From the IMG/VR virus record IMGVR_UViG_3300029763_000196: a stretch of 64,000 nt of DNA, one strand, 5' to 3'. How positions within the stretch are numbered: the stretch's first letter is position 1; each line of letters starts with the position of its first letter. Source of the DNA: a virus. Of this stretch, positions 1 to 64,000 are shown one piece after another. The notes under the pieces are model-generated. The model saw only the letters and a program-made list of their open reading frames with translations, had not been told where the DNA came from and searched no databases. Made by a program: the position numbers and the translations under genes.

Positions 1-120
1 ATGGCTTCGGAACTTGACGAAGGTAAGCGTGCCGAATATCTGAAAGAATACACTGATTATCAGAGTTATCGTATCAAGGCTAAGGAGATCGCAAAAGAAG
101 TATTAGCAAAATTGAAGTAA
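1..120 (+). CDS. 3' end of an ORF truncated by the window edge; same frame as 127..1302 and separated from it only by TAA, so possibly the N-terminal part of the tail-fibre gene
   Basis: frame-1 ORF runs from position 1 to TAA at 118-120; ATG of the next ORF at 127 is in the same frame. Confidence 0.3.
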   Translation: MASELDEGKRAEYLKEYTDYQSYRIKAKEIAKEVLAKLK

Positions 121-126
121 TCCGGT

Positions 127-1302
127 ATGGAGGCGCAAGGGCATATATTAATACGAAGAAAGGCCAAAAATGGAATTGACGGTACTAATGGGGAACCGGG
201 GAAAAACGGGCTGCAAGGCTGTATTCTCCGGCAATCCGAATGGGCTAAAGGCATAGAGTATCGCAATGACGAGGCTTTGACTTCCGGTACCCGGTACTTG
301 GATATTGCAATTGTGACTACCGGTGCTAATACGTTTAATGCGTATAAATGTCTGAAAACTCATACGTCCAGTGATTCCATTCCGGTGACAAATACAACTT
401 ATTGGCAGAAGTTTAATTCTTTGGTGCCAGTGTACACTCCGCTTATCATGGCTCAAAATGCTATTCTACGGTTCATGCAGGGTAATCAGCTTTTGATAAT
501 GAAGGGCGATAATAAAACGGTTGCAGCAGGTCTTGTTGGTGGTGACTATCCGTTATGGGTTGGAGCTACAACACCGACTGATGCGCCATATAAGGTGAGT
601 ATAGCAGGGAAACTCTATGCGGCTGGTGCGGTTATTTCAGGTGACAGCACTTTTGAAGGTACATTGAAAGGTGTATCAGGCTCTTTTACAAGGTTGAATT
701 GCGTGAATGCTGCTGGTGATGCGGTTGGAGGAATCAGCTTTGGAAGTGATGGAAGAATGTGGTTTGATGGTGATATGTATCATCAAGGTACTAAGGATAA
801 CCGGTCATTACGTTTCTACACTTCTGACTTATGGTGTAGAGGCGTGTTTGGCGCAAGGGAAAGAAGCATTATGGTAGTTTACGGCTCCTATGCCTATGTG
901 TACACAAAAGGTGCTGATAAAACCGGTACTTATATACCTTTGACTTCCGGGACTTCCTCTGCTAACGAAACTTATTATACAGTTCCTTGCTATTCGCCAA
1001 GATACGATTATAACGGTGAAACTTCGGGTTTTCCAGTTGATACGGTTATATTTAGAATAACATCGAATGTAACCTACCGTTATCTTTTGAGTCTTGCCGT
1101 CACCCAAAGGATATTCGTGGTTAATGCAAATGACAATTATAATAATGTTCAGATATATGCGAATGGAACAAAGCAAACATTGAATGGCGGTTCCATGCAC
1201 CATTGTATGCAGTTGGTGGATTTTATGTATCCGTCACCGAACTCTGACTGGTTGGGAAGAGGACTGATGTTCGGTGCTTCAAATGATAATGATTGGAAGT
1301 GA
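127..1302 (+). CDS. tail fibre / receptor-binding protein of prophage A with a short collagen-like Gly-X-Y stretch near the N-terminus
   Basis: GIDGTNGEPGKNGLQG triplets; C-terminal ~250 aa (GTLKGVSGSF..VNAAGD.VGGISFGSDG.MWF.GD.YHQG..YTSD.WCRG.FGAR..VVYGSY..ETYYT.P) align with the C-terminus of the 1410-aa tail fibre at 37547..41779. Confidence 0.6.
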   Translation: MEAQGHILIRRKAKNGIDGTNGEPGKNGLQGCILRQSEWAKGIEYRNDEALTSGTRYLDIAIVTTGANTFNAYKCLKTHTSSDSIPVTNTTYWQKFNSLVPVYTPLIMAQNAILRFMQGNQLLIMKGDNKTVAAGLVGGDYPLWVGATTPTDAPYKVSIAGKLYAAGAVISGDSTFEGTLKGVSGSFTRLNCVNAAGDAVGGISFGSDGRMWFDGDMYHQGTKDNRSLRFYTSDLWCRGVFGARERSIMVVYGSYAYVYTKGADKTGTYIPLTSGTSSANETYYTVPCYSPRYDYNGETSGFPVDTVIFRITSNVTYRYLLSLAVTQRIFVVNANDNYNNVQIYANGTKQTLNGGSMHHCMQLVDFMYPSPNSDWLGRGLMFGASNDNDWK

Positions 1303-1568
1303 TTATGAAAAGGATAAATTTTGAAAGAATTGAGATATTTGTTGATATTGATAAGACGAGATGTTCCGTTGAGAACTACAAGAAGGATTTTGCCAATATC
1401 ATTTATCAACTTGGCAGGGGAATAGAGGCTCATGCCCTCGCATTTAAAATATTCAACTCCAATGGAGAAATTGAGTATAACGATGAAGAGTGTAATATGA
1501 TTAAGGAATACGCAAGTTTATGTTCCCCAGCCTTTATTGATGCTATCAACAAATTACTATTGGAATAA
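1293..1568 (+). CDS. small protein downstream of the tail fibre (fibre-associated, chaperone-like?); homolog of 41763..42119
   Basis: position; C-terminal similarity FNSNGEIEYNDEECNMIKEYASLCSPAFIDAINKLL vs YQSTGDIEISAEEALMIKEAALVLSPGGYAQIVKLI. Confidence 0.4.
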   Translation: MEVIMKRINFERIEIFVDIDKTRCSVENYKKDFANIIYQLGRGIEAHALAFKIFNSNGEIEYNDEECNMIKEYASLCSPAFIDAINKLLLE

Positions 1569-1595
1569 AAATAATAAACGCAAACACAAAAGGAT

Positions 1596-2063
1596 ATGAA
1601 CGACATTATTGAAACATTCATTCACGACCATTTGTTTTTACATTTGGTTTTGATAGCGGTAAGTATGACAGCTATCATAATCGCAATGGGGATAGATTTT
1701 ATTTCGGGGATTCAGAAGGCCAAACAGCGTGGGGAACTTCGTACCTCGAAGAAGTACAAAATGACAGCGACAAAAGCGAAGAAATATTTTAATCCGTTTC
1801 TGACACTGGTTATGATTGACCTTATATGTTGCATCGTCATTCCATTTCCAGTATTCGCTATGTTATGGGCGGTTTATTGCGTTTTCTGTGAGTTCAAATC
1901 GGTACGTGAGAAATCATGGGAAAAGGCCGAGCTTCGGAAAGCGGAAAAGACCATGAGTATAATCATTGAGAATAAGGACGATATAGCACGACTGGCCGCA
2001 CAAATATTGTTTGAAACACAAAAAGAAAAGGAGGATAAAAATGACACGGGGACTACGGAATAA
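1596..2063 (+). CDS. holin-like small membrane protein (lysis cassette of prophage A)
   Basis: two predicted hydrophobic helices (LVLIAVSMTAIIIAMGI; LTLVMIDLICCIVIPFPVFAMLWAVYCVF), charged C-tail, position just upstream of the putative lysin. Confidence 0.4.
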   Translation: MNDIIETFIHDHLFLHLVLIAVSMTAIIIAMGIDFISGIQKAKQRGELRTSKKYKMTATKAKKYFNPFLTLVMIDLICCIVIPFPVFAMLWAVYCVFCEFKSVREKSWEKAELRKAEKTMSIIIENKDDIARLAAQILFETQKEKEDKNDTGTTE

Positions 2064-2457
2064 TAATCCGTTAAATATACGGAGAAATAATACGAAATGG
2101 CAGGGGTTGTCTGCAACACAGACAGATAAAAGTTTCTTTCAGTTTAAAACTATGGCATACGGTTATCGTGCTGCTTTTAAAACTCTTCAAACTTATATTC
2201 TTAATAAGTATGATACTGACAAAGACGGCACGGCCAATGAACTTGAAGATGTTATTATGCGATGGGCACCGCCATGTGAGAACAATACTGAAGTGTATAT
2301 TGCCACAGTCGAAAAGCGTTCAGGCATATCTCGTCATACAATTCTGAACAGAAACAACCGGGAACAACTTATTGCGGTGGTGGCTGCAATGAGTTATGTT
2401 GAGAATGGTGTTCCTGCAAACATGGATGAGGTAAGGAAAGGTTGGGAGTTGATATAG
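2041..2457 (+). CDS. putative lysis-module protein or endolysin-like protein with a conserved RNNNPLNIR..W.G motif
   Basis: strong SD (aaaggagga) 6 nt before ATG 2041; motif family seen next to holins in Bacteroidetes phages; function not directly recognisable. Confidence 0.3.
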   Translation: MTRGLRNNNPLNIRRNNTKWQGLSATQTDKSFFQFKTMAYGYRAAFKTLQTYILNKYDTDKDGTANELEDVIMRWAPPCENNTEVYIATVEKRSGISRHTILNRNNREQLIAVVAAMSYVENGVPANMDEVRKGWELI

Positions 2458-2485
2458 GAAACAAACATATAAACACATAGAAGAT

Positions 2486-3193
2486 ATGGCAAACTTGAAT
2501 TTTACTCTTAAAGAAGAGGATTGGTACGAAAGCCAACCTATACAGTTATCTACTGGGAAATTTGCTATTAGCATCAATTTTGGAGATGCAGCAAACAACA
2601 GAGTTGTTGTGTACAAAAGTTCTAATGGAAAGGATTATGTACCTTACAAAACAGCACTTGGGGTTGGAGAGTTCTGTGATATGAATGTCGACGGGTTGAT
2701 AGCCGGACAATATGTTATGGTAGGATGTAATGAACTTCCTATTTCATCTTCATTTTTGGAAAGTTCTGATGGTAGCAGCAGTGCGAGCAAATCGGATATT
2801 TTAGCAGAAAGCGGACGTGCTCAACTGGCAGAGTCCCAACTGGAACAGTCCATAAATGCGGTGAAGACCGCTTTGGATGAATTGGTTGGTACTGTTGATG
2901 CGACTACGGCCATTGACACCTTCAATGAAATTGAAACCTTCCTTGCAGGAGTAACCAATGAAAAAACTCTGACTGGAATGTTGGCTGTTACTGATGGAAA
3001 GGCCGTGACCGCACAAACAACGGCTGATGCTGCAAAAAGTACAGCTCAAACAGCTCTTAGCAAAGCCACTGCCAATGAAACAAAACTTAATACAATACCT
3101 GAAATGCCGGAGAATGACGGTAAGATATATGGTTTCTGTAATGGTGCATGGGTAGTTATTGCGGAAGTTGGTAAAAATGTATATACAGATTGA
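2486..3193 (+). CDS. hypothetical protein with C-terminal coiled-coil region
   Basis: ORF with good coding periodicity, in lysis/late operon. Confidence 0.3.
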   Translation: MANLNFTLKEEDWYESQPIQLSTGKFAISINFGDAANNRVVVYKSSNGKDYVPYKTALGVGEFCDMNVDGLIAGQYVMVGCNELPISSSFLESSDGSSSASKSDILAESGRAQLAESQLEQSINAVKTALDELVGTVDATTAIDTFNEIETFLAGVTNEKTLTGMLAVTDGKAVTAQTTADAAKSTAQTALSKATANETKLNTIPEMPENDGKIYGFCNGAWVVIAEVGKNVYTD

Positions 3194-3753
3194 TTATGAG
3201 ATTGAAGATAGGTATAGGAGTAATCTTTGTGTTACTCCTTGCGGCAACCTTTTTGATGTACCGGTTGTGGCAGGAAGAGAAGAAGGAAAGTGCCCGACTT
3301 TCAGATAATATGAAAAGTCTCTGTACTGGGCTTGAAGAATATAAGATTAGGGATAGTCTAAATGTGGTTGAAAACCATGTTTTACGGCTTAACATAGAAG
3401 AATTGAAAGAGCTGCGGAGTGCGGATGCAAAACTAATAAAAGAATTGAATCTGCGTCCAAAAGAAGTCGAATATATCACAACCACAAAAGTTGTCACTAA
3501 AGACAGTATTGTATTTGTTCTGAAAGACAGCTGTTTCAATTATTCAGATAAATGGGTGGATTTTTATGCAAATATTCCTGACAGCACATTTACTTATGAA
3601 GTGAGAGACAGTCTTTCAAGTGCGATAAGCCGGATATATAAACACAGGTTCCTATGGTGGAGATGGGGGACAAAGGGGTATAAACAAACGATAGTCAATC
3701 ATAACCCACGAAGCAAAATCGTTTATAATGAAATTGTAAAGGTGGAACATTAA
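3190..3753 (+). CDS. N-terminal signal-anchor membrane protein with coiled coil (spanin-like?)
   Basis: hydrophobic helix IGIGVIFVLLLAATFLMY followed by charged helical region; start overlaps upstream stop (ATGA). Confidence 0.3.
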   Translation: MIMRLKIGIGVIFVLLLAATFLMYRLWQEEKKESARLSDNMKSLCTGLEEYKIRDSLNVVENHVLRLNIEELKELRSADAKLIKELNLRPKEVEYITTTKVVTKDSIVFVLKDSCFNYSDKWVDFYANIPDSTFTYEVRDSLSSAISRIYKHRFLWWRWGTKGYKQTIVNHNPRSKIVYNEIVKVEH

Positions 3754-3760
3754 TTAATAA

Positions 3761-3792
3761 GAAGGGAGCCGAAATGCTCCCTTCTCCTTTTT
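3761..3792. terminator. bidirectional rho-independent terminator between convergent genes
   Basis: perfect 9-bp stem GAAGGGAGC / GCTCCCTTC with 6-nt loop, T-run downstream and A-run upstream. Confidence 0.55.
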
Positions 3793-3794
3793 CT

Positions 3795-4196
3795 TTAGAA
3801 AGGCAAATCGTCTTTTTGTTCCCCAAAATCCACTGGCGGTTGAGGTATGGCAGTTTGTACGGGTGCCGCGGTGGATGATGCCCCCTGATAATAAGTTTGG
3901 GGCTGTTGCGCTGCGGTAGGCTGTCCTGGATTACGGAGTGTTGCTTTCCAGCAAGTAATGGAGTTAAACCATTTTCCTTGCCATTCATTCGCATTAATAT
4001 CTATTTCAATATCAACGTCTTGCCCGACTGCTAATCCAAAATTCTGAATATTGCTATTCATTACTGAAAAAGCGACTTTTTTAGGGTATTGGCCGGGAAT
4101 TTCCAAAACGAAATCTTGTCTTTGCCAGTTGTTACCATTTTTTGAGACACCCGATTGTATCGGTTGTGCCACAATAATTTTTCCTTCTAATTTCAT
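3795..4196 (-). CDS. DUF3127 domain protein
   Basis: MKLEGKIIV..QSGVSKNGNNWQRQDFVLE..YPKKVAF..W.GKWFNSITCWK pattern typical of the DUF3127 family of Bacteroidetes and phages. Confidence 0.55.
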   Translation of the reverse strand: MKLEGKIIVAQPIQSGVSKNGNNWQRQDFVLEIPGQYPKKVAFSVMNSNIQNFGLAVGQDVDIEIDINANEWQGKWFNSITCWKATLRNPGQPTAAQQPQTYYQGASSTAAPVQTAIPQPPVDFGEQKDDLPF

Positions 4197-4202
4197 TGTT
4201 CG

Positions 4203-4379
4203 CTTATAAATAGTTAAACACTATATGCCCGGCCTTTTCAAGTTTACGGGCATAATCTAACATTCTTTCTTTAGTGCTGAAACTTTCATCATTCCACCAA
4301 ATGCCAAATCTTTTAATCTGACACTGATAGCGTTTGTCTCCTAATAGATTCTCGGATATTCCTATACGATATTTTGCCA
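4203..4379 (-). CDS. small hypothetical protein (58 aa), below the ORF-track length cut-off
   Basis: ATG (rc) at 4379, MAKYRIGISENLLGDKRYQCQIKRFGIWWNDESF..., fills the gap between flanking genes. Confidence 0.25.
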
Positions 4380-4382
4380 TTT

Positions 4383-5048
4383 TTATTCATCATCCCCAGC
4401 CGGATTTAACTTGTCTGACTCATTGATTGCGCGGCTGATAATATCACAATCAGTAAGTTTTCGTTGTATGATAGCCATCCCCCTTTTGCAATTATCACTT
4501 TGATTGAGGTCACAATACCCTCCCTTATATAAAATATCAGAAAGTTCGTCCAATACTTTAAGTGTGTCAGTGAGCCGGAGATATGTTATTCCGGTTACTT
4601 CTTTGTTGTATGGACGGACTTCTTCTATCCGTTTGTCAAGGGATAGACAAGCAAGCTCTGCCATACATCTTGTAAGTTCTACTTTGGCAAGTAAGGCACT
4701 GTTTTCAATCCGGCATTTGTCAAATTCCAGTTTAATGGAGTATTCCATTTTAAGCAGATCAGGTTGTACTTCATCTGCAATATACTGGTTAGCATCAGCC
4801 ATGAAAAAAGCCCGGTGTCCAGCTATTTTATTGATTTTCTTTTCATATTGAAGCATCAACTGTTCCAGTTTATTTCCTTGCTGCTTTACGCGGAAACGAC
4901 AAAGCCTTGATTTACGTAATTCACTTAACATTTCTACAATTAAGGAACAAACTATGTCATTGGTGAACAATATGTTATATATTGCTGCCAGTGTGATATT
5001 TTCAGCTTTTAACTTCTTGTCTTTTATATCACCTATTTTTCTTTCCAT
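4383..5048 (-). CDS. hypothetical protein
   Basis: 221-aa ORF in the leftward early operon. Confidence 0.4.
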   Translation of the reverse strand: MERKIGDIKDKKLKAENITLAAIYNILFTNDIVCSLIVEMLSELRKSRLCRFRVKQQGNKLEQLMLQYEKKINKIAGHRAFFMADANQYIADEVQPDLLKMEYSIKLEFDKCRIENSALLAKVELTRCMAELACLSLDKRIEEVRPYNKEVTGITYLRLTDTLKVLDELSDILYKGGYCDLNQSDNCKRGMAIIQRKLTDCDIISRAINESDKLNPAGDDE

Positions 5049-5138
5049 AAGTTCATGAAATCTTTATAGACACATGGTAGTGCAAAGATAAGGACAAACG
5101 TCTCAACAATCAACTTTATTAATTGTCCGGTTCCTATA

Positions 5139-5438
5139 TCAATCCATTCTGTTTTTATTATAATTCATTTTGGCTTCAATGAGTGAATCAATGTCACATT
5201 TGAAATGATGTAGTGTACTTAGGGCAACAATGATTACATCTGCCAGTTCTTCTTCTACATCTAAATACTCTTTAATATGTGGAGATTTCTCACCCGTACA
5301 CTCAAAGACTTCGGCAACTTCTTCAAGCAGATCGCGGTGAAGATTGTTGTTGCTATCATTGTCGGGATCAATCTTTCCACGTCTTACGGCACATTCATAA
5401 GCTTTCTGCGCGATCTCATTTAATTTTCCCATTATCAA
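5139..5438 (-). CDS. MazG-like nucleoside triphosphate pyrophosphohydrolase
   Basis: EEVAEVFE ... EELADVIIVAL motifs typical of the all-alpha NTP-PPase (MazG) fold; ~100 aa as in phage MazG. Confidence 0.6.
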   Translation of the reverse strand: MIMGKLNEIAQKAYECAVRRGKIDPDNDSNNNLHRDLLEEVAEVFECTGEKSPHIKEYLDVEEELADVIIVALSTLHHFKCDIDSLIEAKMNYNKNRMD

Positions 5439-5817
5439 TATGTTTTATCCAGTTATTATCTTTCTCCAAAAACCATTGCCAGCCATTTTGGGGCTTGATT
5501 TTTCGTTTTATATACCGGCGAACTGTGGCATAATTCAGATTTAGCTTTTGGGCGGCTTGGGTTATTGAATCGAATCTATACCATTTGCCTTCGGGAGTGA
5601 TTGCGATACACGCAAAGGCATGGGCGTTTCCATTAGACCAATATCTATGTCCTTTCAAAGCCTCGCTGTGTCTTTTTCTTATTTCAACAGCTCTCTCTTT
5701 GCCATAGTATTCTTCATAGGTTTTTCCTCTTAATCCGTGGTGATAGCCTTTATTGAAAACATTATGTCCGTTGACAACCCGTGTGACCGGTATTTCAGGG
5801 TCTAATCTTAATTCCAT
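5416..5817 (-). CDS. homing-endonuclease-like DNA-binding protein (NUMOD-type modules)
   Basis: RKRHSEALKGHRYWSNG (NUMOD3-like) and ITPEGKWYRFDSITQAAQKLNLNYATVRRYIK (NUMOD1-like HTH); no clear nuclease core. Confidence 0.35.
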   Translation of the reverse strand: MELRLDPEIPVTRVVNGHNVFNKGYHHGLRGKTYEEYYGKERAVEIRKRHSEALKGHRYWSNGNAHAFACIAITPEGKWYRFDSITQAAQKLNLNYATVRRYIKRKIKPQNGWQWFLEKDNNWIKHIDNGKIK

Positions 5818-5818
5818 A

Positions 5819-6334
5819 TTATTCCTTATTTTTGTAATTATCTCTTCTCATTTGGTGATAGCGATAGTACATGGATAAGTCGAGTTTACGAATGAAATTA
5901 TCATCCGCTTTCATGTCAGAAACTTTTTGGGCAGGCTTGACTACCTCAAAGAAAATTCTCTTTACCGCATACCTTCCCTTTTCAAGAGAATAACATTGCA
6001 CTGATCCTTCATAAGCATAAATAAGCCCGGCAAAATCAGGGACTTCATCGGGCTTTATCAAACTTTTTGGTACTATATAATAAAAATAATTGGTACGTTG
6101 GCCGGAAGTGACAACATCAAACTTGTTCTTGCCATATTTATCACTTTTCTTTTTATCCTTATGGAAATCACATCTGCTTACTTTTACTTCATATTCATAA
6201 GTCAGGCGTGACCGGGTAACTTCCAATAAGTCAGCTTCCCATTTCCCGACAAAAATATTGGGAAAGATGCGGTTTCCTTTTTTATCACGAAAAACATGAT
6301 CGCAAAAGCCTTGTATAATATCAAGTGTTTTCAT
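5819..6334 (-). CDS. hypothetical protein, possible PD-(D/E)xK nuclease fold
   Basis: EAD..LEV..EYEVKVS arrangement resembles a D...E.K motif; weak. Confidence 0.25.
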   Translation of the reverse strand: MKTLDIIQGFCDHVFRDKKGNRIFPNIFVGKWEADLLEVTRSRLTYEYEVKVSRCDFHKDKKKSDKYGKNKFDVVTSGQRTNYFYYIVPKSLIKPDEVPDFAGLIYAYEGSVQCYSLEKGRYAVKRIFFEVVKPAQKVSDMKADDNFIRKLDLSMYYRYHQMRRDNYKNKE

Positions 6335-6738
6335 TTGATCTTTCCATGTTCCTTATCCAGTTCATACTCAAAAAATCCTTTTGCCTTATCATAAAGTCCG
6401 TCCTTTATATCAGAGAAATACATAGCGGCATTAAAGGCTTTCAATGCTGCCACACGAGCTTTCTTCTTATAATAGTCTGCCCGTTTGATCGTATTTTCTT
6501 CTTTTCTACGTTCTTGCTGTTCCAAATATCGGTCAACCGCTTCTCGTCCCCAACGGAACATGTCTTCTTTGTCGGCAAAGGTGGCAGATTCTTCACGGAT
6601 CAGCCTTTTCTCCGAGGAAATGACATAAGCTGATATTCCTTTGTATCTACGAATGGAAACGGCTATGTCGAAACCTTTATAATTTTGCTGTTCAACATAG
6701 CCGCCAAGAGTATATGGGAAGTCTGTCTTTTCTATCAT
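6331..6738 (-). CDS. hypothetical protein
   Basis: ORF, overlaps neighbours by 4 nt at both ends (operon packing). Confidence 0.4.
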   Translation of the reverse strand: MIEKTDFPYTLGGYVEQQNYKGFDIAVSIRRYKGISAYVISSEKRLIREESATFADKEDMFRWGREAVDRYLEQQERRKEENTIKRADYYKKKARVAALKAFNAAMYFSDIKDGLYDKAKGFFEYELDKEHGKIK

Positions 6739-8006
6739 ACAGCTTTGATATTGATTAGTGGCACAATTGTATCAATAATTTCTACCGTAGGTTCTATAAG
6801 CTCTTTTATTTCCTGAACATTTTTGTATGCCATAGGACTTTCATCCAATGTCCCTTCACATACGGAAGTGGAATACACTTTGCTCATTTGGGTTTTGAAT
6901 GCGTCCATTGATAATCTTTCTTTAGCTTCGGAACGGGAGTATAAGCGTCCTGCACCATGTGGTGCAGAATAGTTCCAGTCTTTGTTTCCCTTACCACGAC
7001 AAAGAAGAATACCGTCTGCCATATTCATAGGAATCACAACGTAATCATTGGCGTATGCGGCAATAGCCCCTTTACGGATTATCATATCATCAAAGCTGAT
7101 ATAGTTATGGACTGTCTCAACGGATATTGTAGCGTTCCAGCTCAAAGTTCTGATTATACGCTGTATAATCAACTTGCGGTTGAATGCGGCATATCCTTGT
7201 GCGATCACCATGTCACATAAATAGTGGAGCATTGCTTCATTTGTGAGATACCCGGAATATTCGGCAAATTTTTCCTTCAAACGTAGTATTTCAGTTTGCA
7301 TGAATTGTGGCTCAACAGTGGACTTCAAGCGTTGAATTTCATTAGAAAAAGCCTTTTTATCAAATTTTGCTATTTCTGCATGGTATTTACAGACCTTCAC
7401 ACCAAAGTTGCGCGATCCGGTATGTATTGTAAGAAATATATTATTGGTTGACTCGGCACGCCCCAGTTCTATAAAGTGGTTTCCACCTCCCAATGTACCT
7501 AAAGAGTTGTAGAATGTGCCTTCATTTATCCCCACCTTCTTACAAAGTTGTGATACATATTCTTCATTAATAACTGGTTTGGTTAGTTGGTATTTAGAGC
7601 AGAACTGATCCATTCTGATAGATAAGAAGGTAAACAAATCTTCCTTTTCTTGTTTGGATAAGGGTTGTTGGTTAATCTCAAATCCCATAGGTATGATGGA
7701 ACGGATTGCATGATTAATGTCCGGGAAAGACTCTTCTGTTATTGCATTTTCAATTTCTACACACAACATTCCACAACCAATATCCACTCCGATATGATTG
7801 GGGTTGACACGATCTGTAACTGGCATGGTGAATCCAATCACTATATCTACTCCCTGATGGGTATCAGGCATAATACGAACCGGAACACCAGTCGTAACCG
7901 GATTGTTCAAAATGTTTTGTATCGTTCCAATAGCTTCATTTTCTATTGCATTTGTAAATATTTTACAATCTTTGCCGAATTTTCCTTGTAATTCAATCAT
8001 AATCAA
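6735..8006 (-). CDS. rtcB: RtcB family RNA 3'-phosphate ligase (tRNA repair ligase)
   Basis: RtcB hallmark motifs RIMPDTHQG, GVDIGCGM, GGGNHFIE, APHGAGR in the expected order; 423 aa. Confidence 0.9.
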   Translation of the reverse strand: MIMIELQGKFGKDCKIFTNAIENEAIGTIQNILNNPVTTGVPVRIMPDTHQGVDIVIGFTMPVTDRVNPNHIGVDIGCGMLCVEIENAITEESFPDINHAIRSIIPMGFEINQQPLSKQEKEDLFTFLSIRMDQFCSKYQLTKPVINEEYVSQLCKKVGINEGTFYNSLGTLGGGNHFIELGRAESTNNIFLTIHTGSRNFGVKVCKYHAEIAKFDKKAFSNEIQRLKSTVEPQFMQTEILRLKEKFAEYSGYLTNEAMLHYLCDMVIAQGYAAFNRKLIIQRIIRTLSWNATISVETVHNYISFDDMIIRKGAIAAYANDYVVIPMNMADGILLCRGKGNKDWNYSAPHGAGRLYSRSEAKERLSMDAFKTQMSKVYSTSVCEGTLDESPMAYKNVQEIKELIEPTVEIIDTIVPLINIKAV

Positions 8007-8212
8007 ATCTTTTCGTTAAGTTTTTCAAGAAGTTCATTCGCACAGTTCTTTGCGTATTCTTCATCTTCATCATGAAAGGACTTGACTGTTATCCAAATCC
8101 CTGCAAATTTAACTTGTACTTTGTAATCAAGAAGGAGGTATTTCTCTCTGTTTCCGCTGCAATTATCTTCTACGAAGGTAGTCGTTTTATTGATTCTGTA
8201 CTGTTTCATCAT
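8003..8212 (-). CDS. hypothetical protein
   Basis: small ORF overlapping rtcB stop by 4 nt. Confidence 0.35.
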   Translation of the reverse strand: MMKQYRINKTTTFVEDNCSGNREKYLLLDYKVQVKFAGIWITVKSFHDEDEEYAKNCANELLEKLNEKI

Positions 8213-8465
8213 TATTTATTTCTTTAGAGTAGCAATTTCTATCAAGTATCTTAATGCACTGTTTAATTCCAGTATCAAATCCTTCTTTATAGCCTTTGGT
8301 ATGCTCACCTAAAACATATATAGTCATTGACAGCCAAAATAGAAGTATGCCAACGGATTTATACCAGCATGGTAAAGATACAGAAAAGGGTTTTAAGGTG
8401 ATAGAGAAATCACCGATCCACAGAAGACCGGCAATGAGCATGAGTAAATATAAGACTTTCATCAT
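8187..8465 (-). CDS. small membrane protein
   Basis: two hydrophobic segments (LYLLMLIAGLLWIGDF; SVGILLFWLSMTIYVL). Confidence 0.35.
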   Translation of the reverse strand: MMKVLYLLMLIAGLLWIGDFSITLKPFSVSLPCWYKSVGILLFWLSMTIYVLGEHTKGYKEGFDTGIKQCIKILDRNCYSKEINNDETVQNQ

Positions 8466-8954
8466 TTATCATTGTTAAGTTCAACATATTTGCCTTGTAA
8501 AGAGCAGTTCCTTAAAATTTCGGCATTTTCCCGGCCAAATGCAATAAGAACACTACCGCAACCGGGGCTGTCCCCACGTGTTCCATCGGGACGGAAGAAT
8601 TTTATTCGATTCCTCAAAAACATCATACCGGTTGCTTTCGTGAAGATGATGTCTTGAAACTTATTGCTGTCACACCGGTTAAAAAGTAGTGCTATACCGT
8701 TGCCGTGTTCTGCCAATTTCTCTACAAACTGCCATATAAGCGGTTTGGAGTACGGAGGGTTAAGCCAAATTCGCCCCCCCCCAATTTTGTATAAGACCAT
8801 TGTCCTGCTTGTTGTACATGATTTTTGCGGTAGGCCAAAGAGGGTGCATGGGAGCACATGGATCAAGGTCAAATTCACCTAATGCTTCAATGATTTCTCG
8901 TGGTGTGTACCATTCATCGGAAGCGTTTGCAGATCGTTCAAAAGATGTATTCAT
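8462..8954 (-). CDS. phage-type N6-adenine DNA methyltransferase, split by a frameshift at a G9 tract in the coding strand (C9 at 8774-8782 on +)
   Basis: N-terminal fragment (8760..8954) DEWYTPREIIE..FDLDPCA and C-terminal fragment (8462..8878) WLNPPYS are the two halves of one phage Dam-like enzyme (PF05869-like); removing 1 G joins ..QNWGG to RIWLNPPYS in frame. Confidence 0.7.
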
Positions 8955-9187
8955 GTATTACTTACATTTAGGATTTTACGAATTTCTATATGATCGCAAT
9001 TTTCATCAGCCTTTTTCAGAATATAAGCAATTTCTTCTTCCTTACTCATGTTCTGTGGACGTTTCGTTGCTTCTGCTCTCAATTCAGAAATAATTTTATC
9101 TACTTCGGGATTAGGAGTTTCATATAATTTTTTAAATTCAGCGGCTCTACGTTTAATAAGTCGCTCTGTCTTTTTGTTTAATTTCAT
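8951..9187 (-). CDS. hypothetical protein
   Basis: 78-aa charged ORF. Confidence 0.35.
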   Translation of the reverse strand: MKLNKKTERLIKRRAAEFKKLYETPNPEVDKIISELRAEATKRPQNMSKEEEIAYILKKADENCDHIEIRKILNVSNT

Positions 9188-9188
9188 C

Positions 9189-10106
9189 TCACAATATTTT
9201 AAAGTATTCCTTACATAAAAAACCTTTTCTTGGTGAAAAGTCTTTGAAGTCGCAACTCATGTATATTTCCTTCCTATCAGCCCAATGTGCCATGTCTTTC
9301 TGCCACTGTGGAATAATTTGGTGTGGATTGTTCAGATCACGAAAGGGTTGACAATGTGGAAGAAAACGGCGGCTTTTAGATTTCCAGTAGTTGACGCGCG
9401 CAAACGATTCTTCAAAGTCCATAAGGATGCAATACAAGAAATATTCCCCTTTATATCCATACTTGTCTATTAAAGCGGAAGCACGTTCAACTTCTGCAAT
9501 CTGTCCCGGTGTATCGCATCCAAAGCGAATACGTTTAATCCATTTTACTTTTGCAAGTAGCCGAGCGATTTCATCCGTGATTAAACGAGCATCCAGTCCT
9601 TGATTAAAATCCACTTTGATACCCAGTTTGATGATTTTCTCTATTTGCTGCAAGCCATAGTTTGAGGCCAGTATATTATTATCCATAAGGATAGCTTTCT
9701 TCCGTCCGGCTGTTATTTCCTCAATATCCATATAAGGTGAGATTTTTCCTTCTTTTTTAGGAACAACCCACCATTTACACCGATTGGGACACCCACGTGT
9801 CAGAAACCCATAGGACAAATTGGAGTCAATATTGTAGATCGAGTAATCAGGTTGAAGACGATCAACCTCAATTGGAAGAACTTTTTCAATATCATATCCA
9901 GTACCACCTTTTTCTATTTGGTTAGCATTGATATAATAGTTATAGTCGGGTGTGAAAGTGAAAACTTTAGCTGCATATACTTTATCATATTTACATAGTG
10001 GATTATACCATTCCACTTGATCGCCTCTTGCTTTGTGGTAAGCACTGATCTTCATAAGTGCTAAATTGGGGAAATTGCTATCAACGGCTAAAATTCCAAT
10101 ATTCAT
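9189..10106 (-). CDS. hypothetical protein with TRGCPNRC (CxxxC) motif and Rossmann-like N-terminus; function unknown
   Basis: 305-aa ORF; not a canonical CxxxCxxC radical-SAM motif. Confidence 0.4.
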   Translation of the reverse strand: MNIGILAVDSNFPNLALMKISAYHKARGDQVEWYNPLCKYDKVYAAKVFTFTPDYNYYINANQIEKGGTGYDIEKVLPIEVDRLQPDYSIYNIDSNLSYGFLTRGCPNRCKWWVVPKKEGKISPYMDIEEITAGRKKAILMDNNILASNYGLQQIEKIIKLGIKVDFNQGLDARLITDEIARLLAKVKWIKRIRFGCDTPGQIAEVERASALIDKYGYKGEYFLYCILMDFEESFARVNYWKSKSRRFLPHCQPFRDLNNPHQIIPQWQKDMAHWADRKEIYMSCDFKDFSPRKGFLCKEYFKIL

Positions 10107-10501
10107 TATTCTTCAAATTTAGGTTTTGGCATCCATGCTATCGGTTCCCATGACGGAGGTATGCTGCTCATTGAAGAGTAAATTGGGTTACCTTTGTACG
10201 TGTCATAGATATAACCATCCATGCAGAACCATACATTGTTGCTATATGTGCCGTTAAAAATCGCACCATGTTTACATAGAATGATGATGTCTTCATTTTC
10301 ATCCGGCAACTGTCCCTTCACGCTTATCCAAGGTGATTGCTTTGACTGCCAGTCAGCACCTTTTATAAATGCAGATTCTGCAATTTCATCATGAGATAAA
10401 TATGTAAAATCATCAAGTGACGTGTGTGTGCCATAAGTAGTTAATGTTTCGGCACTTGTCATCCTTGCTTCCTTTGCCGCTTCTTCTACTGTCTGTTTCA
10501 T
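10106..10501 (-). CDS. hypothetical protein
   Basis: 131-aa ORF, Trp-rich C-terminus. Confidence 0.35.
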   Translation of the reverse strand: MKQTVEEAAKEARMTSAETLTTYGTHTSLDDFTYLSHDEIAESAFIKGADWQSKQSPWISVKGQLPDENEDIIILCKHGAIFNGTYSNNVWFCMDGYIYDTYKGNPIYSSMSSIPPSWEPIAWMPKPKFEE

Positions 10502-10503
10502 AT

Positions 10504-11172
10504 CTATTTATCAAATAAATTAGTTTGAACCAACGTTCCTCTCTCTGTTTTTATCTCCCCAAAACATTCCCGGTGAAAACGTTCTTCTTGTGCTTCAAAG
10601 TATTCTTCATCTATTTCAGTTGCATAGAAATCGAATCCAAGTCCATAAGCAGCTATTCTGCTACTTCCTGAACCTAAATGACTATCAAAAATTTTGTCTC
10701 CCTCTTTGGCGTTTTTTCTTAATATTTCAGCATATAATTTCACTGGCTTCTGACAACGATGGATATTTCCACCTCGTTCTCCAATTGTACACCGGTTTAG
10801 AGTTATGATCCGAAGAGCTTTGTCAAAACTACTCCATGCCAATTCTCCGTCAGACATTGTTAGTCCATGTTGCCCCTTATCCCAGACGATCCAACCCATT
10901 TTAGGAGGCAGATGTTGAGTAAAATAGTTGCCACCGAAAATTATTTGATTCTTACTCACTCTAAATAACTCCTGAAAATATCTTTTGCCAGGTGGTTTCT
11001 TGTCCCAATCCTTGCGTTTATACTGCTTAAAGCCTAAATGCTTCGGCATCCCACCCTTGTGCATTATGTCTATGCCATACTGGGGATCGACTATCGCTAA
11101 ATCAAAGAACTTATCAGGAATCCCCTTCATGTATTCCATACAGTCCATGTTATATACTTCGCTTATCGGCAT
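10504..11172 (-). CDS. DNA methyltransferase, N4-cytosine/N6-adenine beta class (PF01555-like)
   Basis: motif IV DLAIVDPQYG near the N-terminus and motif I FDSHLGSGSS near the C-terminus, plus HRCQKP. Confidence 0.8.
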   Translation of the reverse strand: MPISEVYNMDCMEYMKGIPDKFFDLAIVDPQYGIDIMHKGGMPKHLGFKQYKRKDWDKKPPGKRYFQELFRVSKNQIIFGGNYFTQHLPPKMGWIVWDKGQHGLTMSDGELAWSSFDKALRIITLNRCTIGERGGNIHRCQKPVKLYAEILRKNAKEGDKIFDSHLGSGSSRIAAYGLGFDFYATEIDEEYFEAQEERFHRECFGEIKTERGTLVQTNLFDK

Positions 11173-11186
11173 TATTTATATCCTTT

Positions 11187-11393
11187 TTATTCTTGTTTAT
11201 AACTAAATATTGGCATTTTTTTAGGCTTTGGGCACTCTTTTAGGTAGTTCCTATCAATCGTAAAAATATCCTGCAAAAGACTTTTCTTTAATGCTTTCTT
11301 TTGCTTTCGAGGAAGTCTTATCAATGTTTTGTATTCGTAAATACCGCCTACAATATGCCATAGTCTGAAATTTATTTTTAATCCTTCATACAT
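11187..11393 (-). CDS. hypothetical protein
   Basis: 68-aa basic ORF. Confidence 0.3.
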   Translation of the reverse strand: MYEGLKINFRLWHIVGGIYEYKTLIRLPRKQKKALKKSLLQDIFTIDRNYLKECPKPKKMPIFSYKQE

Positions 11394-11437
11394 GATTTTG
11401 AATATATGGAAGTAATATAAAGATTTTTCTACTAATA

Positions 11438-11629
11438 TTATTTTCTGATTTCTTCGGCTTTAACGTTATATCCAAGTCTTTTCAATCTATTATAATGGAC
11501 TCCACATAAAAATAGGACATTGCCACTTGGGTATGTAACTTTGTATTTAGCAGTATTTTTACATGGAGTAAAATTGTGCCAGCCTCTTATTCTTGTTTTT
11601 CCTTTATCTACGTGCTCTTCACATTTCAT
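11438..11629 (-). CDS. small Cys/His-containing protein (zinc-binding?)
   Basis: C..H...C and C..H spacing in 63 aa. Confidence 0.3.
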   Translation of the reverse strand: MKCEEHVDKGKTRIRGWHNFTPCKNTAKYKVTYPSGNVLFLCGVHYNRLKRLGYNVKAEEIRK

Positions 11630-11702
11630 AACTTAGTCGTTTGCTTTATAATTGTATAGAATGCGTCATACGGCAGACATTTAACAGCCGTATGACATAC
11701 AC

Positions 11703-12155
11703 TTATTTAACTATCATCCAATCGTTAGCAAGCATATCTGTCTGTGATGCAAGCCAACCATTTACAACGGTGCCATCGGCAGCTTTCATACATAAGTATG
11801 CAGTAAATTTGATTTTATCAATTTCCGAATCTCCATAATTGTTGGCTATCCATTTTTTGAATGATTCGGGAAGTGATTTAACATGATTAACAACCTTTTC
11901 CGTTGATAAACAATCTTCAGGACGCATGAATATGAACATACCCTTACCGTTCCATCCTTTACGAGTAACGAGATGCCCTCGTTTGAGAGATTCAAGTGCT
12001 TGCCCAAAGGTTCCCGTTTCTTCTCCAAGTAATTCACATTCCATTGCCCCTTGTCCGTAAATGGTTTCAATAGTTCCTTTGTAGCTTGCAAGTTCAGGGA
12101 ACTCAGCTACAACCCCTGCTGCATATTCGGCAGCCTTTTCGTCTAATGTCTTCAT
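11703..12155 (-). CDS. DUF2829-domain protein (Tad2-like anti-Thoeris sponge candidate) with an extra N-terminal region
   Basis: LESLKRGHLVTRKGWNGKGMFIF ... DGTVVNGWLASQTDMLANDWMIV matches the DUF2829 signature (KRxGWNGKGMYI...W..W). Confidence 0.5.
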   Translation of the reverse strand: MKTLDEKAAEYAAGVVAEFPELASYKGTIETIYGQGAMECELLGEETGTFGQALESLKRGHLVTRKGWNGKGMFIFMRPEDCLSTEKVVNHVKSLPESFKKWIANNYGDSEIDKIKFTAYLCMKAADGTVVNGWLASQTDMLANDWMIVK

Positions 12156-12272
12156 TCTAATAAATGTTTTTGAGTAAACATTGAATCTGCTTCTTGAAAC
12201 TGTTTTGTGAAGCGGTTCTTTTTATAAACTCTTGGTGCAGTACATCCAGTTAACAAAACAAGGAGTGTAAAG

Positions 12273-12280
12273 ATAATAAG
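12273..12280. repeat. left copy of 8-bp flanking direct repeat ATAATAAG (putative target-site duplication of the Mu-like insertion)
   Basis: identical octamer at 47970..47977 immediately outside the inverted terminal transposase-site repeats. Confidence 0.5.
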
Positions 12281-12286
12281 GGGGAT

Positions 12287-12767
12287 AAAACGAAATGCGA
12301 TAAATTGAGTTATTCCGCATAAACGGTAATAGTTTTGATATACAAATAGTTATGTACGAATAGGAGAGGGGAGAGAGAAAAAACGAAAAGTTTACTCTGC
12401 TTTACTTTGGCTTTACTTTGGACTTTACTTTGAACGGTTTGAACGCCCGTCAACTTTACATGGCAATGGAGATGTGATAAACGGAGTAGAGTAGGGTAGG
12501 AGAAATGCGGTACATGGGCTGCGAAATGCTTTATTTAGGCGTTTTGCAGCCCTTTTTGTGCTTTATAGATAGATTGGCTTCCTACTTTTGAATAGTTGAA
12601 ATTTAGTGCTCAAAATAGCGAAAATAGGGATGGGGGAGGAGAGTGGCGATTTTAACGGGAATATTTCGTTTTTTGAGGATTGGATATGCAGTAGGATATG
12701 CGTTTGGGTATGCAAATTTGTCAAGAAAAAAACGAAATGTGTTGATTGGGTATGCGTTTGGATATGC
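12287..12767. promoter_or_regulatory. left-end region with transposase/repressor binding-site repeats
   Basis: AAAACGAAATGCGA (12287-12300), AAAAACGAAAAG (12377-12390), inverted ATTTCGTTTTTT (12663-12674), AAAAAACGAAATGTG (12725-12740); five GG(A/G)TATGC repeats (12682,12694,12706,12748,12760) spaced by CGTTTGG. Confidence 0.5.
12396..12433. repeat. tandem ~10-bp repeats CTTTACTTTG(G) x3.5
   Basis: gctttactttggctttactttggactttactttgaac seen directly. Confidence 0.6.
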
Positions 12768-12976
12768 AATTTAAGCAAAATTAAGATGGGTTGAATTATA
12801 CAAGTTACCATTTTACTACCCGTTTTTATGGCTTTATGTATTATTCAAGGGGGGAAAATACCATATAAAGAATAATGCAAATCAGCATATATGATAGAGT
12901 AATATGCTGATTTATAAAAAGGTATCTGGCAATTTCTGTTTTATTTGTGTTGAAAACGTGCGTGTGTCTCTTTTAT

Positions 12977-13633
12977 TTAGAACAATCTGTGCATACTTCC
13001 TAATACTGCGTATACTTTCTGTATCATGGAAATAGGAATGTCTTGCGGACTGTATTCCGGGCTTTTATTGGTGGGGATTAAGCGAATAAAATCTTTTTGG
13101 TCTGCTTTTCCTATTCGTTTAACAGTCCGATAGCTTTCTGTCACGATGGCATATATTTCTCCATAGGGGAGATATTGGACGGGATCGGTCATTTCTTTGA
13201 GGGCGATATAGTCTCCGTTGCTTAATTCGGGTTCCATAGAATGACCTGTAATATTACACCACACAACACCGGGTTTATTGTAAGGCTCAAAATTTATATA
13301 GTAATCCGGATTAATTGTTTGATCATTTAAAACGAGATCAAATCCACCGATAAAATCTACATTGTAGTAAGGTGCTCCCTTATATTCATAATTAATAGTC
13401 GGGAGTGATAGCGGCTGTGGGGTTTCCTTTAGCATAGAGCCTCGCCCTGTTATTAGCCATTCTAAATTGAGGTGAGGATAATTATCCGCAATAACGGAAA
13501 GCCATTTGCTTTGAATATCTGTTTTATTATTTATGGCTCGCCTAATCATGCCATCGCTCGCAGATATTGACTGTTCAAAAGATCTAACGCTAATCCCTTG
13601 ATTTTGTATAAATTGGCTAATTCGTTCAATCAT
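12977..13633 (-). CDS. CI/LexA-like repressor (XRE HTH + S24 peptidase domain) of the Mu-like phage
   Basis: N-terminal HTH ending LNLEWLITGRGSM; C-terminal GHSMEPEL...GDYIA...RIGK (Ser-Lys dyad peptidase S24 signature); leftward, adjacent to left end as in Mu c. Confidence 0.8.
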   Translation of the reverse strand: MIERISQFIQNQGISVRSFEQSISASDGMIRRAINNKTDIQSKWLSVIADNYPHLNLEWLITGRGSMLKETPQPLSLPTINYEYKGAPYYNVDFIGGFDLVLNDQTINPDYYINFEPYNKPGVVWCNITGHSMEPELSNGDYIALKEMTDPVQYLPYGEIYAIVTESYRTVKRIGKADQKDFIRLIPTNKSPEYSPQDIPISMIQKVYAVLGSMHRLF

Positions 13634-13783
13634 AATTTTATTCTTTCTGTGAAAATAATCACGATTTTGCTTTATATTGTGATAATTATCCTATATATTT
13701 GCATCACCGTATTAATATTACCGGCTGTAAAGGTAGTGAAAACGGCTGATATGACAATGAATAACTTTTAAAAACAATGTGAT

Positions 13784-13969
13784 ATGAGAAAGCGAATAGT
13801 AGTAGATCGTGGTGAGATCAAGAAAATCTCAAAGGATTTTAAAGTCACGAGCAAAGCCGTTTGGGAGGCACTGGTTTATCGCAGTAACAGCAGCAAGGCG
13901 AGGCTTATCCGTAAGGTAGCCCTTGAACGTGGAGGTGTTGAAATCGGAGATCAAAAGGAGGCGGTATGA
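13784..13969 (+). CDS. Ner/Cro-like small DNA-binding protein
   Basis: 61 aa, HTH-like ISKDFKVTSKAVWEAL, divergent from repressor, first gene of rightward early operon. Confidence 0.45.
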   Translation: MRKRIVVDRGEIKKISKDFKVTSKAVWEALVYRSNSSKARLIRKVALERGGVEIGDQKEAV

Positions 13970-14184
13970 AAAAGGTGTTGTTACTTCTCTTTGGAGATGA
14001 GTTCAGGGAGTATTTCTCTTTGACTGCGAGGCAAAAGTTTTACGTGTGGTATTTCTGCCTAAGTTTATGCTTTTTATGTATAACTGATGATAGTCCGATA
14101 TGGGCTATTATAGTGGTAGTCTTGAATTTTGCCAATGCCGCCCGCCTGATTAAAAAAGTACCATTAAATATAAAGGAGGATTAA
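13966..14184 (+). CDS. small membrane protein
   Basis: hydrophobic segments VLLLLFG and WAIIVVVLNFANAA. Confidence 0.3.
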   Translation: MKKVLLLLFGDEFREYFSLTARQKFYVWYFCLSLCFLCITDDSPIWAIIVVVLNFANAARLIKKVPLNIKED

Positions 14185-14186
14185 TC

Positions 14187-14594
14187 ATGAAAAGAGTATT
14201 TCACGTTAAAGAAGATGACACTATCAGAAAATTGTTTGAAGATCTGCTTGATGCGGAAAGAACCTTGTACTCCGCAAGATGCCCCGAAATCGTCAACGAG
14301 ATGGATGACACGCCCTCTCTATGGCTGTCTTTACAACCTCCTTATGTTCCCTCTCAATCTCGTTCACGGCGTTTTTTAGAGCTTGATGAAGAGCCTTACT
14401 TCCGCTTGGCCGGCCTTTTGGAATTGACGTATAGAAACTCAACTCCACCGGAACTCCAAACGCGGGGGTTAACCATCCGGATTCGGGATAATAAGGCTTA
14501 CTTCTGTATCTCAGGTTCAATCTCCTTAGCTGATTTGCAAACGCTGTGCGAACGTTGTCAGGCTGGGCAATCTCCTGATCAATGTAAAAAGTGA
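14187..14594 (+). CDS. hypothetical protein
   Basis: 135-aa ORF with SD (aaggagga) upstream. Confidence 0.4.
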   Translation: MKRVFHVKEDDTIRKLFEDLLDAERTLYSARCPEIVNEMDDTPSLWLSLQPPYVPSQSRSRRFLELDEEPYFRLAGLLELTYRNSTPPELQTRGLTIRIRDNKAYFCISGSISLADLQTLCERCQAGQSPDQCKK

Positions 14595-14649
14595 TACAAA
14601 ATGATGTTTCCATGATGATAACGATTTGATTTTGCAAAGGTAAGAAAAA

Positions 14650-14692
14650 TCCCGGACGGTCTTTTGAGGTGGTTCGACTCCGCCTCCGGGGA
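14650..14692 (+). other. tRNA-like acceptor/T-arm minihelix (tRNA 3'-half-like fragment) just upstream of the transposase gene
   Basis: TCCCGGA...GGTGG TTCGACT CCGCC TCCGGGG A : T-loop consensus GGTTCGACTCC flanked by complementary acceptor-like arms; no D or anticodon arm. Confidence 0.3.
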
Positions 14693-14708
14693 CAAAGTTT
14701 AAAAAGGT

Positions 14709-16781
14709 ATGGAGTATTTTGGAAAAACAGTATGTGCAACTTACGATGAATTAACATCAGGAAATGATCCGGTAATAAAACCCGGAACATTGAAGTCCTT
14801 GCAATACAGGAAACGTGTTGATGTTATTTCTCGTGGAGGCGGTGGAGGAAACATCGCCTTATATGTCTATTCCTCCCTACCTGAACGTTACCGGATCCGC
14901 TTTGAGCAAAAGTATGGTGATCCGGTGGAGCTAATCAAAGAGCAGTGCATGAAAGACAGGCTTAAAATAGATGATGCCGCCCGAACATTCTTTGAGGATT
15001 ACCGGTATGACAAGGCCGGCGAGATGGTGAGCCTTACCGAAAGGAAAAAAGAGGAATACACCATAAACGCCTCGGTACTGAACGAGTTGATATCGATCCT
15101 GAATGACCGGGAGGGCTATCGCAAGGCTTTGGGTGGAAGTACAAAGAAAGTATGGGAAACGATTATCGGAACGGCAGACCGCCTCCGTGATTCTTATGGC
15201 CACACACTGCCTGAAAACGCCGCCCGGCTGAAAGACAAGATAAACCAATACAAGAAAGAGGGTTACTCCTGCCTGATCAGCAAGAAAATGGGGAATGACA
15301 ATACCCTGAAAATAACCGAGGAAGCCGGTAACATGATTATAGCGTTAAAGCGGAGTAGCGTTCCCGTTTATACTGATGCTCAAATATTCGTGGAATTCAA
15401 CCGGATTGCAGAAGAGAAAGGCTGGAAGCAGCTCCGGAGCATTCAGAGCCTCCGTGGGTTCCTGAACCGTCCTGACATCGAACCGTTGTGGTACGATGCC
15501 GTTCACGGGGAGCTGAAAGCCCACCAGCGTTACAGCCGCAAGAATAAAACCGAGCTTCCTTCGATGCGTGACTCCCTATGGTACGGTGACGGTACGAAAA
15601 TCAATTTGTATTACAAGGATTACGACAAAGACGGTAAGCTGGTGGTTCGTACCACTCAGGTTTACGAGGTCATCGATGCTTATTCGGAGGTATTTTTGGG
15701 ATACCATATTTCAGACAGCGAGGACTACGAAGCGCAATATAATGCCTACCGCATGGCCGTTCAGGTATCAGGTCATAAGCCTTACGAGCTGGTGCATGAT
15801 AATCAGGGAGGCCACAAAAAGCTGCAAAACAGCAAATTCTTTGACAAGATTGTCGGCCATGTTCACAGAACCACGGCTCCATACAGCGGGCAGTCCAAAA
15901 CGATAGAGAGTGTTTTCGGACGTTTTCAGGCCGAGGTTCTGCACAAGGATTGGAGGTTCACCGGCCAAAATATCACCACCAAAAAGGACACGAGCCGCCC
16001 GAATTTAGAGCGTATCGAGGCGAACAAGGATAAACTTTACACTCTGGCCGAACTGAAAGCGGCATACGCTGCCGTCCGGAAAGAATGGAACGAAAGCAGG
16101 CATTTTGCTACCGGATTGAGCCGTATGGAAATGTACAAAAACAGCGTGAACCCTGATACCCCGGCGGTGGGTGTTCTCGACATGATCGAGATGTTTTGGG
16201 TGATGACGGACAAACCGTCCACTTATACTGACAACGGCCTGAAAATAACTATCAAGAAACGTGAGTTCACATACGAGGTGTACGAGGCCCCGGGTTTTCC
16301 CGATCACGAATTTCTCAGGAACAACAGGGGGCAAAAATTCTACACGATGTATGATCCTTATGACCATACCTCGGTACGGCTCTACAAGAAAGATAAGGCA
16401 GGAGAGCTGAGATTTGTACGGACGGCGGAGCCTTATATCGTTATCCACCGTAACATTCAGGAGCAGACCGAGGGCGAAATGGCCTTTATCCGCCGGAATA
16501 TCGAGGCGAACACGGAGGATCGCATCGAGCGTCAGGTGGGAGCCCGGATCATCGAGCAGGCGCACGGCGTGAGCATGGAACAACAGGGACTCAAACGTCC
16601 GAAACTGAAAGGTGTAAAGAAAGAAACGGAGCGTGAGATTGAACGCCGTGTCCGTCGGTACAGTCAGTATCCGGAGCAGCTCTCCGCCGGTAAGGTGACA
16701 AAACTGATAAGCAACATCACGTTTGACCAGCTGAATGGAGACATCCGCCTGAATGAAAAGAAAGTAGCAGGAAAATTATAA
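14709..16781 (+). CDS. MuA-like DDE transposase
   Basis: 690 aa; catalytic-core-like LWYGDGT ... VIDAYS ... SKTIESVFGRFQ spacing of Mu/rve-type DDE transposases; followed by MuB-like ATPase. Confidence 0.85.
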   Translation: MEYFGKTVCATYDELTSGNDPVIKPGTLKSLQYRKRVDVISRGGGGGNIALYVYSSLPERYRIRFEQKYGDPVELIKEQCMKDRLKIDDAARTFFEDYRYDKAGEMVSLTERKKEEYTINASVLNELISILNDREGYRKALGGSTKKVWETIIGTADRLRDSYGHTLPENAARLKDKINQYKKEGYSCLISKKMGNDNTLKITEEAGNMIIALKRSSVPVYTDAQIFVEFNRIAEEKGWKQLRSIQSLRGFLNRPDIEPLWYDAVHGELKAHQRYSRKNKTELPSMRDSLWYGDGTKINLYYKDYDKDGKLVVRTTQVYEVIDAYSEVFLGYHISDSEDYEAQYNAYRMAVQVSGHKPYELVHDNQGGHKKLQNSKFFDKIVGHVHRTTAPYSGQSKTIESVFGRFQAEVLHKDWRFTGQNITTKKDTSRPNLERIEANKDKLYTLAELKAAYAAVRKEWNESRHFATGLSRMEMYKNSVNPDTPAVGVLDMIEMFWVMTDKPSTYTDNGLKITIKKREFTYEVYEAPGFPDHEFLRNNRGQKFYTMYDPYDHTSVRLYKKDKAGELRFVRTAEPYIVIHRNIQEQTEGEMAFIRRNIEANTEDRIERQVGARIIEQAHGVSMEQQGLKRPKLKGVKKETEREIERRVRRYSQYPEQLSAGKVTKLISNITFDQLNGDIRLNEKKVAGKL

Positions 16782-16792
16782 TTCAAAATAAA

Positions 16793-17674
16793 ATGAACAG
16801 TACAATGACACAGCAAGAGAAAGACAATATCCGTGATGTTCTCCGGGTATATGCAGCGAAGTATTCCAGCCAAAAAAAGGCTGCGGCGAGTTTGAACGGC
16901 GTGTCTGCCGGTACACTGAGTGCCGTGATTAACGGCAAGTACGAGAATATCAGCGATGATATGTTCCGTAATATCATCGCTCAGATTACTCCGGCAGCCG
17001 CAGCTACCGGTTGGCAGCTGGTGGAAACGAACTCCTTTCAGGAAATATGGTATGCCCTGAGCGATGCGCAGGAGTTTAAAAAAGTCCGCTGGATCGTGGG
17101 TGGTGCGGGATGCGGCAAAACAACGACAGCCACCATGTACGCACAAAAAAATCATGAGGTGTTCGTCATCCTTTGTGATGAGGATATGCGGAAAGGTGAT
17201 TTTGTCCGGGAGATCGCCCGTAAACTCGGTTTCAAGACTTGCGGGATGCGTATCCGTGAAATATTGGACTTGGCCATCGAGAGCATCATACAGATGGAAA
17301 ATCCGCTTTTGGTATTCGATGAGGGTGACAAGTTGAACGATAACGTGTTCCACTACTTTATCAACCTGTATAACCGGTTGGAGGGCAAATGCGGGATTAC
17401 TTTCTTATCCACTGATTACATCCAGCACCGTATCGATTGCGGTTTGAACCATAACCGGAAAGGGTATAACGAGATTTATTCCCGTATCGGGCGTAAGTTC
17501 TTTGAGCTGGAGCCAACCTCCTGCAATGATGTGTTTGCCATTTGTCAAGCCAACGGCCTGACGGACAAGAAACAGATCGCAAATGTGATCGATTTGACGG
17601 AGAAATCGGAGTTTGATTTGCGATGCGTGAAAGATGCCATTCACCGGGAGAAAAAGGTGGCGGCAGCGAAATAG
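16793..17674 (+). CDS. MuB-like AAA+ transposition ATPase (target DNA activator)
   Basis: Walker A WIVGGAGCGKTTT, Walker B LLVFDEGD, 293 aa, immediately downstream of transposase. Confidence 0.8.
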   Translation: MNSTMTQQEKDNIRDVLRVYAAKYSSQKKAAASLNGVSAGTLSAVINGKYENISDDMFRNIIAQITPAAAATGWQLVETNSFQEIWYALSDAQEFKKVRWIVGGAGCGKTTTATMYAQKNHEVFVILCDEDMRKGDFVREIARKLGFKTCGMRIREILDLAIESIIQMENPLLVFDEGDKLNDNVFHYFINLYNRLEGKCGITFLSTDYIQHRIDCGLNHNRKGYNEIYSRIGRKFFELEPTSCNDVFAICQANGLTDKKQIANVIDLTEKSEFDLRCVKDAIHREKKVAAAK

Positions 17675-17731
17675 TATAAAAACCTGTTCAAATGCCGGTT
17701 GAACGGCGTTTGAACGTAATTCAAAAAGTAT

Positions 17732-18175
17732 ATGAAACAAATTGTTTTACCACTCGCAAGCCGGTTCCCTGTAGGCCATTTGAAAAAAGGCCAGATTACC
17801 GGCTTTCCTGAGAAAGTGATTAAAGGAACCAAGATCCACACGTTTCGTGAGGATCCGGGCAAATGGGCGTACAACGTGGAGCTTATCAACTCCCATGATG
17901 CGGAGCTATCTATCCGCCGGTGGATTGGCCGTCCTTATCACACTCCGCAGCTGGAGGTGAAAAGATTGAAGAAAATCGGTATCCAGCAGGTGCAGATGAC
18001 ATGGGAGTCCGATATCGAGCAGCCGACCGTTTTCATAGACGGGAAACGTATCCTGAACGTGGAGCAGCTGGCTGCTAATGACGGGATGACTCTCGATGAT
18101 TTCGTGAGCTGGTTTTTTAAGACCTCCGACACTTTCGAGGGAGTGATTATTCATTTTACAGATTTCAGATATTGA
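17732..18175 (+). CDS. hypothetical early protein
   Basis: 147-aa ORF. Confidence 0.4.
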   Translation: MKQIVLPLASRFPVGHLKKGQITGFPEKVIKGTKIHTFREDPGKWAYNVELINSHDAELSIRRWIGRPYHTPQLEVKRLKKIGIQQVQMTWESDIEQPTVFIDGKRILNVEQLAANDGMTLDDFVSWFFKTSDTFEGVIIHFTDFRY

Positions 18176-18178
18176 TTT

Positions 18179-18799
18179 ATGGCACGGGCATTATCGGTAA
18201 CAGAAGCAGTAAGCATGAAGAAAGAAACGCTCAAGCTGACAGGTGCATGGGCGGACGCTTTCGGAGAGCCTGAACGGATTGGCGTTTGGTTTATTTGGGG
18301 CAATAGTGGTAACGGGAAAAGCAGCTTTGTCATGCAGCTTTGTAAAGAGCTGGCAAAGTTCGGGCGGGTGGCTTATGACAGCCTCGAAGAGGGTGCGAGC
18401 CTTACCATGCAGAACACGCTCCGCCGTTTCAACATGGCCGAGGTAAACCGCCGTTTCCAGCTACTTGACTGCGAACCGATATCCGAGCTTAGTGAAAGGA
18501 TGGATAAACATAAAAGCCCCGATTTTTACGTCATCGACAGTTTTCAATATACCCAAATGAGCTATAAGGAGTACATCAAATTTAAGGAGGCGCACCGGAA
18601 TAAGCTGCTGATATTTATCTCCCATGCGGATGGACGGAACCCTGATGGCCGGAGCGCAAAGAAAGTGATGTATGATGCCGCCTTGAAAATTTACGTGGAG
18701 GGTTTCCGGGCTTTCTCGAAAGGCCGTTTTTTCGGCTCTGTAGGGCACTTTACTGTTTGGAATGAGGGTGCGATAAGATATTGGGGAGATAACGCTTAA
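18179..18799 (+). CDS. P-loop NTPase of unknown function
   Basis: Walker A GNSGNGKSS, Walker B-like FYVIDSF. Confidence 0.45.
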   Translation: MARALSVTEAVSMKKETLKLTGAWADAFGEPERIGVWFIWGNSGNGKSSFVMQLCKELAKFGRVAYDSLEEGASLTMQNTLRRFNMAEVNRRFQLLDCEPISELSERMDKHKSPDFYVIDSFQYTQMSYKEYIKFKEAHRNKLLIFISHADGRNPDGRSAKKVMYDAALKIYVEGFRAFSKGRFFGSVGHFTVWNEGAIRYWGDNA

Positions 18800-18810
18800 A
18801 ACGAACGGAA

Positions 18811-19038
18811 ATGAGCAAGAATAACCAAGTTATAACGATTTCGCCTCCCATGTTTATCGGGGAGGGAAACAGGAAAGAAAGTATCTCCAGCAAAGGCCAC
18901 CGGTGTAGCTATTGCCACGGTAACGGTTTCTTTTGGGGAGAGGAACAACGGGAACGGGTGAAAGTTGATTGCCCGGTCTGCAAAGGTAGCGGTAAACTCG
19001 ATGCCGTGATAACTATCGAGTGGAAACCTGCAAAATGA
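18811..19038 (+). CDS. small zinc-finger protein (DnaJ-type CxxCxGxG repeats)
   Basis: CSYCHGNG ... CPVCKGSG. Confidence 0.45.
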   Translation: MSKNNQVITISPPMFIGEGNRKESISSKGHRCSYCHGNGFFWGEEQRERVKVDCPVCKGSGKLDAVITIEWKPAK

Positions 19039-19044
19039 TATAGA

Positions 19045-19308
19045 ATGAGCTATATAGATTATACCAGAAGTTCTTCTAATTCTGCATACGAAATGACAGT
19101 GTGTATGACAAAAAAAGAATGCAAGACTTTGCTCCCTTTCTTTAGAACGGCGTATAAAAATATCAGGAAAAAATACGATAGGTATGAAGATATCCATGAA
19201 GGAGGAGAAGCAACGGAAAAACAGGAAAATCTACGAATGAAATACACGGAGGAACTTGGGGATTTGGAGAGTATTATATCAGAAATAGAAACAATTTTAA
19301 AACAGTGA
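19045..19308 (+). CDS. hypothetical protein
   Basis: 87-aa ORF in semi-essential early region. Confidence 0.3.
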   Translation: MSYIDYTRSSSNSAYEMTVCMTKKECKTLLPFFRTAYKNIRKKYDRYEDIHEGGEATEKQENLRMKYTEELGDLESIISEIETILKQ

Positions 19309-19311
19309 GCT

Positions 19312-19728
19312 ATGGGGTATGATTTGATTCCTAAAAAAAATGGTGTTGATAGTAAGCACGGAATGATATTCACTTGGCCGGTCATTTTAAAAGAAACTGG
19401 AGCCGGTTATCTGTTTGGATATGGAACGAATACATTTCAACCGGGAAAATATATATATGACGGTTCCCGTCTTGATGGCAGTCCGGTTAGTAACGATGGA
19501 TTTGATGTATCGAAGGAGGATGCGCTTATTATGGCAAGACTTTTTAAGGGATATGTCTTTGTAAAACGGGGGCTGATTGAAGAATGGGAGAAGATGTCTG
19601 AAAAGGAACAAACTTTAGCTAAATCATTGCTTGGTGAAAAAGCGGCTCCTCCCTCTGAAGAATTTTTGCGGAAAGTAGAAATGTTGGCAGAGTTTTGTGA
19701 ACAGTCTGAAGGATTTAATATATGGTGA
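19312..19728 (+). CDS. hypothetical protein
   Basis: 138-aa ORF. Confidence 0.35.
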   Translation: MGYDLIPKKNGVDSKHGMIFTWPVILKETGAGYLFGYGTNTFQPGKYIYDGSRLDGSPVSNDGFDVSKEDALIMARLFKGYVFVKRGLIEEWEKMSEKEQTLAKSLLGEKAAPPSEEFLRKVEMLAEFCEQSEGFNIW

Positions 19729-19737
19729 AATCTGAAT

Positions 19738-19989
19738 ATGGATTATAACAGAATGGAAATAAACAAGGAACTTTTTCAAATAGGCTTGCCGGTAGCCTCT
19801 TTAAGCACAGTCCTGATGAATTGGACTTGCTTTAACCGACCGGAGAAATTGCTGATCAGCCCGGCCAAGAAAGATGATTGGGCGGTGGTTGAACTCCGGA
19901 ACCCGGAGCTGGCCGCAGCTATCATCAAGGATGTGCCGGAGGCAATGGTAAAAGTAGTACAACAACCTGTAAAAGTCGTGCAAATATGA
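19738..19989 (+). CDS. hypothetical protein
   Basis: 83-aa ORF. Confidence 0.3.
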   Translation: MDYNRMEINKELFQIGLPVASLSTVLMNWTCFNRPEKLLISPAKKDDWAVVELRNPELAAAIIKDVPEAMVKVVQQPVKVVQI

Positions 19990-20255
19990 AAGCGTTATCA
20001 GCATTAAGACAGGTATTCAGCCTGAAAAAGAACGAGGAACTCGGCAGAAAGTTCTCTCCCGAAGAATTGAAACGTATTGTCGATGCCATGAAAGAGTATG
20101 CGGCATCCAAGCTGCAGGAGCAGCGAGCCATTTGTCAGCGTGAATTTGAGTTGGCCTATGACTCCGGCGAAAGTAATTTGGGGACGAACCCGGCCATTAC
20201 CGAATTGTACGTTCTGCAATCCCTAAAAGAGAGTGAAACCCCTGAACTTGATTGA
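19986..20255 (+). CDS. hypothetical protein
   Basis: 89-aa ORF, overlapping starts/stops with neighbours. Confidence 0.3.
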   Translation: MKALSALRQVFSLKKNEELGRKFSPEELKRIVDAMKEYAASKLQEQRAICQREFELAYDSGESNLGTNPAITELYVLQSLKESETPELD

Positions 20256-20680
20256 TTATGGCAAAGACAAACAGTTATTCACGTTTTTGGACGCTGCTGG
20301 CGAAAATGCCCTGTTCTGACAGGGACGGTTTAAAGCTGCAGCTTGTATCCAGCTTTACGAATGGGCGGACGGACTCACTGAGAGAAATGACTTTGAGTGA
20401 ATATAACTCGATGATACGGGAGATGGAGAAGCAGACCGGATCCAGCCGTCCGGTCAGTTACGAGGTTCTGAAAAAGAAACGCTCTGCCGTTCTCCACCAA
20501 ATGCAGTTGATGGGTATTGATACGGCAAATTGGGCGGCGGTGGATAACTTTTGTTTGGGCGTTCGTATCGCAGGAAAGAAATTCAGGGAGTTGTCCGCTG
20601 ATGATTTGGATGCGGTATTGCTCCGGATCCGCTCCATCCGGCAAAAGGATATGCAGAAAGCAAAGAAAGAACTCAATTAA
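20252..20680 (+). CDS. hypothetical protein
   Basis: 142-aa ORF. Confidence 0.35.
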   Translation: MIMAKTNSYSRFWTLLAKMPCSDRDGLKLQLVSSFTNGRTDSLREMTLSEYNSMIREMEKQTGSSRPVSYEVLKKKRSAVLHQMQLMGIDTANWAAVDNFCLGVRIAGKKFRELSADDLDAVLLRIRSIRQKDMQKAKKELN

Positions 20681-20711
20681 CTTATTTATAAACCATTTAA
20701 AATGTGATATT

Positions 20712-21380
20712 ATGGCACAGATTGAAGAAAAGCAGACTGTTGAAATGACGGCAGAGGAAAAGGCTCAATTCGAGGCTTTCCGTAAAGAAAAGGCCAAAAA
20801 AGAGACTCAGGAAAAGGCGAAAGCCGAACGTGAAACGTACCGCCAAATGGTGGATGATGAAGTGAACAGCGCAATCCCGGTACTCCTCTCCTTGAGTGAG
20901 GATATCAAGGAAACCAAAAAGACGGTGCTGGAGAACTTTAAGAGTATCCTTGACATGAAATGCGAGGTTCTGAAAGTCGTAAAGGATGACCAGCGCAGCC
21001 ATACCTTTACCAATTCGGAGGGAACCAAGCGCATCACTCTCGGAGTGTACGTGACGGACGGCTACCGTGACACGGTGGAGGACGGCATCGTGATCGTGAA
21101 AGAATACATCGAGAGCCTCGCCGACAATGCTAAAACGAAATCACTCGTGAGCATGGTTTTGAAGTTGCTGGCACGTGATGCCAAAGGCACGTTAAAAGCC
21201 AGTCGTATCGTCCAGCTTCGCAAAATTGCAGAGGAAAGCAACAATGACCGTTTCATGGAGGGTGTCCGCATCATTGAGGAGGCATACCAGCCAGCGATCA
21301 GCAAACAGTTTGTGAGAGCGGAAATGAAGAACGGGGACGGTATGTGGGTGACCATTCCTCTGGGTATGACAGAAGCATAA
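20712..21380 (+). CDS. DUF3164-like Mu-like prophage protein
   Basis: start taken at ATG 20712 (MAQIEEKQ), the track ORF from 20517 overlaps the previous gene; acidic coiled N-terminus then conserved core typical of DUF3164 in Mu-like phages (family recall, moderate). Confidence 0.4.
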   Translation: MAQIEEKQTVEMTAEEKAQFEAFRKEKAKKETQEKAKAERETYRQMVDDEVNSAIPVLLSLSEDIKETKKTVLENFKSILDMKCEVLKVVKDDQRSHTFTNSEGTKRITLGVYVTDGYRDTVEDGIVIVKEYIESLADNAKTKSLVSMVLKLLARDAKGTLKASRIVQLRKIAEESNNDRFMEGVRIIEEAYQPAISKQFVRAEMKNGDGMWVTIPLGMTEA

Positions 21381-21392
21381 GGAGGGACGGTC

Positions 21393-21677
21393 ATGATATA
21401 CAAAGTTCAATTCCAAATCCACCGCAGAGGTTACCGCAAGCTCCGGCTTGAGGGTTTGTACGTGCCGGAAACGGGTGTCGAGATGTCGGTTCCTGAAATG
21501 AAACGTGACGTTACCGAGTTCATCAAACGCCAGCTTTCCAGCCGGAACAAGGAATTTGAGAATTTTCAGGTGGAACTGACGGTTTTCAAAAAGCTCAAAA
21601 CCGATTTCATGTATCACCCGAAATCAAGTGAAGAATTAACCGTAATAAAGGAGGAATCAGATGGAACAGACGAATAA
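21393..21677 (+). CDS. hypothetical protein
   Basis: 94-aa ORF. Confidence 0.3.
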   Translation: MIYKVQFQIHRRGYRKLRLEGLYVPETGVEMSVPEMKRDVTEFIKRQLSSRNKEFENFQVELTVFKKLKTDFMYHPKSSEELTVIKEESDGTDE

Positions 21678-21903
21678 TGCGAAAGCCCGGTATATTCCCA
21701 CCCGTGTGGCTGTATGCAAGCGTTGCGAGGGAAAAGGCGTTGTATTCGAGTACAGCGATGAGAACAGGACAAAGGTATCCGGATCCTGCCAATGTCCGAC
21801 CTGCCTCGGATCCGGCAGAGTGAAAGTGACCAGCTCGGTGATAACCACTATAAAGCCGTTCGTTCCGGGTAAGGATGACAAAGAGGGTATGCTTGCAATG
21901 TAA
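21661..21903 (+). CDS. small zinc-finger protein (CxxCxGxG x2)
   Basis: CKRCEGKG ... CPTCLGSG. Confidence 0.4.
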   Translation: MEQTNNAKARYIPTRVAVCKRCEGKGVVFEYSDENRTKVSGSCQCPTCLGSGRVKVTSSVITTIKPFVPGKDDKEGMLAM

Positions 21904-21925
21904 AAGCCCTTTAATCAATAATAAA

Positions 21926-21962
21926 AGTCCGCTGAAATCCTAATTTTCAGCAGACTTTTTTC
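21926..21962 (+). terminator. rho-independent terminator ending the rightward early operon
   Basis: AGTCCGCTGAAA / TTTCAGCAGACT stem (1 mismatch) followed by TTTTTT. Confidence 0.5.
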
Positions 21963-22010
21963 GTACTATGGTGCAAATAATGTACCTTTGTATTAAGTAA
22001 TCAAATCAAT

Positions 22011-22358
22011 ATGCAGGAGCAGCTCGTAATACCGTTTTTTTGCCCGGAAATAGAGAAAGCCGGTAACCGCCGCAGAACACGCACGGTTGCCTCCTCCGAT
22101 GCTGCCATCACCTCCCGCCGTGACCGCCTCGAAAAGCGGAACCGCATCATGACCGCCCGTTATTACTATTGGACTGAGATCAAACGCCGCCGCTTCGATG
22201 ACGTGCTGAGAATCCTTTCCGATAACGAGTTCTTTGTCGAAGAGCGAACCATCAGCAACACGCTGGTGGAACAGGATGATTTTTACAATGAACTCCTGCG
22301 TTCCAAAGCATCCACCCGCAAGCTCAAAGCGATGTTTCCCGGCTTTGATTGGAACTAA
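22011..22358 (+). CDS. hypothetical protein
   Basis: 115-aa ORF. Confidence 0.3.
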   Translation: MQEQLVIPFFCPEIEKAGNRRRTRTVASSDAAITSRRDRLEKRNRIMTARYYYWTEIKRRRFDDVLRILSDNEFFVEERTISNTLVEQDDFYNELLRSKASTRKLKAMFPGFDWN

Positions 22359-22786
22359 TCCATAAACTCGGTTTCATAAATCACGTTATAGACTTTCAGA
22401 CCGTCCGCTCTTTTTTCCGGCGCACCCCGGAGGCGGCGCATCGGGTTGAAAAGGTTCCCCCCGTTCCACCATTGCAAAGCCTCGTGTATCTTATCCAACG
22501 TGTCCATGCAGGAGAGAGCGTGTTCCCTGACAAGTTTAGGGGCTGCCGCATTTGTACTCCCTCCGGCTTGAAAGGCCACCCTGAGTTGTATTTGCGCCTT
22601 TATCTTTTGCCGTCCACCCATGTGGGTTTCGCAGGACGGGTAAGATATATCTATCAGGCAGCACGGGAAAGCCACAGCAGGCCGCTCTCCCGTGTTAAGT
22701 TGTCCCTCCTCGGCATCTATCCACCGGAGCCCGGGTACTTCTGTTTTCAGCCGGTCACAAACGGCAATAAAAATTTCTTTGTTCAT
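22355..22786 (-). CDS. hypothetical virion/morphogenesis protein
   Basis: 143-aa ORF at the end of the leftward head operon. Confidence 0.3.
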   Translation of the reverse strand: MNKEIFIAVCDRLKTEVPGLRWIDAEEGQLNTGERPAVAFPCCLIDISYPSCETHMGGRQKIKAQIQLRVAFQAGGSTNAAAPKLVREHALSCMDTLDKIHEALQWWNGGNLFNPMRRLRGAPEKRADGLKVYNVIYETEFMD

Positions 22787-22788
22787 AG

Positions 22789-23334
22789 CTATTCATTGTT
22801 AAGTGAGTCAATATATCCCTCTATCCGTGCGTGTATCTGCTCGTTCAATTCTTCGGAATCTCCCATGAATTCACGTTTCGGGATGTTAGTTTTCCGGGTG
22901 TGCGCCTTGACCGGTACATCTTTCCGTTTTGTTTTCCGGGTGTGTGCCGGTACGGGTACTATACCTTTGAATCCCTCGTTGTGTACCTGAGCGTAATCTA
23001 CCTTTTCATTCCCTGCAGAGATAACCACCCGCTGGGGAGTTATCACCGCCGGTCTGATACTGTTCACCAGCGCACCGGAGTCAATCAGCAGGGAACCGGT
23101 TGTTTTCGGTACTTTTGCCGGAGTCCACGGGTTCCCGTCAAATGCTTTCTTCTTGAAAGCTGATTTATAGTATTCCGTGGCCGTTTCCGCCACGATTTCT
23201 GCCGCATCGGAGATTATCTCCTCCGGGAGCGATTGCAGATAATTATTTAATTCTTTGATATTCATATTGAAATAATTTTGTATATTTGCTTCCGTAAGCA
23301 TATCGCTCCGGGGATGAATCGAATATGCCAACAC
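22789..23334 (-). CDS. Mu G-like virion morphogenesis protein
   Basis: position after portal/F gene and weak family resemblance; contains internal duplicated peptide P.(P/K)AHTRKT. Confidence 0.4.
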   Translation of the reverse strand: MLAYSIHPRSDMLTEANIQNYFNMNIKELNNYLQSLPEEIISDAAEIVAETATEYYKSAFKKKAFDGNPWTPAKVPKTTGSLLIDSGALVNSIRPAVITPQRVVISAGNEKVDYAQVHNEGFKGIVPVPAHTRKTKRKDVPVKAHTRKTNIPKREFMGDSEELNEQIHARIEGYIDSLNNE

Positions 23335-23427
23335 CTGACGGATGACGGGGGCATCAAAAAGTCCGGGCTTTATACGGCGGAGCGGGATGTTAATCCGTAT
23401 ATAAAAGGAGGTTCTCAGAGCCTCCTT

Positions 23428-25962
23428 TTACTTTTTGATAAGCAGCCCACGGCGATATCTCCATCGTGGATCTATCTTTCTGCTCCTGCGGCCTTTCACC
23501 TTGATGTTGGCGTTTTGTTCTATCTCGAACCATGTCGTGACCTGATAGAGCGTTCCGTTCTTGACCTCGCAAACCACGTTAATCACCTTATCCTCGTAAA
23601 ACTTGATAAAGTTCAGGTTGTCGAACTTCTTTTGATAGTCGTTTATCCATACCTCGTCCGGGTTTTTAAGCACGTCCGGGATGCACTCCACGAGAGGAAC
23701 ACGAGCCTCCTCGTATTTCTTTGTGGTGTGGCGTTTGAACACCTCCTCCGTAAGTTGCACCTTCCGGCCTTTGTAGTCATCCATCACCTGATGCGAATCC
23801 CTCCACTGGTTCGGATCCCCGGCAAACACCGGTGCTTTTTCGGTCGCTGCCGCCGCTTTCTTTCCAAAGGACTCCAGCCCGTAATCATTATAATGCAGGT
23901 CACCCAGCAAGGAGGCGGCTTTATCGGGAAACTTGCGGATATAATGCTGGTTCTTGGAAAACACCTCAGCCGTTTCTCCCCGGTTTGAATCCCAGCCCTG
24001 AGCCTCGTTCATTTTCCATTCACTCGTACCGAGGTATTCATCGACAATGGCACGCATGGCGTTGATGTCTATACCCTCTACCTCGTGTTTCATGAGCGGA
24101 ACCACCCGGCAACGGCATTTCCAGCCATTGGGCGGGAATATCTTTTTCCACCGTGGATCATTGGCCGGTAATATCACCCCGTCCAGCTTCCGGTGTTCCT
24201 CCCTTACCTTTTCATCCCCGGCAGTGACATATTTCCAATAAGGGAACATTTTCGTTTTTCCCATGAGCCGGTGGTAATTGCTGGCGGACTCCGCCGTTAG
24301 TACCGCCGTTTCGTATTCCGTCTTTTGCCACGTTTTATTGAACGTGCCACATATCTGCTCTGCTTTTTTGGAGAACTCCTGAAAATTACCGCTCTCCCTG
24401 AACGCCTTGTTCAGCTCCTGAATTTCCGCCAGCGTCTTACCGGCGGAGAAATGAAACAGGTTCATCTCCAAAGCGGTGATAAAAGCGTCATCCTGCAGGC
24501 CGTATGCGAATCTTACATCCGCATGGTTCATTGAACGTTTGAACGCACTTTGAACACCGCTCAAAAAGTCGGTAGCAATAAAGGAGAACAACTCCGCATC
24601 GAACTTCCCGGTTTCGCCGTTTGCAATCCTTGCGGCCAGCTTTTCCGACATCGGAGCGTTATCATTCAGCCTGATGGGGGCTTTTCCAATGGATGCCCCG
24701 ACCTGCGGGGCTTGCACGAAAAAATCCCATAAGCGCATAAAGAAATTACGGTCTGCATTACTGATTGTGTCCTCCTCCGAATCCTCTCCTATATCGAACT
24801 GAGCGGCCTGAGAGGAGGCACGTTTTGCGACCGGCTCCCCGTCTTTAGGCACGGGAATCGAATATTTTTCATGCAGGTAGCTCTGCGGGATATCCATGAT
24901 GTCGGAGAGCTGCACCACCTCGGCAACGGAGAGCTGCTCCGCCGCTTTTGGGAAAATGAACTTTCCGCCAGCAACGGGATACCCTCTCGCCTCCAGCATG
25001 GGGAGTACCTTTTGGTTGAGGACACGCTGTACGTACCGGAGGTCAGATTTATTCTTTCCCTCCTCTACCTCCTTGTGAACCTCACCCAATGAACGTGCGC
25101 CTTTCTCTCCCTGTACGGTGGTCATGGTTTGTCCGAGGATAGTGATCAGCATCTCCTCGTTGTTGGCCTGCCGGAATTCGTTGTACGAGGATCCTGAACC
25201 CGTTCCGCCCTCTTTGGTTTCCACATCCGCCTCTTTTGGGATGACCACATACGGTGCGGATCCGGCTTTATCGAAAGCCTCCTCCAGCAGCTTGCGGCTC
25301 TCCGGATCATACGTGTTGTATTTACCGATGCGCTGGGGCATCCCGAAAAGTTCGATCCATTGTGACCAATCCCCAAAGCCTCCACGTTTGTAGATGGCAT
25401 AGGGAGCCGCCTTGAGTAACAAACCGAAATCCCGGTCTTTGCCGAGAATGAGCAGCTGTGAATCTCCCTCGTATGGTATGCCTATTTCGTCCGTGTCCTG
25501 CCGGAGGATTGTGCGGTTTTTCAGGTTGATATGCTTTGCCGGAATCGGTTCCACGTTGAAACCGTCATTAAAGGTCATTTCAATGCCTGAACGCCCGTAT
25601 ATTTTCTTTTTCAGGATTTCAGTCAGCAGATCCTCCCATGCGGTGGTGTCCATCAGGTCTGCGATCTCCTCCACTTCCTCCCCAGCCGCATTTTGGAAAG
25701 TAAGCTCCGAGTTCGTGACCGCATCGATACGCTTTTGAACGGCATCGCTCAAAACGCCGTCAATCATGATATCATCAAGCAGGTCATAAAGCTGCTTTGT
25801 TCGTCCATTGTCTGCAGAGGAGAGAGCCGTCCGCCAATTCCCCACGTCATACACTTTCCGCTGGGGAGCCTTGACTACGATCTGATGGATGACCAGCTGC
25901 TCCTTTGATTTTGCCCCGGTATTTGTCGTGGCCGTCTTTTTTTTCTTGTTCGCCATAGTCAT
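23428..25962 (-). CDS. portal protein (Mu gp29/DUF935-like) fused to MuF-like head morphogenesis domain, with ~270-aa C-terminal extension
   Basis: 844 aa; MuF/SPP1-gp7 motif EHRKLDGVILPANDPRWKKIFPPNGWKCRCRVVPL around residue 560; downstream of large terminase. Confidence 0.65.
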   Translation of the reverse strand: MTMANKKKKTATTNTGAKSKEQLVIHQIVVKAPQRKVYDVGNWRTALSSADNGRTKQLYDLLDDIMIDGVLSDAVQKRIDAVTNSELTFQNAAGEEVEEIADLMDTTAWEDLLTEILKKKIYGRSGIEMTFNDGFNVEPIPAKHINLKNRTILRQDTDEIGIPYEGDSQLLILGKDRDFGLLLKAAPYAIYKRGGFGDWSQWIELFGMPQRIGKYNTYDPESRKLLEEAFDKAGSAPYVVIPKEADVETKEGGTGSGSSYNEFRQANNEEMLITILGQTMTTVQGEKGARSLGEVHKEVEEGKNKSDLRYVQRVLNQKVLPMLEARGYPVAGGKFIFPKAAEQLSVAEVVQLSDIMDIPQSYLHEKYSIPVPKDGEPVAKRASSQAAQFDIGEDSEEDTISNADRNFFMRLWDFFVQAPQVGASIGKAPIRLNDNAPMSEKLAARIANGETGKFDAELFSFIATDFLSGVQSAFKRSMNHADVRFAYGLQDDAFITALEMNLFHFSAGKTLAEIQELNKAFRESGNFQEFSKKAEQICGTFNKTWQKTEYETAVLTAESASNYHRLMGKTKMFPYWKYVTAGDEKVREEHRKLDGVILPANDPRWKKIFPPNGWKCRCRVVPLMKHEVEGIDINAMRAIVDEYLGTSEWKMNEAQGWDSNRGETAEVFSKNQHYIRKFPDKAASLLGDLHYNDYGLESFGKKAAAATEKAPVFAGDPNQWRDSHQVMDDYKGRKVQLTEEVFKRHTTKKYEEARVPLVECIPDVLKNPDEVWINDYQKKFDNLNFIKFYEDKVINVVCEVKNGTLYQVTTWFEIEQNANIKVKGRRSRKIDPRWRYRRGLLIKK

Positions 25963-25965
25963 ATA

Positions 25966-26391
25966 TTAAAAATGTTGATTACGCTTGGGATTGCTCCCGT
26001 AGATATATTCACCTGCAGTATCCGGTTTCCCGTCACCGTCCTCGTCTATAATGGGGAGGTTAGGCTTAATGTCTGATTTCTGTACTTGCCTGAGCCATGC
26101 CACGGCACGCTCGTACCTATCCTGCCGGAGCTGCAGGTCAGTACCGGCATTGCATAGGTTCACGAAATGCCACACGGCTATGTCCTTTACAAAAATGAGC
26201 AGGAGGGCGTTTCTTTGGCTCCCTGTGGCCTCGAAAATCTTTTTGCGGTCATACGCACCAAGATATCCGTATGCTTCCTGTACGGCAGCGTCTATGGCTG
26301 CCGTGAGGATTGTTTCATCCTCCCTGCTGATAGCCTCTATATTCTCTTTATAGAGGTGCGTTTCCAATTCTTTGGGTGTGATAAATGCCAT
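25966..26391 (-). CDS. Mu gp36-like (DUF1320) head protein
   Basis: size and position between TerL and portal as in Mu-like phages. Confidence 0.35.
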   Translation of the reverse strand: MAFITPKELETHLYKENIEAISREDETILTAAIDAAVQEAYGYLGAYDRKKIFEATGSQRNALLLIFVKDIAVWHFVNLCNAGTDLQLRQDRYERAVAWLRQVQKSDIKPNLPIIDEDGDGKPDTAGEYIYGSNPKRNQHF

Positions 26392-26393
26392 GA

Positions 26394-27914
26394 TTAAAAT
26401 CTCTTTTTATTGGTTACACGTGCGCCCACGGTGTAGGATCCAGCCGAGAGCGTGCTTATCTTTTGGTTGATGATCCACACGCCACCCTCGATGCAGTCCA
26501 CGCCGTCAGCGGGTGATTTCATAGCTCGGTTGATGAGCAGGAACTGCTCCTCCAGCCTTTTCATGTGCGGATTATCCTTTTCGTCAATGTTGAGGATGAG
26601 TTGTCCTCGCCGGTTGATCGGCTCAAGGTTTCCCTCGATACGGTCAAACTTTTCCGGTTTCTTCCGGGTATCCGGTATGATCCCGATAAATCCGAGTTGT
26701 TTTCCTTTCTCGCTAAATAGCGGAACGAACACCTGTTCGTAGAAAGGATCCTGCAGTTTGTTATTTTCGATGTAATTATATACCTGCGTTTTTTGTCCCA
26801 CGTAATCCCGGAGATAATAATACCAGTTCACGTACTCCTCGTTTACCACGTGGTCAAGATAACCGGTATAAACATAGAATCGACCGTCATAATACCCGAT
26901 AAGGAAACAGGCTTTGAAAGAGGTGGCCTTGTTCTTTGAGTTGGACGGAGCCGGATCCCCGTAAACAACGGCAAACTGCAGCTTTGAGAGCGGCGGGCAT
27001 TTGCCCCATACCATTTCTTTGAACGTGTCACCCTCGGAGAGCGGGTTGTTCATGTATTCTTGCTGGAACGCCTTTGTGCTGATTTTGGACTGGATACGGT
27101 TAATGCGTTCCTCCGTGTTCTTTTCCGGCCAGCTGGATTTGCCATCCTTGTCCCGGATGTTCACGATATCCCAATGGTCAGCTTTATCACCGGCACGTTT
27201 CACGCAGCAGTCAAGAGCGATCAGGTTTCCGCAGAATATCACCAGCAAATCCTCGCTGATGGATCGGGTTGGAAACAGAGCCTCCTCGAACCATTCCCAT
27301 TTCTTTTTCAGGATGTCCGGGTTCCTGCAGTCCGCATCCGTATCGAAGTCATCCACGAGAGCCGTGTCCGGACGAACAGCGTCCTTTCTTGTTCCACGAG
27401 GTGACTCCAGCGCACCGATAGCCCGGAATGTTGCCCCGGTAGTGAGAGTGAATTCATCTGCCGTCCAGCTCCCGAACTCCCTCAAGTCGCCGTAATACGC
27501 CTTTAACATGGAATTGCTCTCAAAGGCTTTTTTGTACGGTTCTAATAGTCGGACTGCGTTCTCGTGACTGTTTGATATAAGCAGCACGTTCCTTTTCTTC
27601 CCGGTCAGCACGAGGTACATCATACACATGAACACGATGGTGGATTTTGCCAGCTCACGTGACCACGAGAGAACCTCGTACCATTCCATATTCGTGGTGA
27701 TGCGTTTGATTGCCTTTTTGTGGAACTTGGTAAAGGGGTACTTTGCGAACTCCGAGAAAAAGAACAGGATCCATTCGATGACGTTCGCCTCCAGCTTTTC
27801 CAGCTTCTTTTTTCGTTCCACCGGCGAGAGGTTGTCGGCGGCTTTGTCCCTTTTGAGTGAACGGTGGTATTCAGTCCACTCCTTGTATGCCTGAATATCA
27901 TCTATTTTACCCAT
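26394..27914 (-). CDS. terminase large subunit
   Basis: 506 aa, ATPase-like N-terminal region and nuclease-like C-terminal region (VVYGDPAPS..., acidic residues), adjacent to small subunit and portal. Confidence 0.65.
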   Translation of the reverse strand: MGKIDDIQAYKEWTEYHRSLKRDKAADNLSPVERKKKLEKLEANVIEWILFFFSEFAKYPFTKFHKKAIKRITTNMEWYEVLSWSRELAKSTIVFMCMMYLVLTGKKRNVLLISNSHENAVRLLEPYKKAFESNSMLKAYYGDLREFGSWTADEFTLTTGATFRAIGALESPRGTRKDAVRPDTALVDDFDTDADCRNPDILKKKWEWFEEALFPTRSISEDLLVIFCGNLIALDCCVKRAGDKADHWDIVNIRDKDGKSSWPEKNTEERINRIQSKISTKAFQQEYMNNPLSEGDTFKEMVWGKCPPLSKLQFAVVYGDPAPSNSKNKATSFKACFLIGYYDGRFYVYTGYLDHVVNEEYVNWYYYLRDYVGQKTQVYNYIENNKLQDPFYEQVFVPLFSEKGKQLGFIGIIPDTRKKPEKFDRIEGNLEPINRRGQLILNIDEKDNPHMKRLEEQFLLINRAMKSPADGVDCIEGGVWIINQKISTLSAGSYTVGARVTNKKRF

Positions 27915-28354
27915 TTCATTTTCTCCTTTATGTACGCATCGAAATAATCACTCAACTCCTTTGCCCTTTCGAGATCCTGCTGTCGGAGCCAATCGAGCAG
28001 CCCACGGGACACGTTGTATATATCCCTGATGGAGGCGTCCTGTTCCAATGCCTCAAGGTCAGCCGTCAGTTTGCGCCGTATATCGGCCTCCGCCGCTGAG
28101 GGATACCGTTTCCCCTCCTCTTTGCCTGCGATGGAGCGGTCGAGTTCATCCAGCTGCGTGAGCGTGGAGCTGATCCGTTCCTCCCGTGTCTGCAGGAGGT
28201 TGAGCTTTAAACCCTCCCATTCCTTAACCCATTTGTTCACCGTGACACGGGAAACACCTACCCGGTCGGCAATTTCCTGCTGGGTGATGTTCTCTTTGAG
28301 ATACATCAATTTCGCCCATTCTTTCCGTTGATTTGCTTTCAGTTCTTCCGCCAT
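27902..28354 (-). CDS. terminase small subunit-like DNA-binding protein (Mu gp27-like)
   Basis: HTH ITQQEIADRVGVSRVTVNKWVKEW followed by coiled coil; overlaps TerL start. Confidence 0.5.
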   Translation of the reverse strand: MAEELKANQRKEWAKLMYLKENITQQEIADRVGVSRVTVNKWVKEWEGLKLNLLQTREERISSTLTQLDELDRSIAGKEEGKRYPSAAEADIRRKLTADLEALEQDASIRDIYNVSRGLLDWLRQQDLERAKELSDYFDAYIKEKMKWVK

Positions 28355-28502
28355 AATTGTATCATTTTATAGCCCAAAGGTAAAGCCTTGCGGTGAGTGA
28401 AAATAATTGGTTTGTAATGGTTTACGTTTAAACTGAAATGGCTGCGGTTTAAGTTGAAACGGTTACAGGCCGATTTGTACAGCCCGTTTTTTACCCTGAA
28501 TT

Positions 28503-29513
28503 TTGTCACAAAATCAAACGAGCGAAATGGGCAAATTAACCTTTGTATTACATGATGAGTCGGTGAACACCTACGGTTTTAGGATGCTCACCAGCGGAGC
28601 CAATTTGGAGGAGTTTAAAAAGAATCCCGTGATGCTTCTGAATCACGATGATTACTCCCTGCCGATTGGCCGGTGGGAAAATATACGTGTTGAGGGAGGT
28701 AAGATTTTAGCCGATGCCGTGTTCGATGAGGGAGATGCCCGTGCCGCAGAGGTAAAGCGTAAAGTTGAGAATGACTTTATCCGTATGGCCTCTATCGGTG
28801 CGTGGCCTCCGGAGGAGAAAAGCGATGCCTATGACCTGATGCTCCCCGGACAAACACTCCCTACCGTTACGAGATGGACGGTTCGGGAGGGCAGTGTCGT
28901 TACAATCGGAGCCAATCACAATGCGCTGGTATTCTATGACAGAGAGAGCAAACAGATTATCGACCTGAATGATAAGGGTAATCTTATCCGGTTGATAGAT
29001 CACAGTAATAACCCCAAAAAACAATTAAAAATGAGCGTACTTACAGGAGTATTGAAGCTGCAGGACTCTGCAAGCGAGGCGGAAATCGTAACCGCCATTC
29101 AGGGAATCATAGCCAATGCCGACCGTTTGGAAAAAGAGAACAAGACGTTGGCTGCCGCAATGGATAAAATGAACAAGGACAAAAAGGAATCTCAAAAGCA
29201 GGAGGCGATTACCCTGACTGATGCGGCCATCAAGGACGGACGTTATGATGCGAAAGGCCGTGATAACCTGCTGAACCTTTTCGATAAGGATTTCGAGGGA
29301 ACAAAGGCTATGCTGGCCGCTATCCCATGCCGGGCGACGGTAACCGGTCAGATCAACACGAATAAAGGAGCCGGTGTGACGCTTGGTGATTGGAAAGAAA
29401 AGTCATGGGATGAGTTGGATAAGGCCGGAAAGCTCGTTGAGCTGAAAGATGCCGCCCCGGACTTGTATAAGTCCAAGTTTAAGGAGCGTTTCGGCATCGA
29501 ACCGAATCTGTAA
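28503..29513 (+). CDS. prohead protease/scaffold protein
   Basis: 336 aa; N-terminal protease-like region then long coiled-coil scaffold-like C-terminus; immediately upstream of capsid gene. Confidence 0.45.
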   Translation: MSQNQTSEMGKLTFVLHDESVNTYGFRMLTSGANLEEFKKNPVMLLNHDDYSLPIGRWENIRVEGGKILADAVFDEGDARAAEVKRKVENDFIRMASIGAWPPEEKSDAYDLMLPGQTLPTVTRWTVREGSVVTIGANHNALVFYDRESKQIIDLNDKGNLIRLIDHSNNPKKQLKMSVLTGVLKLQDSASEAEIVTAIQGIIANADRLEKENKTLAAAMDKMNKDKKESQKQEAITLTDAAIKDGRYDAKGRDNLLNLFDKDFEGTKAMLAAIPCRATVTGQINTNKGAGVTLGDWKEKSWDELDKAGKLVELKDAAPDLYKSKFKERFGIEPNL

Positions 29514-29540
29514 TTATTAACCAGTAAAACAAGAATAGAA

Positions 29541-30452
29541 ATGGCAATTCAGAAAGAAATTTGGATGGCGGCTATCGTGGAGGGTTTGTTTGCCTCCAAT
29601 AGCTTCCTGAGCAAGGCGTTCAACGCCGATGAGTACGTGAACAACGGAAAAATTGTTCACATTCCGAATGCCGGTGCAGCATCCGGAACCAAGAAAAACC
29701 GAACCGAACTTCCCGCTAAGGTAACCAAAAGAACGGATATCGATGTGACGTTCCCGCTGGATGAATACACCACTGATCCGGTACTTATCCCTAACGCCGA
29801 CACGGTGGAACTCAGCTATGACAAACGGGAGTCCGTCCTGCGTCAGGATAAACTCAAACTGCAGGATGATGTGGCACTCGATTTCGTTTTCAACTGGAGT
29901 CCTGCTGCCGCACAGTGCATTGAAACCACCGGTACGGAGATCGATGCCTACACGGATAAGGCTACCGGCAAACGTAAAGGTATCTGCAAGGCAGACGTGT
30001 TGGGCTTGATGACCAAGTTCAATAATGATGATATCCCGCAGGAGGGGCGTTATTTGCTGCTGGATGCGCAGATGTACTCCCAGCTGTTGAACAGCCTGAC
30101 GGAGAACGAGAACACGGCGTTCCTCGCTTCTGCTGATGCGCAGAACGGTATCCTCGGTAAGCTGTTCAGCTTTAATATCATGATGCGCAGCAGGGTTGCC
30201 CTTTATACTGCGGACAAAGCTCCCAAAGCGTGGAGTGCCGCCGGTGCAGCCACCGACCTCGCCGCCGGGCTTGCATGGCACGAGCAAAGTGTCTGCCGTG
30301 CGCTGGGTGAGGTGAAAGCGTTCGAAAACGAGGGTGACGCAACCTATTACGGTGATATTTATTCATTCCTTGTACGTGCCGGTGGCCGTATCATGCGTGA
30401 AGATAAAAAGGGTGTAATCGCTTTAGTGCAGGGAACTCCTGTAGCAGGATAG
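29541..30452 (+). CDS. major capsid protein
   Basis: 303 aa, position after protease/scaffold, SD aagaatagaaATG. Confidence 0.5.
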   Translation: MAIQKEIWMAAIVEGLFASNSFLSKAFNADEYVNNGKIVHIPNAGAASGTKKNRTELPAKVTKRTDIDVTFPLDEYTTDPVLIPNADTVELSYDKRESVLRQDKLKLQDDVALDFVFNWSPAAAQCIETTGTEIDAYTDKATGKRKGICKADVLGLMTKFNNDDIPQEGRYLLLDAQMYSQLLNSLTENENTAFLASADAQNGILGKLFSFNIMMRSRVALYTADKAPKAWSAAGAATDLAAGLAWHEQSVCRALGEVKAFENEGDATYYGDIYSFLVRAGGRIMREDKKGVIALVQGTPVAG

Positions 30453-30456
30453 AGTT

Positions 30457-30921
30457 ATGGCAGAATTGAAATATTTGGTAATCCACTGTACCGCCACGCC
30501 TCAAGGCCGTAAGGTAACGGGTAACGATATCAGAGCATGGCACACGAACCCGATAAGCAAGGGTGGCCGTGGTTGGAAGCAGGTAGGATATACCGATATG
30601 TTTCACCTTGATGGAACGGTGGAGCGATTGGCCCGGAACAACGAGGACGCACGGGTGGATCCGTGGGAGATTACCAATGGGGCAAAAGGGTACAATTCCA
30701 TTTCCCGGCACATTGTGTACGTTGGCGGTGTGGCCGCTGACGGGAAGACTCCCGAGGACACCCGTACTCCCGGCCAGCTGAAAGCGTTGGAGGATTACGT
30801 GAAAGACTTCCACCGCCGTTTCCCACGGGTGAGAATCATCGGTCATAACGAGATTGCGACCAAGGCGTGCCCGTCATTCGACGTTCAGGCATGGCTCAGG
30901 AAAATAGGCATTAACCAATAA
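30457..30921 (+). CDS. N-acetylmuramoyl-L-alanine amidase endolysin (AmpD/PGRP amidase_2 fold)
   Basis: LVIHCTATP ... H...C zinc-ligand pattern (IIGHNEIATKACP) typical of amidase_2. Confidence 0.75.
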   Translation: MAELKYLVIHCTATPQGRKVTGNDIRAWHTNPISKGGRGWKQVGYTDMFHLDGTVERLARNNEDARVDPWEITNGAKGYNSISRHIVYVGGVAADGKTPEDTRTPGQLKALEDYVKDFHRRFPRVRIIGHNEIATKACPSFDVQAWLRKIGINQ

Positions 30922-30933
30922 CAAAGCAAAGAG

Positions 30934-31503
30934 ATGGACGGTCTGATGGATTTTTTAATGTTCGCCCTGCCGGGTGGTTTTATCGGTAGCATCTTCACGT
31001 GGTTTGTTGGCCGTAGAAAGCAGAACAATGATATGCTCTCCCAGCTTCAGGCGTCCATCAATATGCTCAGTAGTGAGAACCGGAAGATATTGGATGAGAA
31101 TATCCAGCTCCGCAGGGAGAATGCCGACCTGAAAGCGAATCAGGAGGAGATGATCCAAAAGCTCTCCCGCCTGACCAAAGAGGTGGAGAGGTTAAGAAAA
31201 GTAATCAATAAACAAACAGGAAATGATGAGAAACCTAATCCGAGGGGCAACCCTCGCACTAATTATAGCCGTGTTCATCCTGACTGGGTGTGCCACGGCG
31301 AAGCTAACCAAGAACCGGCAGTCGCACACGCTGACGGAACAGACGAAAAGCGGAACTACCACCGGAGTAACCGGAGAGCAGTCAGACGTGACGGCTCAGA
31401 GGACGGGGGAGCTACTGCAGGGACAGACGATAACCGCCCTGACACGGGAGGGGATCCCGGAATCGGAGGCGAAAGTGGATGTTCCGATACAGAACCTCCT
31501 TAA
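30934..31503 (+). CDS. i-spanin-like protein (N-terminal TM + coiled coil); C-terminal part overlaps next gene out of frame
   Basis: FLMFALPGGFIGSIFTWFVG helix then LQASINMLSSENRKILDENIQLRRENADLKANQEEMIQKLSRLTKEVERLRK coiled coil. Confidence 0.4.
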   Translation: MDGLMDFLMFALPGGFIGSIFTWFVGRRKQNNDMLSQLQASINMLSSENRKILDENIQLRRENADLKANQEEMIQKLSRLTKEVERLRKVINKQTGNDEKPNPRGNPRTNYSRVHPDWVCHGEANQEPAVAHADGTDEKRNYHRSNRRAVRRDGSEDGGATAGTDDNRPDTGGDPGIGGESGCSDTEPP

Positions 31504-31870
31504 CTTGCCGGACGGTGCTGGCTACACGGCCAAAGACGGTCAGGCATCGGTAAGCGTGCAAAGGCATGGCGATAACATCACGGTTACCGGCAAATGTGAC
31601 TCTATCGCCCGGCAATGCCTTTTCTACGAGCGTGAGGTGTTCCGACAGCGTAGCGAGGTGGATAGCTTGAAGCGGGTTATTTCCCGGATGGAGCAGACAG
31701 CCAGCCAGAGTGATGAATTCTATAATGAGGACAGCGATGCCGTTCAAAACATTAAGGAAAAGCCTCCTGCTACATGGTATAAATGGTTATTGGTGGGTTT
31801 CGTGGCCAGTCTATTGCTTACTTCCCCGCTAAAGAAGCTAAAGAATAGAGTATTAACTTTTATAAAATAA
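31223..31870 (+). CDS. lipoprotein (o-spanin-like) starting inside the preceding gene in another frame
   Basis: signal peptide plus lipobox LTGC; C-terminal hydrophobic segment WLLVGFVASLLL. Confidence 0.4.
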   Translation: MMRNLIRGATLALIIAVFILTGCATAKLTKNRQSHTLTEQTKSGTTTGVTGEQSDVTAQRTGELLQGQTITALTREGIPESEAKVDVPIQNLLNLPDGAGYTAKDGQASVSVQRHGDNITVTGKCDSIARQCLFYEREVFRQRSEVDSLKRVISRMEQTASQSDEFYNEDSDAVQNIKEKPPATWYKWLLVGFVASLLLTSPLKKLKNRVLTFIK

Positions 31871-31876
31871 AGAACA

Positions 31877-32614
31877 ATGTCAAAAGTTTATGTGAATGAC
31901 GGATATATGATGCTCCTTGATGCGATCTATTTCGATGGAAAGAAAATCGGCAATGTTTCAGAGGATGGCATCGATTGGGGTGGTGATGCGGCTGAGTATA
32001 TCAAGCTCTTTGCCGCACAGGTACGCAATGCCCCGGTAAAGAAAATCAAGAAAAAGGATGCCACCAACCTGTTAAAGTTCACCCTGATAGAACTTGTTCC
32101 CCAAAACTGTAAGGACGTGATGGGCGGTGAGGTGAACGGTACGAAATGGGAAGCTCCCTCGGAGTCCGTCTCGTTGGAGGGTTCGCTTAAGATCCTTTGT
32201 GGAACCGGTCAGACCGTGGAGGTGAAACGCATGACGCTGGACGGTGCAGTCCGTGGCAAGATTGGCGGTGATGATCCGCTGGGTATCGAGTGTGAGATGG
32301 AGATGATGAAACCGCTGGACGGTAGCTCTCCTTTCAGTTTTGATGATACGGCTCCGTTTATCTCCGTAACGCCCACCTCTTTGTCATTCGTCAAAGGTGG
32401 AGAGAAAAAGACGGTGGATATCGAAGCCTCCGGAGCGTTCTCGGTTGGAAAGGTTCCCGCCGGTTTCAGTCTTGAGGTTGTAAACGGCAGGATCACCATC
32501 ACGGCGGATGCCAATACCGGAGCTGTAAGGAACGGAACGGTAGAGTTTACCCTTGCAGCTGATAATACCCAAAAAGCCACTCTCACGTTGAGTCAGGCAG
32601 CCGGAAATGCGTAA
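31877..32614 (+). CDS. major tail protein with C-terminal Ig-like domain
   Basis: 245 aa, position before chaperones and tape measure; C-terminal beta-rich Ig-like region. Confidence 0.45.
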   Translation: MSKVYVNDGYMMLLDAIYFDGKKIGNVSEDGIDWGGDAAEYIKLFAAQVRNAPVKKIKKKDATNLLKFTLIELVPQNCKDVMGGEVNGTKWEAPSESVSLEGSLKILCGTGQTVEVKRMTLDGAVRGKIGGDDPLGIECEMEMMKPLDGSSPFSFDDTAPFISVTPTSLSFVKGGEKKTVDIEASGAFSVGKVPAGFSLEVVNGRITITADANTGAVRNGTVEFTLAADNTQKATLTLSQAAGNA

Positions 32615-32617
32615 CCC

Positions 32618-33097
32618 ATGAGAAAGAACGTGGAAATAGAGGCAGCGGAGGCTCTGCTTGACGTGGGGGTTTCCCTGCCTTTTTTGCAGTTTAAGATGCC
32701 ATTCAGAAAGAAACCGGTATCGATCAGGGTAACCATGAAACGTCCCTGCTTGGGGAGTCAGATCCGGATCGCAAGGCTATACCTGCAGTTGGGTATCACA
32801 TACGAGGAGATGGAGCAGTTCAACAAGCATGAGGAGATAGCGTTCCTTGCCATTCATGGCAAACGTGTTTCCAAGATGGTATCCCTGACCATCTGCCGTG
32901 GGGCGGTTTCCGGTCTATTGTTTTCCGGTATTGTCGCATGGCTCTTGAGATGGTTTGTTCCTGACAAGTACCTGCAGGGTGCTAACCAGCGTTTTGTCAC
33001 TTTGCTTGGTACAAAGTCTTTTATGCGTATTATCGAATCGGTTCAGATATCCAATCCACTGAAACCGAGAGAGAGCCAAAAAAGAAAGGGGAGTTAA
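32618..33097 (+). CDS. tail assembly chaperone (G-like)
   Basis: position immediately upstream of tape measure; A-rich stretch CCAAAAAAGAAAGG at its 3' end and downstream ORF in -1 frame. Confidence 0.35.
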   Translation: MRKNVEIEAAEALLDVGVSLPFLQFKMPFRKKPVSIRVTMKRPCLGSQIRIARLYLQLGITYEEMEQFNKHEEIAFLAIHGKRVSKMVSLTICRGAVSGLLFSGIVAWLLRWFVPDKYLQGANQRFVTLLGTKSFMRIIESVQISNPLKPRESQKRKGS

Positions 33098-33135
33098 GAA
33101 CGAAATATGTCGGATCCCATAGCCCCTTTGGTATA

Positions 33136-33336
33136 GTGTGGCAGATAGCTGCGGCCACCGGCTGGAGTGTAAAATACATTCTTTGGGGTGTCAATTACCA
33201 AACCCTCCGGATGATGCTTGCCGATGCGCCACATTACGAGAAAGAGAATGATAACAACCGAACCGGAAGCAAAGGCGGTAAAGGGAAACCTAAAAGCCTT
33301 TCCGGATTTTTCCAATCACGATTGAAAGAACAATGA
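33136..33336 (+). CDS. possible frameshift extension (T-like) of tail chaperone
   Basis: -1 frame relative to 32618..33097 stays open back into the upstream gene end. Confidence 0.25.
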   Translation: MWQIAAATGWSVKYILWGVNYQTLRMMLADAPHYEKENDNNRTGSKGGKGKPKSLSGFFQSRLKEQ

Positions 33337-36300
33337 AACCCGTTGAGATAGAATTCATAATGAGAGACAAGCTCTCTCCCGGCATTGACAAGGCGGGCAA
33401 GTCCGCCGAAACGCTGGGAGATAAGGCCGAGCAGGTGTCTAAAAACATCACAGACCGTATTGCCGCCCAAAAAGAGCAGATCAAGTATGTTGAATCCTGT
33501 CTCAAGGATTTAAAGAAGCAGTACGACAACCTCGCACCCGGAAAGGCGCAGCTGGAGATGCGTGCGGAGATAGATGCCTGTACCAAAGCCCTGCAGGAGG
33601 ACAAGAACATACTCTCCTCCCTTGAAGCGGAGCATGACAAGGCAGCCGTTTCCACCAAACGTCTTTCGATGCAGCTCCGGGAGATGCAGGATGCGATGGC
33701 TCGCCTGCGTTTGGAGGGCAAACAGAACACCAAAGAGTATGCGGATATGGCCGATAAAGCCGCCGTATTAGCCGATACGATCGGTGACCTGCGTACCCAA
33801 ACGAATATTCTCGCCAATGATGATGCAGCCTTGCAGGGAGTGATGAGCGGTGTGAATGGCTTGTCCGGTCTGTTCACGACCGCCACCGGTGTCATGGGGA
33901 TTTTCGCCTCGGAAAACGAGGATCTGATAAAGATACAAACCCGTGTGCAGAGCGTCATGGCCGTCACTATGGGGCTGCAGCAAGTCATGAATACCCTGAA
34001 CAAGGACTCCGCTTTCCGGCTGGTCACCGTTGTCAAGATGAAAAAGCTGCTGACGGCGGCCAATACAAAGTTGGCCGTGTCATTGGGCATCTCCAATGCG
34101 GCTGCCACCGCTTTGATGGCCACCCTTACGCTGGGGCTTTCCGCCGTTATAACGGGGCTTATCGTGCTTTGGGATAAATACAGCGATGCTCAGGAGGCAG
34201 CGGCGGAAAAGGCCAAAGAACGGGTTAAAATAGAAAGTGACGGGCGTTCCCAAATGATCAAAACCCGCTTTGAGATAGAGAATACCACGAAAAGCCTGAA
34301 AGACTTTACCGGTAGCAAGGAGCAGGAAAAGGCCAAAGTTGAGGAGTTGAACCGGAAATACGGCGAGAGCTTCGGATATTACAATACCGTTGCCGAGTGG
34401 TATGATGTGCTGATCCAAAAGAGTGATGACTATATCCAAATGCTTTTCCTGCAGGCGAAAGCCCAAAGTCTTGTTAACAAGGCCGTGGAAGCGGACGAAA
34501 CGGTGAACGAGGTAAAAGCCACTCCTGAATCCGATGTCGAGGGTTCGATGGGCTGGTTCTCTAAAATGGGGCTTTATATGGCTCAAAGCGAGTCTTACGG
34601 TCAGATTGACGCTCAGGCGTTGATAGAGAAACATAATAAGGAGGCCAAGGATGCAGCCGTAAAAGCCGCCGAGGAGCAGCGGGACGCTTATTTGGAGGAA
34701 GCAAAGAAGCTGCAGGAGGAATATGCCGAGCTGGGAAAGAAATCCGGTATCGGCGGGTTCGTGGCTCCTGAGAACAACAAGGATAAAGCGAAACCGGCCA
34801 ACAACCTTGCCGAGTTAGAACTGAAAGCCCGTCAAAAGATAGAGGATCAGCGTATCGCCATCCTGAAAGAGGGATATGACAAGGAGCGTGAGGAGGCATC
34901 GTTGAACTTTGAGCGGGAGAAAGAGCGTATCAACCGTGAGGAGCAACAGCGCATTGAACTTTATAACAAGCTGAAAGCCGCCGGGGAAAAAGTTACTCCT
35001 GAGCAGCTTGCCAATATCTCGGCACAGGCCGCAACCCAGCGTATACAGGCTGCACAGATATATGATGCCACCGTTGCAGAGATTGACGGTAAGGAGAAAA
35101 AGGATAACGAGGAGAAAAAGAAGAAACAGCAGGAAACCCTGCAGGAACTTCTGACTAAATATCGTGACTATGAGGCACAGCGTGCGGCTATAAAGAAACA
35201 AGGTGATAATGATATCGCTAAATTGGAGGCGGAGCGGACTGAGGCAAACTCGGCGGAGATTGACCGGGCGATAGCCGTCGCAAGAGAAAAGGTAAAACAA
35301 GGCATCCAATCAGTGAATGATGCGGAGGCTGACAGTATCTCAAAGGACAATGATTTCTTTAAAAAGCTCTTTGGGGATTATTCTTCCATGTCTTTCGACT
35401 CACTGCAGAAACTTATCTCACAGGCGAAGCAGTTGCGTGCATATTTATCCGGCAAGGGAGATGCGAAAGGTATCACGTTCATCTCTCCGGATCAACTGAA
35501 AAACATAGAGAAAAGTCCGGCAGAACTTGAAAAGCTGAAAAAAGCCCTTGATAAACTGCTCGATACCGGCAAGGGAGGCAATAATAAGTGGGAGAACATC
35601 TTCAAGACATTTGAGGAAGGCTTTGCCGAACTCAAAGGTGCGAAAGGAGCCAAAGAGGTGTCCGGCGCAATCGGTACGATCAGCGGGGCTGCGTCCGAGG
35701 CGGCTGGTGAACTTGCCAATATGTTTGACCAGATGGGTAACACCGAGGTTGCCGATGCCCTGAACGGTATGCAGCAGGTGATGGGGGCGGTTTCCAATAT
35801 CGGACAAGGTTTCGCCAAGGGTGGCTTGATCGGTGGCATCGGTGCGGCTATCGGTGAGGCCGCAAATTTCCTGACCTCGGCCTTTGCTGCGGAAGCCCGC
35901 CACAAGGAGGCTCTAAAAGAGATTGAAAAGGCTAAGCTCGATTTCCAGCGGCAATACAACCTCTTACTGCTGGAGCAGAACCTTTTGCTCGAAAAGGCGG
36001 AGAATATATTCGGGGAGCGTCAGGTAGCAAAGGCCGCCAATGCGATAGAGGTCTATCGTGATGCCCTCTCGCAATTCAAGGAAGAACTGGCCGGTGACGC
36101 TCCCACCATGAACTGGATAGAGCGCATGACGGGTGATTTTGCCGGAACCTACCGCAAACGGCTGGAGAACTATCAGAAAGGTTTTGGCGGGTTGAACGAT
36201 GCGCAGATCGTTACGGGACATAAAAAAACGGGATTGTTCGGCTGGGGAAAAGGAAAGGATGTTTATAGCGGGATCCTTGATGTTTACCCTGAACTGATAA

Positions 36301-37058
36301 AGGCCAACGGCGAGCTGGATACGGAGATGCTCCAAGTCATTCTCGATACCCGTAAGATGAGCGATGAAACCCGGAACTATCTTGAGAACCTGATCGACCT
36401 GAAAGATGCGATGGACGAGGCGGAACAGGCTTTGGAGGATTATCTGCAGGAAACGTTCGGGAGCCTCGGTCAGGGAATGCTCGACTCTATCACTTCCGCC
36501 ATCAAGGGAAGCGGCACGGCATTGGAAAATTTTGCGGATCAGGCCGCTTCCGTGCTGGAGAACCTCGGAGAGCAGATCGCATATTCCCTGTTCTTTGCCG
36601 ATAAGTTCGATGACCTGCAGAAAAAGTTAAAGGCGGTATATGGAAGCGGTAAAAGTGAGGAACAGATTGCGGGTGATGCCATGCACCTGATCGATAGCTT
36701 TTATGACAATATCGGGAATAACGTTGATGCGGCTCAATCGTGGATGGAAGCGTGGAAAGACAAGGCCGCCGCTATGGGGTATGATCTTTGGAAAAACGAT
36801 GAGGAAAAGACTACCACCCAAAGCGGGCGTGCCGGTGCTTTCCAAACCCTCACACAGGATCAGGGTACAAAGCTGGAGGGATTGATGACCTCCCTGCAGA
36901 TGCACGATGCCTCCATCGATGAGAACGTGGAGAATATATCAGAGGGCATAGGCGGAGCATTGGAAACGATCGATAAGATAAAGACGAACACCGATGCCTT
37001 GCCAAAGATATACGATGAGATAAGGGATATCAAACAAAACGGTTTAAAGATGAAATGA
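33333..37058 (+). CDS. tail tape measure protein
   Basis: 1241 aa, extended coiled-coil/alpha-helical composition, Gly-rich TM-like segments, position. Confidence 0.8.
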   Translation: MKPVEIEFIMRDKLSPGIDKAGKSAETLGDKAEQVSKNITDRIAAQKEQIKYVESCLKDLKKQYDNLAPGKAQLEMRAEIDACTKALQEDKNILSSLEAEHDKAAVSTKRLSMQLREMQDAMARLRLEGKQNTKEYADMADKAAVLADTIGDLRTQTNILANDDAALQGVMSGVNGLSGLFTTATGVMGIFASENEDLIKIQTRVQSVMAVTMGLQQVMNTLNKDSAFRLVTVVKMKKLLTAANTKLAVSLGISNAAATALMATLTLGLSAVITGLIVLWDKYSDAQEAAAEKAKERVKIESDGRSQMIKTRFEIENTTKSLKDFTGSKEQEKAKVEELNRKYGESFGYYNTVAEWYDVLIQKSDDYIQMLFLQAKAQSLVNKAVEADETVNEVKATPESDVEGSMGWFSKMGLYMAQSESYGQIDAQALIEKHNKEAKDAAVKAAEEQRDAYLEEAKKLQEEYAELGKKSGIGGFVAPENNKDKAKPANNLAELELKARQKIEDQRIAILKEGYDKEREEASLNFEREKERINREEQQRIELYNKLKAAGEKVTPEQLANISAQAATQRIQAAQIYDATVAEIDGKEKKDNEEKKKKQQETLQELLTKYRDYEAQRAAIKKQGDNDIAKLEAERTEANSAEIDRAIAVAREKVKQGIQSVNDAEADSISKDNDFFKKLFGDYSSMSFDSLQKLISQAKQLRAYLSGKGDAKGITFISPDQLKNIEKSPAELEKLKKALDKLLDTGKGGNNKWENIFKTFEEGFAELKGAKGAKEVSGAIGTISGAASEAAGELANMFDQMGNTEVADALNGMQQVMGAVSNIGQGFAKGGLIGGIGAAIGEAANFLTSAFAAEARHKEALKEIEKAKLDFQRQYNLLLLEQNLLLEKAENIFGERQVAKAANAIEVYRDALSQFKEELAGDAPTMNWIERMTGDFAGTYRKRLENYQKGFGGLNDAQIVTGHKKTGLFGWGKGKDVYSGILDVYPELIKANGELDTEMLQVILDTRKMSDETRNYLENLIDLKDAMDEAEQALEDYLQETFGSLGQGMLDSITSAIKGSGTALENFADQAASVLENLGEQIAYSLFFADKFDDLQKKLKAVYGSGKSEEQIAGDAMHLIDSFYDNIGNNVDAAQSWMEAWKDKAAAMGYDLWKNDEEKTTTQSGRAGAFQTLTQDQGTKLEGLMTSLQMHDASIDENVENISEGIGGALETIDKIKTNTDALPKIYDEIRDIKQNGLKMK

Positions 37059-37516
37059 CAATGGATATTTTAAAAGGCTTGTTACTGATAAACGGGGTTG
37101 ATGTCTTTGTGGATTATGGGGCATTCCTCGCAGAGGAGAAAGCGGGTGATACCAAGAATTACTCCGCCCTGCTGAAACCGCCATCGGCAAAGCCGCACAC
37201 GGCTGTGTCATTCCGGGAAAAAGACGGGGAGAAACTGCCTGATGCGCTTTTACCCGCATGGGAGGCTCGTGATGTCACCCTGCAATTTGCGATCATAGCG
37301 GCAGACCGGGCGCAATTCCTGTCCCGTTATTCGTCATTCCTGAAATTTCTCAAGGCCGGTAATAAGGGATGGTTGACCATCAACCCACCGGAGCTTGGCA
37401 GGAGTTACCGGATGTATTACAAGGATTGCACGGATTACACCCAGCTGACCGATTTCGGGGGTGAGGTCATCGCAAAATTCAGCGTGAAATTTCGGGAACC
37501 GGTTCCCTCGTTATAG
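37055..37516 (+). CDS. distal tail protein
   Basis: position between TMP and tail fibre; 153 aa. Confidence 0.35.
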   Translation: MTMDILKGLLLINGVDVFVDYGAFLAEEKAGDTKNYSALLKPPSAKPHTAVSFREKDGEKLPDALLPAWEARDVTLQFAIIAADRAQFLSRYSSFLKFLKAGNKGWLTINPPELGRSYRMYYKDCTDYTQLTDFGGEVIAKFSVKFREPVPSL

Positions 37517-37546
37517 TATTCAAACATTATTCAAACAGCGTTCAAA

Positions 37547-40500
37547 ATGGAGCTTAAAATATACAACCAGCAAGGGGTGTTCAAGACTGCGGTATCGCCG
37601 TCAGACTCCGACCGCCACGTAAAGGAAGTGATGAATGACAATATCCTGAATTTGTCGTTTACCCTTTACGAGTACGTGGAACTGGGCGTGAATGATTACG
37701 TGGATTTTGAGGGTGAACGCTTCACGCTGCTGGAGGATTACAAGCCGGAGCAGAAATCCACCGTTGAGTATGCCTACAGCTGCAAGTTCTACGGTATAGA
37801 GAGTGAGCTTAAAAAGGCCAAAGTCCTCAAGATGGTGGACGGTGACGATGAGCTTTCCTTTTCCTATGATGCCACGGCTGCCGAACACCTGCAGCTGATA
37901 TGTGACAATATAAACCGTATCAAGGGGACGAAAAATTGGGTTATCGGCGAGGTGGTGTCCTCCGCTAATGTAAACATAGAGTATGATAAGATATTTTGTT
38001 TCGATGCCCTTTCGGAAATAGCCAAGAATTTCAATACCGAATGGTGGATCGAGGGAACCACTATCAATCTGAGCCGTTGTGAACACGGCACTCCCGTATC
38101 TTTGGGGTACGGAAAGGGGCTGCTCAGGCTTTCCCGTGTGGAGAATGATACGGTTCCTTTCTTTACCCGGTTGTATCCTCTTGGCAGTACCCGTAATATC
38201 GTGGCCTCTGATTACGGCCACCGCCGCCTGCAGCTTCCGGGTGGTGTCCGTTACGTGGAAAGGAATATCCATCTCGGAATCGTGGAGCAGGCGGAGGAGG
38301 AGGCCTTTGCGTACATATTCCCGAAACGAATCGGTACTGTTACCTGTGTCAGGACGGAAGAGGCCACAGGTGAGGACGGCAATGCGTTCACTATATATTA
38401 TTTTACTGATGAGGGGTTGAATTTCGATCCGAACACGTATGAGATCGAGGGGCTTGTTAAACAGGTGTCGTTTCAAGGCGGGGAGTTGAACGGGCGTGAT
38501 TTTGAGGTGAATTTCAACTCCGAGACAAAGGAGTTCGAGATTATCACGCAATTCCCGTATGAGAACCAGCAGCTACCGGGCGGCCTGCTGATCCCGAAGC
38601 CGGGTGACGAGTATATCCTTTGGAACATACGGATGCCTAAAGAGTATTATCCGCTGGCGGAAAAAGAATTCGAGGAGGCCGTTCAGAAGCATATCGAGTC
38701 GATAAGCATTGATACGTCAGTCTATAAGGCTCCAACCGATTACATCTATTTGGATGAGAACCATATCGATTTGAAATTGGGGCGGCGTGTCCTTTTGGAG
38801 AATGAGATTTATTTCCCCACCGGCACTCACGAGAGCCGTGTGACCAAGATCTCCCGCCGGGTGAATAATACCACAGATATGGATATTGAATGCACGTATG
38901 CGGTTGATTACGGGCGTATCAATCAGATCGAGAGTAATATCGTGGATATTCAGGCAGCCTATAAGGAACAGCTGAATAAGGACGTGCTGACCGTATTGAA
39001 AAGCTGGGACAGTATTGATCCCACCGAGTATAACGTCCTTTCCGCCGTCCGGACAATACGCACGATCGCAAATTCCTTGAGCAAGCTGGAAAAAGAAACG
39101 GCAGACAAATACCTCAGAAAGGACATACCCGACACGGCGAAAGAGCTTGAAACCTTTTTGAAGGGGATAAAGGTTATCGGCGAGGCTCTTGTTGAAAGCC
39201 TTACGGTAGAGAAAGACTCCACTTTCAAAGGTCTGCTTTCCTCCGAGGTCTTTACTTCGGGTTTCCCCGGCGGAACCGGATGGGCATTGTTTTGGAAAGA
39301 GGTGCTTAATGCCGCAGGAGTAAAGGAAAAGAAAGCCGTCATGGAGCTGGACGAGATGACCGTCCGTGGGGTTATGCGAGTGTATGAATTTGTCATCTCA
39401 CAACTGATGGGTGAGAACGGAACCCGTCTGACAACTGACATGATGCGTGTCGATCACATCGATGCGGGCACAAAGACAATCTATCTCGATACGGAGAAAG
39501 GAGTCCTTTACAACCCTTTCCGTCCGGGTGATATCCTGATGGTTCAGCGTTTTTCCGTGGATGGTATCATCAAGCAGTACGAACTGCAGGTGGTCACTGC
39601 CAAAGTCGGTGATACCTCCAAAGGAGAGGAACGGCTCGATAGCATCACCTATAAGAATTTTGTAGGCGATGAGGGTAGTGTTGTTTTTCGTGACGTGCTT
39701 ACCCGTGTGGACTCCGCCACCAATTCAGACCGCAAAGGGGTTATCAAACAAACCAGCGTTGAGGAGGGCAGTCCGTATCTTGATGTCCTGTACGGGATGA
39801 AAACGGATCCTGACAACGCCGTGCGTCTCCGGCTTGGACGTCTGGCCGGTATTATTACCTATTGGTGGGGGCAGCTGCAGGGATATGGTCTGTATTCCAA
39901 CAACGCCTATCTGCTGGGTGATTTCCGTCTGCGTACCGGTGAGGATGTCCGGACGAAATTCGAGATAATGGAGGGTATGCTGCAAAGTGCCATGCAGAGC
40001 GTTGTGGGCACGATGACCGAGGAGGATAACTTTTTGAAAAACGCCAGCTTTCAGGATGACATGGCTTATTGGGAGCGTGAGAGTGATATGGCTTTATTTG
40101 ATATCGGAGGGCAGCTGCTTGATTTAGGCGTGAATTTCTATTCCGAGAAAAACAAGGTGGCCGATATTGACTCTTTCGATGGCCGTTTCATGCTCCGGAT
40201 CAAACGGAGTCACATTCGCCAGCTGAATGCGGATATCACCAAGCCGGAAGATGGCAGCGTCATATTTCTAACCTTGAAATATCATTGCGCCGAGGAGGGG
40301 ATCCTGACTGCCGGTTTCAGTGGATCCGCTCCCTATGTGGAGCAGGTTATTCCGGCTGGTGAGGGCTTTGATATACTGGAGATATCAGGAGTATGGAACG
40401 GAACCGGTGATTTTCTCCTGAAATTTACCGGTGACTTGTATATCGAGCAGCTAACCCTGACCAATCATCCGTTAGAGGATTATAAAAAAGAGGTCAGTAC

Positions 40501-41779
40501 CAAGTTCGAGCAGACCGCCGAGCATATTCTTGCCGTGGCCGAGGAGGTGAATAAGATAGACCATACCATCAAGACCGCCGGTTGGATCACCACGGCAGAC
40601 GGTAACAAGCTGTGGGCTACCATAACCGAGGTGGACAGTCTTGGCAATCGTGTCACCACGCACGAGAGCAGCTTTCACGTGACGGCGCAGCAGATCAATG
40701 CTATCGTGAGCCGTATCGATAAGGCGGAGGATGATTTGGGAATCATAGACCATACCATCAAGACCGCCGGTTGGATCACCACGGCAGACGGCAACAAGCT
40801 ATGGGCTACCATTGACCGGGTGGATGTCCTTGGCAATCGTGTCACCACGCACGAGAGCAGCTTTCACGTGACGGCACAACAAATCAATGCCATTGTTAGC
40901 CGGGTGGATACGATAGACGGAACCATCAGCAAGGCTGGGTGGATTACTACTGCAGACGGCAATAAGTTATGGGCGAGCAAGACGCTTGAGAATGGTGATA
41001 CGATTGTTTCCTATATCAACCAAGCGGCGGACTCCGTGACAATAAACGCCAAGCATATCAAGCTGGAGGGGCTTGTAACTGCGAATGGTAACGTACAATT
41101 CACCACGGATGGAAAGATAATCGCCAAGAACGGCGAGTTCAGCGGAACGGTTGTCGGTGTGTCGGGTTCCTTCAAATCCTTAAACTGCGTGAATAATAGC
41201 GGGGATATTGTCGGAGGCATCTCCTTTGGCAGTGATGGAAAGATGTGGTTTAACGGTGACCTGTATCATCAGGGCTATGACTATGACAAAAAACGTTCTT
41301 TCCGTTTCTATACCTCCGATGTTTGGTGTCGTGGTAATTTCGGGGCAAGGCAACGCAATACACTGGTGGTATATGGCAGTTATGGTTACTATTACGTAAA
41401 TGGTTTGGATACGGAAACCGGTAAGGTATATGTCTCCCTACCCTCGGCCACGTCATCCAAAAACGAGACCTATTATACCATTCCGTTATACGGAACCACC
41501 GGGGATGCTTCCGGTTTCCCTGTTGACTTGGTGATCATAAAGGTTTCAGGGACGTACCGGTATTTATTGAGCGGGATGAAAAGCCAGCGGGTAACGGTCA
41601 TGAATGCGAATAATCAAAATAGTGAAATTTATATCTACTCGAATGGCAATAAGGTAAAATGGCCGGGCGGTACTATCGCTGATTGTAGGAATATAGCGGA
41701 TTTCATGAGTCCTTCACCGGCTTCTAACTTATTAGGCAGAGGATGGATAGTGGGCGCAATGAATGATAATAACTGGTAA
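37547..41779 (+). CDS. tail fibre / host-specificity protein with internal 63-aa tandem repeats and receptor-binding C-terminus shared with prophage A fibre
   Basis: 1410 aa; repeats IDHTIKTAGWITTADGNKLWAT...; C-terminal ~250 aa homologous to 127..1302. Confidence 0.7.
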   Translation: MELKIYNQQGVFKTAVSPSDSDRHVKEVMNDNILNLSFTLYEYVELGVNDYVDFEGERFTLLEDYKPEQKSTVEYAYSCKFYGIESELKKAKVLKMVDGDDELSFSYDATAAEHLQLICDNINRIKGTKNWVIGEVVSSANVNIEYDKIFCFDALSEIAKNFNTEWWIEGTTINLSRCEHGTPVSLGYGKGLLRLSRVENDTVPFFTRLYPLGSTRNIVASDYGHRRLQLPGGVRYVERNIHLGIVEQAEEEAFAYIFPKRIGTVTCVRTEEATGEDGNAFTIYYFTDEGLNFDPNTYEIEGLVKQVSFQGGELNGRDFEVNFNSETKEFEIITQFPYENQQLPGGLLIPKPGDEYILWNIRMPKEYYPLAEKEFEEAVQKHIESISIDTSVYKAPTDYIYLDENHIDLKLGRRVLLENEIYFPTGTHESRVTKISRRVNNTTDMDIECTYAVDYGRINQIESNIVDIQAAYKEQLNKDVLTVLKSWDSIDPTEYNVLSAVRTIRTIANSLSKLEKETADKYLRKDIPDTAKELETFLKGIKVIGEALVESLTVEKDSTFKGLLSSEVFTSGFPGGTGWALFWKEVLNAAGVKEKKAVMELDEMTVRGVMRVYEFVISQLMGENGTRLTTDMMRVDHIDAGTKTIYLDTEKGVLYNPFRPGDILMVQRFSVDGIIKQYELQVVTAKVGDTSKGEERLDSITYKNFVGDEGSVVFRDVLTRVDSATNSDRKGVIKQTSVEEGSPYLDVLYGMKTDPDNAVRLRLGRLAGIITYWWGQLQGYGLYSNNAYLLGDFRLRTGEDVRTKFEIMEGMLQSAMQSVVGTMTEEDNFLKNASFQDDMAYWERESDMALFDIGGQLLDLGVNFYSEKNKVADIDSFDGRFMLRIKRSHIRQLNADITKPEDGSVIFLTLKYHCAEEGILTAGFSGSAPYVEQVIPAGEGFDILEISGVWNGTGDFLLKFTGDLYIEQLTLTNHPLEDYKKEVSTKFEQTAEHILAVAEEVNKIDHTIKTAGWITTADGNKLWATITEVDSLGNRVTTHESSFHVTAQQINAIVSRIDKAEDDLGIIDHTIKTAGWITTADGNKLWATIDRVDVLGNRVTTHESSFHVTAQQINAIVSRVDTIDGTISKAGWITTADGNKLWASKTLENGDTIVSYINQAADSVTINAKHIKLEGLVTANGNVQFTTDGKIIAKNGEFSGTVVGVSGSFKSLNCVNNSGDIVGGISFGSDGKMWFNGDLYHQGYDYDKKRSFRFYTSDVWCRGNFGARQRNTLVVYGSYGYYYVNGLDTETGKVYVSLPSATSSKNETYYTIPLYGTTGDASGFPVDLVIIKVSGTYRYLLSGMKSQRVTVMNANNQNSEIYIYSNGNKVKWPGGTIADCRNIADFMSPSPASNLLGRGWIVGAMNDNNW
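40556..40980 (+). repeat. 189-bp tandem repeat x ~2.3 inside the tail-fibre gene
   Basis: near-identical DNA blocks starting 40556 and 40745, partial third copy to ~40980. Confidence 0.8.
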
Positions 41780-42119
41780 TAATAAAAAGGAGGTATTTAT
41801 GAAAGTGAATTTGAATGTTCCCTTTATGAATTATAAGGGGTTGGTGATCACGAAAAAGGTAGAGGGTACGGATGTGGAACAGGAGCAGCTGATGAAAGAT
41901 GTCATTGCTCCGATCCTATTCAGTGGGGAGTGGAGAGATGAGAGGGTGAATGCTTTGAGTGGTGATGAAAAAATCCGTGCTTATAGCTTGAGCCTTAAGA
42001 TCTATCAATCCACCGGAGATATCGAAATCTCAGCGGAGGAGGCTCTAATGATAAAAGAAGCCGCATTGGTTTTGAGCCCCGGCGGTTACGCACAAATTGT
42101 CAAATTGATAGACGGATAA
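41763..42119 (+). CDS. fibre-associated small protein (homolog of 1293..1568)
   Basis: SD aaaggagg upstream; C-terminal similarity to the prophage A counterpart. Confidence 0.4.
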   Translation: MIITGNNKKEVFMKVNLNVPFMNYKGLVITKKVEGTDVEQEQLMKDVIAPILFSGEWRDERVNALSGDEKIRAYSLSLKIYQSTGDIEISAEEALMIKEAALVLSPGGYAQIVKLIDG

Positions 42120-42122
42120 GTT

Positions 42123-43022
42123 ATGGTACTGACAGAAGCTCAATTGCAGGAAATCGCTAAACGTGTGCGTGCGATCATCCGAGCCGAATCCAAAGGCGTG
42201 GGTGATCTACCGGTGGCCACCTCGTTGGATGGGCTTCTCTCGCTTCCGGCCTTGCGCTTTAACGGTGGCGTGCCGGAAGTAGTAGAGGCTCCTATCTCCA
42301 AATTGCAGGACGTGGCATTGGATGCGGTCAGTGGGGCAACGAAAGCCGCCAATGAAGCCGCAGTAAAAGCCAACACGTCTGCAGGTAATGCAGATAAGGC
42401 AACCACAGCGGCCAATAATGCTGCCAAAAGTGCCAATGATGCCGCCGGTACTGCCGGAGCAGCTACCGAAGCGGCAAAGAAAGCCACGGATGCGGCCAAC
42501 GGAGCCGCCTCCAATGCCACGAATGCCGCCACGAAAGCGTCCTCCGCAGCTGATACGGCGAATAAGGAGGCCAGCTCTGTAAATGCGGCCAAATCGGAAG
42601 CTCTTGCCGCTGCCGCCCGTGCGAGCAGTACGGCCACCACAGCAGAGGCCGAAATCGAGAAGATGAAGCAGCTGCAGGAATCCATATCGGGTGCAGCTTC
42701 ATTGGCTCCCACGAGGATGGAACTGACCTACACGAAACGCATCACCCAGCGTAATCCTTACGTTCAGCGTATCGTGGCCAAGATGTTCCCCTCGTACTCC
42801 CTGCAGAATGTTTTGTTCTTGGGTGATGACGTGGCCGTGAGCGTGGATCCTGCCGGTATTGTAACCCCGTTGAAGATCGGAACGAGCCGGATCCACGTGA
42901 TCCCGACACAGGCCACCCACTTGTACAAGACCATAAACGTGACGGTTCAGGCTCCGTCCGTCCGCCTTACCGGAGGCGGTAAAATCCGGGTTGACAGTAA
43001 AGGCAGAATACGTTTAACTTAA
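42123..43022 (+). CDS. tail fibre-like protein with Ala-rich helical repeats and C-terminal Ig-like (BIG2-type) domain
   Basis: low-complexity A/N/K/T helical region then beta-rich domain ...IGTSRIHVIPTQATHLYKTINVTVQAPS. Confidence 0.45.
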   Translation: MVLTEAQLQEIAKRVRAIIRAESKGVGDLPVATSLDGLLSLPALRFNGGVPEVVEAPISKLQDVALDAVSGATKAANEAAVKANTSAGNADKATTAANNAAKSANDAAGTAGAATEAAKKATDAANGAASNATNAATKASSAADTANKEASSVNAAKSEALAAAARASSTATTAEAEIEKMKQLQESISGAASLAPTRMELTYTKRITQRNPYVQRIVAKMFPSYSLQNVLFLGDDVAVSVDPAGIVTPLKIGTSRIHVIPTQATHLYKTINVTVQAPSVRLTGGGKIRVDSKGRIRLT

Positions 43023-43026
43023 AAAC

Positions 43027-44472
43027 TTGATAAATATGACAAGCGATCAGGAAACCCGTGTGTTAGCGATGCTTTCGGCTTTTGAAGCCGGAAAGAAGAT
43101 CAGCGAACTCGATACTGCCTCCGGCAGCGTGAGCGATATGCGCATCGAGGTGCTGGACACGGACGGAGAGTCCAAAGTTATGAATTTGTCCGAGGCGGTT
43201 ACCACCGCCGCAAACGCCGTTTGTGGACGTTATTGGAATGAATCGAATTCCACGTACCGGGCTGCCGGTTATCACGGCAGCCTCGATATGCTCCGCAAGC
43301 TGCCAGAGCTGTTGGGACTTGGTTGTTACCTCGTTCAGGATGACCGTACCCGGCGCAAGCTGGATCCCACGAACCACTACCGTTTCGAGGACGGCACACC
43401 GGCGAAGCTGGACGGCACGATGGGACAGTATATGTGGTGTTGGAATATTGGTTTTTATTTTGCCGAGTGGAAAGTGGGTAATTTGAAATATTATGCCGTT
43501 TCCCTTTCTCCCATCAAAGGCAAACAGTGCGTGTATATTCCCGCCGGTGGCCTTTCCGCCCTCGGTGGTGGCGTGCTGGACAGGACGAACAATATCCTTT
43601 GTTCGGTTGTGAGTGATGCCGCCCAATATCGTGGTGGAAACAATGATGCAAGCCGGGACGGGACTTACCGCACGCAGTTGGGGATGGTTGCAACCAATAT
43701 GCAGTACCGTAATTTTTCAACTTATGCCCGCAAGCGTGGCGAGGGTTGGGATGCCAACTGGTACGTGGCTCAGGCGGTGGTTGAAATTCTTTTCATGATC
43801 ATATTCGGAACCCGCAATATGCAGGAGGCCGTGATTGCTGAAAAGGATAGCAACGGTCTGTATCAGGGTGGCCTCGGAGCCGGAACCACTAATATGCCGA
43901 ATTGGGATCAGTGGGGTTATTACCCGGTTGTTCCGACCTCTGCGGGTATTGAGTTGGGTGACGGTTGCGGTGAAACCACGTTCAACGTGCTAAAGGAGGA
44001 CGGCTCGCTGCATTATGCGGCAAAGGTTCCGGTGTTCTTTGGCCTGAAACATCCTTTCGGCCATATATGGAAAATTGTCCGGGGGCTTATCGATAACGTG
44101 GGTGATGAGAAATCCGAGGTTTATGTTGCCCCGTCCCTTTATGCCGGTTATGATGACAATTCGATTTCCGGTCTAATCAAGGTTTGCGAGGTTCCGAGAA
44201 CCGGCGGTTATATCAAACAGAAAAGTTACTACTTGCTTTGCGCCATGCCGACCGAAATCGGAGCGACCGCCTCGACTTATTTCTGTGACTATTTTTGGGA
44301 GAATTCAGCATCATCCAAAGGGCTTCGTGTCCGCCTCTCCGGTGCTGACGCTAACTATGGCACGCATGCGGGGGCGTTTGCTGCGAATGCGAACAATGCG
44401 GCCTCGGATTCGTATGCGTATGTGTCCGCTCCCCTCTGCTTTTTCGATGCGGATCCGGTGATGTCGGCCTAA
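43027..44472 (+). CDS. DGR target protein (tail/receptor-binding protein with C-terminal C-type-lectin-like variable region)
   Basis: VR (44321..44435) lies at the 3' end of this gene; encoded segment SGADANYGTHAGAFAANANNAASDSYAYVSAPL. Confidence 0.8.
   Translation: MINMTSDQETRVLAMLSAFEAGKKISELDTASGSVSDMRIEVLDTDGESKVMNLSEAVTTAANAVCGRYWNESNSTYRAAGYHGSLDMLRKLPELLGLGCYLVQDDRTRRKLDPTNHYRFEDGTPAKLDGTMGQYMWCWNIGFYFAEWKVGNLKYYAVSLSPIKGKQCVYIPAGGLSALGGGVLDRTNNILCSVVSDAAQYRGGNNDASRDGTYRTQLGMVATNMQYRNFSTYARKRGEGWDANWYVAQAVVEILFMIIFGTRNMQEAVIAEKDSNGLYQGGLGAGTTNMPNWDQWGYYPVVPTSAGIELGDGCGETTFNVLKEDGSLHYAAKVPVFFGLKHPFGHIWKIVRGLIDNVGDEKSEVYVAPSLYAGYDDNSISGLIKVCEVPRTGGYIKQKSYYLLCAMPTEIGATASTYFCDYFWENSASSKGLRVRLSGADANYGTHAGAFAANANNAASDSYAYVSAPLCFFDADPVMSA
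44321..44435 (+). repeat. DGR variable repeat (VR)
   Basis: 115 bp matching TR at 44679..44793 with 10 differences, every one at a TR adenine. Confidence 0.85.
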
Positions 44473-44678
44473 AACGAAAACGGAAAGAGGAAAAGAACGT
44501 TCTTTGAAATTTTGTATTGAGAGTTTTTGGAAAGCTGTTCGGCGGGTTTCGGAACTCGCCGTTAGGCGAGTCGATTTTTGTGATTTTTTTGCCGGTTTTG
44601 GGAAAATGTAGTTAAAAGGCTTATCTTTGCATCGTTAAACCAAGTTTAACAGGTTGTTTTTACCCTTAGTGTGACGCA

Positions 44679-44793
44679 GGCTTCGTGTCCGCCTCTCCGG
44701 TGCTAACGCTAACAATGGCACGAATGCAGGGGCGTTTGCTACGAATACGAACAATGCAGCCTCGAATTCGAATGCGAATGTGTCCGCTCCCCT
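44679..44793 (+). repeat. DGR template repeat (TR)
   Basis: non-coding copy upstream of RT, rich in AAY codons in the VR reading frame (N A N N G T N ...); shared 3' GC-rich end GTGTCCGCTCCCCT. Confidence 0.85.
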
Positions 44794-44953
44794 ATACTTT
44801 GCAGTTAGGAAACGGTTAGATGGGGTGAAAGACCTTGCCACTTGGCAAAAGATGACGAACGCTCAAAAGGACGCTGGTAGGCCGGTAACGGTTCGAACGC
44901 TTCCGAGTAAGGCAAAGCAGACACTCAGACACTCAGAACCGCAGAAACAGACC

Positions 44954-46297
44954 ATGAAAAGGTATGGAAATTTGTTTGAACGAGTTGTCGAATATGGCAA
45001 TCTCGAACAGGCGTTTCACAACGCCGCCCGTCACAAAACTCGCCGAAGCGAAGTAATAGAGTACGGCTCCCATTTGGAGGCGAACCTATTACAGCTCCAG
45101 CGTGAACTTATCACCGGTACTTACCGCACCTCCGAATATAAGACTTTCATCATTTACGAACCCAAAGAGCGGAAGATCTTTAAACTGCCGTTCCGGGATC
45201 GTGTCGTTCATTGGGCGATAATGCAGGTTATTGAACCGATATGGCTCTCTAATTTCACCCATGATACATTCTCTTGCATACGTGGGCGTGGTATTCACCC
45301 TCTTTTATACAAGCTCCGCCGTGATTTGAAAGCGGATCCGGAGGGAACCCGGTACTGCCTGAAAATCGATGTGCGCAAATTCTATCCGAGTATAGACCAC
45401 GAGATCATGAAACAGGTAATCCGCCGAAAGCTGAAAGATGCCCGGCTGCTTGCTTTGCTTGACGGTATCGTGGACTCGGCAGAGAACGGAGTGCCTATCG
45501 GGAATTATTTATCCCAATTCTTTGCCAACCTTTATTTATCCGAACTGGATCATATCATGAAAGAAGAAATGGGCATCCGGTACTATTACCGCTTTGCCGA
45601 TGATATTGTCCTGCTGGATGGAAACAAGGAGAAGCTCCACGGAACCCTCGTGTTTATCAACCACTACCTGAATAATGAACGTGCTTTGAGTATAAAGCCG
45701 AATTATCAGGTTTTCCCGGTAGAGAGCAGGGATATTAATTACGTGGGATACGTGACGTTTCATGATTATTGCCTCGCCCGTAAGCAGAACAAGAAAAACC
45801 TCTGCCGTGAGGTGGCAAAATTACGCAAACGTGGGCTGAGTGATGAGGAGATCCGAATACAGGCATCCAGCCGGTTGGGGTTCATGCAGCATTGCAATAG
45901 CATTTATTTATTAAAAACTCTCAATATGAAAACATTCAGTGAAGTAACAAACAGCGGTGGTAATCTCACGGGAGATAAATACCACATTGATGACATTTTG
46001 AACAGGGAAATCCACCTGAAAGGTTTCGAGGTAAAAGAATCCAAGTATAAGGGTGAATGCCTGATCATTCAGTATGATATCTACGAGCAGGTAAAGGATA
46101 AAACCGGAGTTTTGCTCACTAACGAGGACGGCACTCCGAAAATGGATTGGGTGGAACATATCTCCTTTACCGGTTCGGAGGCTCTTATAAAACAGTTAAA
46201 GGATGTAGTATTGGATGAACCCTGTTCGGCAAAGATTATTAAACAACCAATCGGTGACCGGGGTAAATGCTTTTATAAGATAACCGATCCCGATTAA
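44954..46297 (+). CDS. DGR reverse transcriptase
   Basis: start chosen at MKRYGNLFERV (DGR RT-like N-terminus); RT motifs incl. YRFADDIVLL (YxDD), QG-like and thumb region; the track ORF from 44780 runs upstream through the TR. Confidence 0.88.
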   Translation: MKRYGNLFERVVEYGNLEQAFHNAARHKTRRSEVIEYGSHLEANLLQLQRELITGTYRTSEYKTFIIYEPKERKIFKLPFRDRVVHWAIMQVIEPIWLSNFTHDTFSCIRGRGIHPLLYKLRRDLKADPEGTRYCLKIDVRKFYPSIDHEIMKQVIRRKLKDARLLALLDGIVDSAENGVPIGNYLSQFFANLYLSELDHIMKEEMGIRYYYRFADDIVLLDGNKEKLHGTLVFINHYLNNERALSIKPNYQVFPVESRDINYVGYVTFHDYCLARKQNKKNLCREVAKLRKRGLSDEEIRIQASSRLGFMQHCNSIYLLKTLNMKTFSEVTNSGGNLTGDKYHIDDILNREIHLKGFEVKESKYKGECLIIQYDIYEQVKDKTGVLLTNEDGTPKMDWVEHISFTGSEALIKQLKDVVLDEPCSAKIIKQPIGDRGKCFYKITDPD

Positions 46298-46304
46298 AAT
46301 ATCG

Positions 46305-46721
46305 GTGATTATGTACAAAGGGATTTATGCAGAAAAAAAGACTTTTTCAAAGTTCGATAACGAACATTATTTGTGCTATCTGAACGAGCAGCGTGAGGAG
46401 TATTCTCCTGAGTCGGATGCCTGTTCGGGTGAGGTGACCGAACCGGTGTCCGCTCCTGTATTGGGATACGCCTATACAGGTGATATGGTGGATGGAGGTA
46501 CTCTGATTGAAGCAAAAGAGGCTACTTATGACGAATTCGTTTCCGGTCTGATCCGCACGAGGTACTCGGCAAGCAGAGTGGAGGCAATTCAATCAAATCG
46601 AATGATAGCTCTTGTCAATCCGGAGCATGAGCGTGCTGCCGAGTTTATTTCCGAGTGGGATGATTTTCAGTCCTACCGGGAACAATGCAAGGAACAAGCG
46701 GATGCGCTTATAAACGGATAA
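46305..46721 (+). CDS. hypothetical acidic protein
   Basis: 138-aa ORF directly after RT. Confidence 0.35.
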   Translation: MIMYKGIYAEKKTFSKFDNEHYLCYLNEQREEYSPESDACSGEVTEPVSAPVLGYAYTGDMVDGGTLIEAKEATYDEFVSGLIRTRYSASRVEAIQSNRMIALVNPEHERAAEFISEWDDFQSYREQCKEQADALING

Positions 46722-46795
46722 ATGCCTATCGGGGGCAGGCTATAAAAATGCCCCCGGCCTGTAAGTAGTTATCTCACCCACATACTTACACAAAG

Positions 46796-46850
46796 ATGCG
46801 CCATATCGCACAGCCGGGGGCAAAATTCCCTCTGCTGCGATATGGCGCAT
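46796..46850. other. perfect 15-bp inverted repeat ATGCGCCATATCGCA / TGCGATATGGCGCAT around a GC hairpin
   Basis: seen directly between 46305..46721 and the Dam gene. Confidence 0.5.
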
Positions 46851-46908
46851 TTGTATGTTATGTGAGTGAGATGTCGCAAAGATAGTAACATTTAAAGGAA
46901 TAACAGCA

Positions 46909-47751
46909 ATGAAAACACCTATTTCTTACTACGGAGGCAAGCAAACCCTCCTGAAACATATTCTGCCTCTGATCCCAAATCATAAACTTTATACAGAGGC
47001 TTTCTGCGGCGGTGCTGCAGTATTGTTTGCCAAGCGTCCGGCTGATGGCGAAGTTATAAACGATATCAGTATGGATATAACGAACTTTTATTGGATGGCT
47101 AAAGTCTATTATCGTGACCTGAAACAGGAGATTGAGAAGACTTTGCACAGCCGGGATATGCACGCCCATGCCGGACATATCCTGCAGTATCCTCAATTCT
47201 TCCAACCGGTGCAGCGGGCGTGGGCTGTTTGGGCGTTGTGTAAAATGTCCTTTGCCAGCATGATGGACGGTTCATTCGGTTATGACTTTGGTGGTGGAAT
47301 GCCGAAAAAACTGCGTAATGCAAAGGATGAGTTCACGGAATGGCTATGCGCCCGGCTTGATAACGTGACCATAGAGAACCGGGATGCGCTGGATGTCATC
47401 TCCACTTATGACTCGCCCGATACGTTTCATTTTGTGGATCCGCCGTATATAAACAGTGATTGCGGCCATTACGAGGGTACATTTGATGAGTATTGCATGG
47501 AGAAGCTCCTGCAGCTTTTGGAGCAGGTGAAAGGTAAGTTCATGCTGACAATGTTTCCCCTGCCAATGATAGAGGAATACGCAAACAAAAACGGATGGAT
47601 AATCCACCGGGTAGAAAGAACCATCAGCGCATCAAAGACGAGCCGAAGAAAGCAGGAGGAATGGATGGTATGCAATTATGAAGAACACCCGCAGCGAACT
47701 TTGTTTGATTACAAAGACAGCAGCGATGTTGATGCAACAGATGCCTCCTAA
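46909..47751 (+). CDS. DNA adenine methyltransferase (Dam/D12 class)
   Basis: N-terminal YYGGK, FCGGAAV (motif I) and DPPY (motif IV) of the alpha-class N6A MTases. Confidence 0.8.
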   Translation: MKTPISYYGGKQTLLKHILPLIPNHKLYTEAFCGGAAVLFAKRPADGEVINDISMDITNFYWMAKVYYRDLKQEIEKTLHSRDMHAHAGHILQYPQFFQPVQRAWAVWALCKMSFASMMDGSFGYDFGGGMPKKLRNAKDEFTEWLCARLDNVTIENRDALDVISTYDSPDTFHFVDPPYINSDCGHYEGTFDEYCMEKLLQLLEQVKGKFMLTMFPLPMIEEYANKNGWIIHRVERTISASKTSRRKQEEWMVCNYEEHPQRTLFDYKDSSDVDATDAS

Positions 47752-47830
47752 ATACTGTATAAAGATAGTCATTTCTAATGAATTGCACAAATATTGGAAC
47801 GTATTTTTTATGTGAAAATGCAATAATTTT

Positions 47831-47876
47831 AAAGGCTTTCAAACACCATTCAAATGACGTTTGAAAGCCTTTTTAT
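47831..47876 (+). terminator. rho-independent terminator after the Dam gene
   Basis: 14-bp perfect stem AAAGGCTTTCAAAC / GTTTGAAAGCCTTT followed by TTTT. Confidence 0.6.
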
Positions 47877-47900
47877 ATCGTGCGTGTGCGATAATTTTTT

Positions 47901-47969
47901 CACATTTCGTTTTATACCCTGATTATCGCATTTCGTTTTTTATACCGCTCGCATTTCGTTTTGCCGATT
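47901..47969. promoter_or_regulatory. right-end transposase-binding-site repeats (inverted relative to left end)
   Basis: CACATTTCGTTTT, ATCGCATTTCGTTTTTT, TCGCATTTCGTTTT = reverse complements of the left-end AAAACGAAATG(C/T)G sites. Confidence 0.5.
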
Positions 47970-47977
47970 ATAATAAG
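47970..47977. repeat. right copy of ATAATAAG flanking direct repeat
   Basis: identical to 12273..12280. Confidence 0.5.
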
Positions 47978-48003
47978 TAGTATTTTCTTCATAATATTTT
48001 TAT

Positions 48004-48856
48004 TTATTCGCATAGTCCATGAAACAGGCTCATGCAGGCATATCCACTTTCCGGCTCGAACATATCAGGGGTATGTTCTTTAACGTACTCCAAAACTTCC
48101 TCTACATAAGGATATTGTTTGTTTTTACAGAATCTTTGAGGTATGTATGATGGAGGAAAGAAGGAATGTCCCACGTTTTTCTCTGCTTGAATCAGACGTT
48201 GACACATTTCAGGATCATTTTTGGCTATAAGTTCAATTTCTTTATGCCGACACATGATACACGGGAAACATCCAACACGTGAGAATCCACGATAATACAA
48301 TGGATTCGGTTTCTGCCCTGCATCCAGTATGCAATCTATAACTTGCTGTGCACTCCATTTGAAGATCGGTCTTAGAACAGAAGCGTCAAATTGGGAACAC
48401 CATTCTTTGACATCCTTACTTCGGTAGTTTTCAGTTCTTCCTTTCTTATTAGGTTGAAAATACGATTTGAAGTACATACATTCCTCTTCCATTGCCGCAC
48501 GTGCTGTACTTTCTCCGGCTCTGATACCTTGTATAATAATGCAGCTTTCTTTCAAAGAAAGTACATAATCAATCATTGGCTTCATTTTTAGTTCACTGGT
48601 ACAAAACCGTGCATTCGTGGAAGGAAATCTTTTCTTGTGAACTGCCAAAGACACAAAATCGTATTTTGATTTGAGAGTTATAAGTCTTACTCCCATTTGC
48701 AGACAAACATCATTCACATGTTTATATGTGTCAGGGTGTTCCCAGCCGGTGTCACAAAACACAGCGATTAAATTCCCCCCCCCCATATTGTTTGAAGGCT
48801 TGGATCAAACATGCTTGTGAATCCTTACCACCTGAAAAACTTACTAATATTTTCAT
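48004..48856 (-). CDS. PAPS-reductase-like PP-loop ATPase (phosphoadenosine phosphosulfate reductase family), N-terminus split off by a frameshift at a G10 tract
   Basis: upstream mini-ORF MKILVSFSGGKDSQACLIQAFKQYGGG carries the SGGxDS PP-loop; main ORF starts MGGGNLIAVF; removing one G (C10 at 48775-48784 on +) fuses them. Confidence 0.7.
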
Positions 48857-48858
48857 TT

Positions 48859-49486
48859 TTATGTCATTTCAATTTTTACATATTCATTTTTATTAATCCC
48901 GGCACTACCTTTGGGAGAATACACTAATCGGCCTCCATTATCCAATATCTTTTGTACATCTTTCATAGCTTGGTGTGCTTGGGTATAGTCTTTGTATTCT
49001 TGGTGGCCTATTGGGTATTTACAATATCTTCTGCCACCGTCAGGCATGATGCTGATACCGAATACTGTTTCACGAGTTTTTCGGTTGAAATTCTGTTGAG
49101 TCCTTACTTTCATTTTTTTTGATACATTTTCCCAGTTTAAGTATAAATACACATTCGTTATCCGGTGCTCCCCAATTGGTGTTACCAACTCCGATGGTTA
49201 TAGATTCAAGTTCAAAAAGCATTGTCCGTTTGGTGTAGCCAAAACGGAAGCAAACATGAGTGTATTCTTTGGGGTGAAAGCCGTTTCCACGTGTAATACA
49301 AGAAAAACAAATAGCTTTCTTACAATAGAAACCAGTCTTTTCATAGGAATTGCGACCTCCACATTTTGCTAATCTTCCGATCCAGTATTTCTTGATCTCT
49401 CTGTATTCTTCTTTCTTATTTCCGGATTCGATCATTTCATACCATTTTGCTTTTAATGGCAGGTCAAGGATTTTCATATTAACCAT
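48859..49486 (-). CDS. ASCH-domain protein; two overlapping ORFs (49070..49486 and 48859..49188) that would fuse with one fewer A in an A8 run
   Basis: MKILDLPLKAKWYEMIESGNKKEEYREI resembles ASCH/PUA-like N-terminus; T8 at 49113-49120 lies exactly in the overlap. Confidence 0.4.
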
Positions 49487-49720
49487 AGTCTAAAAGAGTT
49501 GCGGATTCTGTTTGTCGTGAAGGATTTTTTGAACACGTTCAATTTCTTCATCTACTTCACGCTCAATTTGTTTACTTATTCGTAAATCTATCTGTCTCTT
49601 ATTTTTGAAATATTCTTTTTGGCAACGGCGCATTTCCACCACTTTGTCGAAAAATTCTTTTGGAGTCATAGATTTAAAAGGTATGGAAAAGGCCGCTTTG
49701 ATGCGGCCTCCCCAGTGTGA

Positions 49721-50305
49721 TTACTTTTTTCCAATCAGAAAGTCTTTCCACAATTCTTTGAATTGTTCTCCAAAGTAAATTGCGATTTCACTTGATTTTA
49801 CAGCAAGGCGAGAGCCGACACTCGCAGTCGAGTACGACCAAACGGTATGCGAGGACGCATAAGCGAGGCCGCACCTCGCACCGTAATCCGCATTACCGCC
49901 CCAAAGAACCAGCTGATTACGATCCTCTTCGTCCATTTCATCAATTTCTTTCTGATTATAAAGATAAAACCACGGCGTATAACGGTATTCATCTTTAGTA
50001 AATCGTGGAAAATCAGGATCGTTGTTCAATGCACGAGCAATTGTGCATAGTTTGATGTAGGCGAGGTGTGCAATATCAGCCACTTCTTCTTTGTGTCCGT
50101 CTTCATCCTCAACAAGTAGGCGAACAATAGGTTTTACACCTATTGCTTCACAAGCATCTTCGTAGGTTTTAATATTGTGATAATCTGTATAATCCGGCTT
50201 TTGCTTTCCGAATAGGGCTGTTAGAATACTAATTGCTTTAGGACAGTCGTTTGCTTCACTAAAAGCGGCTGTTACCTTTTCTTGTGTGATTTTAAGTTCT
50301 GACAT
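49721..50305 (-). CDS. hypothetical protein
   Basis: 194-aa ORF. Confidence 0.4.
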   Translation of the reverse strand: MSELKITQEKVTAAFSEANDCPKAISILTALFGKQKPDYTDYHNIKTYEDACEAIGVKPIVRLLVEDEDGHKEEVADIAHLAYIKLCTIARALNNDPDFPRFTKDEYRYTPWFYLYNQKEIDEMDEEDRNQLVLWGGNADYGARCGLAYASSHTVWSYSTASVGSRLAVKSSEIAIYFGEQFKELWKDFLIGKK

Positions 50306-50313
50306 AATGTAAA

Positions 50314-51066
50314 TTATTTATTGTTAATACTATATCCGAATAATGCAAAATCTCCCCGGCACGGATCATCCGGGAAAATTGTTTTCATGTAATTGGTTAC
50401 TTGTTGAACCATTTTCCAGTCCTCTGTTTTGCGTGTTGTTATCCCAAGCTGGTGTGCCATTTTTGCAACATGTGCATCCAATGGTATGTATAATTCTGTC
50501 GGGTGAATAATATTCCAAATACCTAAATCCACCGGCGATTTTCGTACTACCCACCGTAGAAACAGACAAATACGCTTGCATGGAGAATCACGCTCCAATT
50601 TTGGAATACCTTTTACGCCACCAAAATCTGTTTGTATTTCACGGATAACATTGTTGTAACCCTCATAAAATACTTCCAAATCATCCCATTCCTGATATAT
50701 GTTGTACAACCGCTGGCAAATGCAGAAGAAGTCATGGTAGGTGAACATACGGTAGAAGGTATTTGTATTTTCTTTGTATTGTTCCCATACTTTGTTCATA
50801 ATGAAGGCATAAGGAGAATTACCCATTAGATTATCCAAAATTTCTGCTTGCTGCATTATCAGTTTGCGATTCCCGAAAGCTATCCATGAAGTAAGAAAGG
50901 CACTGATTTCTATGTCCTTTTTATCATTGTACTTATGTGGAAAAAATATAGGATCATCTTTTATAAAATCAGGTGTTTCAAATTGTTTCGCCCAGTCAAG
51001 TAGTTTGTCTCTTAGTTCTTCCATAATATTCTTCTTTCCATTTTTTGAAAGCGGCTTCTTTATCAT
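50314..51066 (-). CDS. hypothetical protein, possibly HhH-type DNA-glycosylase-like (DUF2400/TIGR02757-like)
   Basis: segment LDAHVAKMAHQLGI resembles the helix-hairpin-helix region of Nth-type enzymes; family recall uncertain. Confidence 0.25.
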   Translation of the reverse strand: MIKKPLSKNGKKNIMEELRDKLLDWAKQFETPDFIKDDPIFFPHKYNDKKDIEISAFLTSWIAFGNRKLIMQQAEILDNLMGNSPYAFIMNKVWEQYKENTNTFYRMFTYHDFFCICQRLYNIYQEWDDLEVFYEGYNNVIREIQTDFGGVKGIPKLERDSPCKRICLFLRWVVRKSPVDLGIWNIIHPTELYIPLDAHVAKMAHQLGITTRKTEDWKMVQQVTNYMKTIFPDDPCRGDFALFGYSINNK

Positions 51067-51679
51067 TTGATTTCATCCTTTGTATGAATGATTGATGGGA
51101 TTCCAATAATTCTTTGGCCTCTTCATCTCCATTTTCCGATCTTTCAGTTAGATGTTTGATATATTCTCCGTAGAACATTCCAGTGCTGTTATTATTTTGT
51201 TCATGGGCTTCATTAATTGAAAGAGAAGAAACAATTTCATCACGCTGTGCATCGTATTCATTTAACCAGCCGAGAATGATATTACCGTCCAGTCTATCGT
51301 AAATCTTACCGGAAGCCATAGCATTACGGAAACACAATTTGATTTCCTCCAATTTGAGATAATAGAATCTGTCTATTATTAGATCAGCGGTAAGTGCCAC
51401 TTGAACATCATTCATCGTTTTTCCAACATTGAAAAAAGACACAAGCTCGTTAATCGCAATTACCAGTATGGCTCTTGCGCCAGCCAATGTGATTTCTTTT
51501 CTTATAACGGAGAGTGGTAGGTTAGGAGTGTTGAGAACAGCTTCTTTAATCGAACTTACGTGCAATCCCTTGTAATACTCCGCTTGCAAGGTCAGCAAGT
51601 CTTTCAACGCTTTCTTTTCGGTTGCCGGGAGATTGCTGTTGACTTGAATTAAGTTGTTTCCCATACTTGTTAAAATCAT
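50996..51679 (-). CDS. hypothetical protein
   Basis: 227-aa ORF; start uncertain (overlaps upstream gene). Confidence 0.35.
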   Translation of the reverse strand: MILTSMGNNLIQVNSNLPATEKKALKDLLTLQAEYYKGLHVSSIKEAVLNTPNLPLSVIRKEITLAGARAILVIAINELVSFFNVGKTMNDVQVALTADLIIDRFYYLKLEEIKLCFRNAMASGKIYDRLDGNIILGWLNEYDAQRDEIVSSLSINEAHEQNNNSTGMFYGEYIKHLTERSENGDEEAKELLESHQSFIQRMKSNDKEAAFKKWKEEYYGRTKRQTT

Positions 51680-51965
51680 TATTAGACCATCTGACTAAAC
51701 GTTTGGAAACTTCAAATGTACGTTCCTTCTCAAAGCGCATTTTCCGTCCTCCGCATTCAGTCCAATACTCGAAAAAGTCCTTCAACATATCATCAGGATA
51801 TTTCCCTCTATACATGAGGACTTCACTTCTGAATTTGTCTTTCCTTGCAGAAAGAGAATCCTTATTCATATTCATCTTATGGCCTAATCCGGCCATGAAT
51901 GCTTGTTCCAATGTTGCATCAGGATGATCCCGACACCACTGGGTTGCTAATTCTTCTGATTTCAT
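51546..51965 (-). CDS. hypothetical protein
   Basis: 139-aa ORF. Confidence 0.35.
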   Translation of the reverse strand: MKSEELATQWCRDHPDATLEQAFMAGLGHKMNMNKDSLSARKDKFRSEVLMYRGKYPDDMLKDFFEYWTECGGRKMRFEKERTFEVSKRLVRWSNNDFNKYGKQLNSSQQQSPGNRKESVERLADLASGVLQGIARKFD

Positions 51966-51970
51966 TTGAT

Positions 51971-53077
51971 TTATAATTTAGATAACCAATATTTCCATAT
52001 TCGTGAGGCTACGTGCGCCATCATAACGGGTGGTACACTCATTCCACAGATATAATGTGGGGATTGGTTGAGGAAATGATAATCTTGTGGAAATGTGGAT
52101 ATATTACATACTTCTGACCGTGATAAATATATAGGCTGCTTAAAAGGAATAATTGAGTCTGCATGAGTTGTTAGGGTGTAGCTTACTTTGTTCTCATATA
52201 GATATTGTTGATTAAAAAAGCCTCGTTTTCCAGTTTGTTTCTTATAGGCCTCTGCCAAAGCAATATCTCCTGCCACTCTCTGCTCAAATAACTTTCTCAT
52301 TTTTACACCAATAGGCTTTCCCTTGTAATCCGCATATTCCCCATAATATATTTCCGATTCATTAAATTCCATGTCGATGTATGGCTCAACATTGAAGAGG
52401 TCTGAAACTTTTAGGAAATGGACTCCCAAATCATGCCTGATACATATAAAGAATACACGTTCTCTTTTTTGAGGTACTCCCATTTTAGAAGCATCAAGAA
52501 GAAAATGCTGACAATAATAACCAGCTTCCTCAAAGTCTTTGTATATACGTCTGACATAATCAATCGCATTCCCTAAAAGAAGTCCTTTCACATTTTCAGC
52601 AATAACGACTTTAGGTTTTAAGCGTTTGGCAAGTGCAATAAAATCAAAAAAGAGCGTGTCTAAAACTTGTGTCTTTTGACCTTCTTTGAATTTCTTTTCT
52701 TTACCCCACGCATCTTCACGTAATCCCGACATGCTAAATGTACTGCAAGGTGGTGATCCGTCCAATATATCTAAATGGTACAGTTCTTCGGGAAGATTAT
52801 TCCTTTTCACTAAATCACGAATATCTTCCAAATAACTATACTGGGGATGATGGTTTGTTTCATAGCATTTCATCATTCGTGGATCAATCTCATTACAGCC
52901 AATAACATCGTAACCTGCTATTTTGTAACCCATAGTAGAGCCACCGCCACATGCAAAACAAGAAAATACCTTTCCTTTATCTTTAGTAAAAACAGCATCT
53001 TCTAAAGACCAGCGATAAGGATAGAGATGTTGTGTATGGGGGGGGGTAATTACATCTTTCATCATTCCACCTCCCAT
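51971..53077 (-). CDS. DNA cytosine-5 methyltransferase
   Basis: motif I FSCFACGGGS, motif IV PCSTFS, ENV (motif VI), QxRxR-like RERVF; in-frame C9 run (TPPH) near the 5' end. Confidence 0.85.
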   Translation of the reverse strand: MGGGMMKDVITPPHTQHLYPYRWSLEDAVFTKDKGKVFSCFACGGGSTMGYKIAGYDVIGCNEIDPRMMKCYETNHHPQYSYLEDIRDLVKRNNLPEELYHLDILDGSPPCSTFSMSGLREDAWGKEKKFKEGQKTQVLDTLFFDFIALAKRLKPKVVIAENVKGLLLGNAIDYVRRIYKDFEEAGYYCQHFLLDASKMGVPQKRERVFFICIRHDLGVHFLKVSDLFNVEPYIDMEFNESEIYYGEYADYKGKPIGVKMRKLFEQRVAGDIALAEAYKKQTGKRGFFNQQYLYENKVSYTLTTHADSIIPFKQPIYLSRSEVCNISTFPQDYHFLNQSPHYICGMSVPPVMMAHVASRIWKYWLSKL

Positions 53078-53598
53078 AATTCAGCTACTCTTTTGAACTC
53101 TTCATCAGCCGGAACCGGGCAATCTTTGATCCATTGCATATCTTTTACTTTCCATAACGAAAGGTCTGTGTTGTCAGGAATATGCTTTTTAATATCAGGA
53201 AAAAGATTGAGCCGAAGAGATTTACTTTCCATAAGTTCATCTTTGTAATCCAACAAAAAATTATTGGCCTCCAATAAACTATGAACATCATTAACAGAAT
53301 GTGGAGTGTAAACAACTCCATCGAAGTATCTGATATAATTGGGGAGCATATCAGCCAGTGCCGTATATAGAAATAATTTTCCTTTATTACCATAGGCCAA
53401 TTTTTGAACGGTTTTGATACTTTCAGCCAAATTTGCCAGTTTTTCAGGAAACAAAAGTGGTTCTCCACCAGTTATCATGATCTCTTTGTAATTAAAGTGC
53501 TCAACAACTGGTAATTTTGAAAAATCCCATGAGTTGTTGCAACACATAGGACATTTGTTCGGACATTTGGTTGTAACCAATAGACGTAACTTTTCCAT
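53062..53598 (-). CDS. small radical SAM protein (NrdG/QueE-like organic-radical-activating enzyme family)
   Basis: CPNKCPMC = CxxxCxxC cluster motif, then ITGGEPLL SAM-binding motif; 178 aa. Confidence 0.65.
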   Translation of the reverse strand: MEKLRLLVTTKCPNKCPMCCNNSWDFSKLPVVEHFNYKEIMITGGEPLLFPEKLANLAESIKTVQKLAYGNKGKLFLYTALADMLPNYIRYFDGVVYTPHSVNDVHSLLEANNFLLDYKDELMESKSLRLNLFPDIKKHIPDNTDLSLWKVKDMQWIKDCPVPADEEFKRVAELWEVE

Positions 53599-53875
53599 TT
53601 ATAATGATATTGTTTGGGTGTATTTCAATTCTCCGGTATATCCACGTGCTTTCAATTCTGCGATAAGTTCCCGTGGAGAAAATTTTGCCAATTCAGGATT
53701 GGAATATATTTTCTTCAAATTCCCCCCCCCCCGGAGTTTTCTTACGGTTTCTGGCATAAACATTACCGCACTCTTTACAATATGTCTGCAATCCATCTTC
53801 GGTTGAAGCATTTTTCCAAAACTCACTGACCGGAAGTTCCCGGCCACATTTGCTACATTTTTTTAATTTTTCCAT
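53599..53875 (-). CDS. small zinc-ribbon protein split by frameshift at a G11 tract
   Basis: N-terminal CSKCGREL...CKECGN zinc ribbon (53693..53875) and C-terminal part (53599..53847) join in frame if one G of the tract (C11 at 53722-53732 on +) is removed. Confidence 0.45.
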
Positions 53876-54330
53876 TATTCCTTTTCTTTAATTCTACCAT
53901 ATTCACATATTAGTAAGGCATCCGAAGTTGCCAATGTAACTTTTGCATACGGGAACAGCTGTTGGGCTTTCTTCTTTAAGATGTTTTTCCATTCTGTCTT
54001 ACCCAATTTGTCTGTATTTCGTAATCCTATAGTTTTTTGCCAAGTTTGTGGAGATACTGTTACTGTCGGAATCCCACAAGCTATCAATCCCATAGTCAGC
54101 TGTCCGTAACCTTCTCCAAAAACAAAAGAGGCAGAAGCACTTTGTCCGGTCATGCCATTCACTCGTTCCAAATAACAAACGCTATTTTCTTTGTATATGG
54201 AGAGAAAATCTAATAAGTCTTTGGGAGTTGGTGGCATTTTGATACACTCCAATAATTTGTTATTCTCGGTGTCGTACACTACAATTCCACCGTTTTTGCC
54301 AACATCTATACCTATGATCCTTCGTTTCAT
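53875..54330 (-). CDS. RuvC-like Holliday junction resolvase
   Basis: N-terminal IIGIDVGKNGGIVVYD (RNase H-like fold first strand with catalytic Asp), 151 aa. Confidence 0.55.
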   Translation of the reverse strand: MKRRIIGIDVGKNGGIVVYDTENNKLLECIKMPPTPKDLLDFLSIYKENSVCYLERVNGMTGQSASASFVFGEGYGQLTMGLIACGIPTVTVSPQTWQKTIGLRNTDKLGKTEWKNILKKKAQQLFPYAKVTLATSDALLICEYGRIKEKE

Positions 54331-54333
54331 AAA

Positions 54334-54552
54334 TTATACTTTTTTGTTTATAAATCTTTTGAGCTTAATTACATCTTTCTTTCCAAGCCTTAGTGCTTCA
54401 CTGGTCTTGATGTCAGAAGGTGAAGCTTTACAATTCTCGGTTATCCTTTCAAAATGTCGGATAAAGGATTTTAGGAAATAGTCGGGGATTTCAACTTTCA
54501 TAATGATTGATTTATGTGGATAAGCCCGGACTCGAACCGGGAACTGTTGCAA
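54334..54552 (-). CDS. hypothetical protein
   Basis: 72-aa ORF. Confidence 0.3.
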   Translation of the reverse strand: MQQFPVRVRAYPHKSIIMKVEIPDYFLKSFIRHFERITENCKASPSDIKTSEALRLGKKDVIKLKRFINKKV

Positions 54553-54679
54553 TCAGGATTTTCGTTTCTGCTTCCGTTTGTACGTATGTCAAGTGTTAAT
54601 AGCATATTACCTGACTCGTGATGCTATTCGTGCATTTTTACCACAGAAACTAAGCGTCTTCCGATTTCGCCACTTATCC
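54513..54679 (-). other. tRNA-like element: perfect T-arm and 7-bp acceptor pairing, but 167 nt long with an internal structured insert (split/intron-containing tRNA, tRNA-like ncRNA or att-site remnant)
   Basis: minus strand: GGATAAG...GCGAAATCGGAAGACGC...[GTTTCTG..AATAGCAT hairpin ATGCTATT..CAGAAAC]...CCCGG TTCGAGT CCGGG CTTATCC A. Confidence 0.3.
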
Positions 54680-54866
54680 GTTTGCCTCTACAATAGAGGC
54701 ATTTTACATGAACAAAAAGACTCTTTGTAGTATCTACCGCCGTGGAGCGTATGCAGCGTACTCGACTCGACTTGCAAAGAGAAGAAAAAAGGTGAGGCAT
54801 GATAGTTCCCGGATAGGCGGTCAAGCCACACCGGGAGAAGCTGATTATTAATCGGGTTGATAATTA

Positions 54867-55076
54867 TTATTTTAGGAATTTAGCAAAAGTCTTGATTGAG
54901 CCTTCATTATTACTTTTTAAAGAGGCCAATTCTGTATTTTTAGAAGTTAGTGTAGAAATAACAGATTTATTCTTTTCGATTTCTGCATCAATATCACTAT
55001 TAAGTGTTTCCAAATCGGCTTTTGCTTGTGCAAATTGAGACAATATCGTATCTCTTCTTTGTTGAAATGTCAGCAT
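54867..55076 (-). CDS. small coiled-coil protein
   Basis: 69-aa ORF. Confidence 0.3.
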   Translation of the reverse strand: MLTFQQRRDTILSQFAQAKADLETLNSDIDAEIEKNKSVISTLTSKNTELASLKSNNEGSIKTFAKFLK

Positions 55077-55077
55077 A

Positions 55078-55887
55078 TTATTTTGTCATTTTTAAAAATT
55101 CAGGAGCAATGCCATATAGAGGTGTCTTCCCGTCCCACTTGTCTATAAATTGTTTATATAAAATCTCACGGGTGAGTCCACGGGACGCAATTAAAGCTTG
55201 TTCTGTTTTTAGTTGCTCCAGTTCGTTTTGCTTCTTTTGTTCTTCAATCTTCTGATCAAGTACCGAAATATTAGTGTTTACCTCGTTACGGCTATCTATT
55301 TTATCGCGGACAGCTCTTGAAAATTCCAATTGTGCGGAGAAGGTCAATAACTGCAATCCCCGTTTCTCAAATTCTTTATCAACGATCTGTTCCAGTCTCT
55401 TTTCAAATACCAATGAACCACCGTCAGCCATCAGACTGTCTGTTTTATGTTTGCGACTTTCTTCTTTGATAAGATCATATATACGTGGCTCCAAAATATT
55501 ATCTTCTAATGATTGCATAAAGCCATCTTTTCCCGATGGGGTGTCAGCCTTATCAATATGCTTGTTATCAAATACAATATCAATAGCCCTGTTTTTCATT
55601 ACTTTATAAGAGTAAGTTGGCCGGGCTGTAAACTCTGTATTGTCGGCTGCTTTTAGTGTGACTGGATCAGAAAATTCTCCACGCTGATCGAATAGCGGAA
55701 CTTGAAAAAGCTCTGTGCCTAATTCCCATGTAGATACCTTACCGGCAACGATTTTAAAATCTTCTTTCCCTTGTTTGCCGTAGTTCTCCATAAGGACACC
55801 GGCATAATTGGGAGCAACTCTTTCGCATGAAGCAAACAAAACAACGGCAAATAGTGCCACAATCAAAAAATCAATCTTTCTTTTCAT
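55078..55887 (-). CDS. SPFH/band-7 (prohibitin-like) lipoprotein
   Basis: signal peptide with lipobox LFASC; SPFH-like core followed by long coiled coil. Confidence 0.5.
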   Translation of the reverse strand: MKRKIDFLIVALFAVVLFASCERVAPNYAGVLMENYGKQGKEDFKIVAGKVSTWELGTELFQVPLFDQRGEFSDPVTLKAADNTEFTARPTYSYKVMKNRAIDIVFDNKHIDKADTPSGKDGFMQSLEDNILEPRIYDLIKEESRKHKTDSLMADGGSLVFEKRLEQIVDKEFEKRGLQLLTFSAQLEFSRAVRDKIDSRNEVNTNISVLDQKIEEQKKQNELEQLKTEQALIASRGLTREILYKQFIDKWDGKTPLYGIAPEFLKMTK

Positions 55888-56046
55888 TTTCTACTTTTTT
55901 AATGATATTATAAACTATAAATGCTACTGTCAGCATAATTATTGAAATTCCCAACCACGCATTTATGTGATTGAATACGCGGTTGCCAATGAAGAAAGCC
56001 GATACGACAAGTACCGGCTTCCAGTATTTCTTTACAGTCTTCATTG

Positions 56047-56790
56047 TTATTGTTCGATAATGGCAATATCCGGTGCCAATTTACGGATCAACAATAATTG
56101 CTCGTCAATGGCCTTGTTGCGTTCCTCTTCCACTATCACTTCTGCACCAGGGGAGCAAAGGGACAATCGAATATTACGCCCGTCCACATCTGCAATGATT
56201 TCCACTTCAATCTCTTCTGCAGGGCGACCTTTGAAAATCGGGACAATAAGATTGAATGAGGCCGGAAGATTGGAGTTGACAACTTGGCTGTAATTGTCAG
56301 TGCGACTACCGTTGTCTTGTCGGGAGTTTTCCACTTTTGAGTCAATGCTGGCTTTGAAGTTCTTCAAGACTGTTACCAGTTCCATGTTGTATTGTGCATC
56401 CTTGAAGAAGGCACGATTCATTTTGAAGAACTTTGAAAGCTGCACCGGTTCCCATGTCTTGCTTGTGTTAATACCAAATTCAAGAAACTTGGGATAGTAT
56501 TTCAACTCACCTCTTACAGTAGCTTTATTCCTACTGTCAGTTTCATTGGTGACAAGTTTAAGTGTCATTTTCTCCCGATCAACAAGAATATAGCAACGTT
56601 TCTGATTGATCTGCTCTTTTTCAGAGATTCCTTTCAAGAGAAATTCATGAACACTTCCAATTGTTCCGGCTAATTCTACCTTATCAGGCTCCAGTACCGG
56701 TAACTCATTTTCTTCGTGAAGTTCAATAACTCTAAGGGTTGCTTCGGTCACACCCGGAGCAAAGTTCACTTGCATCTTTTCGTTTTCCAT
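56047..56790 (-). CDS. hypothetical protein
   Basis: 247-aa ORF. Confidence 0.4.
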   Translation of the reverse strand: MENEKMQVNFAPGVTEATLRVIELHEENELPVLEPDKVELAGTIGSVHEFLLKGISEKEQINQKRCYILVDREKMTLKLVTNETDSRNKATVRGELKYYPKFLEFGINTSKTWEPVQLSKFFKMNRAFFKDAQYNMELVTVLKNFKASIDSKVENSRQDNGSRTDNYSQVVNSNLPASFNLIVPIFKGRPAEEIEVEIIADVDGRNIRLSLCSPGAEVIVEEERNKAIDEQLLLIRKLAPDIAIIEQ

Positions 56791-56796
56791 GTTGTT

Positions 56797-57075
56797 CTAC
56801 AAATTTTTAGTTCTGTTTTTAAATGATTTGGCTGGTTTGAAGTGTGGAGTATAATGCTCCGCTATGACAATAGTCTCGTTTTTGTGTATGTTACGAGCAA
56901 CTTTTCGTTTATAGTGTTTGGGTGACAGTGTACCAAAACCTCTGATATAAAGAGTTCTTCCATTAGCTACTGCATCCACGGTTTCCTTCAATGCTGCTTC
57001 TATAACTGTTCGGACTTCGCAAATAGCAATACCGGTTGATTCGGCTACTTGCTTGATAAGTTCTTCTTTTCTCAT
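56797..57075 (-). CDS. HU/IHF-family DNA-binding protein
   Basis: 92 aa; MRKEELIKQVAESTGI...RGFGTL...ARN (RNP-like arm motif) typical of HU. Confidence 0.8.
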   Translation of the reverse strand: MRKEELIKQVAESTGIAICEVRTVIEAALKETVDAVANGRTLYIRGFGTLSPKHYKRKVARNIHKNETIVIAEHYTPHFKPAKSFKNRTKNL

Positions 57076-57078
57076 GGC

Positions 57079-57507
57079 TTATCCCTCCGTACCAGTAGAT
57101 TCAATGTCCTCGAAGACCGTTTTTTGCATCTCTTGTGCCTCCATCGGACGTTCTTTAACCAAATCGCCATTACCATTGTAATATCCGGTGGTACGGGTGC
57201 TACGATCCATAAACTTAAAGCATTCATCCGTAATTTCCTCATAACCACGTTTTATATCGGTAAGCAACGTTTTTTTACGTTCCTTTTTAGGTTTCAGTTT
57301 GTCCTTGTATGCTTGCATGAAAGCTTTCTTTTCTTCTTCCAGTGCGGCCATGTCAAGGTCAATATTTGCCAACTCCGTTTTCCGTTCACCCATTTCTTCC
57401 TCGCTGAAAGGAGAAGTATAGGTAATTCTTTCAACTGCTGCGCAATTGTCTTCCAACATTTGTCTGCGAAGCAATGGATTCTTATCTTTAAATAGTTCTT
57501 TATCCAT
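57079..57507 (-). CDS. hypothetical protein
   Basis: 142-aa acidic ORF. Confidence 0.4.
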   Translation of the reverse strand: MDKELFKDKNPLLRRQMLEDNCAAVERITYTSPFSEEEMGERKTELANIDLDMAALEEEKKAFMQAYKDKLKPKKERKKTLLTDIKRGYEEITDECFKFMDRSTRTTGYYNGNGDLVKERPMEAQEMQKTVFEDIESTGTEG

Positions 57508-57508
57508 A

Positions 57509-57736
57509 TCATAAAGGTTTTAAGCCATATCGGGCAGAACCGACAAATGGCTGTGGGTTAGTCCTTATGTTTGCTTTGTGTATATCATCTGTACGATGAT
57601 TGAATAATCGGGGTAATCCCGTTATTTTGTCATATACAACCAGTTCAGACGATACATAACAAATAAAGCCTTTCAGTCGCTCTTTCAACCATGCGTTCTG
57701 ATAGGCTCTGCGTTCACGATATTCTTGGTAGCTCAT
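57509..57736 (-). CDS. hypothetical protein
   Basis: 75-aa ORF; G9 tract (C9 at 57778-57786 on +) lies in its 5' leader. Confidence 0.35.
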   Translation of the reverse strand: MSYQEYRERRAYQNAWLKERLKGFICYVSSELVVYDKITGLPRLFNHRTDDIHKANIRTNPQPFVGSARYGLKPL

Positions 57737-57795
57737 TCCCTTTGGGCGAGCTGTGAGAAGGGGAGTGTAATTTCTCGCCCCCCCCCGATTTAGAT

Positions 57796-58411
57796 TTACT
57801 CTTTCCCATCAATCAAATTTTTATATTGTTCTTCTGAAACGAACTTGTCGCAGTTCCCATACCAAGTACCATCATTTATCTTGTATGGCCTGACTGTTTT
57901 ATCCATTTCATTCATAACACCGACTACCGCATTTTCTTTGCTATTATCATCCCATACAATAACAACATCGCCGACAGTCGGGATATATTCAGGCTGTAAC
58001 TTCTCAAAATTGAAGGAGTAATGTTTTTCTTCCTTCATGGCGGCAAGCATCTTTGCCTTTTCCTCTTCCGTAGCTTTACGGAATCCCTTCATGCCTCCGA
58101 TACCAGCTTCGGGTGTGAGTCTTACAAAAACTCTGTCACCTTCATCATTGGAAGGAACATAGGCGACAAGGCCGAAAGGTACTTTAATTGCCGGTAAAAA
58201 AGAGAGTGGCCTTTCTTCTCTAATTTCAGAGAGAATCATCATGCTGCCCCCTCCGCGATTCGGATTGATAATTACGTCACCGGGGATGAATGTCTCACCC
58301 TCAAATTCAAATTTACCCCCCCCCCGTAACTTTTTGAGTAGGTTGCATACTTTCTTCTTTCACGATTTTTACCATGTGTCCTTCGGGCACTTCAACTGTT
58401 ACTGTTCTCAT
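57796..58411 (-). CDS. hypothetical protein split by frameshift at a G10 tract
   Basis: upstream mini-ORF MRTVTVEVPEGHMVKIVKEESMQPTQKVTGGG* (ATG 58411 overlaps upstream stop as ATGA) continues into MMILSEIREERP... if one G (C10 at 58316-58325 on +) is removed. Confidence 0.45.
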
Positions 58412-58632
58412 TTTAATTTGATTTTAAACTGGTTATTGTATTCTATGTATTTTTCCGGGCAGGTTGTTTCTATAATTCCGTTCATTGTAGGAATACGAAA
58501 CAACTTGCCGGATTTATGAAGCTCTTTTTCAAGCTGTTTTGCTTTATGTAAAGCAGCCAAAGAACGTGTTTCATTTTCGATCAGTTCTTTAGCCGCTGTG
58601 ATACTGTTACTAATTTTTTCACATGAATCCAT
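58408..58632 (-). CDS. hypothetical coiled-coil protein
   Basis: 74-aa ORF. Confidence 0.35.
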   Translation of the reverse strand: MDSCEKISNSITAAKELIENETRSLAALHKAKQLEKELHKSGKLFRIPTMNGIIETTCPEKYIEYNNQFKIKLK

Positions 58633-59540
58633 TACTTGACTTCTTCTGCGTATGGAGTATCGTCTTCCTCAAAATCGTCCGGTTTCTGACCTTGTGCCTT
58701 TTTCCAGTCTTCAAACATTTCATCATCCAACTGGCTCTCTGTTTCAAGAACTTTAATCATGGAATCTGAAATGCCGGTTTTGGGCAGGAATTTGAAAGCC
58801 CAGTTCACGATTGTTTTTCGAGCCATTTCTTCAAAGTCTGTGTCCCACGGAGATTGCTTGCCTTTCTTGACAGCCTCACTACGACTTTTTATTTCTTCAA
58901 TACGGGCTTTGGGCATTGCATCGAATTTTACAACACCGGAAGTCAAGACAGCGAAATAGTAGCCTCCAAGAAGATCACCACGTTCTCCGAATACATTAGG
59001 TTTGTGGATGATAGTGCCGCCGGTACCTTTTGTCATACAGAACTCGTCATTAGCATAAACCAAATCAGAATAAATATCCTTTACAACACCAGTGCGGATC
59101 AAAATATCAACTTTCCCCATGTATGAAGCTTGGAACTTCACTTTGCCTTTGTACGGTACAAGATACCCCAATCTTAGTTCAGGATTGAGCGTCAGACCGG
59201 TAAGAGAAACGTTTTTGATTGCTTCGACAAGACGATCGGGATATTGCCGGGCACAGTCAATCAAATAAGGATTATTCAACATTGCCTGCATAGCGAAATT
59301 GACTTCACGGGCAAATTGCTGTTCTGTGCCACCAGCTGCTATAAATGCCTTTTTAGGGGAGATAAAACAGCTTTCCAATCCTTTCAGTTGTACTGGAAAG
59401 GCTGGTGGGGCAGAAGGAACGGGCGGTTGTGGTGTGGAAGGTGTTGGGGAGACCGGTTCTGTTTTTGTTGGTGAAGGAGCATTGTGTTGTTCCATTCCCA
59501 AGTTCCCTTGTTGGGGGGATTGATTCTCTGTTTTACTCAT
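58632..59540 (-). CDS. recT: RecT-family single-strand annealing recombinase
   Basis: LTGLTLNPELRLGYLVPYKGKVKFQASYMGKVDIL core typical of RecT; Pro-rich N-terminal tail. Confidence 0.75.
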   Translation of the reverse strand: MSKTENQSPQQGNLGMEQHNAPSPTKTEPVSPTPSTPQPPVPSAPPAFPVQLKGLESCFISPKKAFIAAGGTEQQFAREVNFAMQAMLNNPYLIDCARQYPDRLVEAIKNVSLTGLTLNPELRLGYLVPYKGKVKFQASYMGKVDILIRTGVVKDIYSDLVYANDEFCMTKGTGGTIIHKPNVFGERGDLLGGYYFAVLTSGVVKFDAMPKARIEEIKSRSEAVKKGKQSPWDTDFEEMARKTIVNWAFKFLPKTGISDSMIKVLETESQLDDEMFEDWKKAQGQKPDDFEEDDTPYAEEVK

Positions 59541-60505
59541 TGTTCTTGATTATTATAAAAGTTAAACATCTTGTTCTTTTCAAATGCAGGTGTGTCCGGC
59601 ACCATTATTCTTCGTCCTTTGAATCCCGGCTGAATAAATATCTGTGCACCGTCAAAATCATTGTTTTGTGTACAGTAAACATGCTGGTCTAACAATTTCT
59701 TGAATGCCAATGCGCTTGCCCCCATTTTCACAATTCCGTCTTCCAAATGGAAAGCCCAGTTAGCTGCACTGACAAATACTGCGTCATAGGGAGCTGTCTT
59801 TTGTTGCATAACCCAGTAGAACTCCTTCCATACTCCAGTACGTTCATGTTCAAAAAACTGATAGAAAGCTGCCGAAATACCATAATGAAATTTGGCAATA
59901 GTCCGGTTAACTGTTTCTTCATGAAGATCATCAACCGCCAATGTTTTCCAGTCAACAATTTTTTTGGCCGTTTCCACATCAGGGCGATATTTGAACTTGC
60001 ATCCTTCGTATTCAACGAAATGGCTGACTTCGGCTTTTCCCCATTTTAATATCTGCCTGATCTGTTTGGAGGTGTCCCGGCAATTATTAAGAAGCTCATA
60101 AACCATTGTTTCAACCAATTGTATATCGGTTGTGCTTGTCAACGTTTTACCCGGATTTGACTCTTTGGCCTCTATTAGTGCAATCTGATATTTTTGGGTA
60201 TCTCGTCCATACGGACAGCCGGTTTTAGGATTTATAGGCGGCTCAAATACAAGAAGGTTATTTCGCCACTTGTCAAGTTTTCCAGTATTAACAAGGCTTT
60301 CCATTGCATCATGGTACAGTGAACCTTTTTCAGAGGCTTCAATACTTATCTCAAATAATTCCGGGTGCAACGCCTTGTATCGGGCAAACTTTGGGGACAC
60401 CATATAATCTTTAATCTGCGTACTACTTAGGAAATCTTTGAATCTTTCTCCACGGTGGTATTCTTCATTTGGCAGATCGTAAATTGTATCTTCTATATTA
60501 CTCAT
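59537..60505 (-). CDS. PD-(D/E)xK exonuclease (YqaJ/lambda-Exo-like partner of RecT)
   Basis: KFKYRPDVETAKKIVDWKT fits D..E.K catalytic motif; gene order exo-recT. Confidence 0.6.
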   Translation of the reverse strand: MSNIEDTIYDLPNEEYHRGERFKDFLSSTQIKDYMVSPKFARYKALHPELFEISIEASEKGSLYHDAMESLVNTGKLDKWRNNLLVFEPPINPKTGCPYGRDTQKYQIALIEAKESNPGKTLTSTTDIQLVETMVYELLNNCRDTSKQIRQILKWGKAEVSHFVEYEGCKFKYRPDVETAKKIVDWKTLAVDDLHEETVNRTIAKFHYGISAAFYQFFEHERTGVWKEFYWVMQQKTAPYDAVFVSAANWAFHLEDGIVKMGASALAFKKLLDQHVYCTQNNDFDGAQIFIQPGFKGRRIMVPDTPAFEKNKMFNFYNNQEQ

Positions 60506-60576
60506 ATAATGAATTTAGAGTTTTACAAAAAACCCCCTACTTTCGCAAGCAAGGAGCCAATAACTAACTAAAAAAC

Positions 60577-61278
60577 TTATTCATCACTTGTGGATAGTAA
60601 TTCTTTGTAATTCTGTAATATGTATTCTTTTTCTTCATCTGTAAAAGAATAGGCTTTAGCCATAAATTTCATTGCCATATCCTCGTTGTGATCGGAAAGG
60701 GGATAATAGTCAGTAGCGAATTTGTAAGTAAGCCTATTCAATCGCTCATACTTAACTTTGACCTCCTTAACCCATCCGCTTATCTCCGAGATGATGCCGG
60801 ACGCTTCTTGCATCTTTTCGTCATATTCCTTTTGGTCTTTTGCTGCTTGTTCTTTCATAACCTTGTTCTGTGCGGCAAAGTTTGAAATCTTAGCATATAG
60901 TTCATCCGAATAAGCCCATCCTGAAATGATGTCAAAATCAGAGTTCCCATTAAACTTGTATCTCTCACTCTTTTTAAGGAACTTGTAATCACTCCCAAGT
61001 TTATTCCAATCGTAATCAACCTTTCGCAATGACTTCGCGCTTTTCAGAATTTCAGCAACCTTAGTCGCTTCATTAATGTCAGTAAACGCAAAACCATCCA
61101 AAAGCGGAATAGAGAAGTACTGAATATCAGCAGGCTCAATTTCAAATAATTCGGGAATTTTGGGTTTATCCATGATTTTGATACCTTCCTCCATCATGCG
61201 AAGTTTAATCATTTTCTGTACATCTTCCTCCGTTAACGCAAGAATCTCTTGCTCGGTCATTTCTGTAATTCCTTTCAT
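60577..61278 (-). CDS. hypothetical acidic protein
   Basis: 233-aa ORF. Confidence 0.4.
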   Translation of the reverse strand: MKGITEMTEQEILALTEEDVQKMIKLRMMEEGIKIMDKPKIPELFEIEPADIQYFSIPLLDGFAFTDINEATKVAEILKSAKSLRKVDYDWNKLGSDYKFLKKSERYKFNGNSDFDIISGWAYSDELYAKISNFAAQNKVMKEQAAKDQKEYDEKMQEASGIISEISGWVKEVKVKYERLNRLTYKFATDYYPLSDHNEDMAMKFMAKAYSFTDEEKEYILQNYKELLSTSDE

Positions 61279-61662
61279 ACTTTTAGCATTTAAAATGTGT
61301 TCCCGTCCGCGTTCCGATGGATTGTTGGCCGTAGCTTTTTAGCGGTGACCGCTTCTTGCGAAGCACGGGTATATATATCATTTAAAGTATCTATTCAGTT
61401 AAGAATGTATTTATAAACGCCCTACGTTTACTTTGTCATAATATAAGTTGTTTTTGATAACTTAGTGATTCGTGTGCTGCATCTTCTTATTGGCAGTCCG
61501 TATTCACACTCTTTTCACTAATCCGCTTTGGCTACTTTGTCGGTCTATTTCGCCCTTTAGATAAGCAGTAAACCTTGTTTTAAGTCTTTATTTGTTCAGA
61601 CTATACAATATGTCAAAGAACGTTTTGTTAGTTCCCGGAAAGACGGCCAAATCCGTCCGGGA

Positions 61663-61914
61663 TTATTTTCTTTCCATGAATTTTATCAAAGCTGATTTGG
61701 TAAAAATGAGACTCTTGCCATTTTTGGTGTGAGGAATATCATGTATTCGATTGTATAAGGTTTGCAACTTCCATCCGAGAAATACAGCAGCTTGTTTGGC
61801 ATTCAAATACTCTTCGGTTTCAGCAGTCGCCATTTCAGTTACAACCTTTCTCACATCATTGCGAATAAACTTGTGCAGTTCTTCTGCAATCATTTTGGCA
61901 TCTGAACGGTTCAT
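61663..61914 (-). CDS. excisionase/Cro-like HTH DNA-binding protein
   Basis: LNAKQAAVFLGWKLQTLYNRI matches AlpA/Xis-type HTH. Confidence 0.45.
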   Translation of the reverse strand: MNRSDAKMIAEELHKFIRNDVRKVVTEMATAETEEYLNAKQAAVFLGWKLQTLYNRIHDIPHTKNGKSLIFTKSALIKFMERK

Positions 61915-62159
61915 TTCTTTATCGCTTCGATGGTTATCTGATTTTTATCTTTGTCGATGGATATTGAATATCTTTCAACGTCTTCACGGGGATCAGTAAA
62001 AGCTAATTGATAGGCGTAGCTTCTTGCATTGACGCAATCCTTGTAAGAATCCAGCTGCATTACTTTGGAAGAACCAGCTTTAATGCTTAGAATATCTTTC
62101 TTTGTTACTTTCATATTATTTTCTATTTTATACTTAAATTTTCCACAAAAAATTTGCAT
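61911..62159 (-). CDS. hypothetical protein (first gene of leftward early operon)
   Basis: 82-aa ORF. Confidence 0.35.
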   Translation of the reverse strand: MQIFCGKFKYKIENNMKVTKKDILSIKAGSSKVMQLDSYKDCVNARSYAYQLAFTDPREDVERYSISIDKDKNQITIEAIKK

Positions 62160-62889
62160 AAAAGAAAGCTAACAACTACATTTGCCAATGAGATATGTAG
62201 TAAGTGGCTTTTGAAGTCGCCAGCTTTCTTATTGTTCAAGCTTACACTCTTTGTTTGTTTGACGTTGCAAATATACTTCATATTTTCAGAAGTACAATAA
62301 AATACTTCATAAAATTTGTAGTACTTTGTATGTTATAAAACATGTTTTGATGCAAGTTGTTGGTTTATAAAATGTTATATAGGTAAGGCTCGCGTAAAAA
62401 GAAAGCTTTTTGAAAAAAAGTAATGTCGTTCTATTGTTATTGTAATAATTGAAGAAGTAAAAGACGATCTCATTCGGTAAGGTGCTGGATTGCTGCATAG
62501 TTAGCCCTTAGACGGTTTCCCGTTTTTGCTATATGCAGCATAAGAAATGTCTCGTTCGTATAAGTACGCCGTTCTTAGCTGGCCGGGCATTAACAAGTTA
62601 CCCGACTTCCCGGATTTTTCGCTTACTTGTAGCTGTGCAGGCATCCCGGTTTCGTTTGCCTCTCAATATCGCACGCCTTTCGCAGTATTGAGTTGTAAGA
62701 GTGTAACCCTCTGTCTCTCCGCTATGCGGCCTACCGCCGATTACACAATGTGGAGAAAAAGAAAATCCGCAAATAGGTAGCAGCTATTTACGGATTTCTA
62801 TATATAAACTCCAAATAGGATGTTTAATCAATTTATGTGGTAATACTGCTACTATTACGGATGCAAATATACTACTTAATTTATGAAGT
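62160..62889. promoter_or_regulatory. AT-rich divergent switch region of prophage A between the early operon and the CI-like repressor
   Basis: 730-bp gene-free AT-rich region with small inverted repeats (TGCTGCATA...TATGCAGCA at ~62494-62545). Confidence 0.45.
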
Positions 62890-63660
62890 ATGCAAGAAGT
62901 TGACGATAAAAAATTGAGTGATCTCTCAAAAAGGTTTTTGCAAGCAATTTCATATTGTGGTTTGAGTGGGTATAAATTGAAGAAAGACAATATTATATCC
63001 AGTGAATCAACTCTTACCAGTATAAAAAAAGGGATTCAGTTACCAAGTAAAAAAACAATTGATGCTTTTTGTGAGAAGTATGATGTGAGCAGAGCATGGC
63101 TATATACTGGAGAAGGTTTGTTTGCAAAGACTCCATCAGGACAGATAGAACCTTCGGAGAAGGATATTAGGGATGCTCTGAAAAATGCGAGAATGCAATC
63201 AGACTCTACGATTAGTAAAGTAGCTCCTTATCTTCAAGATATTCTTGTAAAAGTAAAATATGTTCCGATAGATGCTGCGGCTTCATTTGTCGAAAGCTTA
63301 TATAACACAGCTTATGAAATTGATTCTTATGGTGTCATGCCGGAAGAAGGTGAAGTGCTTGATGATTCTTATATGGTCTTTCAAGTACGTGGTGACAGCA
63401 TGGAGCCAACTATACCGGACGGAGCTAAAATTCTTGCTCGCAAAATAGAAGAAGGTTTGTGGGAAAGCGCGTCAGGAGTTGTGAGTATTGTGTATGGGAA
63501 AACACTTTCAGTCAAGCGGATATTGAAAAACAGTCTTTTCTTGGATAATGTGCTGACTTTAAAGGCTGATAACCCCAAGCATGGCCAGTTAGATGTCGAG
63601 AGAAGAGAAATAAGGGGGATGTGGCAAGCATTACGCATAATAAGTCAAAAGATTATTTGA
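62890..63660 (+). CDS. CI/LexA-like repressor (HTH + S24 peptidase) of prophage A
   Basis: C-terminal RGDSMEPTIPDGAKILAR...KRILK peptidase S24 signature; N-terminal HTH region. Confidence 0.75.
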   Translation: MQEVDDKKLSDLSKRFLQAISYCGLSGYKLKKDNIISSESTLTSIKKGIQLPSKKTIDAFCEKYDVSRAWLYTGEGLFAKTPSGQIEPSEKDIRDALKNARMQSDSTISKVAPYLQDILVKVKYVPIDAAASFVESLYNTAYEIDSYGVMPEEGEVLDDSYMVFQVRGDSMEPTIPDGAKILARKIEEGLWESASGVVSIVYGKTLSVKRILKNSLFLDNVLTLKADNPKHGQLDVERREIRGMWQALRIISQKII

Positions 63661-63661
63661 T

Positions 63662-64000
63662 ATGGAAGAAAGGGCTATTGACAGATTACGAAAATTTGCA
63701 AGGTATGCACGTGATAAGGGAGTTGTCAAAGGTGAGAACTCGTTTGAGGCTTATTGTGAATTATCAAATAGATACATTTATAATTCCATAAGGAACGGGA
63801 AGGGGGCTATTGGAACTGATATAATAGTTCGTATTGTGGATAAGTTCCCGGAATTGAATGTGAAGTGGCTTTGTACTGGCAAAGGGAATATGATTGAGAC
63901 GGATATTGATGCGAATGTCAACTACAAAGCAGCTTATGAAGGTGCGATGATGCAGATAGAAGCACTGCATAAAATTATAGAAGAAAATAAGCGGAGATGA
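63662..64000 (+). CDS. XRE-family HTH protein (runs to window end)
   Basis: LNVKWLCTGKGNM HTH tail conserved with the phage B repressor N-domain (LNLEWLITGRGSM). Confidence 0.45.
   Translation: MEERAIDRLRKFARYARDKGVVKGENSFEAYCELSNRYIYNSIRNGKGAIGTDIIVRIVDKFPELNVKWLCTGKGNMIETDIDANVNYKAAYEGAMMQIEALHKIIEENKRR

What the first reader, a model, noticed from the sequence alone, without database searches (positions are those of the whole stretch)
127..1568. Receptor-binding module shared between the two unrelated prophages
The C-terminal ~250 aa of the prophage A fibre (127..1302) and of the phage B 1410-aa fibre (about 40990..41779) are clearly homologous, and so are the small genes immediately downstream of each (1293..1568 and 41763..42119). 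The rest of the two phages is unrelated. This suggests horizontal exchange of a host-recognition cassette, or recombination between a resident prophage and the phage that transposed into it.
Basis: seen in the sequence. Interest (0 to 1): 0.55.

Follow-up and report, generated by a model that had tools for sequence, protein, structure and literature searches.

The report
Shared tail-fibre tip in two phages
Two unrelated gut Bacteroides/Phocaeicola phages lying one inside the other carry the same kind of tail-fibre tip domain, but the copies diverged long ago and were not swapped between these two phages, so this is ordinary tail-fibre mosaicism.

Summary
The last ~225 aa of the 391-aa protein (127..1302) and of the 1410-aa protein (37547..41779) are 56% identical (E 6e-70). 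The small genes downstream share a ~46-aa core. No other ORF pair between the two phages matches.

Phage A is a LoVEphage (98-99.7% nt identity to published genomes). Phage B is a 35.7-kb Mu-like, Hankyphage-like transposable phage inserted at 12277..47972 with a 4-bp target duplication.

The shared region is an uncharacterised all-beta domain. It always sits at the extreme C-terminus of Bacteroidales phage tail proteins, on at least 5 unrelated scaffolds of 355 to more than 1600 aa. Breakpoints at its start are sharp, and its distal half is the more variable part.

The two copies here were not exchanged with each other. Nucleotide identity is 62% and synonymous sites are saturated. They fall in separate deep clades. 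Near-identical copies of each occur in phages that are not co-resident.

The small gene belongs to an undescribed family of ~90-aa proteins that follows large tail-protein genes. It is not specific to this tip: it follows other tips, and many carriers of this tip lack it.

Receptor binding is inferred, not shown. This is a new member of a known kind.

The parts
127..1302 (+). LoVEphage-type tail fibre-like gene (391 aa, equivalent to PV4-TP1 gp28). Its N-terminal scaffold, aa 1-166, carries a short collagen-like G-X-Y run (aa 16-33).
625..1299 (+). Tip module, copy A (aa 167-391). The proximal half is conserved and the distal half is variable.
   Evidence: 56% identical to copy B, E 6e-70. Matches phrog_31303 C-terminus at E 1e-42. 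Model pLDDT is above 85 for aa 245-390, all-beta. Within the LoVE lineage the N-terminus is 98-100% identical while this part ranges from 100% down to 64% among close relatives, and to ~47% in variants whose N-terminus is itself only ~83% identical.
1305..1568 (+). Small fibre-coupled gene sA (87 aa from the ATG; the TTG at 1293 would give 91 aa).
   Evidence: Belongs to a family of 198 clusters at 50% identity. Model pLDDT 97. Absent from Pfam and PHROGs. Shares a core with sB (the phage B small protein at 41799..42119).
37547..41779 (+). Phage B large tail-tip or fibre protein (1410 aa), lying directly after the tape measure (33333..37058) and a small tail protein (37055..37516).
   Evidence: phrog_22546 E 5.9e-226 for aa 3-1075. 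Gene order. Internal ~63-aa tandem repeats at 40556..40974.
41111..41776 (+). Tip module, copy B (aa 1189-1410).
   Evidence: The sibling phage L006 is 75-90% identical per 100-aa block up to ...AKNGEF(S/T)G, then carries a non-homologous tip. GC is 0.454 against 0.50-0.565 in the flanks.
41799..42119 (+). Small fibre-coupled gene sB (106 aa from ATG 41799; the ORF can also start at 41763).
   Evidence: 63% identical to its homologue in L006 even though the tip there is different.
12277..47972 (+). Mu-like, Hankyphage-like transposable phage B (35.7 kb, ~50% GC) inserted into the LoVEphage genome.
   Evidence: Window 1..12276 and 47973..64000 are contiguous in PV4-TP1 (25005..36715 and 36712..52721). 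MuA and MuB are present. The end motif AAACGAAATGCGA occurs once at the left end and three times at the right end and nowhere else. The same left end starts at exactly this base in 4 other genomes, each with a different flank. GC profile.
12273..12276 (.). Left copy of the 4-bp target-site duplication ATAA. The right copy is at 47973..47976.
   Evidence: PV4-TP1 positions 36712-36715 are present on both sides of the insert.

Best explanation
Both proteins end in a member of one uncharacterised, all-beta, ~225-aa tail-fibre tip family found in Bacteroidales phages. The family is a portable C-terminal module.

Anatomy. It starts at a conserved junction, G-x-F-x-G-x-(L/V)-x-G-V-S-G-S-F-x-x-L-x-C-V-N. 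It has a conserved proximal half and a variable distal half, and it is always the extreme C-terminus of the protein. It is found on at least 5 unrelated N-terminal scaffolds.

Likely function (inferred). The distal half is the part of the virion that contacts the host surface, that is, the receptor-binding domain. Recombination at or just after the conserved junction lets phages replace it.

History (shown). The two copies in this window are old relatives, each inherited within its own phage lineage (LoVEphage and a Mu-like transposable phage). They are side by side only because the Mu-like phage transposed into a LoVEphage genome in a shared Phocaeicola/Bacteroides cell. No DNA passed between them at this locus.

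Small gene. The ~90-aa gene downstream belongs to an undescribed family that is tightly coupled to the 3' end of large tail-protein genes. It is most likely a general fibre assembly or accessory factor rather than a partner specific to this tip.
For: Homology:
- 56% identity over 228 aa, E 6e-70. It is the only similarity between the two phages apart from the small gene.

Modularity:
- 106 and 97 database clusters match the two copies, and 304 IMG/VR stretches encode a relative.
- In 89 loci the module is always at the extreme C-terminus, in proteins of 355 to more than 1648 aa, and the scaffolds fall into at least 5 clusters unrelated by BLASTP.
- It also occurs in cultured B. uniformis phages F1/F2/F4 and in P. 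gingivalis phage005, where the protein follows the distal tail protein and is annotated as a tail protein.

Breakpoints:
- LoVE-type proteins keep aa 1-165 at 98-100% identity while aa 166-391 ranges from 100% to 64%.
- The LoVE variant L010 is 98-100% identical at nucleotide level for 101-800, 64-82% for 801-1300, and 90-94% after the stop codon.
- The Mu-like sibling L006 is 75-90% identical per 100-aa block up to GEF(S/T)G, then has an unrelated tip.

Age and independence of the two copies:
- 62% nucleotide identity, pS 0.73, dN 0.36. They lie in separate deep clades.
- The A protein is 390/391 identical in BI-TP1, and window 1..3100 is 100% identical at nucleotide level to PV4-TP1; neither has the insert.
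- The phage B left end is found in P. massiliensis and three MAGs, each with a different non-LoVE flank.

Tail identity:
- Gene order in phage B is tape measure, tail protein, then the 1410-aa protein.
- The A protein lies at the end of the tail module, just before the holin and endolysin.
- There is a collagen-like G-X-Y run in the N-terminus of A (sequence).

Small gene:
- It lies -31 to +12 nt from the fibre stop codon in every locus where it occurs.
- It also follows 1059 to more than 1667-aa proteins in four sampled distant members.
Against: - The model is a monomer with mean pLDDT 70.
- The distal half is only moderately more variable than the proximal half across the whole family: frequency of the commonest residue 0.50-0.60 against 0.72-0.78.
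- The same A fibre (390/391) occurs in phages induced from two host genera, B. intestinalis and P. vulgatus. So this tip alone does not track host species.
- Both phages also carry a DGR-diversified tail protein, which could be the main host-range determinant.
- In the Mu-like lineage the tip and the small gene form a common low-GC block. That leaves some room for a two-gene cassette in that lineage.
Confidence: 0.75

Rival explanations
1. Recent recombination between the resident LoVEphage prophage and the Mu-like phage that inserted into it moved the tip, with or without the small gene, from one to the other.
For: The two phages are physically in one DNA molecule. The only homologous genes they share are these two adjacent ones.
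Against: - Nucleotide identity is only 62-69% and synonymous sites are saturated.
- The copies are in separate deep clades.
- Each lineage carries its own tip type in phages that are not co-resident.
- B is closer to other LoVE variants (62%) than to its neighbour (56%).
- Each copy has largely taken on the codon GC of its own genome: GC3 0.36 against 0.51.
Confidence: 0.02
2. The tip and the small downstream gene travel together as a two-gene host-range cassette: a receptor-binding domain with its cognate chaperone, as with T4 gp37/gp38 or lambda Stf/Tfa.
For: - Tip plus small gene occur together on at least 4 unrelated scaffolds: LoVE, Mu-like, L041 and L093.
- In Mu-like phages both have lower GC than the flanks: 0.45/0.44 against 0.50-0.565 in the window, and 0.42/0.42 against 0.48/0.51 in L006.
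- The small gene of L006, which has a different tip, is more diverged (63% aa) than the scaffold (75-90% per 100-aa block). The small gene of L008, which has the same tip, is 90% identical.
Against: - The small family follows fibres with at least 3-4 non-homologous tips (L006, L095, L096, L097).
- This tip occurs without the small gene on most scaffold types: the F1-like 355-aa type, the 380-aa type, scaffold clusters 2, 3 and 4, and Porphyromonas phage005.
- In LoVE variants the divergent patch stops at the fibre stop codon, and the small gene stays at 86-94% identity while the tip falls to 64-72%.
- sA and sB share only a ~40-aa core.
- There is no similarity to Tfa, gp38 or any Pfam or PHROG family.
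Confidence: 0.2
3. The shared domain is not a receptor-binding domain. It is instead a conserved structural, assembly or enzymatic C-terminal unit, such as a trimerisation knob, an auto-cleaving intramolecular chaperone or a depolymerase.
For: - The proximal half has invariant Gly, Asp, Cys and Arg positions (G178, G185, F187, G209, G215, D216, G221, C237, R238).
- The best structural hit is a tailspike depolymerase.
- The same tip is used in phages from different host genera.
Against: - No Peptidase_S74 or any other Pfam match.
- The distal end is the most variable part, whereas intramolecular chaperones are the conserved part.
- Replacement by unrelated tips at exactly the same junction is what exchangeable specificity domains do.
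- The depolymerase hit has rmsd 9.1 A and TM 0.2, so it shows no more than a general tailspike likeness.
Confidence: 0.2

Closest known systems
Mosaic tail-fibre genes of coliphages (P2 H/G, Mu S/U, P1, lambda Stf/Tfa, T4 gp37/gp38): C-terminal receptor-binding parts shared among otherwise unrelated phages.
   Same: A C-terminal part of a tail-fibre protein, followed by a small downstream gene, is homologous between phages whose other genes are unrelated. Breakpoints are sharp at the scaffold/tip junction. The tip is replaced by unrelated tips in sibling phages.
   Different: There is no sequence or profile similarity to those proteins or to Tfa or gp38 chaperones. The hosts are Bacteroidales. 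The small gene is not tip-specific. There is no invertible segment.
phrog_31303 (980-aa profile, unknown function) and the 980-aa 'tail protein' of Porphyromonas phage phage005
   Same: The C-terminal ~250 positions of the profile match both copies (E 1e-42 and 8.7e-72). In phage005 the protein follows the distal tail protein.
   Different: The scaffold is different, and the downstream 90-aa gene there is not a member of the sA family.
LoVEphage (Van Espen et al. 2021, PMC8525569) and its induced isolates PV4-TP1 and BI-TP1
   Same: Window 1..12276 and 47973..64000 are 96.5-99.7% identical to these genomes. The fibre and small gene correspond to PV4-TP1 gp28/gp29.
   Different: In this window the genome is interrupted by a 35.7-kb transposable phage. 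Published records annotate gp28/gp29 only as hypothetical proteins.
Hankyphage / Hankyvirus (Bacteroides phage p00; PMC12135933, PMC12629997)
   Same: Transposable, with MuA- and MuB-like genes. Carries a DGR acting on a tail protein. Infects Bacteroides/Phocaeicola hosts and inserts at many sites.
   Different: Only ~70% nucleotide identity, over part of the transposase gene. 35.7 kb against 42.8 kb. No megablast match for the structural half. Hankyphage p00 is not among the records that carry this tip.

Membership tests
Horizontally exchanged C-terminal tail-fibre (receptor-binding) module | Lies at the C-terminus of a tail fibre or tail tip protein | tested here: met
Horizontally exchanged C-terminal tail-fibre (receptor-binding) module | Homologous between phages that are otherwise unrelated, on unrelated N-terminal scaffolds | tested here: met
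   (at least 5 scaffold clusters).
Horizontally exchanged C-terminal tail-fibre (receptor-binding) module | Sharp identity breakpoints at the domain boundary, and replacement by unrelated tips in close relatives | tested here: met
   LoVE lineage; Mu-like lineage.
Horizontally exchanged C-terminal tail-fibre (receptor-binding) module | Binds the host receptor and determines host range | not testable with these tools
   No solved or characterised homologue. The same tip is found in phages from B. intestinalis and P. vulgatus.
Recent exchange between the two co-resident phages | Near-identical nucleotide tract shared by the two loci | tested here: not met
   62-69% nucleotide identity and dS about 2.7. 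Separate clades.
Tail fibre assembly chaperones (lambda Tfa / Mu U, PF02413; T4 gp38) | Sequence or profile similarity of the small downstream protein to these families | tested here: not met
Tail fibre assembly chaperones (lambda Tfa / Mu U, PF02413; T4 gp38) | Encoded immediately downstream of the fibre gene | tested here: met
   The gap or overlap is -31 to +12 nt in every locus that has the gene. The same holds for four distant members.
Tail fibre assembly chaperones (lambda Tfa / Mu U, PF02413; T4 gp38) | Co-varies with, or is specific to, the cognate tip | tested here: inconclusive
   For: the low-GC block and the higher divergence in L006. Against: it follows 3-4 unrelated tips and is missing from most carriers of this tip.
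Auto-cleaving intramolecular chaperone domain (Peptidase_S74) | Pfam S74 match at the C-terminus | tested here: not met
   No Pfam match at E <= 0.01.
Mu-like transposable phage (context, phage B) | MuA- and MuB-type genes, short target duplication, repeated end motifs, insertion at many different sites | tested here: met
   phrog_310 E 5e-92 and phrog_296 E 8e-56. 4-bp ATAA duplication. The end motif is found only at the ends, 1 + 3 copies. Four other genomes have different flanks.
LoVEphage (context, phage A) | Near-identical, collinear nucleotide sequence | tested here: met
   96.5-99.7% identity over 28 kb to MW660583, PQ571302 and others.

The most novel reading that the evidence does not exclude
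The ~90-aa protein encoded directly after the fibre gene belongs to a large family (198 clusters at 50% identity) that is absent from Pfam and PHROGs and has a confidently predicted fold with no solved relative. It may be a new, general tail-fibre assembly or tip-adaptor factor of Bacteroidales phages. Its variable N-terminal half would read the tip type and its conserved C-terminal core would dock on the fibre. Together with the tip, it would form a portable host-range unit in some lineages.
Probability: 0.25. Interest if true: 0.5.

Novelty: new member of a known kind. Interest (0 to 1): 0.3.

Why it matters
Tail-fibre mosaicism is textbook biology, so the phenomenon is not new. Three practical points remain.

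- **A candidate host-recognition tip.** It puts a domain boundary and a family definition on a likely host-recognition tip that is widespread in human-gut Bacteroides, Phocaeicola and Porphyromonas phages. [quoted passage not shown] This gives a concrete target for host-range engineering or prediction.
- **An unannotated partner family.** It flags a small protein family that is consistently coupled to fibre genes.
- **A caution for interpretation.** Finding homologous tips in two co-resident phages does not imply exchange between them. Divergence and phylogeny have to be checked first.

Tried and rejected
- **BI-TP1 fibre.** BI-TP1 (host B. intestinalis) first seemed to lack window 1..4274, which suggested a different fibre. 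This was an artefact of where the linear record starts. Its gp7 is 390/391 identical to A.
- **Locus scan with the small-protein alignment.** The search for related loci failed because no stretch was conserved enough. I used HMMs on loci fetched with the tip alignment instead.
- **Solved structures, tip.** No solved structure by sequence. Fold searches gave only a weak general likeness to tailspikes.
- **Family libraries.** Pfam and PHROGs gave no family for the small protein or for 51 relatives.
- **Phage B in the phage collection.** Megablast of the structural half of phage B found nothing.
- **Source genome.** An exact search for the LoVE/Mu left junction in representative genomes found nothing, so the source genome and the recurrence of this composite are unknown.
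- **Intramolecular chaperone or depolymerase reading of the tip.** I rated it less likely because there is no S74 match and the distal part is the variable one.
Full report
**1. The observation**

The ORF at 127..1302 (391 aa) is complete. An in-frame stop at 118-120 separates it from the tail end of an upstream gene.

Its aa 167-390 align with aa 1189-1410 of the 1410-aa ORF at 37547..41779. The match is 127/228 identical (56%), 70% positive, 10 gap positions, E 6e-70, and forms one contiguous domain-length block. In nucleotide coordinates the blocks are 625..1299 and 41111..41776.

The small ORFs downstream (1293..1568 and 41763..42119) match over their last 46 aa only: 46% identity, E 6e-11. 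A profile of the family built without any Mu-like member still finds the phage B protein, at 27 bits over ~37 aa. The likely real starts are ATG 1305 (as annotated in PV4-TP1 gp29) and ATG 41799.

I compared every ORF of at least 60 aa in the low-GC part of the window with every ORF of the high-GC part. Only these two pairs match at E <= 1e-3.

**2. The two phages**

GC content is ~38% for about 1-14,000 and 48,000-64,000, and ~50% in between.

The low-GC DNA is a LoVEphage. Window 1..12276 and 47973..64000 are 96.5-99.7% identical to Bacteroides phage LoVEphage MW660583 and to the induced temperate phages PV4-TP1 (P. vulgatus) and BI-TP1 (B. intestinalis). In PV4-TP1 the two window segments abut. 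They map to record positions 25005..36715 and 36712..52721, so 4 bp (ATAA) are duplicated at the junctions.

The 35,696-bp insert at 12277..47972 carries these genes:

| Coordinates | Gene |
|---|---|
| 12977..13633 (-) | CI-like repressor |
| 14709..16781 | MuA-type transposase (phrog_310, E 5e-92) |
| 16793..17674 | MuB-type protein |
| 26394..27914 (-) | large terminase |
| 23428..25962 (-) | portal |
| 29541..30452 | major head protein |
| 33333..37058 | tape measure |
| 37055..37516 | small tail protein |
| 37547..41779 | the 1410-aa protein |

- The motif AAACGAAATGCGA occurs four times in the window, only at the insert's ends: once at the left and three times at the right, inverted.
- The same left end starts at exactly the same base in Phocaeicola massiliensis DSM 17679 and in three Bacteroides/Phocaeicola MAGs. 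Each has a different flank, and none of those flanks is LoVEphage DNA.
- Its nearest named relatives are Hankyphage-type phages, at ~70% nucleotide identity over part of the transposase gene. The structural half has no megablast match in the phage collection.

**3. What the shared region is**

It has no Pfam family. In PHROGs it matches only the C-terminal ~250 positions of phrog_31303, a 980-aa profile of unknown function.

Database searches with either copy return about 100 clusters each, all from gut metagenomes or Bacteroides genomes. A scan of IMG/VR found 304 stretches encoding a relative.

I built HMMs for the module and for the small protein and applied them to all fetched loci.
- The module is at the extreme C-terminus in every one of 89 loci. 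The proteins run to about 355, 391, 400, 463, 481, 600, 700, 800, 1060, 1190, 1340, 1420, 1500, more than 1560 and more than 1648 aa.
- The N-terminal parts fall into at least five clusters unrelated by BLASTP.
- The module is also in cultured phages: B. uniformis phages F1, F2 and F4, and Porphyromonas gingivalis phage005. In phage005 the 980-aa protein follows the distal tail protein and is annotated as a tail protein.

The N-terminus of A has a short collagen-like G-X-Y run (NGIDGTNGEPGKNGLQG), a motif common in fibres.

**4. Modular behaviour**

In the LoVE lineage:
- In LoVE-type proteins whose aa 1-165 are 98-100% identical to the window copy, aa 166-391 range from 100% down to 64% identity. 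More distant LoVE-type variants (N-terminus ~83% identical) fall to ~47%.
- At nucleotide level the variant L010 is 98-100% identical for 101-800. It then falls to 82, 79, 66, 66 and 64% per 100-nt bin across 801-1300, and returns to 90-94% right after the stop codon.
- So the divergent patch is the distal ~170 aa of the tip, and it ends with the gene.

In the Mu-like lineage:
- The sibling phage L006 has a 1426-aa protein that is 75-90% identical to B per 100-aa block through ...TTDGKIIAKNGEF(S/T)G.
- It then continues with a completely unrelated C-terminal domain.

The start of the module, G-x-F-x-G-x-(L/V)-x-G-V-S-G-S-F-x-x-L-x-C-V-N, is the best conserved part across all scaffolds. Similar G-x-F-x-G...SGS junctions precede other tip types.

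Across the family the proximal 60-80 aa are more conserved than the distal part: frequency of the commonest residue 0.72-0.78 against 0.50-0.60. A against B shows the same gradient, 70-80% identity for aa 182-240 and 37-50% for aa 306-390.

This is the behaviour expected of an exchangeable specificity domain attached through a conserved joint.

**5. Was it exchanged between these two phages? No.**

- Aligned codons are 62% identical. pS is 0.73 (dS about 2.7, saturated) and dN is 0.36. BLASTN finds only two patches, at 65-69% identity.
- In a neighbour-joining tree of 58 unique modules, A lies in a LoVE clade and B in a Mu-like clade, separated by deep branches.
- B is closer to the LoVE variants P0021 and P0024 (62%) than to its neighbour A (56%). 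Both A and B are about as far from the F1-type 355-aa proteins (52-58%) as from each other.
- The A protein is 390/391 identical in BI-TP1, and window 1..3100 is 100% identical at nucleotide level to PV4-TP1. Neither carries the insert. B-type tips 95-99% identical occur on Mu-like scaffolds or fragments in IMG/VR contigs.
- Each copy has mostly adopted the codon composition of its own genome, GC3 0.36 against 0.51.

The module tree is not fully congruent with scaffold type. For example, L009 is a LoVE scaffold with a distant tip, and L045 and L072 group away from their scaffold relatives. Exchange between scaffolds does happen, but on a much longer time scale.

**6. The small gene**

Wherever it occurs it lies -31 to +12 nt from the stop codon of a large tail protein. 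Four distant members sampled from the search list follow proteins of 1059, at least 1111, at least 1295 and at least 1665 aa.

It is not specific to this tip.
- Only one of those four proteins (L093) ends in the module. The other three, and L006, end in other, unrelated tips.
- Conversely, the module occurs without the small gene on the F1-type scaffold, the 380-aa type, scaffold clusters 2, 3 and 4, and Porphyromonas phage005.
- In LoVE variants whose tip is only 64-72% identical, the small protein stays at 86% identity or above.

Some evidence points towards a looser cassette.
- In Mu-like phages the tip and small gene share a lower GC than their flanks.
- The L006 small gene is more diverged (63%) than the scaffold.

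My reading is that this is a general fibre-coupled assembly or accessory factor. That is inferred from position only, with low confidence (about 0.35).

**7. Mechanism and confidence**

Shown:
- domain-length homology;
- strictly C-terminal location in tail proteins;
- presence on at least 5 unrelated scaffolds;
- sharp breakpoints;
- ancient divergence of the two local copies;
- independent inheritance of each copy.

Inferred:
- the distal half contacts the host surface;
- recombination at the conserved joint changes specificity.

Caveats:
- The same A fibre is found in phages induced from two host genera.
- Both phages also have a DGR-diversified tail protein, which may be the main adhesin.

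**8. Novelty**

What is new is the particular, unannotated domain family and its small partner family in Bacteroidales phages. I rate it a new member of a known kind, of modest interest.

Noticed in passing
window 12277..47972 (junctions at 12273-12276 and 47973-47976): A 35.7-kb Mu-like transposable phage sits inside a LoVEphage genome, in the small hypothetical gene equivalent to PV4-TP1 gp53, with a 4-bp ATAA duplication. The composite would be about 107 kb against ~72 kb for LoVEphage, so the LoVEphage may no longer be packageable. The exact junction was not found in 185,579 representative genomes.
   Followed up: partly
window 44321..44442 (VR), 44679..44800 (TR), RT 44780..46297: Phage B carries a diversity-generating retroelement. 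The variable and template repeats are 90% identical, and all 12 mismatches fall at adenines of the template repeat. The variable repeat is the C-terminus of the 481-aa tail protein at 43027..44472. LoVEphage (PV4-TP1 gp23/gp24) has its own DGR just upstream of the window. Several other phages carrying the tip module also have a reverse transcriptase or DGR genes close by (F1; L002, L005).
   Followed up: partly
window 40556..40974: There are tandem ~63-aa repeats in the shaft of the 1410-aa protein (IDHTIKTAGWITTADGNKLWAT...HESSFHVTAQQINAIVSR), 79% identical at nucleotide level, just upstream of the tip.
   Followed up: no
window 12288-12300 (+), 47900-47912, 47926-47938, 47949-47961 (-): The motif AAACGAAATGCGA occurs only at the two ends of the insert, 1 + 3 copies, against 0.12 expected by chance. 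These are probably transposase-binding end repeats.
   Followed up: yes
L099 (Phocaeicola massiliensis DSM 17679, NZ_KB905472), L100-L102: The same phage B left end (96.5% identical over 6.7 kb in L099) is present in a cultured type strain and in three MAGs at four different insertion sites. Phage B relatives could therefore be studied in an available strain.
   Followed up: partly
window 10370..12276 against LoVEphage genomes: The LoVEphage early region next to the insertion point varies among LoVEphage genomes. MW660583 matches only to 10370, and OY725593 and BI-TP1 only to 11197. This is a second mosaic spot, unrelated to the fibre.
   Followed up: no
window 1596..2457: Holin-like (phrog_20732, weak Phage_holin_4_1) and endolysin-like (phrog_873) genes directly follow the small gene in LoVEphage. 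The order large tail protein, small gene, putative lysis genes recurs in the unrelated locus L093, where a 109-aa ORF and an Amidase_3 gene follow the small gene.
   Followed up: no

Follow-up and report, generated by a model that had tools for sequence, protein, structure and literature searches.

An RtcB-family RNA ligase and its operon context in a LoVEphage-like temperate phage

In a 64,000-nucleotide stretch of viral DNA, referred to here as the window, a gene for an RtcB RNA ligase lies on the complementary strand within a run of small genes, which raises the question of whether the gene encodes a competent ligase, to what kind of genome it belongs, and on which nucleic acid it would act. 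The features to which the text refers, with their window coordinates, are as follows.

5139..5438, minus strand: putative small MazG-like all-alpha NTP pyrophosphohydrolase, 97–99 aa (weak PF03819 and PHROG matches)
5416..5817, minus strand: stand-alone NUMOD-like DNA-binding protein, 133 aa (PF22083)
5819..6334, minus strand: MmcB-like PD-(D/E)xK nuclease-fold protein, 171 aa (phrog_2776, phrog_5429)
6331..6738, minus strand: 135-aa orphan protein, which adjoins RtcB in relatives too
6735..8006, minus strand: RtcB 3'-phosphate/5'-hydroxyl RNA ligase (PF01139, phrog_1075, active-site alignment)
8003..8212, minus strand: 69-aa ORF directly upstream of RtcB (phrog_36110)
11703..12155, minus strand: Tad2-like (DUF2829) protein (PF11195, E=2.8e-24)
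about 12277..47972, plus strand: Mu-like transposable prophage of 35.7 kb, inserted in the LoVEphage early operon
54516..54679, minus strand: tRNA-like gene of the same early operon (Rfam, ARAGORN with intron search)

The RtcB reading frame is 423 aa from a TTG start and 421 aa from an ATG at position 8000, the latter probably being the true start, as in the deposited records. PF01139 matches with 195.8 bits against a Pfam cutoff of 27 (E=1.9e-57), residues 42–421 corresponding to positions 14–425 of the 426 in the profile, and phrog_1075, 'tRNA splicing ligase', matches with E=1.8e-119, residues 3–422 corresponding to positions 56–441 of 459. All nine of the active-site residues checked against RtcB of E. 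coli K-12 are identical: D75, C78, N167, H168, H185, R189, H281, H337, and R341 of the E. coli protein correspond to D75, C78, N176, H177, H195, R199, H300, H350, and R354 of the phage protein, H350 (E. coli H337) being the nucleophile. These residues are unchanged in each homologue whose alignment spans the columns concerned, and the alignments to PDB entries show the same motifs. A reading made from the sequence alone had described a full-length RtcB with all catalytic motifs; by these comparisons the ORF is indeed a member of the RtcB family, its active site intact and none of its motif residues mutated.

The top NCBIfam matches are PRK09588 (E=3.2e-37, 128.4 bits, below the equivalog cutoff of 407), NF052663, an intein-containing RtcB-family model (E=1.2e-36, far below its cutoff), and TIGR03073, 'release_rtcB' (E=3.2e-30, 105.4 bits, below the equivalog cutoff of 271.8). 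On these scores the phage protein is an equivalog of neither PRK09588 nor TIGR03073. As the thresholds are not reached and the closest PDB relative is distant (best E=4.5e-9), substrate specificity is not transferable from the characterised enzymes. Compared with the E. coli enzyme, encoded in the RtcR-regulated rtcBA, the phage protein belongs to the same Pfam family and would be expected to share its GTP- and Mn2+-dependent chemistry, but it is only 30% identical and has two insertions, at roughly residues 115–165 and 213–255. The phage locus, unlike rtcBA, has neither RtcA nor RtcR, and the gene is in a phage early operon.

At 96–99% nucleotide identity, the window is a LoVEphage-like temperate phage of Bacteroides/Phocaeicola. 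Its RtcB is 99.8% identical in amino acid sequence to the 'tRNA-splicing ligase' of MW660583 (QVQ57120.1), and the same gene is present at full length in six LoVEphage records (MW660583, PQ571302, PQ571265, OY731433, OY731444, OY725593; 95.7–99.8% amino acid identity), in the same operon and with the same neighbours. Since public records already annotate this gene, the finding, though real, is an ordinary one. The RtcB relatives of at least 93% identity are all on phage, viral, or Bacteroides/Phocaeicola-type contigs, and at each locus examined among those of 93–100% identity the surroundings are LoVEphage-like, and not those of a host core genome. There is no host flank within the 64,000-nt window. 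In a collection of 50,697 phage records, tblastn finds RtcB homologues in 703, with no more than 46% identity outside the LoVEphage group.

The gene order has the RtcB operon beginning beside, and diverging from, a CI-type repressor gene. The operon also encodes a single-strand DNA-binding protein, RecT, exonuclease VIII, a resolvase, and several DNA methyltransferases. A scan of the operon for σ70 promoters and terminators gave counts equal to chance and so tells nothing, which was to be expected with promoters of Bacteroides. LoVEphage, a temperate phage, can now be induced from cultured Bacteroides and Phocaeicola lysogens, and ranks among the commonest temperate phages in the human gut, with detection in ~8–14% of viromes (PMC8525569, PMC12629997). 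Homology to this inducible phage supports the earlier placement of the gene in a prophage early operon.

This copy differs from the six LoVEphage records in that the Mu-like prophage, missing from all six, interrupts the operon upstream of RtcB, with the PAPS-reductase side to one side of the insertion and the Tad2-like/RtcB side to the other. The Tad2-like gene, part of the leftward operon of RtcB, is the last LoVEphage gene before the insertion. The junctions correspond to positions 36712–36715 of PQ571302, with ATAA duplicated on both sides; the GC content of the element is 44–54%, against 37–41% in the flanks; there are matches to the MuB C-terminal domain, the Mu portal, and Mu F; and the repeat AAAACGAAATGCGA has one copy at the left end and three inverted copies at the right. 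The element is no part of the RtcB module, although it sets its context here, and its insertion probably cripples this prophage copy. Because it separates RtcB from the early promoter, this copy of RtcB may lack normal expression.

The genes from RtcB to MazG are tightly packed, with ATGA start/stop overlaps. Upstream lies the 69-aa ORF (phrog_36110, E=9.4e-8, of unknown function), whose stop codon overlaps the start region of RtcB. Downstream, the 135-aa ORF begins within an ATGA overlap with the stop codon of RtcB, suggestive of translational coupling between the two. The 135-aa protein has no match in Pfam, PHROG, NCBIfam, or PADLOC; its 35 homologues are all at least 58% identical, and none has a Pfam domain. 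The AF2 model (pLDDT 78.6) has a four-stranded sheet and two long helices, for which a fold search of PDB and BFVD gave nothing significant. The next gene, with matches to phrog_2776 (E=1e-20) and phrog_5429, 'DNA repair protein' (E=3.5e-12), and with a D35 and E49-V-K51 motif, is already annotated as MmcB-like in MW660583 and PQ571302. As a DNA-type PD-(D/E)xK nuclease, this conserved neighbour has no obvious fit to RNA repair. The trio is kept in L004, a relative whose RtcB is 65% identical, where the counterparts of the 135-aa and MmcB-like proteins are syntenic and 56% and 66% identical, respectively. These two are the conserved operon partners of RtcB, and were seen beside it in the LoVE and L004 lineages only. 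PHROG 1075, of which the LoVEphage RtcB is a full-length member, otherwise comprises proteins from mycobacteriophages, from myoviruses of Listeria, Bacillus, and Enterococcus, and from an unannotated 735-kb uncultured phage, and beside these no such partners were seen. PADLOC gave no match for RtcB, the MmcB-like protein, a 221-aa ORF, or a radical-SAM protein.

Beyond the MmcB-like gene, the NUMOD-like protein matches PF22083 at residues 71–104 (E=4.8e-10) and TIGR01453 over only positions 129–204 of the 215 in the profile (E=3.4e-4), and the PHROG HNH and homing-endonuclease families match it through their DNA-binding parts only. No nuclease domain was found by Pfam, PHROG, or NCBIfam searches, nor is there space for one in the gene, since the upstream gene begins 1 nt away. 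The protein resembles a homing-endonuclease C-terminal module that is nuclease-less. A conserved place in the RtcB module was considered for it and rejected, since L004 has no homologue of it at the corresponding position. The MazG-like protein has the ExxE (40–43) and ExxD (64–67) motifs, scores 20.8 bits with PF03819, just under the 22-bit cutoff, and matches PHROG pyrophosphatase families with E=8e-8 to 8e-6; the MazG-like gene of the sequence-only reading is probably real, but its match is weak. A homologue that is 61% identical is in the L004 operon, 4 kb further downstream. Given that position and the absence of NUMOD from its corresponding place in L004, the two genes form no conserved functional unit with RtcB and are simply early genes that happen to lie nearby. 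That reading had MazG two genes away from RtcB with the NUMOD gene as the only one between; three genes in fact intervene, these being the 135-aa orphan, the MmcB-like gene, and NUMOD, although NUMOD does lack a nuclease core, as had been said. The absence of an Archease partner is also borne out, with no Pfam match among the ten proteins neighbouring RtcB, none annotated in the LoVEphage stretches examined, and no significant match to an archease fold in PDB or BFVD for the model of the 135-aa partner.

The tRNA-like gene has normal tRNA topology: its acceptor stem, D arm, and T arm are canonical, its variable arm is long, and 72 nt are inserted into its anticodon loop. It scores 29.5 bits with the Rfam tRNA model, for which the gathering score is 29, and has 106 nt in place of the 17 that the model expects. 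It is not called by ARAGORN at default settings, and with the intron search it is called as tRNA-His(GUG) with a 72-nt intron, there being no calls in 20 shuffled windows; MW660583 annotates it as a two-piece tRNA. It departs from a canonical decoding tRNA by the insertion in what should be a 7-nt loop, and it lacks the G-1 and C73 of tRNA-His, the discriminator being A and position -1 being C. The insertion has no bulge-helix-bulge motif by eye, and its fold is not significant (z=-1.48). LoVE variants differ by a compensatory change from G2:C71 to A2:U71, and all of the LoVE- or L004-type relatives examined have a syntenic tRNA-like element, which in the L004-type phages is diverged and has a loop of only 16 nt, with no intron. 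Two RtcB carriers that had seemed to be without the element (L144, L149) have it ~1.1 kb further downstream, past an inserted gene. A MAFFT alignment of the elements with the LoVEphage tRNA-Tyr and tRNA-Ser was uninformative owing to length differences. Other intron-containing tRNA calls were discarded. In the case of L129, the D arm of a YrlA-like unit had been joined to the T arm of the next unit; the 'tRNA-Ala' with a 29-nt intron of L089 is a false positive, with a mismatched acceptor stem and a location that in the window is coding sequence; and the 'tRNA-Ser' with a 1817-nt intron (L006/L007) and 'tRNA-Ile' with a 765-nt intron (L130) are spurious.

The nearest cellular relatives of the phage RtcB, at about 47–48% identity, are from Bacteroidales, in operons ordered WYL-TROVE(Ro60)-YrlA-RlaP-RlaP-YrlA-RtcB or TROVE-YrlA-RtcB (TROVE being found in L006 and L132), and some are directly downstream of a YrlA-like RNA. 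In L006 the RtcB is also flanked by a tRNA-like element of normal topology with a 116-nt insertion. Among phage relatives, L008 and L129 have YrlA-like arrays ~5 kb upstream of RtcB. These Bacteroidales operons are the counterpart of rsr-yrlBA-rtcBA in Salmonella, and share with LoVEphage the closest cellular RtcB and a link to tRNA-like RNAs; instead of YrlA, however, LoVEphage has its tRNA-like element of normal topology with the anticodon-loop insertion. At the gathering threshold YrlA matches nothing in the window, nor does it match 54300–54900 at E≤1, TROVE has no Pfam match among 30 window proteins, and no TROVE, RlaP, or WYL gene is annotated in the LoVEphage stretches examined.

Taken together, these observations make it on balance probable that the gene encodes a catalytically competent, LoVEphage-like RtcB which reseals cleaved tRNAs during lytic growth. 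By homology, the enzyme with GTP and Mn2+ would become guanylylated at His350, the GMP would be passed to the RNA 3'-phosphate after opening of any 2',3'-cyclic phosphate, and the activated 3' end would then be joined to a 5'-OH. The substrates would be tRNAs of the host or of the phage itself, of which the LoVEphage reference has eight, cut by metal-independent RNases such as anticodon nucleases, HEPN or toxin RNases, or the RNase effectors of competing elements, and their resealing would keep translation running. This role in tRNA/RNA repair is supported indirectly by the position of the cellular relatives in Ro60/YrlA/RlaP/RtcB repair operons, by the frequent location of RtcB beside tRNA arrays in other phages (19 tRNAs in L116), by the eight canonical tRNAs plus the tRNA-like gene in the LoVEphage reference, and by the Tad2-like anti-Thoeris gene and DNA methyltransferases in the operon. 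A literature search found no experimental demonstration for any phage RtcB; its assignment to the repair of cleaved tRNA comes from comparative genomics and is the standard hypothesis (PMC7824862).

In the sequence-only reading the gene was proposed to act in counter-defence, mending tRNAs or rRNA after cleavage by nucleases of the host. This is plausible; no cognate host anticodon nuclease for the LoVEphage RtcB was identified. The functional analogy, and the model proposed for phage RtcB (PMC7824862), is with Pnkp and Rnl1 of T4, which reseal tRNA-Lys cleaved by PrrC, although fold and chemistry are unrelated: the T4 ligation is ATP-dependent, joins 5'-P to 3'-OH, and requires the ends to be healed, while RtcB joins 3'-P or 2',3'-cP directly to 5'-OH.

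The conserved tRNA-like gene in the RtcB operon would also fit an enzyme that acts mainly on phage RNA, either splicing or re-ligating the 54516–54679 transcript or working with it as a Y-RNA-like cofactor, as in a Ro60-less version of the cellular Ro60/YrlA/RtcB modules. The 72-nt anticodon-loop insertion, the synteny across every LoVE- or L004-type relative examined, the YrlA-like RNAs flanking cellular relatives, the L006 element with its 116-nt insertion, and the arrays of L008 and L129 are consistent with this, and at 72 nt the insertion is shorter than known group I introns of bacterial tRNA genes. We nevertheless regard it as unlikely. Neither a bulge-helix-bulge nor a significant fold was seen in the insertion, nor was a splicing endonuclease identified. 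Splicing would yield an odd product, with a GUG anticodon on a class-II-like body that carries A73 but lacks G-1. The loop of the L004-type version is only 16 nt long and is not an intron, and ARAGORN can call introns artefactually, as L129 and L089 show. The element is, moreover, 5–10 kb from RtcB, so that their linkage may reflect the shared early operon alone. That RtcB, the 135-aa partner, and the tRNA-like RNA form a Ro60-independent RNA-processing or repair module, in which RtcB may ligate or splice the phage's own tRNA-like transcript, or use it as a guide or decoy, is similarly unlikely. We know of no earlier report of protein-dependent splicing of the tRNA type in a bacterial virus, and such splicing, if it occurs, would be the first.

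The substrate might instead be rRNA, as for RtcB2-PrfH, which reportedly repairs 16S rRNA after cleavage by RNases of the colicin E3 type or by toxin RNases. The leading NCBIfam matches point this way, the name 'release_rtcB' linking the family to a release factor, but their scores are far under the family cutoffs, the LoVEphage stretches examined have no annotated PrfH-like gene, and the nearest cellular relatives are in Ro60/YrlA and not PrfH contexts, which makes repair of rRNA a poor prospect. The conservation of the trio and the wealth of DNA-metabolism genes in the operon would suit capping or sealing of DNA 3'-phosphate ends in phage replication or recombination, with the MmcB-like nuclease and a DUF3127 single-strand-binding-like protein as partners, and E. 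coli RtcB can act on DNA 3'-phosphate ends in vitro. Canonical PD-(D/E)xK nucleases, however, produce 5'-P and 3'-OH ends, on which RtcB does not act, and the cellular relatives are embedded in RNA-centred operons, so a role at DNA ends appears highly improbable.

As to RtcB itself, the finding goes no further than the annotation already in place. Its context may be of use, namely the two conserved partners (135-aa and MmcB-like), the tRNA-like gene with its interruption, the kinship with Ro60/YrlA/RlaP systems, and the nested Mu-like phage. Since it can be induced from cultured lysogens, LoVEphage would be a practical system for knockout of rtcB combined with 2',3'-cP RNA sequencing.

The RtcB encoded at 6735-8006 (-) is a full-length match to PF01139 (195.8 bits, cutoff 27; E=1.9e-57) and also matches PHROG 1075 'tRNA splicing ligase' (E=1.8e-119). 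In an alignment of this protein with the E. coli K-12 rtcB product and seven database homologues, the E. coli residues D75, C78, N167, H168, H185, R189, H281, H337, and R341 are identical in the window RtcB, where they are D75, C78, N176, H177, H195, R199, H300, H350, and R354, respectively, the expected residue being present at each numbered position. The roles of these residues in E. coli, including that of H337 as the GMP-accepting nucleophile, are those assigned by Shuman-lab mutagenesis. In HMMER alignments, the same motifs are present in the Pyrococcus and Thermus structures. The protein is 30% identical to E. coli RtcB, reaches an E-value of 4.5e-9 at best against PDB, and scores far below the NCBIfam equivalog cutoffs. 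On these comparisons it is a divergent member of its family, with the family assignment judged secure, and the sequence-only reading of a full-length RtcB with its catalytic motifs is borne out.

Window regions 3700-12276 and 47973-64000 are 96-99% identical to Bacteroides phage LoVEphage (MW660583) and also to the induced temperate phages PV4-TP1 and BI-TP1. LoVEphage is a previously described phage with high prevalence in human gut samples (PMC8525569) and has been induced from lysogens of B. thetaiotaomicron, P. dorei, and P. vulgatus (PMC12629997). The window RtcB is 99.8% identical to a CDS already labelled 'tRNA-splicing ligase' in MW660583. The window RtcB gene belongs to a long operon, which begins beside a CI-type repressor and includes RecT, exonuclease VIII, methyltransferase, and resolvase genes. 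The placing of RtcB in a prophage early operon is therefore supported, as the phage is inducible from lysogens and the operon starts beside the repressor. At 8462-8954 (-), the coding sequence of the phage Dam-type N6-adenine methyltransferase falls into two ORFs that overlap in different frames; MW660583 and a second LoVEphage record, PQ571302, are annotated with this split too, so it is either a frameshift that has been conserved or a pseudogene.

The minus-strand genes at 5139-8212 are tightly packed, as follows.

8003-8212 (-), 69-aa ORF
6735-8006 (-), RtcB (PF01139, PHROG 1075)
6331-6738 (-), 135-aa orphan ORF, no family match in Pfam, PHROG, NCBIfam, or PADLOC
5819-6334 (-), 171-aa ORF, MmcB-like PD-(D/E)xK (phrog_2776 E=1e-20, phrog_5429 E=3.5e-12)
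5416-5817 (-), 133-aa ORF with NUMOD-like module (PF22083 E=4.8e-10)
5139-5438 (-), 99-aa ORF, small MazG-like (PF03819 20.8, PHROG pyrophosphatase families)

Where RtcB meets the 135-aa ORF, and where the latter meets the 171-aa ORF, start and stop codons overlap (ATGA), which points to translational coupling. The 171-aa protein retains D35 and E49-x-K51. The sole module of the 133-aa protein, at residues 71-104, is NUMOD-like and DNA-binding; its match to the GIY-YIG intron-endonuclease model is confined to the C-terminal part. In line with the sequence-only reading, no nuclease domain was found with Pfam or NCBIfam, and there is no room for one. The 99-aa protein is below the PF03819 cutoff of 22, matches the PHROG pyrophosphatase families, and has ExxE and ExxD motifs; it is a predicted small MazG-like NTP pyrophosphohydrolase. 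Both the MazG-like gene and the intervening NUMOD gene are present near RtcB as first read, but the 135-aa and MmcB-like genes had been missed between RtcB and NUMOD, so that MazG is four genes downstream rather than two.

In related phage L004 and L005, where RtcB is 65% identical, that gene is followed directly by the 135-aa ORF, 56% identical and overlapping by the same 4 nt, and then by the MmcB-like gene at 66% identity; there is no NUMOD homologue, and the MazG homologue is 4 kb further on. The conserved unit is therefore RtcB-135aa-MmcB-like.

The LoVEphage sequence is interrupted by a second element.

~12277-47972, Mu-like transposable prophage, 35.7 kb, GC 44-54% against 37-41% in the flanks
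23428-25962 (-), Mu portal-Mu F fusion, 844 aa, with a C-terminal PBECR2 RNase-toxin domain
44780-47751 (+), right-end accessory region, with reverse transcriptase, 138-aa ORF, and D12-class Dam methyltransferase in that order

This insert is absent from all LoVEphage records, and its flanks are contiguous in PV4-TP1 at 36712-36715, with ATAA duplicated at both junctions. The AAAACGAAATGCGA repeat is found as a single copy at the left end of the insert, and the right end has three copies in inverted orientation. Among the genes of the insert are those for an S24 repressor, a Dam methylase, and a MuB-like ATPase that carries the Mu B C-terminal domain. Just upstream of the ATPase, at the site expected for a MuA-type transposase, is a 690-aa ORF (14709-16781, +) with no Pfam match at E<=0.001. 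No near match of the insert was found in the phage collection. An Rfam RT-17 RNA (44831-44924, 62.7 bits) precedes or overlaps the reverse transcriptase (PADLOC RT E=4.9e-38, RT_UG17-like), which could belong to a DGR or serve as a defence RT.

The insert is a transposable phage that integrated within the early operon of LoVEphage, and this shows that this LoVEphage copy was resident in a cell. The copy has probably been disabled, since the insert severs RtcB from its early promoter and would bring the composite to ~107 kb, against ~71.5 kb for the phage. Directly adjoining the insertion point, in the same operon as RtcB, is a gene for a Tad2-like putative anti-Thoeris protein (DUF2829, PF11195 E=2.8e-24; 11703-12155, -). 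The PBECR2 domain of the 844-aa fusion is a Barnase/EndoU/colicin E5-D/RelE-like RNase. If virions deliver it, the RNA ends produced would be of the 2',3'-cP/5'-OH type, which RtcB uses as substrate.

Homologues of RtcB were found by tblastn in 703 of 50,697 phage records. Relatives with at least 93% identity are on IMG/VR viral or Bacteroides/Phocaeicola-type genome contigs, with LoVEphage-like surroundings in every one inspected. Cellular relatives at 47-48% identity are in Bacteroidales RNA-repair contexts, as follows.

L006, WYL/WCX regulator-TROVE(Ro60)-YrlA-RlaP-RlaP-YrlA-RtcB
L132, TROVE-YrlA-x-RtcB
L131, YrlA-RtcB

In two large phage contigs, L008 and L129 (RtcB 55% identical), YrlA-like arrays precede RtcB by ~5 kb, and the stretch examined has no TROVE/Ro60 gene; the arrays (L008:1090-1560, L129:1853-2119) consist of Y RNA-like units with tRNA-like modules. 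In other phages RtcB adjoins tRNA arrays. These contexts tie the clade to tRNA and tRNA-like RNA biology.

A tRNA-like gene is also present in the window itself, in the operon that carries RtcB.

54516-54679 (-), tRNA-like gene, Rfam tRNA 29.5 bits (gathering score 29)

The Rfam alignment has 106 nt where a 17-nt anticodon arm is expected. The ARAGORN intron search calls tRNA-His(GUG) with a 72-nt intron, an insertion in the anticodon loop; no such call was made in twenty composition-matched shuffles of the window. In MW660583 it is labelled as a two-piece tRNA, the ninth, with the eight canonical tRNAs at 17-858. Its acceptor stem pairs perfectly over 7 bp, the D arm contains GG, the T loop is canonical, and the variable arm is long; with A as the discriminator and C at position -1, it is not His-like. 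Of the 7 differences that separate two LoVE variants, 2 together make a compensatory acceptor-stem change, G2:C71 to A2:U71. At the syntenic site in L004-type phages, behind a conserved hairpin, there is a diverged 81-nt tRNA-like sequence (L004:1201-1281) with a wholly different yet paired acceptor stem (GGGCGGU/ACCGUCC) and a 16-nt 'anticodon loop', kept in every relative inspected while the flanks diverge. The compensatory change, the paired syntenic homologue, and conservation against diverging flanks argue that this RNA is under selection. The hairpin-forming motif (TCTCCCGGTGTGGCTT ... CCGGGAAC), upstream at ~54805-54838 (-), is common to LoVEphage and the diverged L004-type phages, where adjacent sequence differs. 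A third RNA in the L006 operon (L006:3331-3532) is built like the LoVEphage element: it is a tRNA-like of normal topology, with an acceptor stem of 7 bp, a D arm, and a canonical T arm, and an insertion of ~116 nt replaces the anticodon arm. It is called by ARAGORN only, the Rfam tRNA model giving no match.

That RtcB acts on the tRNA-like RNA of its own phage (54516-54679) is an interesting alternative of low probability. No bulge-helix-bulge motif was seen in the insertion, and no splicing endonuclease was found. In the favoured reading, RtcB would act in counter-defence by resealing cleaved tRNAs. This role has been proposed for phage RtcB from comparative genomics (PMC7824862), and a literature search found no experimental test of it. 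Taken jointly with the secure identity of the protein, this counter-defence mechanism is the best explanation and is fairly, if not strongly, probable. None of the gene, the phage, or the hypothesis is new to the public record, and LoVEphage is now experimentally tractable.

Follow-up and report, generated by a model that had tools for sequence, protein, structure and literature searches.

G/C homopolymer tracts as probable contingency loci in genes of the Bacteroides phage LoVEphage

Phasevarions, based on phase-variable Mod/Hsd methyltransferases, are found in Haemophilus, Neisseria, Helicobacter, Moraxella, and Campylobacter; the classical ones belong to chromosomal R-M systems (mod genes in Type III, hsd genes in Type I) and have a demonstrated regulon. 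Among phages, polyG tracts of the Campylobacter Fletchervirus are described as hypermutable (Sorensen et al., 2021, Cell Rep 35:109214, as cited in PMC12823448), and contingency loci are described for T-even and other lytic phages (Gomez, Barrick and Waters, 2025, bioRxiv; PMC12633550). Here we compare with these systems six G/C homopolymers of LoVEphage, which are probably real hypermutable simple-sequence repeats (SSRs), that is, contingency loci.

Tracts and the genes that carry them

The window (the whole stretch of 64,000 nucleotides that was analyzed) contains a prophage, called prophage A in an earlier sequence-only reading, which is Bacteroides phage LoVEphage, with 96–99% identity to six deposited LoVEphage-family genomes; it is split in the window by a Mu-like element (a 35.7-kb insert, ~50% GC). 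LoVEphage is a very common prophage of human gut Bacteroides, and its induction is known from B. thetaiotaomicron, P. dorei, and P. vulgatus (PMC12629997); being induced from three host species, it encounters varied host defences.

All seven homopolymers listed in the sequence-only reading lie exactly where it placed them (Table 1). The length distribution of G/C runs in the LoVEphage part is bimodal, with 254 runs of length 3, 58 of 4, eight of 5, one of 6, none of 7–8, and then three of 9, two of 10, and one of 11; the six long tracts are a class apart from the background runs. Runs of comparable length had been claimed to be absent from the Mu-like phage, which holds for G/C (the run-length count gives zero G/C runs longer than 6 in this insert) and fails for A/T, as A8 (19333–19340) and T8 (25937–25944) occur there. 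The G/C runs are indeed too many for chance, as had been stated: ten G9 matches are observed against 0.37 expected from dinucleotide shuffles, and none of 100 shuffles reaches ten.

All six G/C tracts are intragenic and would belong to the early, DNA-metabolism arm of a temperate Bacteroides/Phocaeicola phage; not all are at 5' ends of genes, as had been supposed (e.g., codons 58/163 and 49/91). The run survey of the window shows no G/C tract inside any tail or RBP gene of LoVEphage, and a DGR apparently serves to diversify the tail.

Table 1. Homopolymer tracts of the LoVEphage part of the window (lengths and states as assembled; ON, in frame; counts and lengths in nucleotides refer to the relatives compared)
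Tract	Run on coding strand	Position	Strand	Location	Codon	ON lengths	Window state	Lengths in relatives	ON in relatives
T1	G9	8774..8782	-	inside Dam-like N6-adenine DNA methyltransferase gene 8462-8954	58/163	8 or 11	OFF (+1)	7-10	
T2	G10	48775..48784	-	inside PAPS-reductase-domain gene 48004-48856	25/283	9 or 12	OFF (+1)	7-12	10/42
T3	A8 (AAAAAAAATG)	49113..49120	-	directly before ATG of ORF downstream of ASCH-domain gene					
T4	C9 (G9 on + strand)	53038..53046	-	C5-cytosine DNA methyltransferase gene 51971-53077, codons 12-14 (T-P-P)	12/368	9	ON	6-11	35/97
T5	G11	53722..53732	-	inside zinc-ribbon gene 53599-53875	49/91	10	OFF (+1)	7-11; also interrupted variants GGGAG(n) and G(n)T	
T6	G9	57778..57786	-	codons 9-11 of 99-aa ORFan 57509-57809	9/99	8 or 11	OFF (+1)	7-12	26/46 (p = 0.0015)
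T7	G10	58316..58325	-	codons 30-32 (G-G-G) of 204-aa LoVEphage-specific ORFan 57796-58411	30/204	9, also 6 or 12	OFF (+1)	7-11	24/40 (p = 0.0006)

Three of the tracts are in genes related to DNA modification. T1 encodes W-G-G shortly upstream of the NPPY motif, and the ON form matches Pfam Dam (PF05869, 3e-15, residues 10–129, spanning the tract) and phrog_111 (4e-41). T2 is placed between the SGGKDS PP-loop and the remainder of the PAPS-reductase domain; the product at the window length is only 34 aa, the fused form matches Pfam PAPS_reduct (PF01507, 2e-24) over residues 3–200, across the tract, and the protein has PADLOC matches to SspD (1e-22) and BrxP (6e-17). T4 is in the N-terminal leader upstream of motif I of a protein matching Pfam DNA_methylase (4e-45) over residues 36–360; at C8, in relatives, the annotated ORF is 320 aa long and starts past motif I.

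At T5, G10 yields a 91-aa protein and the G11 of the window a 60-aa isoform reduced to the zinc ribbon, with another tail, which makes T5 a switch between isoforms more than a strict ON/OFF one. The N-terminal zinc ribbon matches phrog_1035 (endonuclease VII, 4e-12) and phrog_5558 (Lar-like, 8e-10), and the annotation of the gene differs by genome, 60 aa 'Lar-like' vs. 91 aa 'HNH endonuclease'. The start of the T6 ORFan (57809) overlaps the stop of the upstream gene, and the ORFan has no family match in four HMM libraries. The T7 protein has natural GG, GGG, and GGGG variants (in-frame lengths), and its clusters comprise 4,089 members for the 204-aa form vs. 827 for a 148-aa truncated form.

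As predicted from sequence alone, the ORFs on either side of the tract become one upon deletion of a single base at 8774, 48775, 53722, and 58316, the Dam and PAPS_reduct domains spanning the tract, and the C5-methyltransferase tract is in frame. The tract at 57778, taken to be intergenic, lies in the 5' end of the 99-aa ORF, which is an annotated CDS (99–100 aa) in OY725593, PQ571265, and PQ571302; being intragenic and +1 out of frame, it raises the number of G/C tracts that break an ORF by +1 from four to five. The window phasotype, with lengths as assembled, is thus C5-methyltransferase ON and the other five OFF, each of the five at exactly ON+1.

The T8 homopolymer (T3) had been considered to be of the same kind, which is not supported: in its fused A7 form the match to phrog_625 is confined to residues 4–125, the ASCH part, and the A8 run immediately precedes a start codon. 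The length is 8 in 40 of 56 relatives, and A7 with a fused ORF is seen in about 10 of 56. T3 is probably an ordinary A-rich pre-start stretch in an overlapping gene pair, outside the G/C switch set.

Length and frame state among relatives

The search for the tracts in related prophages, suggested earlier as a check, covered six deposited genomes and about 150 IMG/VR, GTDB, and metagenome loci. Across about 200 related loci, the six G/C tracts keep their sites in the LoVEphage relatives examined, with lengths of 6–12, except that one sub-lineage has the T7 gene without the tract; the six deposited genomes share the sites and differ in the lengths. Each change in length puts the downstream part of the gene in or out of frame with the start codon. 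Identical 100-nt flanks accompany 3–5 different tract lengths, and lengths shift by ±1–3 nt, far faster than substitutions build up in the flanks. The G6 and C5 runs taken as controls do not vary, and runs of 7 T vary in 0–10% of loci. Of the indels that separate the window from its three closest relatives (99.2–99.4% identity), roughly half are at the tracts: 3 of 6, 3 of 6, and 4 of 6 indels. Length variation is seen both among genomes of isolated phages and among high-coverage Illumina metagenome contigs; the latter (coverage 22–484, from contig names) differ in both tract length and ON/OFF state.

Frame states vary largely independently from tract to tract: 45 genomes show 37 ON/OFF combinations, with only weak associations in pairs of tracts. 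The reading of the six G/C tracts as slipped-strand contingency loci, proposed from the sequence, is thus supported by fixed positions, variable lengths on identical flanks, largely independent frame states, and intact ORFs, five of the six under purifying selection.

Weighing the alternative explanations

Systematic over-calling, the other explanation offered by the sequence-only reading, would mean that sequencing or assembly errors account for the tracts, or at any rate for those lengths that are out of frame, and that the true phage is in frame throughout. As a general artefact this is improbable: the same sites recur across relatives that independent studies sequenced, HMP-era assemblies and induced phage isolates among them; the length span is wider than ±1; OFF states are also present in complete phage genomes and in the high-coverage contigs; the A/T homopolymers of the window agree with those of its closest relatives, indels clustering at the G/C tracts; and the co-assembled Mu-like insert is free of long G/C runs. 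In addition, the near-identical, separately deposited OY725593 and OY731444 have the same length at every tract compared, which argues against random miscalling. Over-calling may still apply to the window's own +1 lengths, for which the assembly is the sole source; five of six tracts at +1 is the most extreme state among about 30 genomes (binomial probability about 0.016 per genome). Moreover, many related contigs have coverage of 1–5x and runs of 7 T vary too (up to 10% of loci), so assembly noise may contribute to the spread. It is less probable still that the tracts are a cis-acting DNA signal, the G-run and an adjacent AATT forming a binding, nicking, or recombination site with secondary effects on frame. 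AATT is seen within 10 nt after all six genic tracts in the G orientation, including T4, where the G strand is antisense; in 20,000 random samplings, no 4-mer is common to 6/6 sites, and the per-site P(AATT) is 0.059. However, the tracts are at frame-critical positions in six different ORFs and vary in length, some T5 lineages without AATT (G(n)ATTGAAG) retain a variable tract, and another C-tract elsewhere in the phage genome, also without the motif, varies in length all the same (7 to 10); the analysis brought up no candidate factor for such a signal.

Programmed RNA polymerase slippage or ribosomal frameshifting, yielding an in-frame product from any DNA length with both isoforms always made and the frame in the DNA of little consequence, would account for the tolerance of out-of-frame consensus lengths in ORFs that are under purifying selection. 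Runs of nine or more can support transcriptional slippage, although mostly A/T runs, and T5 gives two plausible isoforms. Yet the offset needed at one and the same tract differs between genomes (+1, -1, 0), so that no fixed frameshift signal would serve; a non-systematic look revealed no conserved slippery heptamer or downstream structure; and the variation at the DNA level is observed directly, is sufficient, and includes enrichment of ON states at T6 and T7, all of which makes this mechanism very doubtful. It is also unlikely, if somewhat less so, that the runs are non-adaptive hot spots, hypermutable and tolerated in dispensable accessory genes, with states that drift and serve no bet-hedging. 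The ON fractions of T1, T2, T4, and T5 (0.24–0.38) cannot be told apart from the 1/3 that random lengths would give, hence nothing in the consensus genomes sampled points to selection for ON; dN/dS at T5 is 0.77, although noisy in this short zinc-ribbon gene; and mutability is not universally retained, given the T7-gene sub-lineage lacking the tract and the one third of IMG/VR T1 alleles (9/27 contigs) in which the tract is synonymously interrupted in frame (GGGGAGGG, 'locked-ON'). On the other hand, ON is enriched over 1/3 at T6 and T7 (p about 0.001), and OFF alleles are almost free of second-site lesions, those restorable by ±1 nt numbering 16/17, 30/30 (T2), 46/57, 54/56, 16/20, and 16/17 across the six tracts. 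Five genes are under purifying selection (dN/dS 0.115 for T1, 0.121 for T2, 0.27 for T4, 0.056 for T6, and 0.21 for T7), although most consensus sequences are OFF; together with the near absence of lesions, this indicates that the genes are used. The tracts also stay uninterrupted across lineages with dS up to 0.35–0.6, where any synonymous GGN change would stabilize them, and three of the six genes encode DNA-modification enzymes, a class with an ON/OFF trade-off documented for agt of phage T2 (PMC12633550).

Proposed switching and comparison with described systems

The reading of the tracts as contingency loci is further favored by the match of ON forms to single domains across the tract; the phage T2 agt contingency locus is a precedent for the trade-off logic (PMC12633550). 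Counting against it, SSR phase variation is unusual in Bacteroidales, where DNA inversions predominate (PMC11741434). Length changes would arise by slipped-strand mispairing in replication and be reversible, and each gene would most likely be switched ON/OFF independently, giving many 'phasotypes'. Switching of the m6A Dam-like and m5C Dcm-like orphan methyltransferases and of the SspD/BrxP-like protein may diversify DNA modification of both phage and lysogen. This could be a form of bet-hedging between hosts in which classical R-M requires modified DNA and hosts in which modification-dependent nucleases attack such DNA. Further anti-defence or regulatory accessories may be found in the zinc-ribbon protein and both ORFans. 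On this reading the tracts may be adaptive and may work as a phasevarion, both of which are inferences.

The likeness to phasevarions is that an SSR within a DNA methyltransferase ORF is predicted to switch the enzyme and could alter methylation across the lysogen genome. The description of the arrangement as phasevarion-like is apt insofar as two methyltransferases are switchable; unlike Type III/I R-M components, however, the LoVEphage enzymes are orphan Dam-like (PF05869) and Dcm-like (PF00145) ones, and no restriction partner is annotated near them. As in Fletchervirus, several long poly-G runs are found in phage ORFs and changes in their length frameshift genes; in the account cited in PMC12823448, this variation yields phenotypically mixed phage populations and concerns genes for receptor-binding proteins; those phages are virulent, and their host relies on polyG switches of its own. 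LoVEphage, in contrast, is temperate and has a Bacteroidota host, and its switched genes are DNA-modification enzymes and ORFans. The T-even loci are likewise homopolymer SSRs in phage ORFs with ±1 frameshifts, and agt, a DNA-modification gene with an ON/OFF trade-off between two restriction systems, follows the logic proposed here; these loci are mostly A runs of 6–9 nt, hundreds across AT-rich genomes, with rare variants in deep sequencing (PMC12633550), whereas LoVEphage has six discrete G/C runs of 9–11 nt, far off the background, with consensus-level polymorphism among natural isolates. Reversible switching of DNA methyltransferase activity or specificity is also known from Bacteroides and Phocaeicola of the human gut, where host R-M loci undergo site-specific inversion at inverted repeats (PMC11741434), while that proposed for LoVEphage would proceed by homopolymer slippage in a prophage.

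Long G/C runs in the early arm of a LoVEphage prophage

The scan of the window for runs of at least seven identical bases finds all seven tracts reported by the sequence-only reading exactly where it had placed them. In the LoVEphage part (~38% GC), G/C runs number 254 at length 3, 58 at length 4, 8 at length 5, and one at length 6, with none at lengths 7–8; the series resumes with three at length 9, two at 10, and one at 11. These six runs (T1, T2, and T4–T7) are clear outliers from the background lengths. G9, overlaps counted, is seen 10 times against 0.37 expected, and none of the dinucleotide shuffles attains 10; in the 35.7-kb insert (~50% GC), G/C runs never exceed 6. All six lie inside ORFs and, at 9–11 nt, extend well beyond background length, as in SSR switches. 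The T8 run (T3) is not an outlier, A8 and T8 runs being also present inside the Mu-like insert.

Homopolymer tracts of the window and their lengths among related loci (lengths on the coding strand; ON, length giving the full-length frame; OFF, out of frame; flank, the 10 nt 3' of the G-run examined for AATT)
Tract	Position	Strand	Tract and gene	Flank	Lengths among relatives (count)	ON/(ON+OFF)
T1	8774-8782	-	G9, codons 58-60 of 163-aa Dam-like N6A-methyltransferase, directly before NPPY	8764-8773	7 (4), 8 (10), 9 (10), 10 (2)	10/26
T2	48775-48784	-	G10 separating the SGGKDS PP-loop from the remainder of a 283-aa PAPS-reductase-domain protein	48765-48774	7-12 (2, 12, 10, 16, 1, 2)	10/42
T3	49113-49120	-	AAAAAAAATG on the coding strand; A-run adjoining the start codon of the next gene
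T4	53038-53046	-	C9, codons 12-14 of 368-aa C5-methyltransferase, upstream of motif I	53047-53056	6-11 (1, 7, 33, 41, 13, 3)	35/97
T5	53722-53732	-	G11 in zinc-ribbon gene; G10 gives 91 aa, G11 a 60-aa isoform	53712-53721	7-11 and interrupted variants	24/80
T6	57778-57786	-	G9, codons 9-11 of 99-aa ORF; start codon (ATG at 57809) overlapping the stop codon of the gene before it	57768-57777	7-12	26/46
T7	58316-58325	-	G10, codons 30-32 of 204-aa ORFan; in frame at G9	58306-58315	7-11	24/40

Changes in tract length toggle full-length against truncated products, as seen from frame analysis and from domain matches that extend across the tracts. The T1 gene is in frame at G8 or G11, and its frame-repaired protein matches Pfam Dam (PF05869) across the tract; the PADLOC match is 'orphan methyltransferase'. 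The T2 gene is in frame at G9 or G12, with the PAPS-reductase domain match covering residues 3–200; its best matches in the defence library are SspD (1e-22) and BrxP (6e-17), which are the PAPS-reductase-like members of, respectively, the Ssp phosphorothioation system and BREX. The C5-methyltransferase carrying T4 belongs to PF00145 (Dcm), and its best PADLOC matches are Type II methyltransferase models. T6, in frame at G8 or G11, had been taken for intergenic; this is not borne out, since a CDS of 99–100 aa is annotated there in three deposited genomes. The T6 and T7 ORFans have no matches in Pfam, PHROGs, NCBIfam, or PADLOC. Homologues of the T7 ORFan are found in LoVEphage-like phages only and carry no protein name; its AlphaFold2 model, based on a 19-sequence alignment, has mean pLDDT 44 and pTM 0.37. 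The phasotype (combination of ON and OFF states) of the window has T4 ON, that is, in frame, and T1, T2, T5, T6, and T7 OFF, each longer than the in-frame length by exactly one base.

T3 had been proposed to split a fusible gene in the same way as the other tracts. We reject this, as the A-run immediately precedes the ATG of the next ORF, and the match of the fused product to phrog_625 is limited to the ASCH part. About 10 of 56 relatives have A7 here, which joins the ASCH-domain ORF and the one after it in a single frame of 208 aa and casts some doubt on the rejection. The A8 of T3 varies in 29% of loci. Most relatives with A7 also have a linked C-to-T change just upstream.

The window arms (1-12276 and ~48000-64000) are 96–99.7% identical to MW660583, OY725593, OY731444, and OY731433 (all LoVEphage), and to BI-TP1 and PV4-TP1, induced from B. 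intestinalis and P. vulgatus, respectively. With MW660583 as the reference, identity is 99.3–99.7% over 83–98% of both arms, and the gene order is common. Both arms are contiguous in the related genomes; therefore, the window shows a LoVEphage prophage into which a transposable element has been inserted. The insert (12281-47971, with junctions at ~12276-12290 and 47960-47980) lies between the small ORF that follows the DUF2829 gene and the PAPS-reductase gene, a site that is intact in PV4-TP1 (36715/36739). It is a phage transposed into the prophage: copies of AAAACGAAATGCGA are present at both ends in inverted orientation, as expected of a Mu-like transposable phage, and ATAAG is the probable 5-bp target duplication. 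In a megablast search against a phage collection of 50,697 records, the insert has no relatives, with just 1–3% coverage at ~75% identity.

Every tract-carrying gene belongs to the leftward early/DNA-metabolism arm and is encoded on the minus strand. The conserved tracts of the complete PV4-TP1 genome are all in this arm, plus one intergenic tract, and its structural and tail genes contain no conserved tract. The C8 at 29525 of PV4-TP1 was rejected as a conserved tract, being a lineage-specific in-frame run; the window reads CCCTCCCT there. Outside the window (PV4-TP1 21328-23979), genomes of the LoVEphage family encode a reverse transcriptase beside a tail protein with an Mtd_N-type domain, suggestive of a diversity-generating retroelement; LoVEphage would in that case combine two devices, a retroelement that diversifies the tail and SSRs that switch early genes.

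Length variation and gene integrity among relatives

Loci around the C5-methyltransferase were collected from IMG/VR (55), GTDB (10), and metagenomes (80), with 53 more added by pattern scans. The sequence-only reading had proposed to look for the tracts in related prophages; each G/C tract is found at the same site in all six deposited genomes, with differing lengths (10, 10, 10, 8, 8, 10 for T2; 8, 8, 9, 8, 11, 8 for T6). OY725593 and OY731444, near-identical and deposited separately, have the same length at every tract compared. Over ~200 loci the lengths range from 6 to 12 nt and change far faster than the flanks: three to five different lengths are seen despite identical 100-nt flanks on both sides. 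As for the controls, G6 at 59513 is unchanged in 42 of 43 loci, C5 runs are invariant, and runs of seven T vary in 0–10%. Between the window and its closest relatives (99.2–99.4% identity, ~85–110 substitutions per 14.3 kb) there are six indels, three or four of them at tracts.

Across the 45 genomes in which four or more tracts could be scored, 37 distinct ON/OFF patterns are present. Pairwise associations between tracts are weak, with 2 of 15 pairs nominally coupled (p ~0.03) and none significant after correction. The comparison of sequences thus shows G/C runs that are conserved in position and hypervariable in length, and that toggle the frame of six intact genes largely independently.

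We also asked of each OFF allele whether the full ORF is regained by changing the tract alone by ±1 nt. This holds for 16/17 alleles of T1, 30/30 of T2, 46/57 of T4, 54/56 of T5, 16/20 of T6, and 16/17 of T7. For the restored ORFs, the median of the pairwise dN/dS values is 0.115 (T1), 0.121 (T2), 0.27 (T4), 0.77 (T5), 0.056 (T6), and 0.21 (T7). The low values for all but T5 point to purifying selection on five of the six genes, though most of the sampled consensus sequences are OFF. Intact ORFs under selection despite OFF states are what reversible switches should leave, in contrast to pseudogenes in decay. ON states exceed one third at T6 (p = 0.0015) and T7 (p = 0.0006), and not significantly at T1, T2, T4, and T5; ON at about one third for these four is compatible with rapid switching under no more than episodic selection, and equally with neutral drift.

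In the protein database, the 204-aa cluster of the T7 protein has 4,089 members vs. 827 in the main truncated cluster (148 aa). Its alignment contains natural in-frame GG, GGG, and GGGG variants, double-frameshift alleles, and a tract-free sub-lineage at ~78% identity. Among the homologues of 57796-58411 (P0019, P0023, and P0048), some go out of frame at the G-tract and return at a downstream GGAGGGGG or CCCCGG, and one reads on, out of frame, into the 5' end of the gene that follows. Double frameshifts of this kind represent either compensatory indels or further minor slippage sites. At T1, GGGGAGGG replaces the pure G-run in 9 of 27 IMG/VR contigs (L181-L206); the change is synonymous (GGA = Gly) and the gene is in frame. 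Such a synonymous interruption should stabilise the methyltransferase, making this a natural 'locked-ON' allele and a ready design for experiments.

Several further sites were noticed. In PV4-TP1 (L152 and L153), outside the window, an apparently non-coding C-run at 62656-62663 adjoins a G-rich stretch (GGGAGGGCA-C8) and is located 5' of the small ORF preceding the primase gene; its length across 27 IMG/VR contigs is 7–10 nt, and a switch of the promoter or terminator type is conceivable. In C5-methyltransferase homologues of ~52–60% identity on other phage contigs (L028 10070, L032 48, L045 10070, and L138, the L028 contig), the G-G-G of AdoMet motif I (FxCGGGS) is written as an uninterrupted G8–G9, where LoVEphage has GGC GGT GGC; these enzymes, of the same family, may thus carry a poly-G switch of their own, differently placed. 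The window has six T at 55895-55900, where three of the four closest relatives have eight (the alignment with the fourth breaks earlier); the site is at the 3' end of a small ORF (55871-56044), just upstream of the start of the band-7/lipoprotein gene (55887), and no other A/T run shows such a 2-nt difference. Finally, seven T at 53858-53864 (A7 on the coding strand, codons 4–6 of the zinc-ribbon gene) are six or eight in 7 of 68 relatives, which could be a second, weaker frameshift site in this gene or assembly noise in low-coverage contigs.

Origin of the length variation

Sequencing or assembly miscalls, the other option of the sequence-only reading, cannot explain the tracts themselves, which recur at the same sites with varying lengths throughout the relatives, with OFF states both in high-coverage contigs (coverage 22–484, from contig names) and in complete induced-phage genomes. 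The exact lengths in the window could still be miscalled: five of its six tracts are one base longer than ON, the most extreme case among ~30 genomes; however, such a pattern has a probability of ~0.016 per genome and is not remarkable over ~30 genomes. General homopolymer over-calling in the window is not supported, as its A/T runs agree with those of the closest relatives. Neutral hot spots with no adaptive role are disfavoured by the intact ORFs, the low dN/dS, and the persistence of uninterrupted runs, and may apply to T5.

Slippage of the polymerase or ribosome cannot be the designed mechanism: programmed slippage would have one frame offset fixed among relatives, whereas in-frame, +1, and –1 lengths are all found at every tract; leaky expression by this route could occur. 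The sequence context of the runs is another matter. AATT (mostly AATTT) is present within 10 nt 3' of all six genic G-runs in the G orientation, including T4, where the G strand is antisense; in 20,000 random draws of six sites, no 4-mer was ever common to the whole set. A cis element formed by the G-run and AATT is conceivable; yet a further variable C-tract elsewhere in the phage genome lacks AATT, hence the motif is not needed for variability. Slipped-strand contingency loci, the first option of the sequence-only reading, are well supported for all six tracts by the comparison of relatives, as positions are kept and lengths differ. What the sequence-only reading observed was essentially right, with three corrections needed.

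Proposed switching of modification genes, and known systems

By analogy with known SSR phase variation, tract lengths would change reversibly through slipped-strand mispairing at replication. Judging by gene content, three of the six genes encode enzymes of DNA-modification type (m6A, m5C, and the SspD/BrxP-like PP-loop enzyme), whose switching would make the DNA of virions and lysogens more diverse in its modification. The agt contingency locus of phage T2 offers a parallel: the ON state gives protection from McrBC-type restriction, and the OFF state evades a modification-targeting nuclease (PMC12633550). LoVEphage, which in one large study was detected more often than any other inducible prophage species and was present in ~8% of 1,241 gut viromes, is induced from three Bacteroidaceae species (PMC12629997), and therefore plausibly meets hosts with opposing demands. 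From this we infer an adaptive rationale for switching.

A more far-reaching proposal, to which we give little credence, is that LoVEphage has a dedicated multi-locus phasotype system. Six independent poly-G switches in a shared G(n)-AATT context, with up to 64 states, would diversify the DNA-modification and anti-defence repertoire of one lineage that lysogenises and replicates across several Bacteroides and Phocaeicola species, the host methylomes being phase-variable; the motif would then imply active sequence-targeted slippage or repair evasion, not passive polymerase error.

If the two methyltransferases, the SspD/BrxP-like enzyme, and the three accessory genes are stochastic switches, one prophage would yield epigenetically mixed lysogens and virions. 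This would provide a concrete mechanism for the broad host range of LoVEphage and account for part of the methylome mosaicism of the Bacteroides fragilis group. Besides, the tract genes are split or truncated inconsistently by annotators in the deposited genomes, so that they may be systematically miscounted wherever gut-phage genes are catalogued or methyltransferases surveyed.

In the openly searchable texts of the two LoVEphage papers and of several gut-phage and methylome papers, homopolymers, frameshifts, and phase variation of this phage are unmentioned. In gut Bacteroidales, methyltransferase phase variation through inversions has been described (PMC11741434); if the switching is real, SSR-type phase variation would reach a phylum where only the inversion-based kind is well documented. 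Homopolymer contingency loci are known from T-even and other lytic phages (PMC12633550) and, as polyG tracts in RBP genes, from Campylobacter Fletchervirus (cited in PMC12823448). The Campylobacter-phage tracts alter host recognition and are in receptor-binding or tail genes, a location not shared by those of LoVEphage; here, several loci of a temperate Bacteroidota phage probably form a set of poly-G switches, with orphan DNA-modification genes at its centre. Bacterial phasevarions are defined by SSR-switched methyltransferases. The label 'phasevarion-like' fails under the strict definition, as the LoVEphage enzymes (PF05869, PF00145) are not Mod or HsdM/S of Type III/I R-M systems, and no restriction gene is annotated next to either methyltransferase in the six deposited genomes; it stands in the broader sense of SSR-switched DNA methyltransferases, represented by the Dam-like enzyme of T1 and the C5 enzyme of T4.
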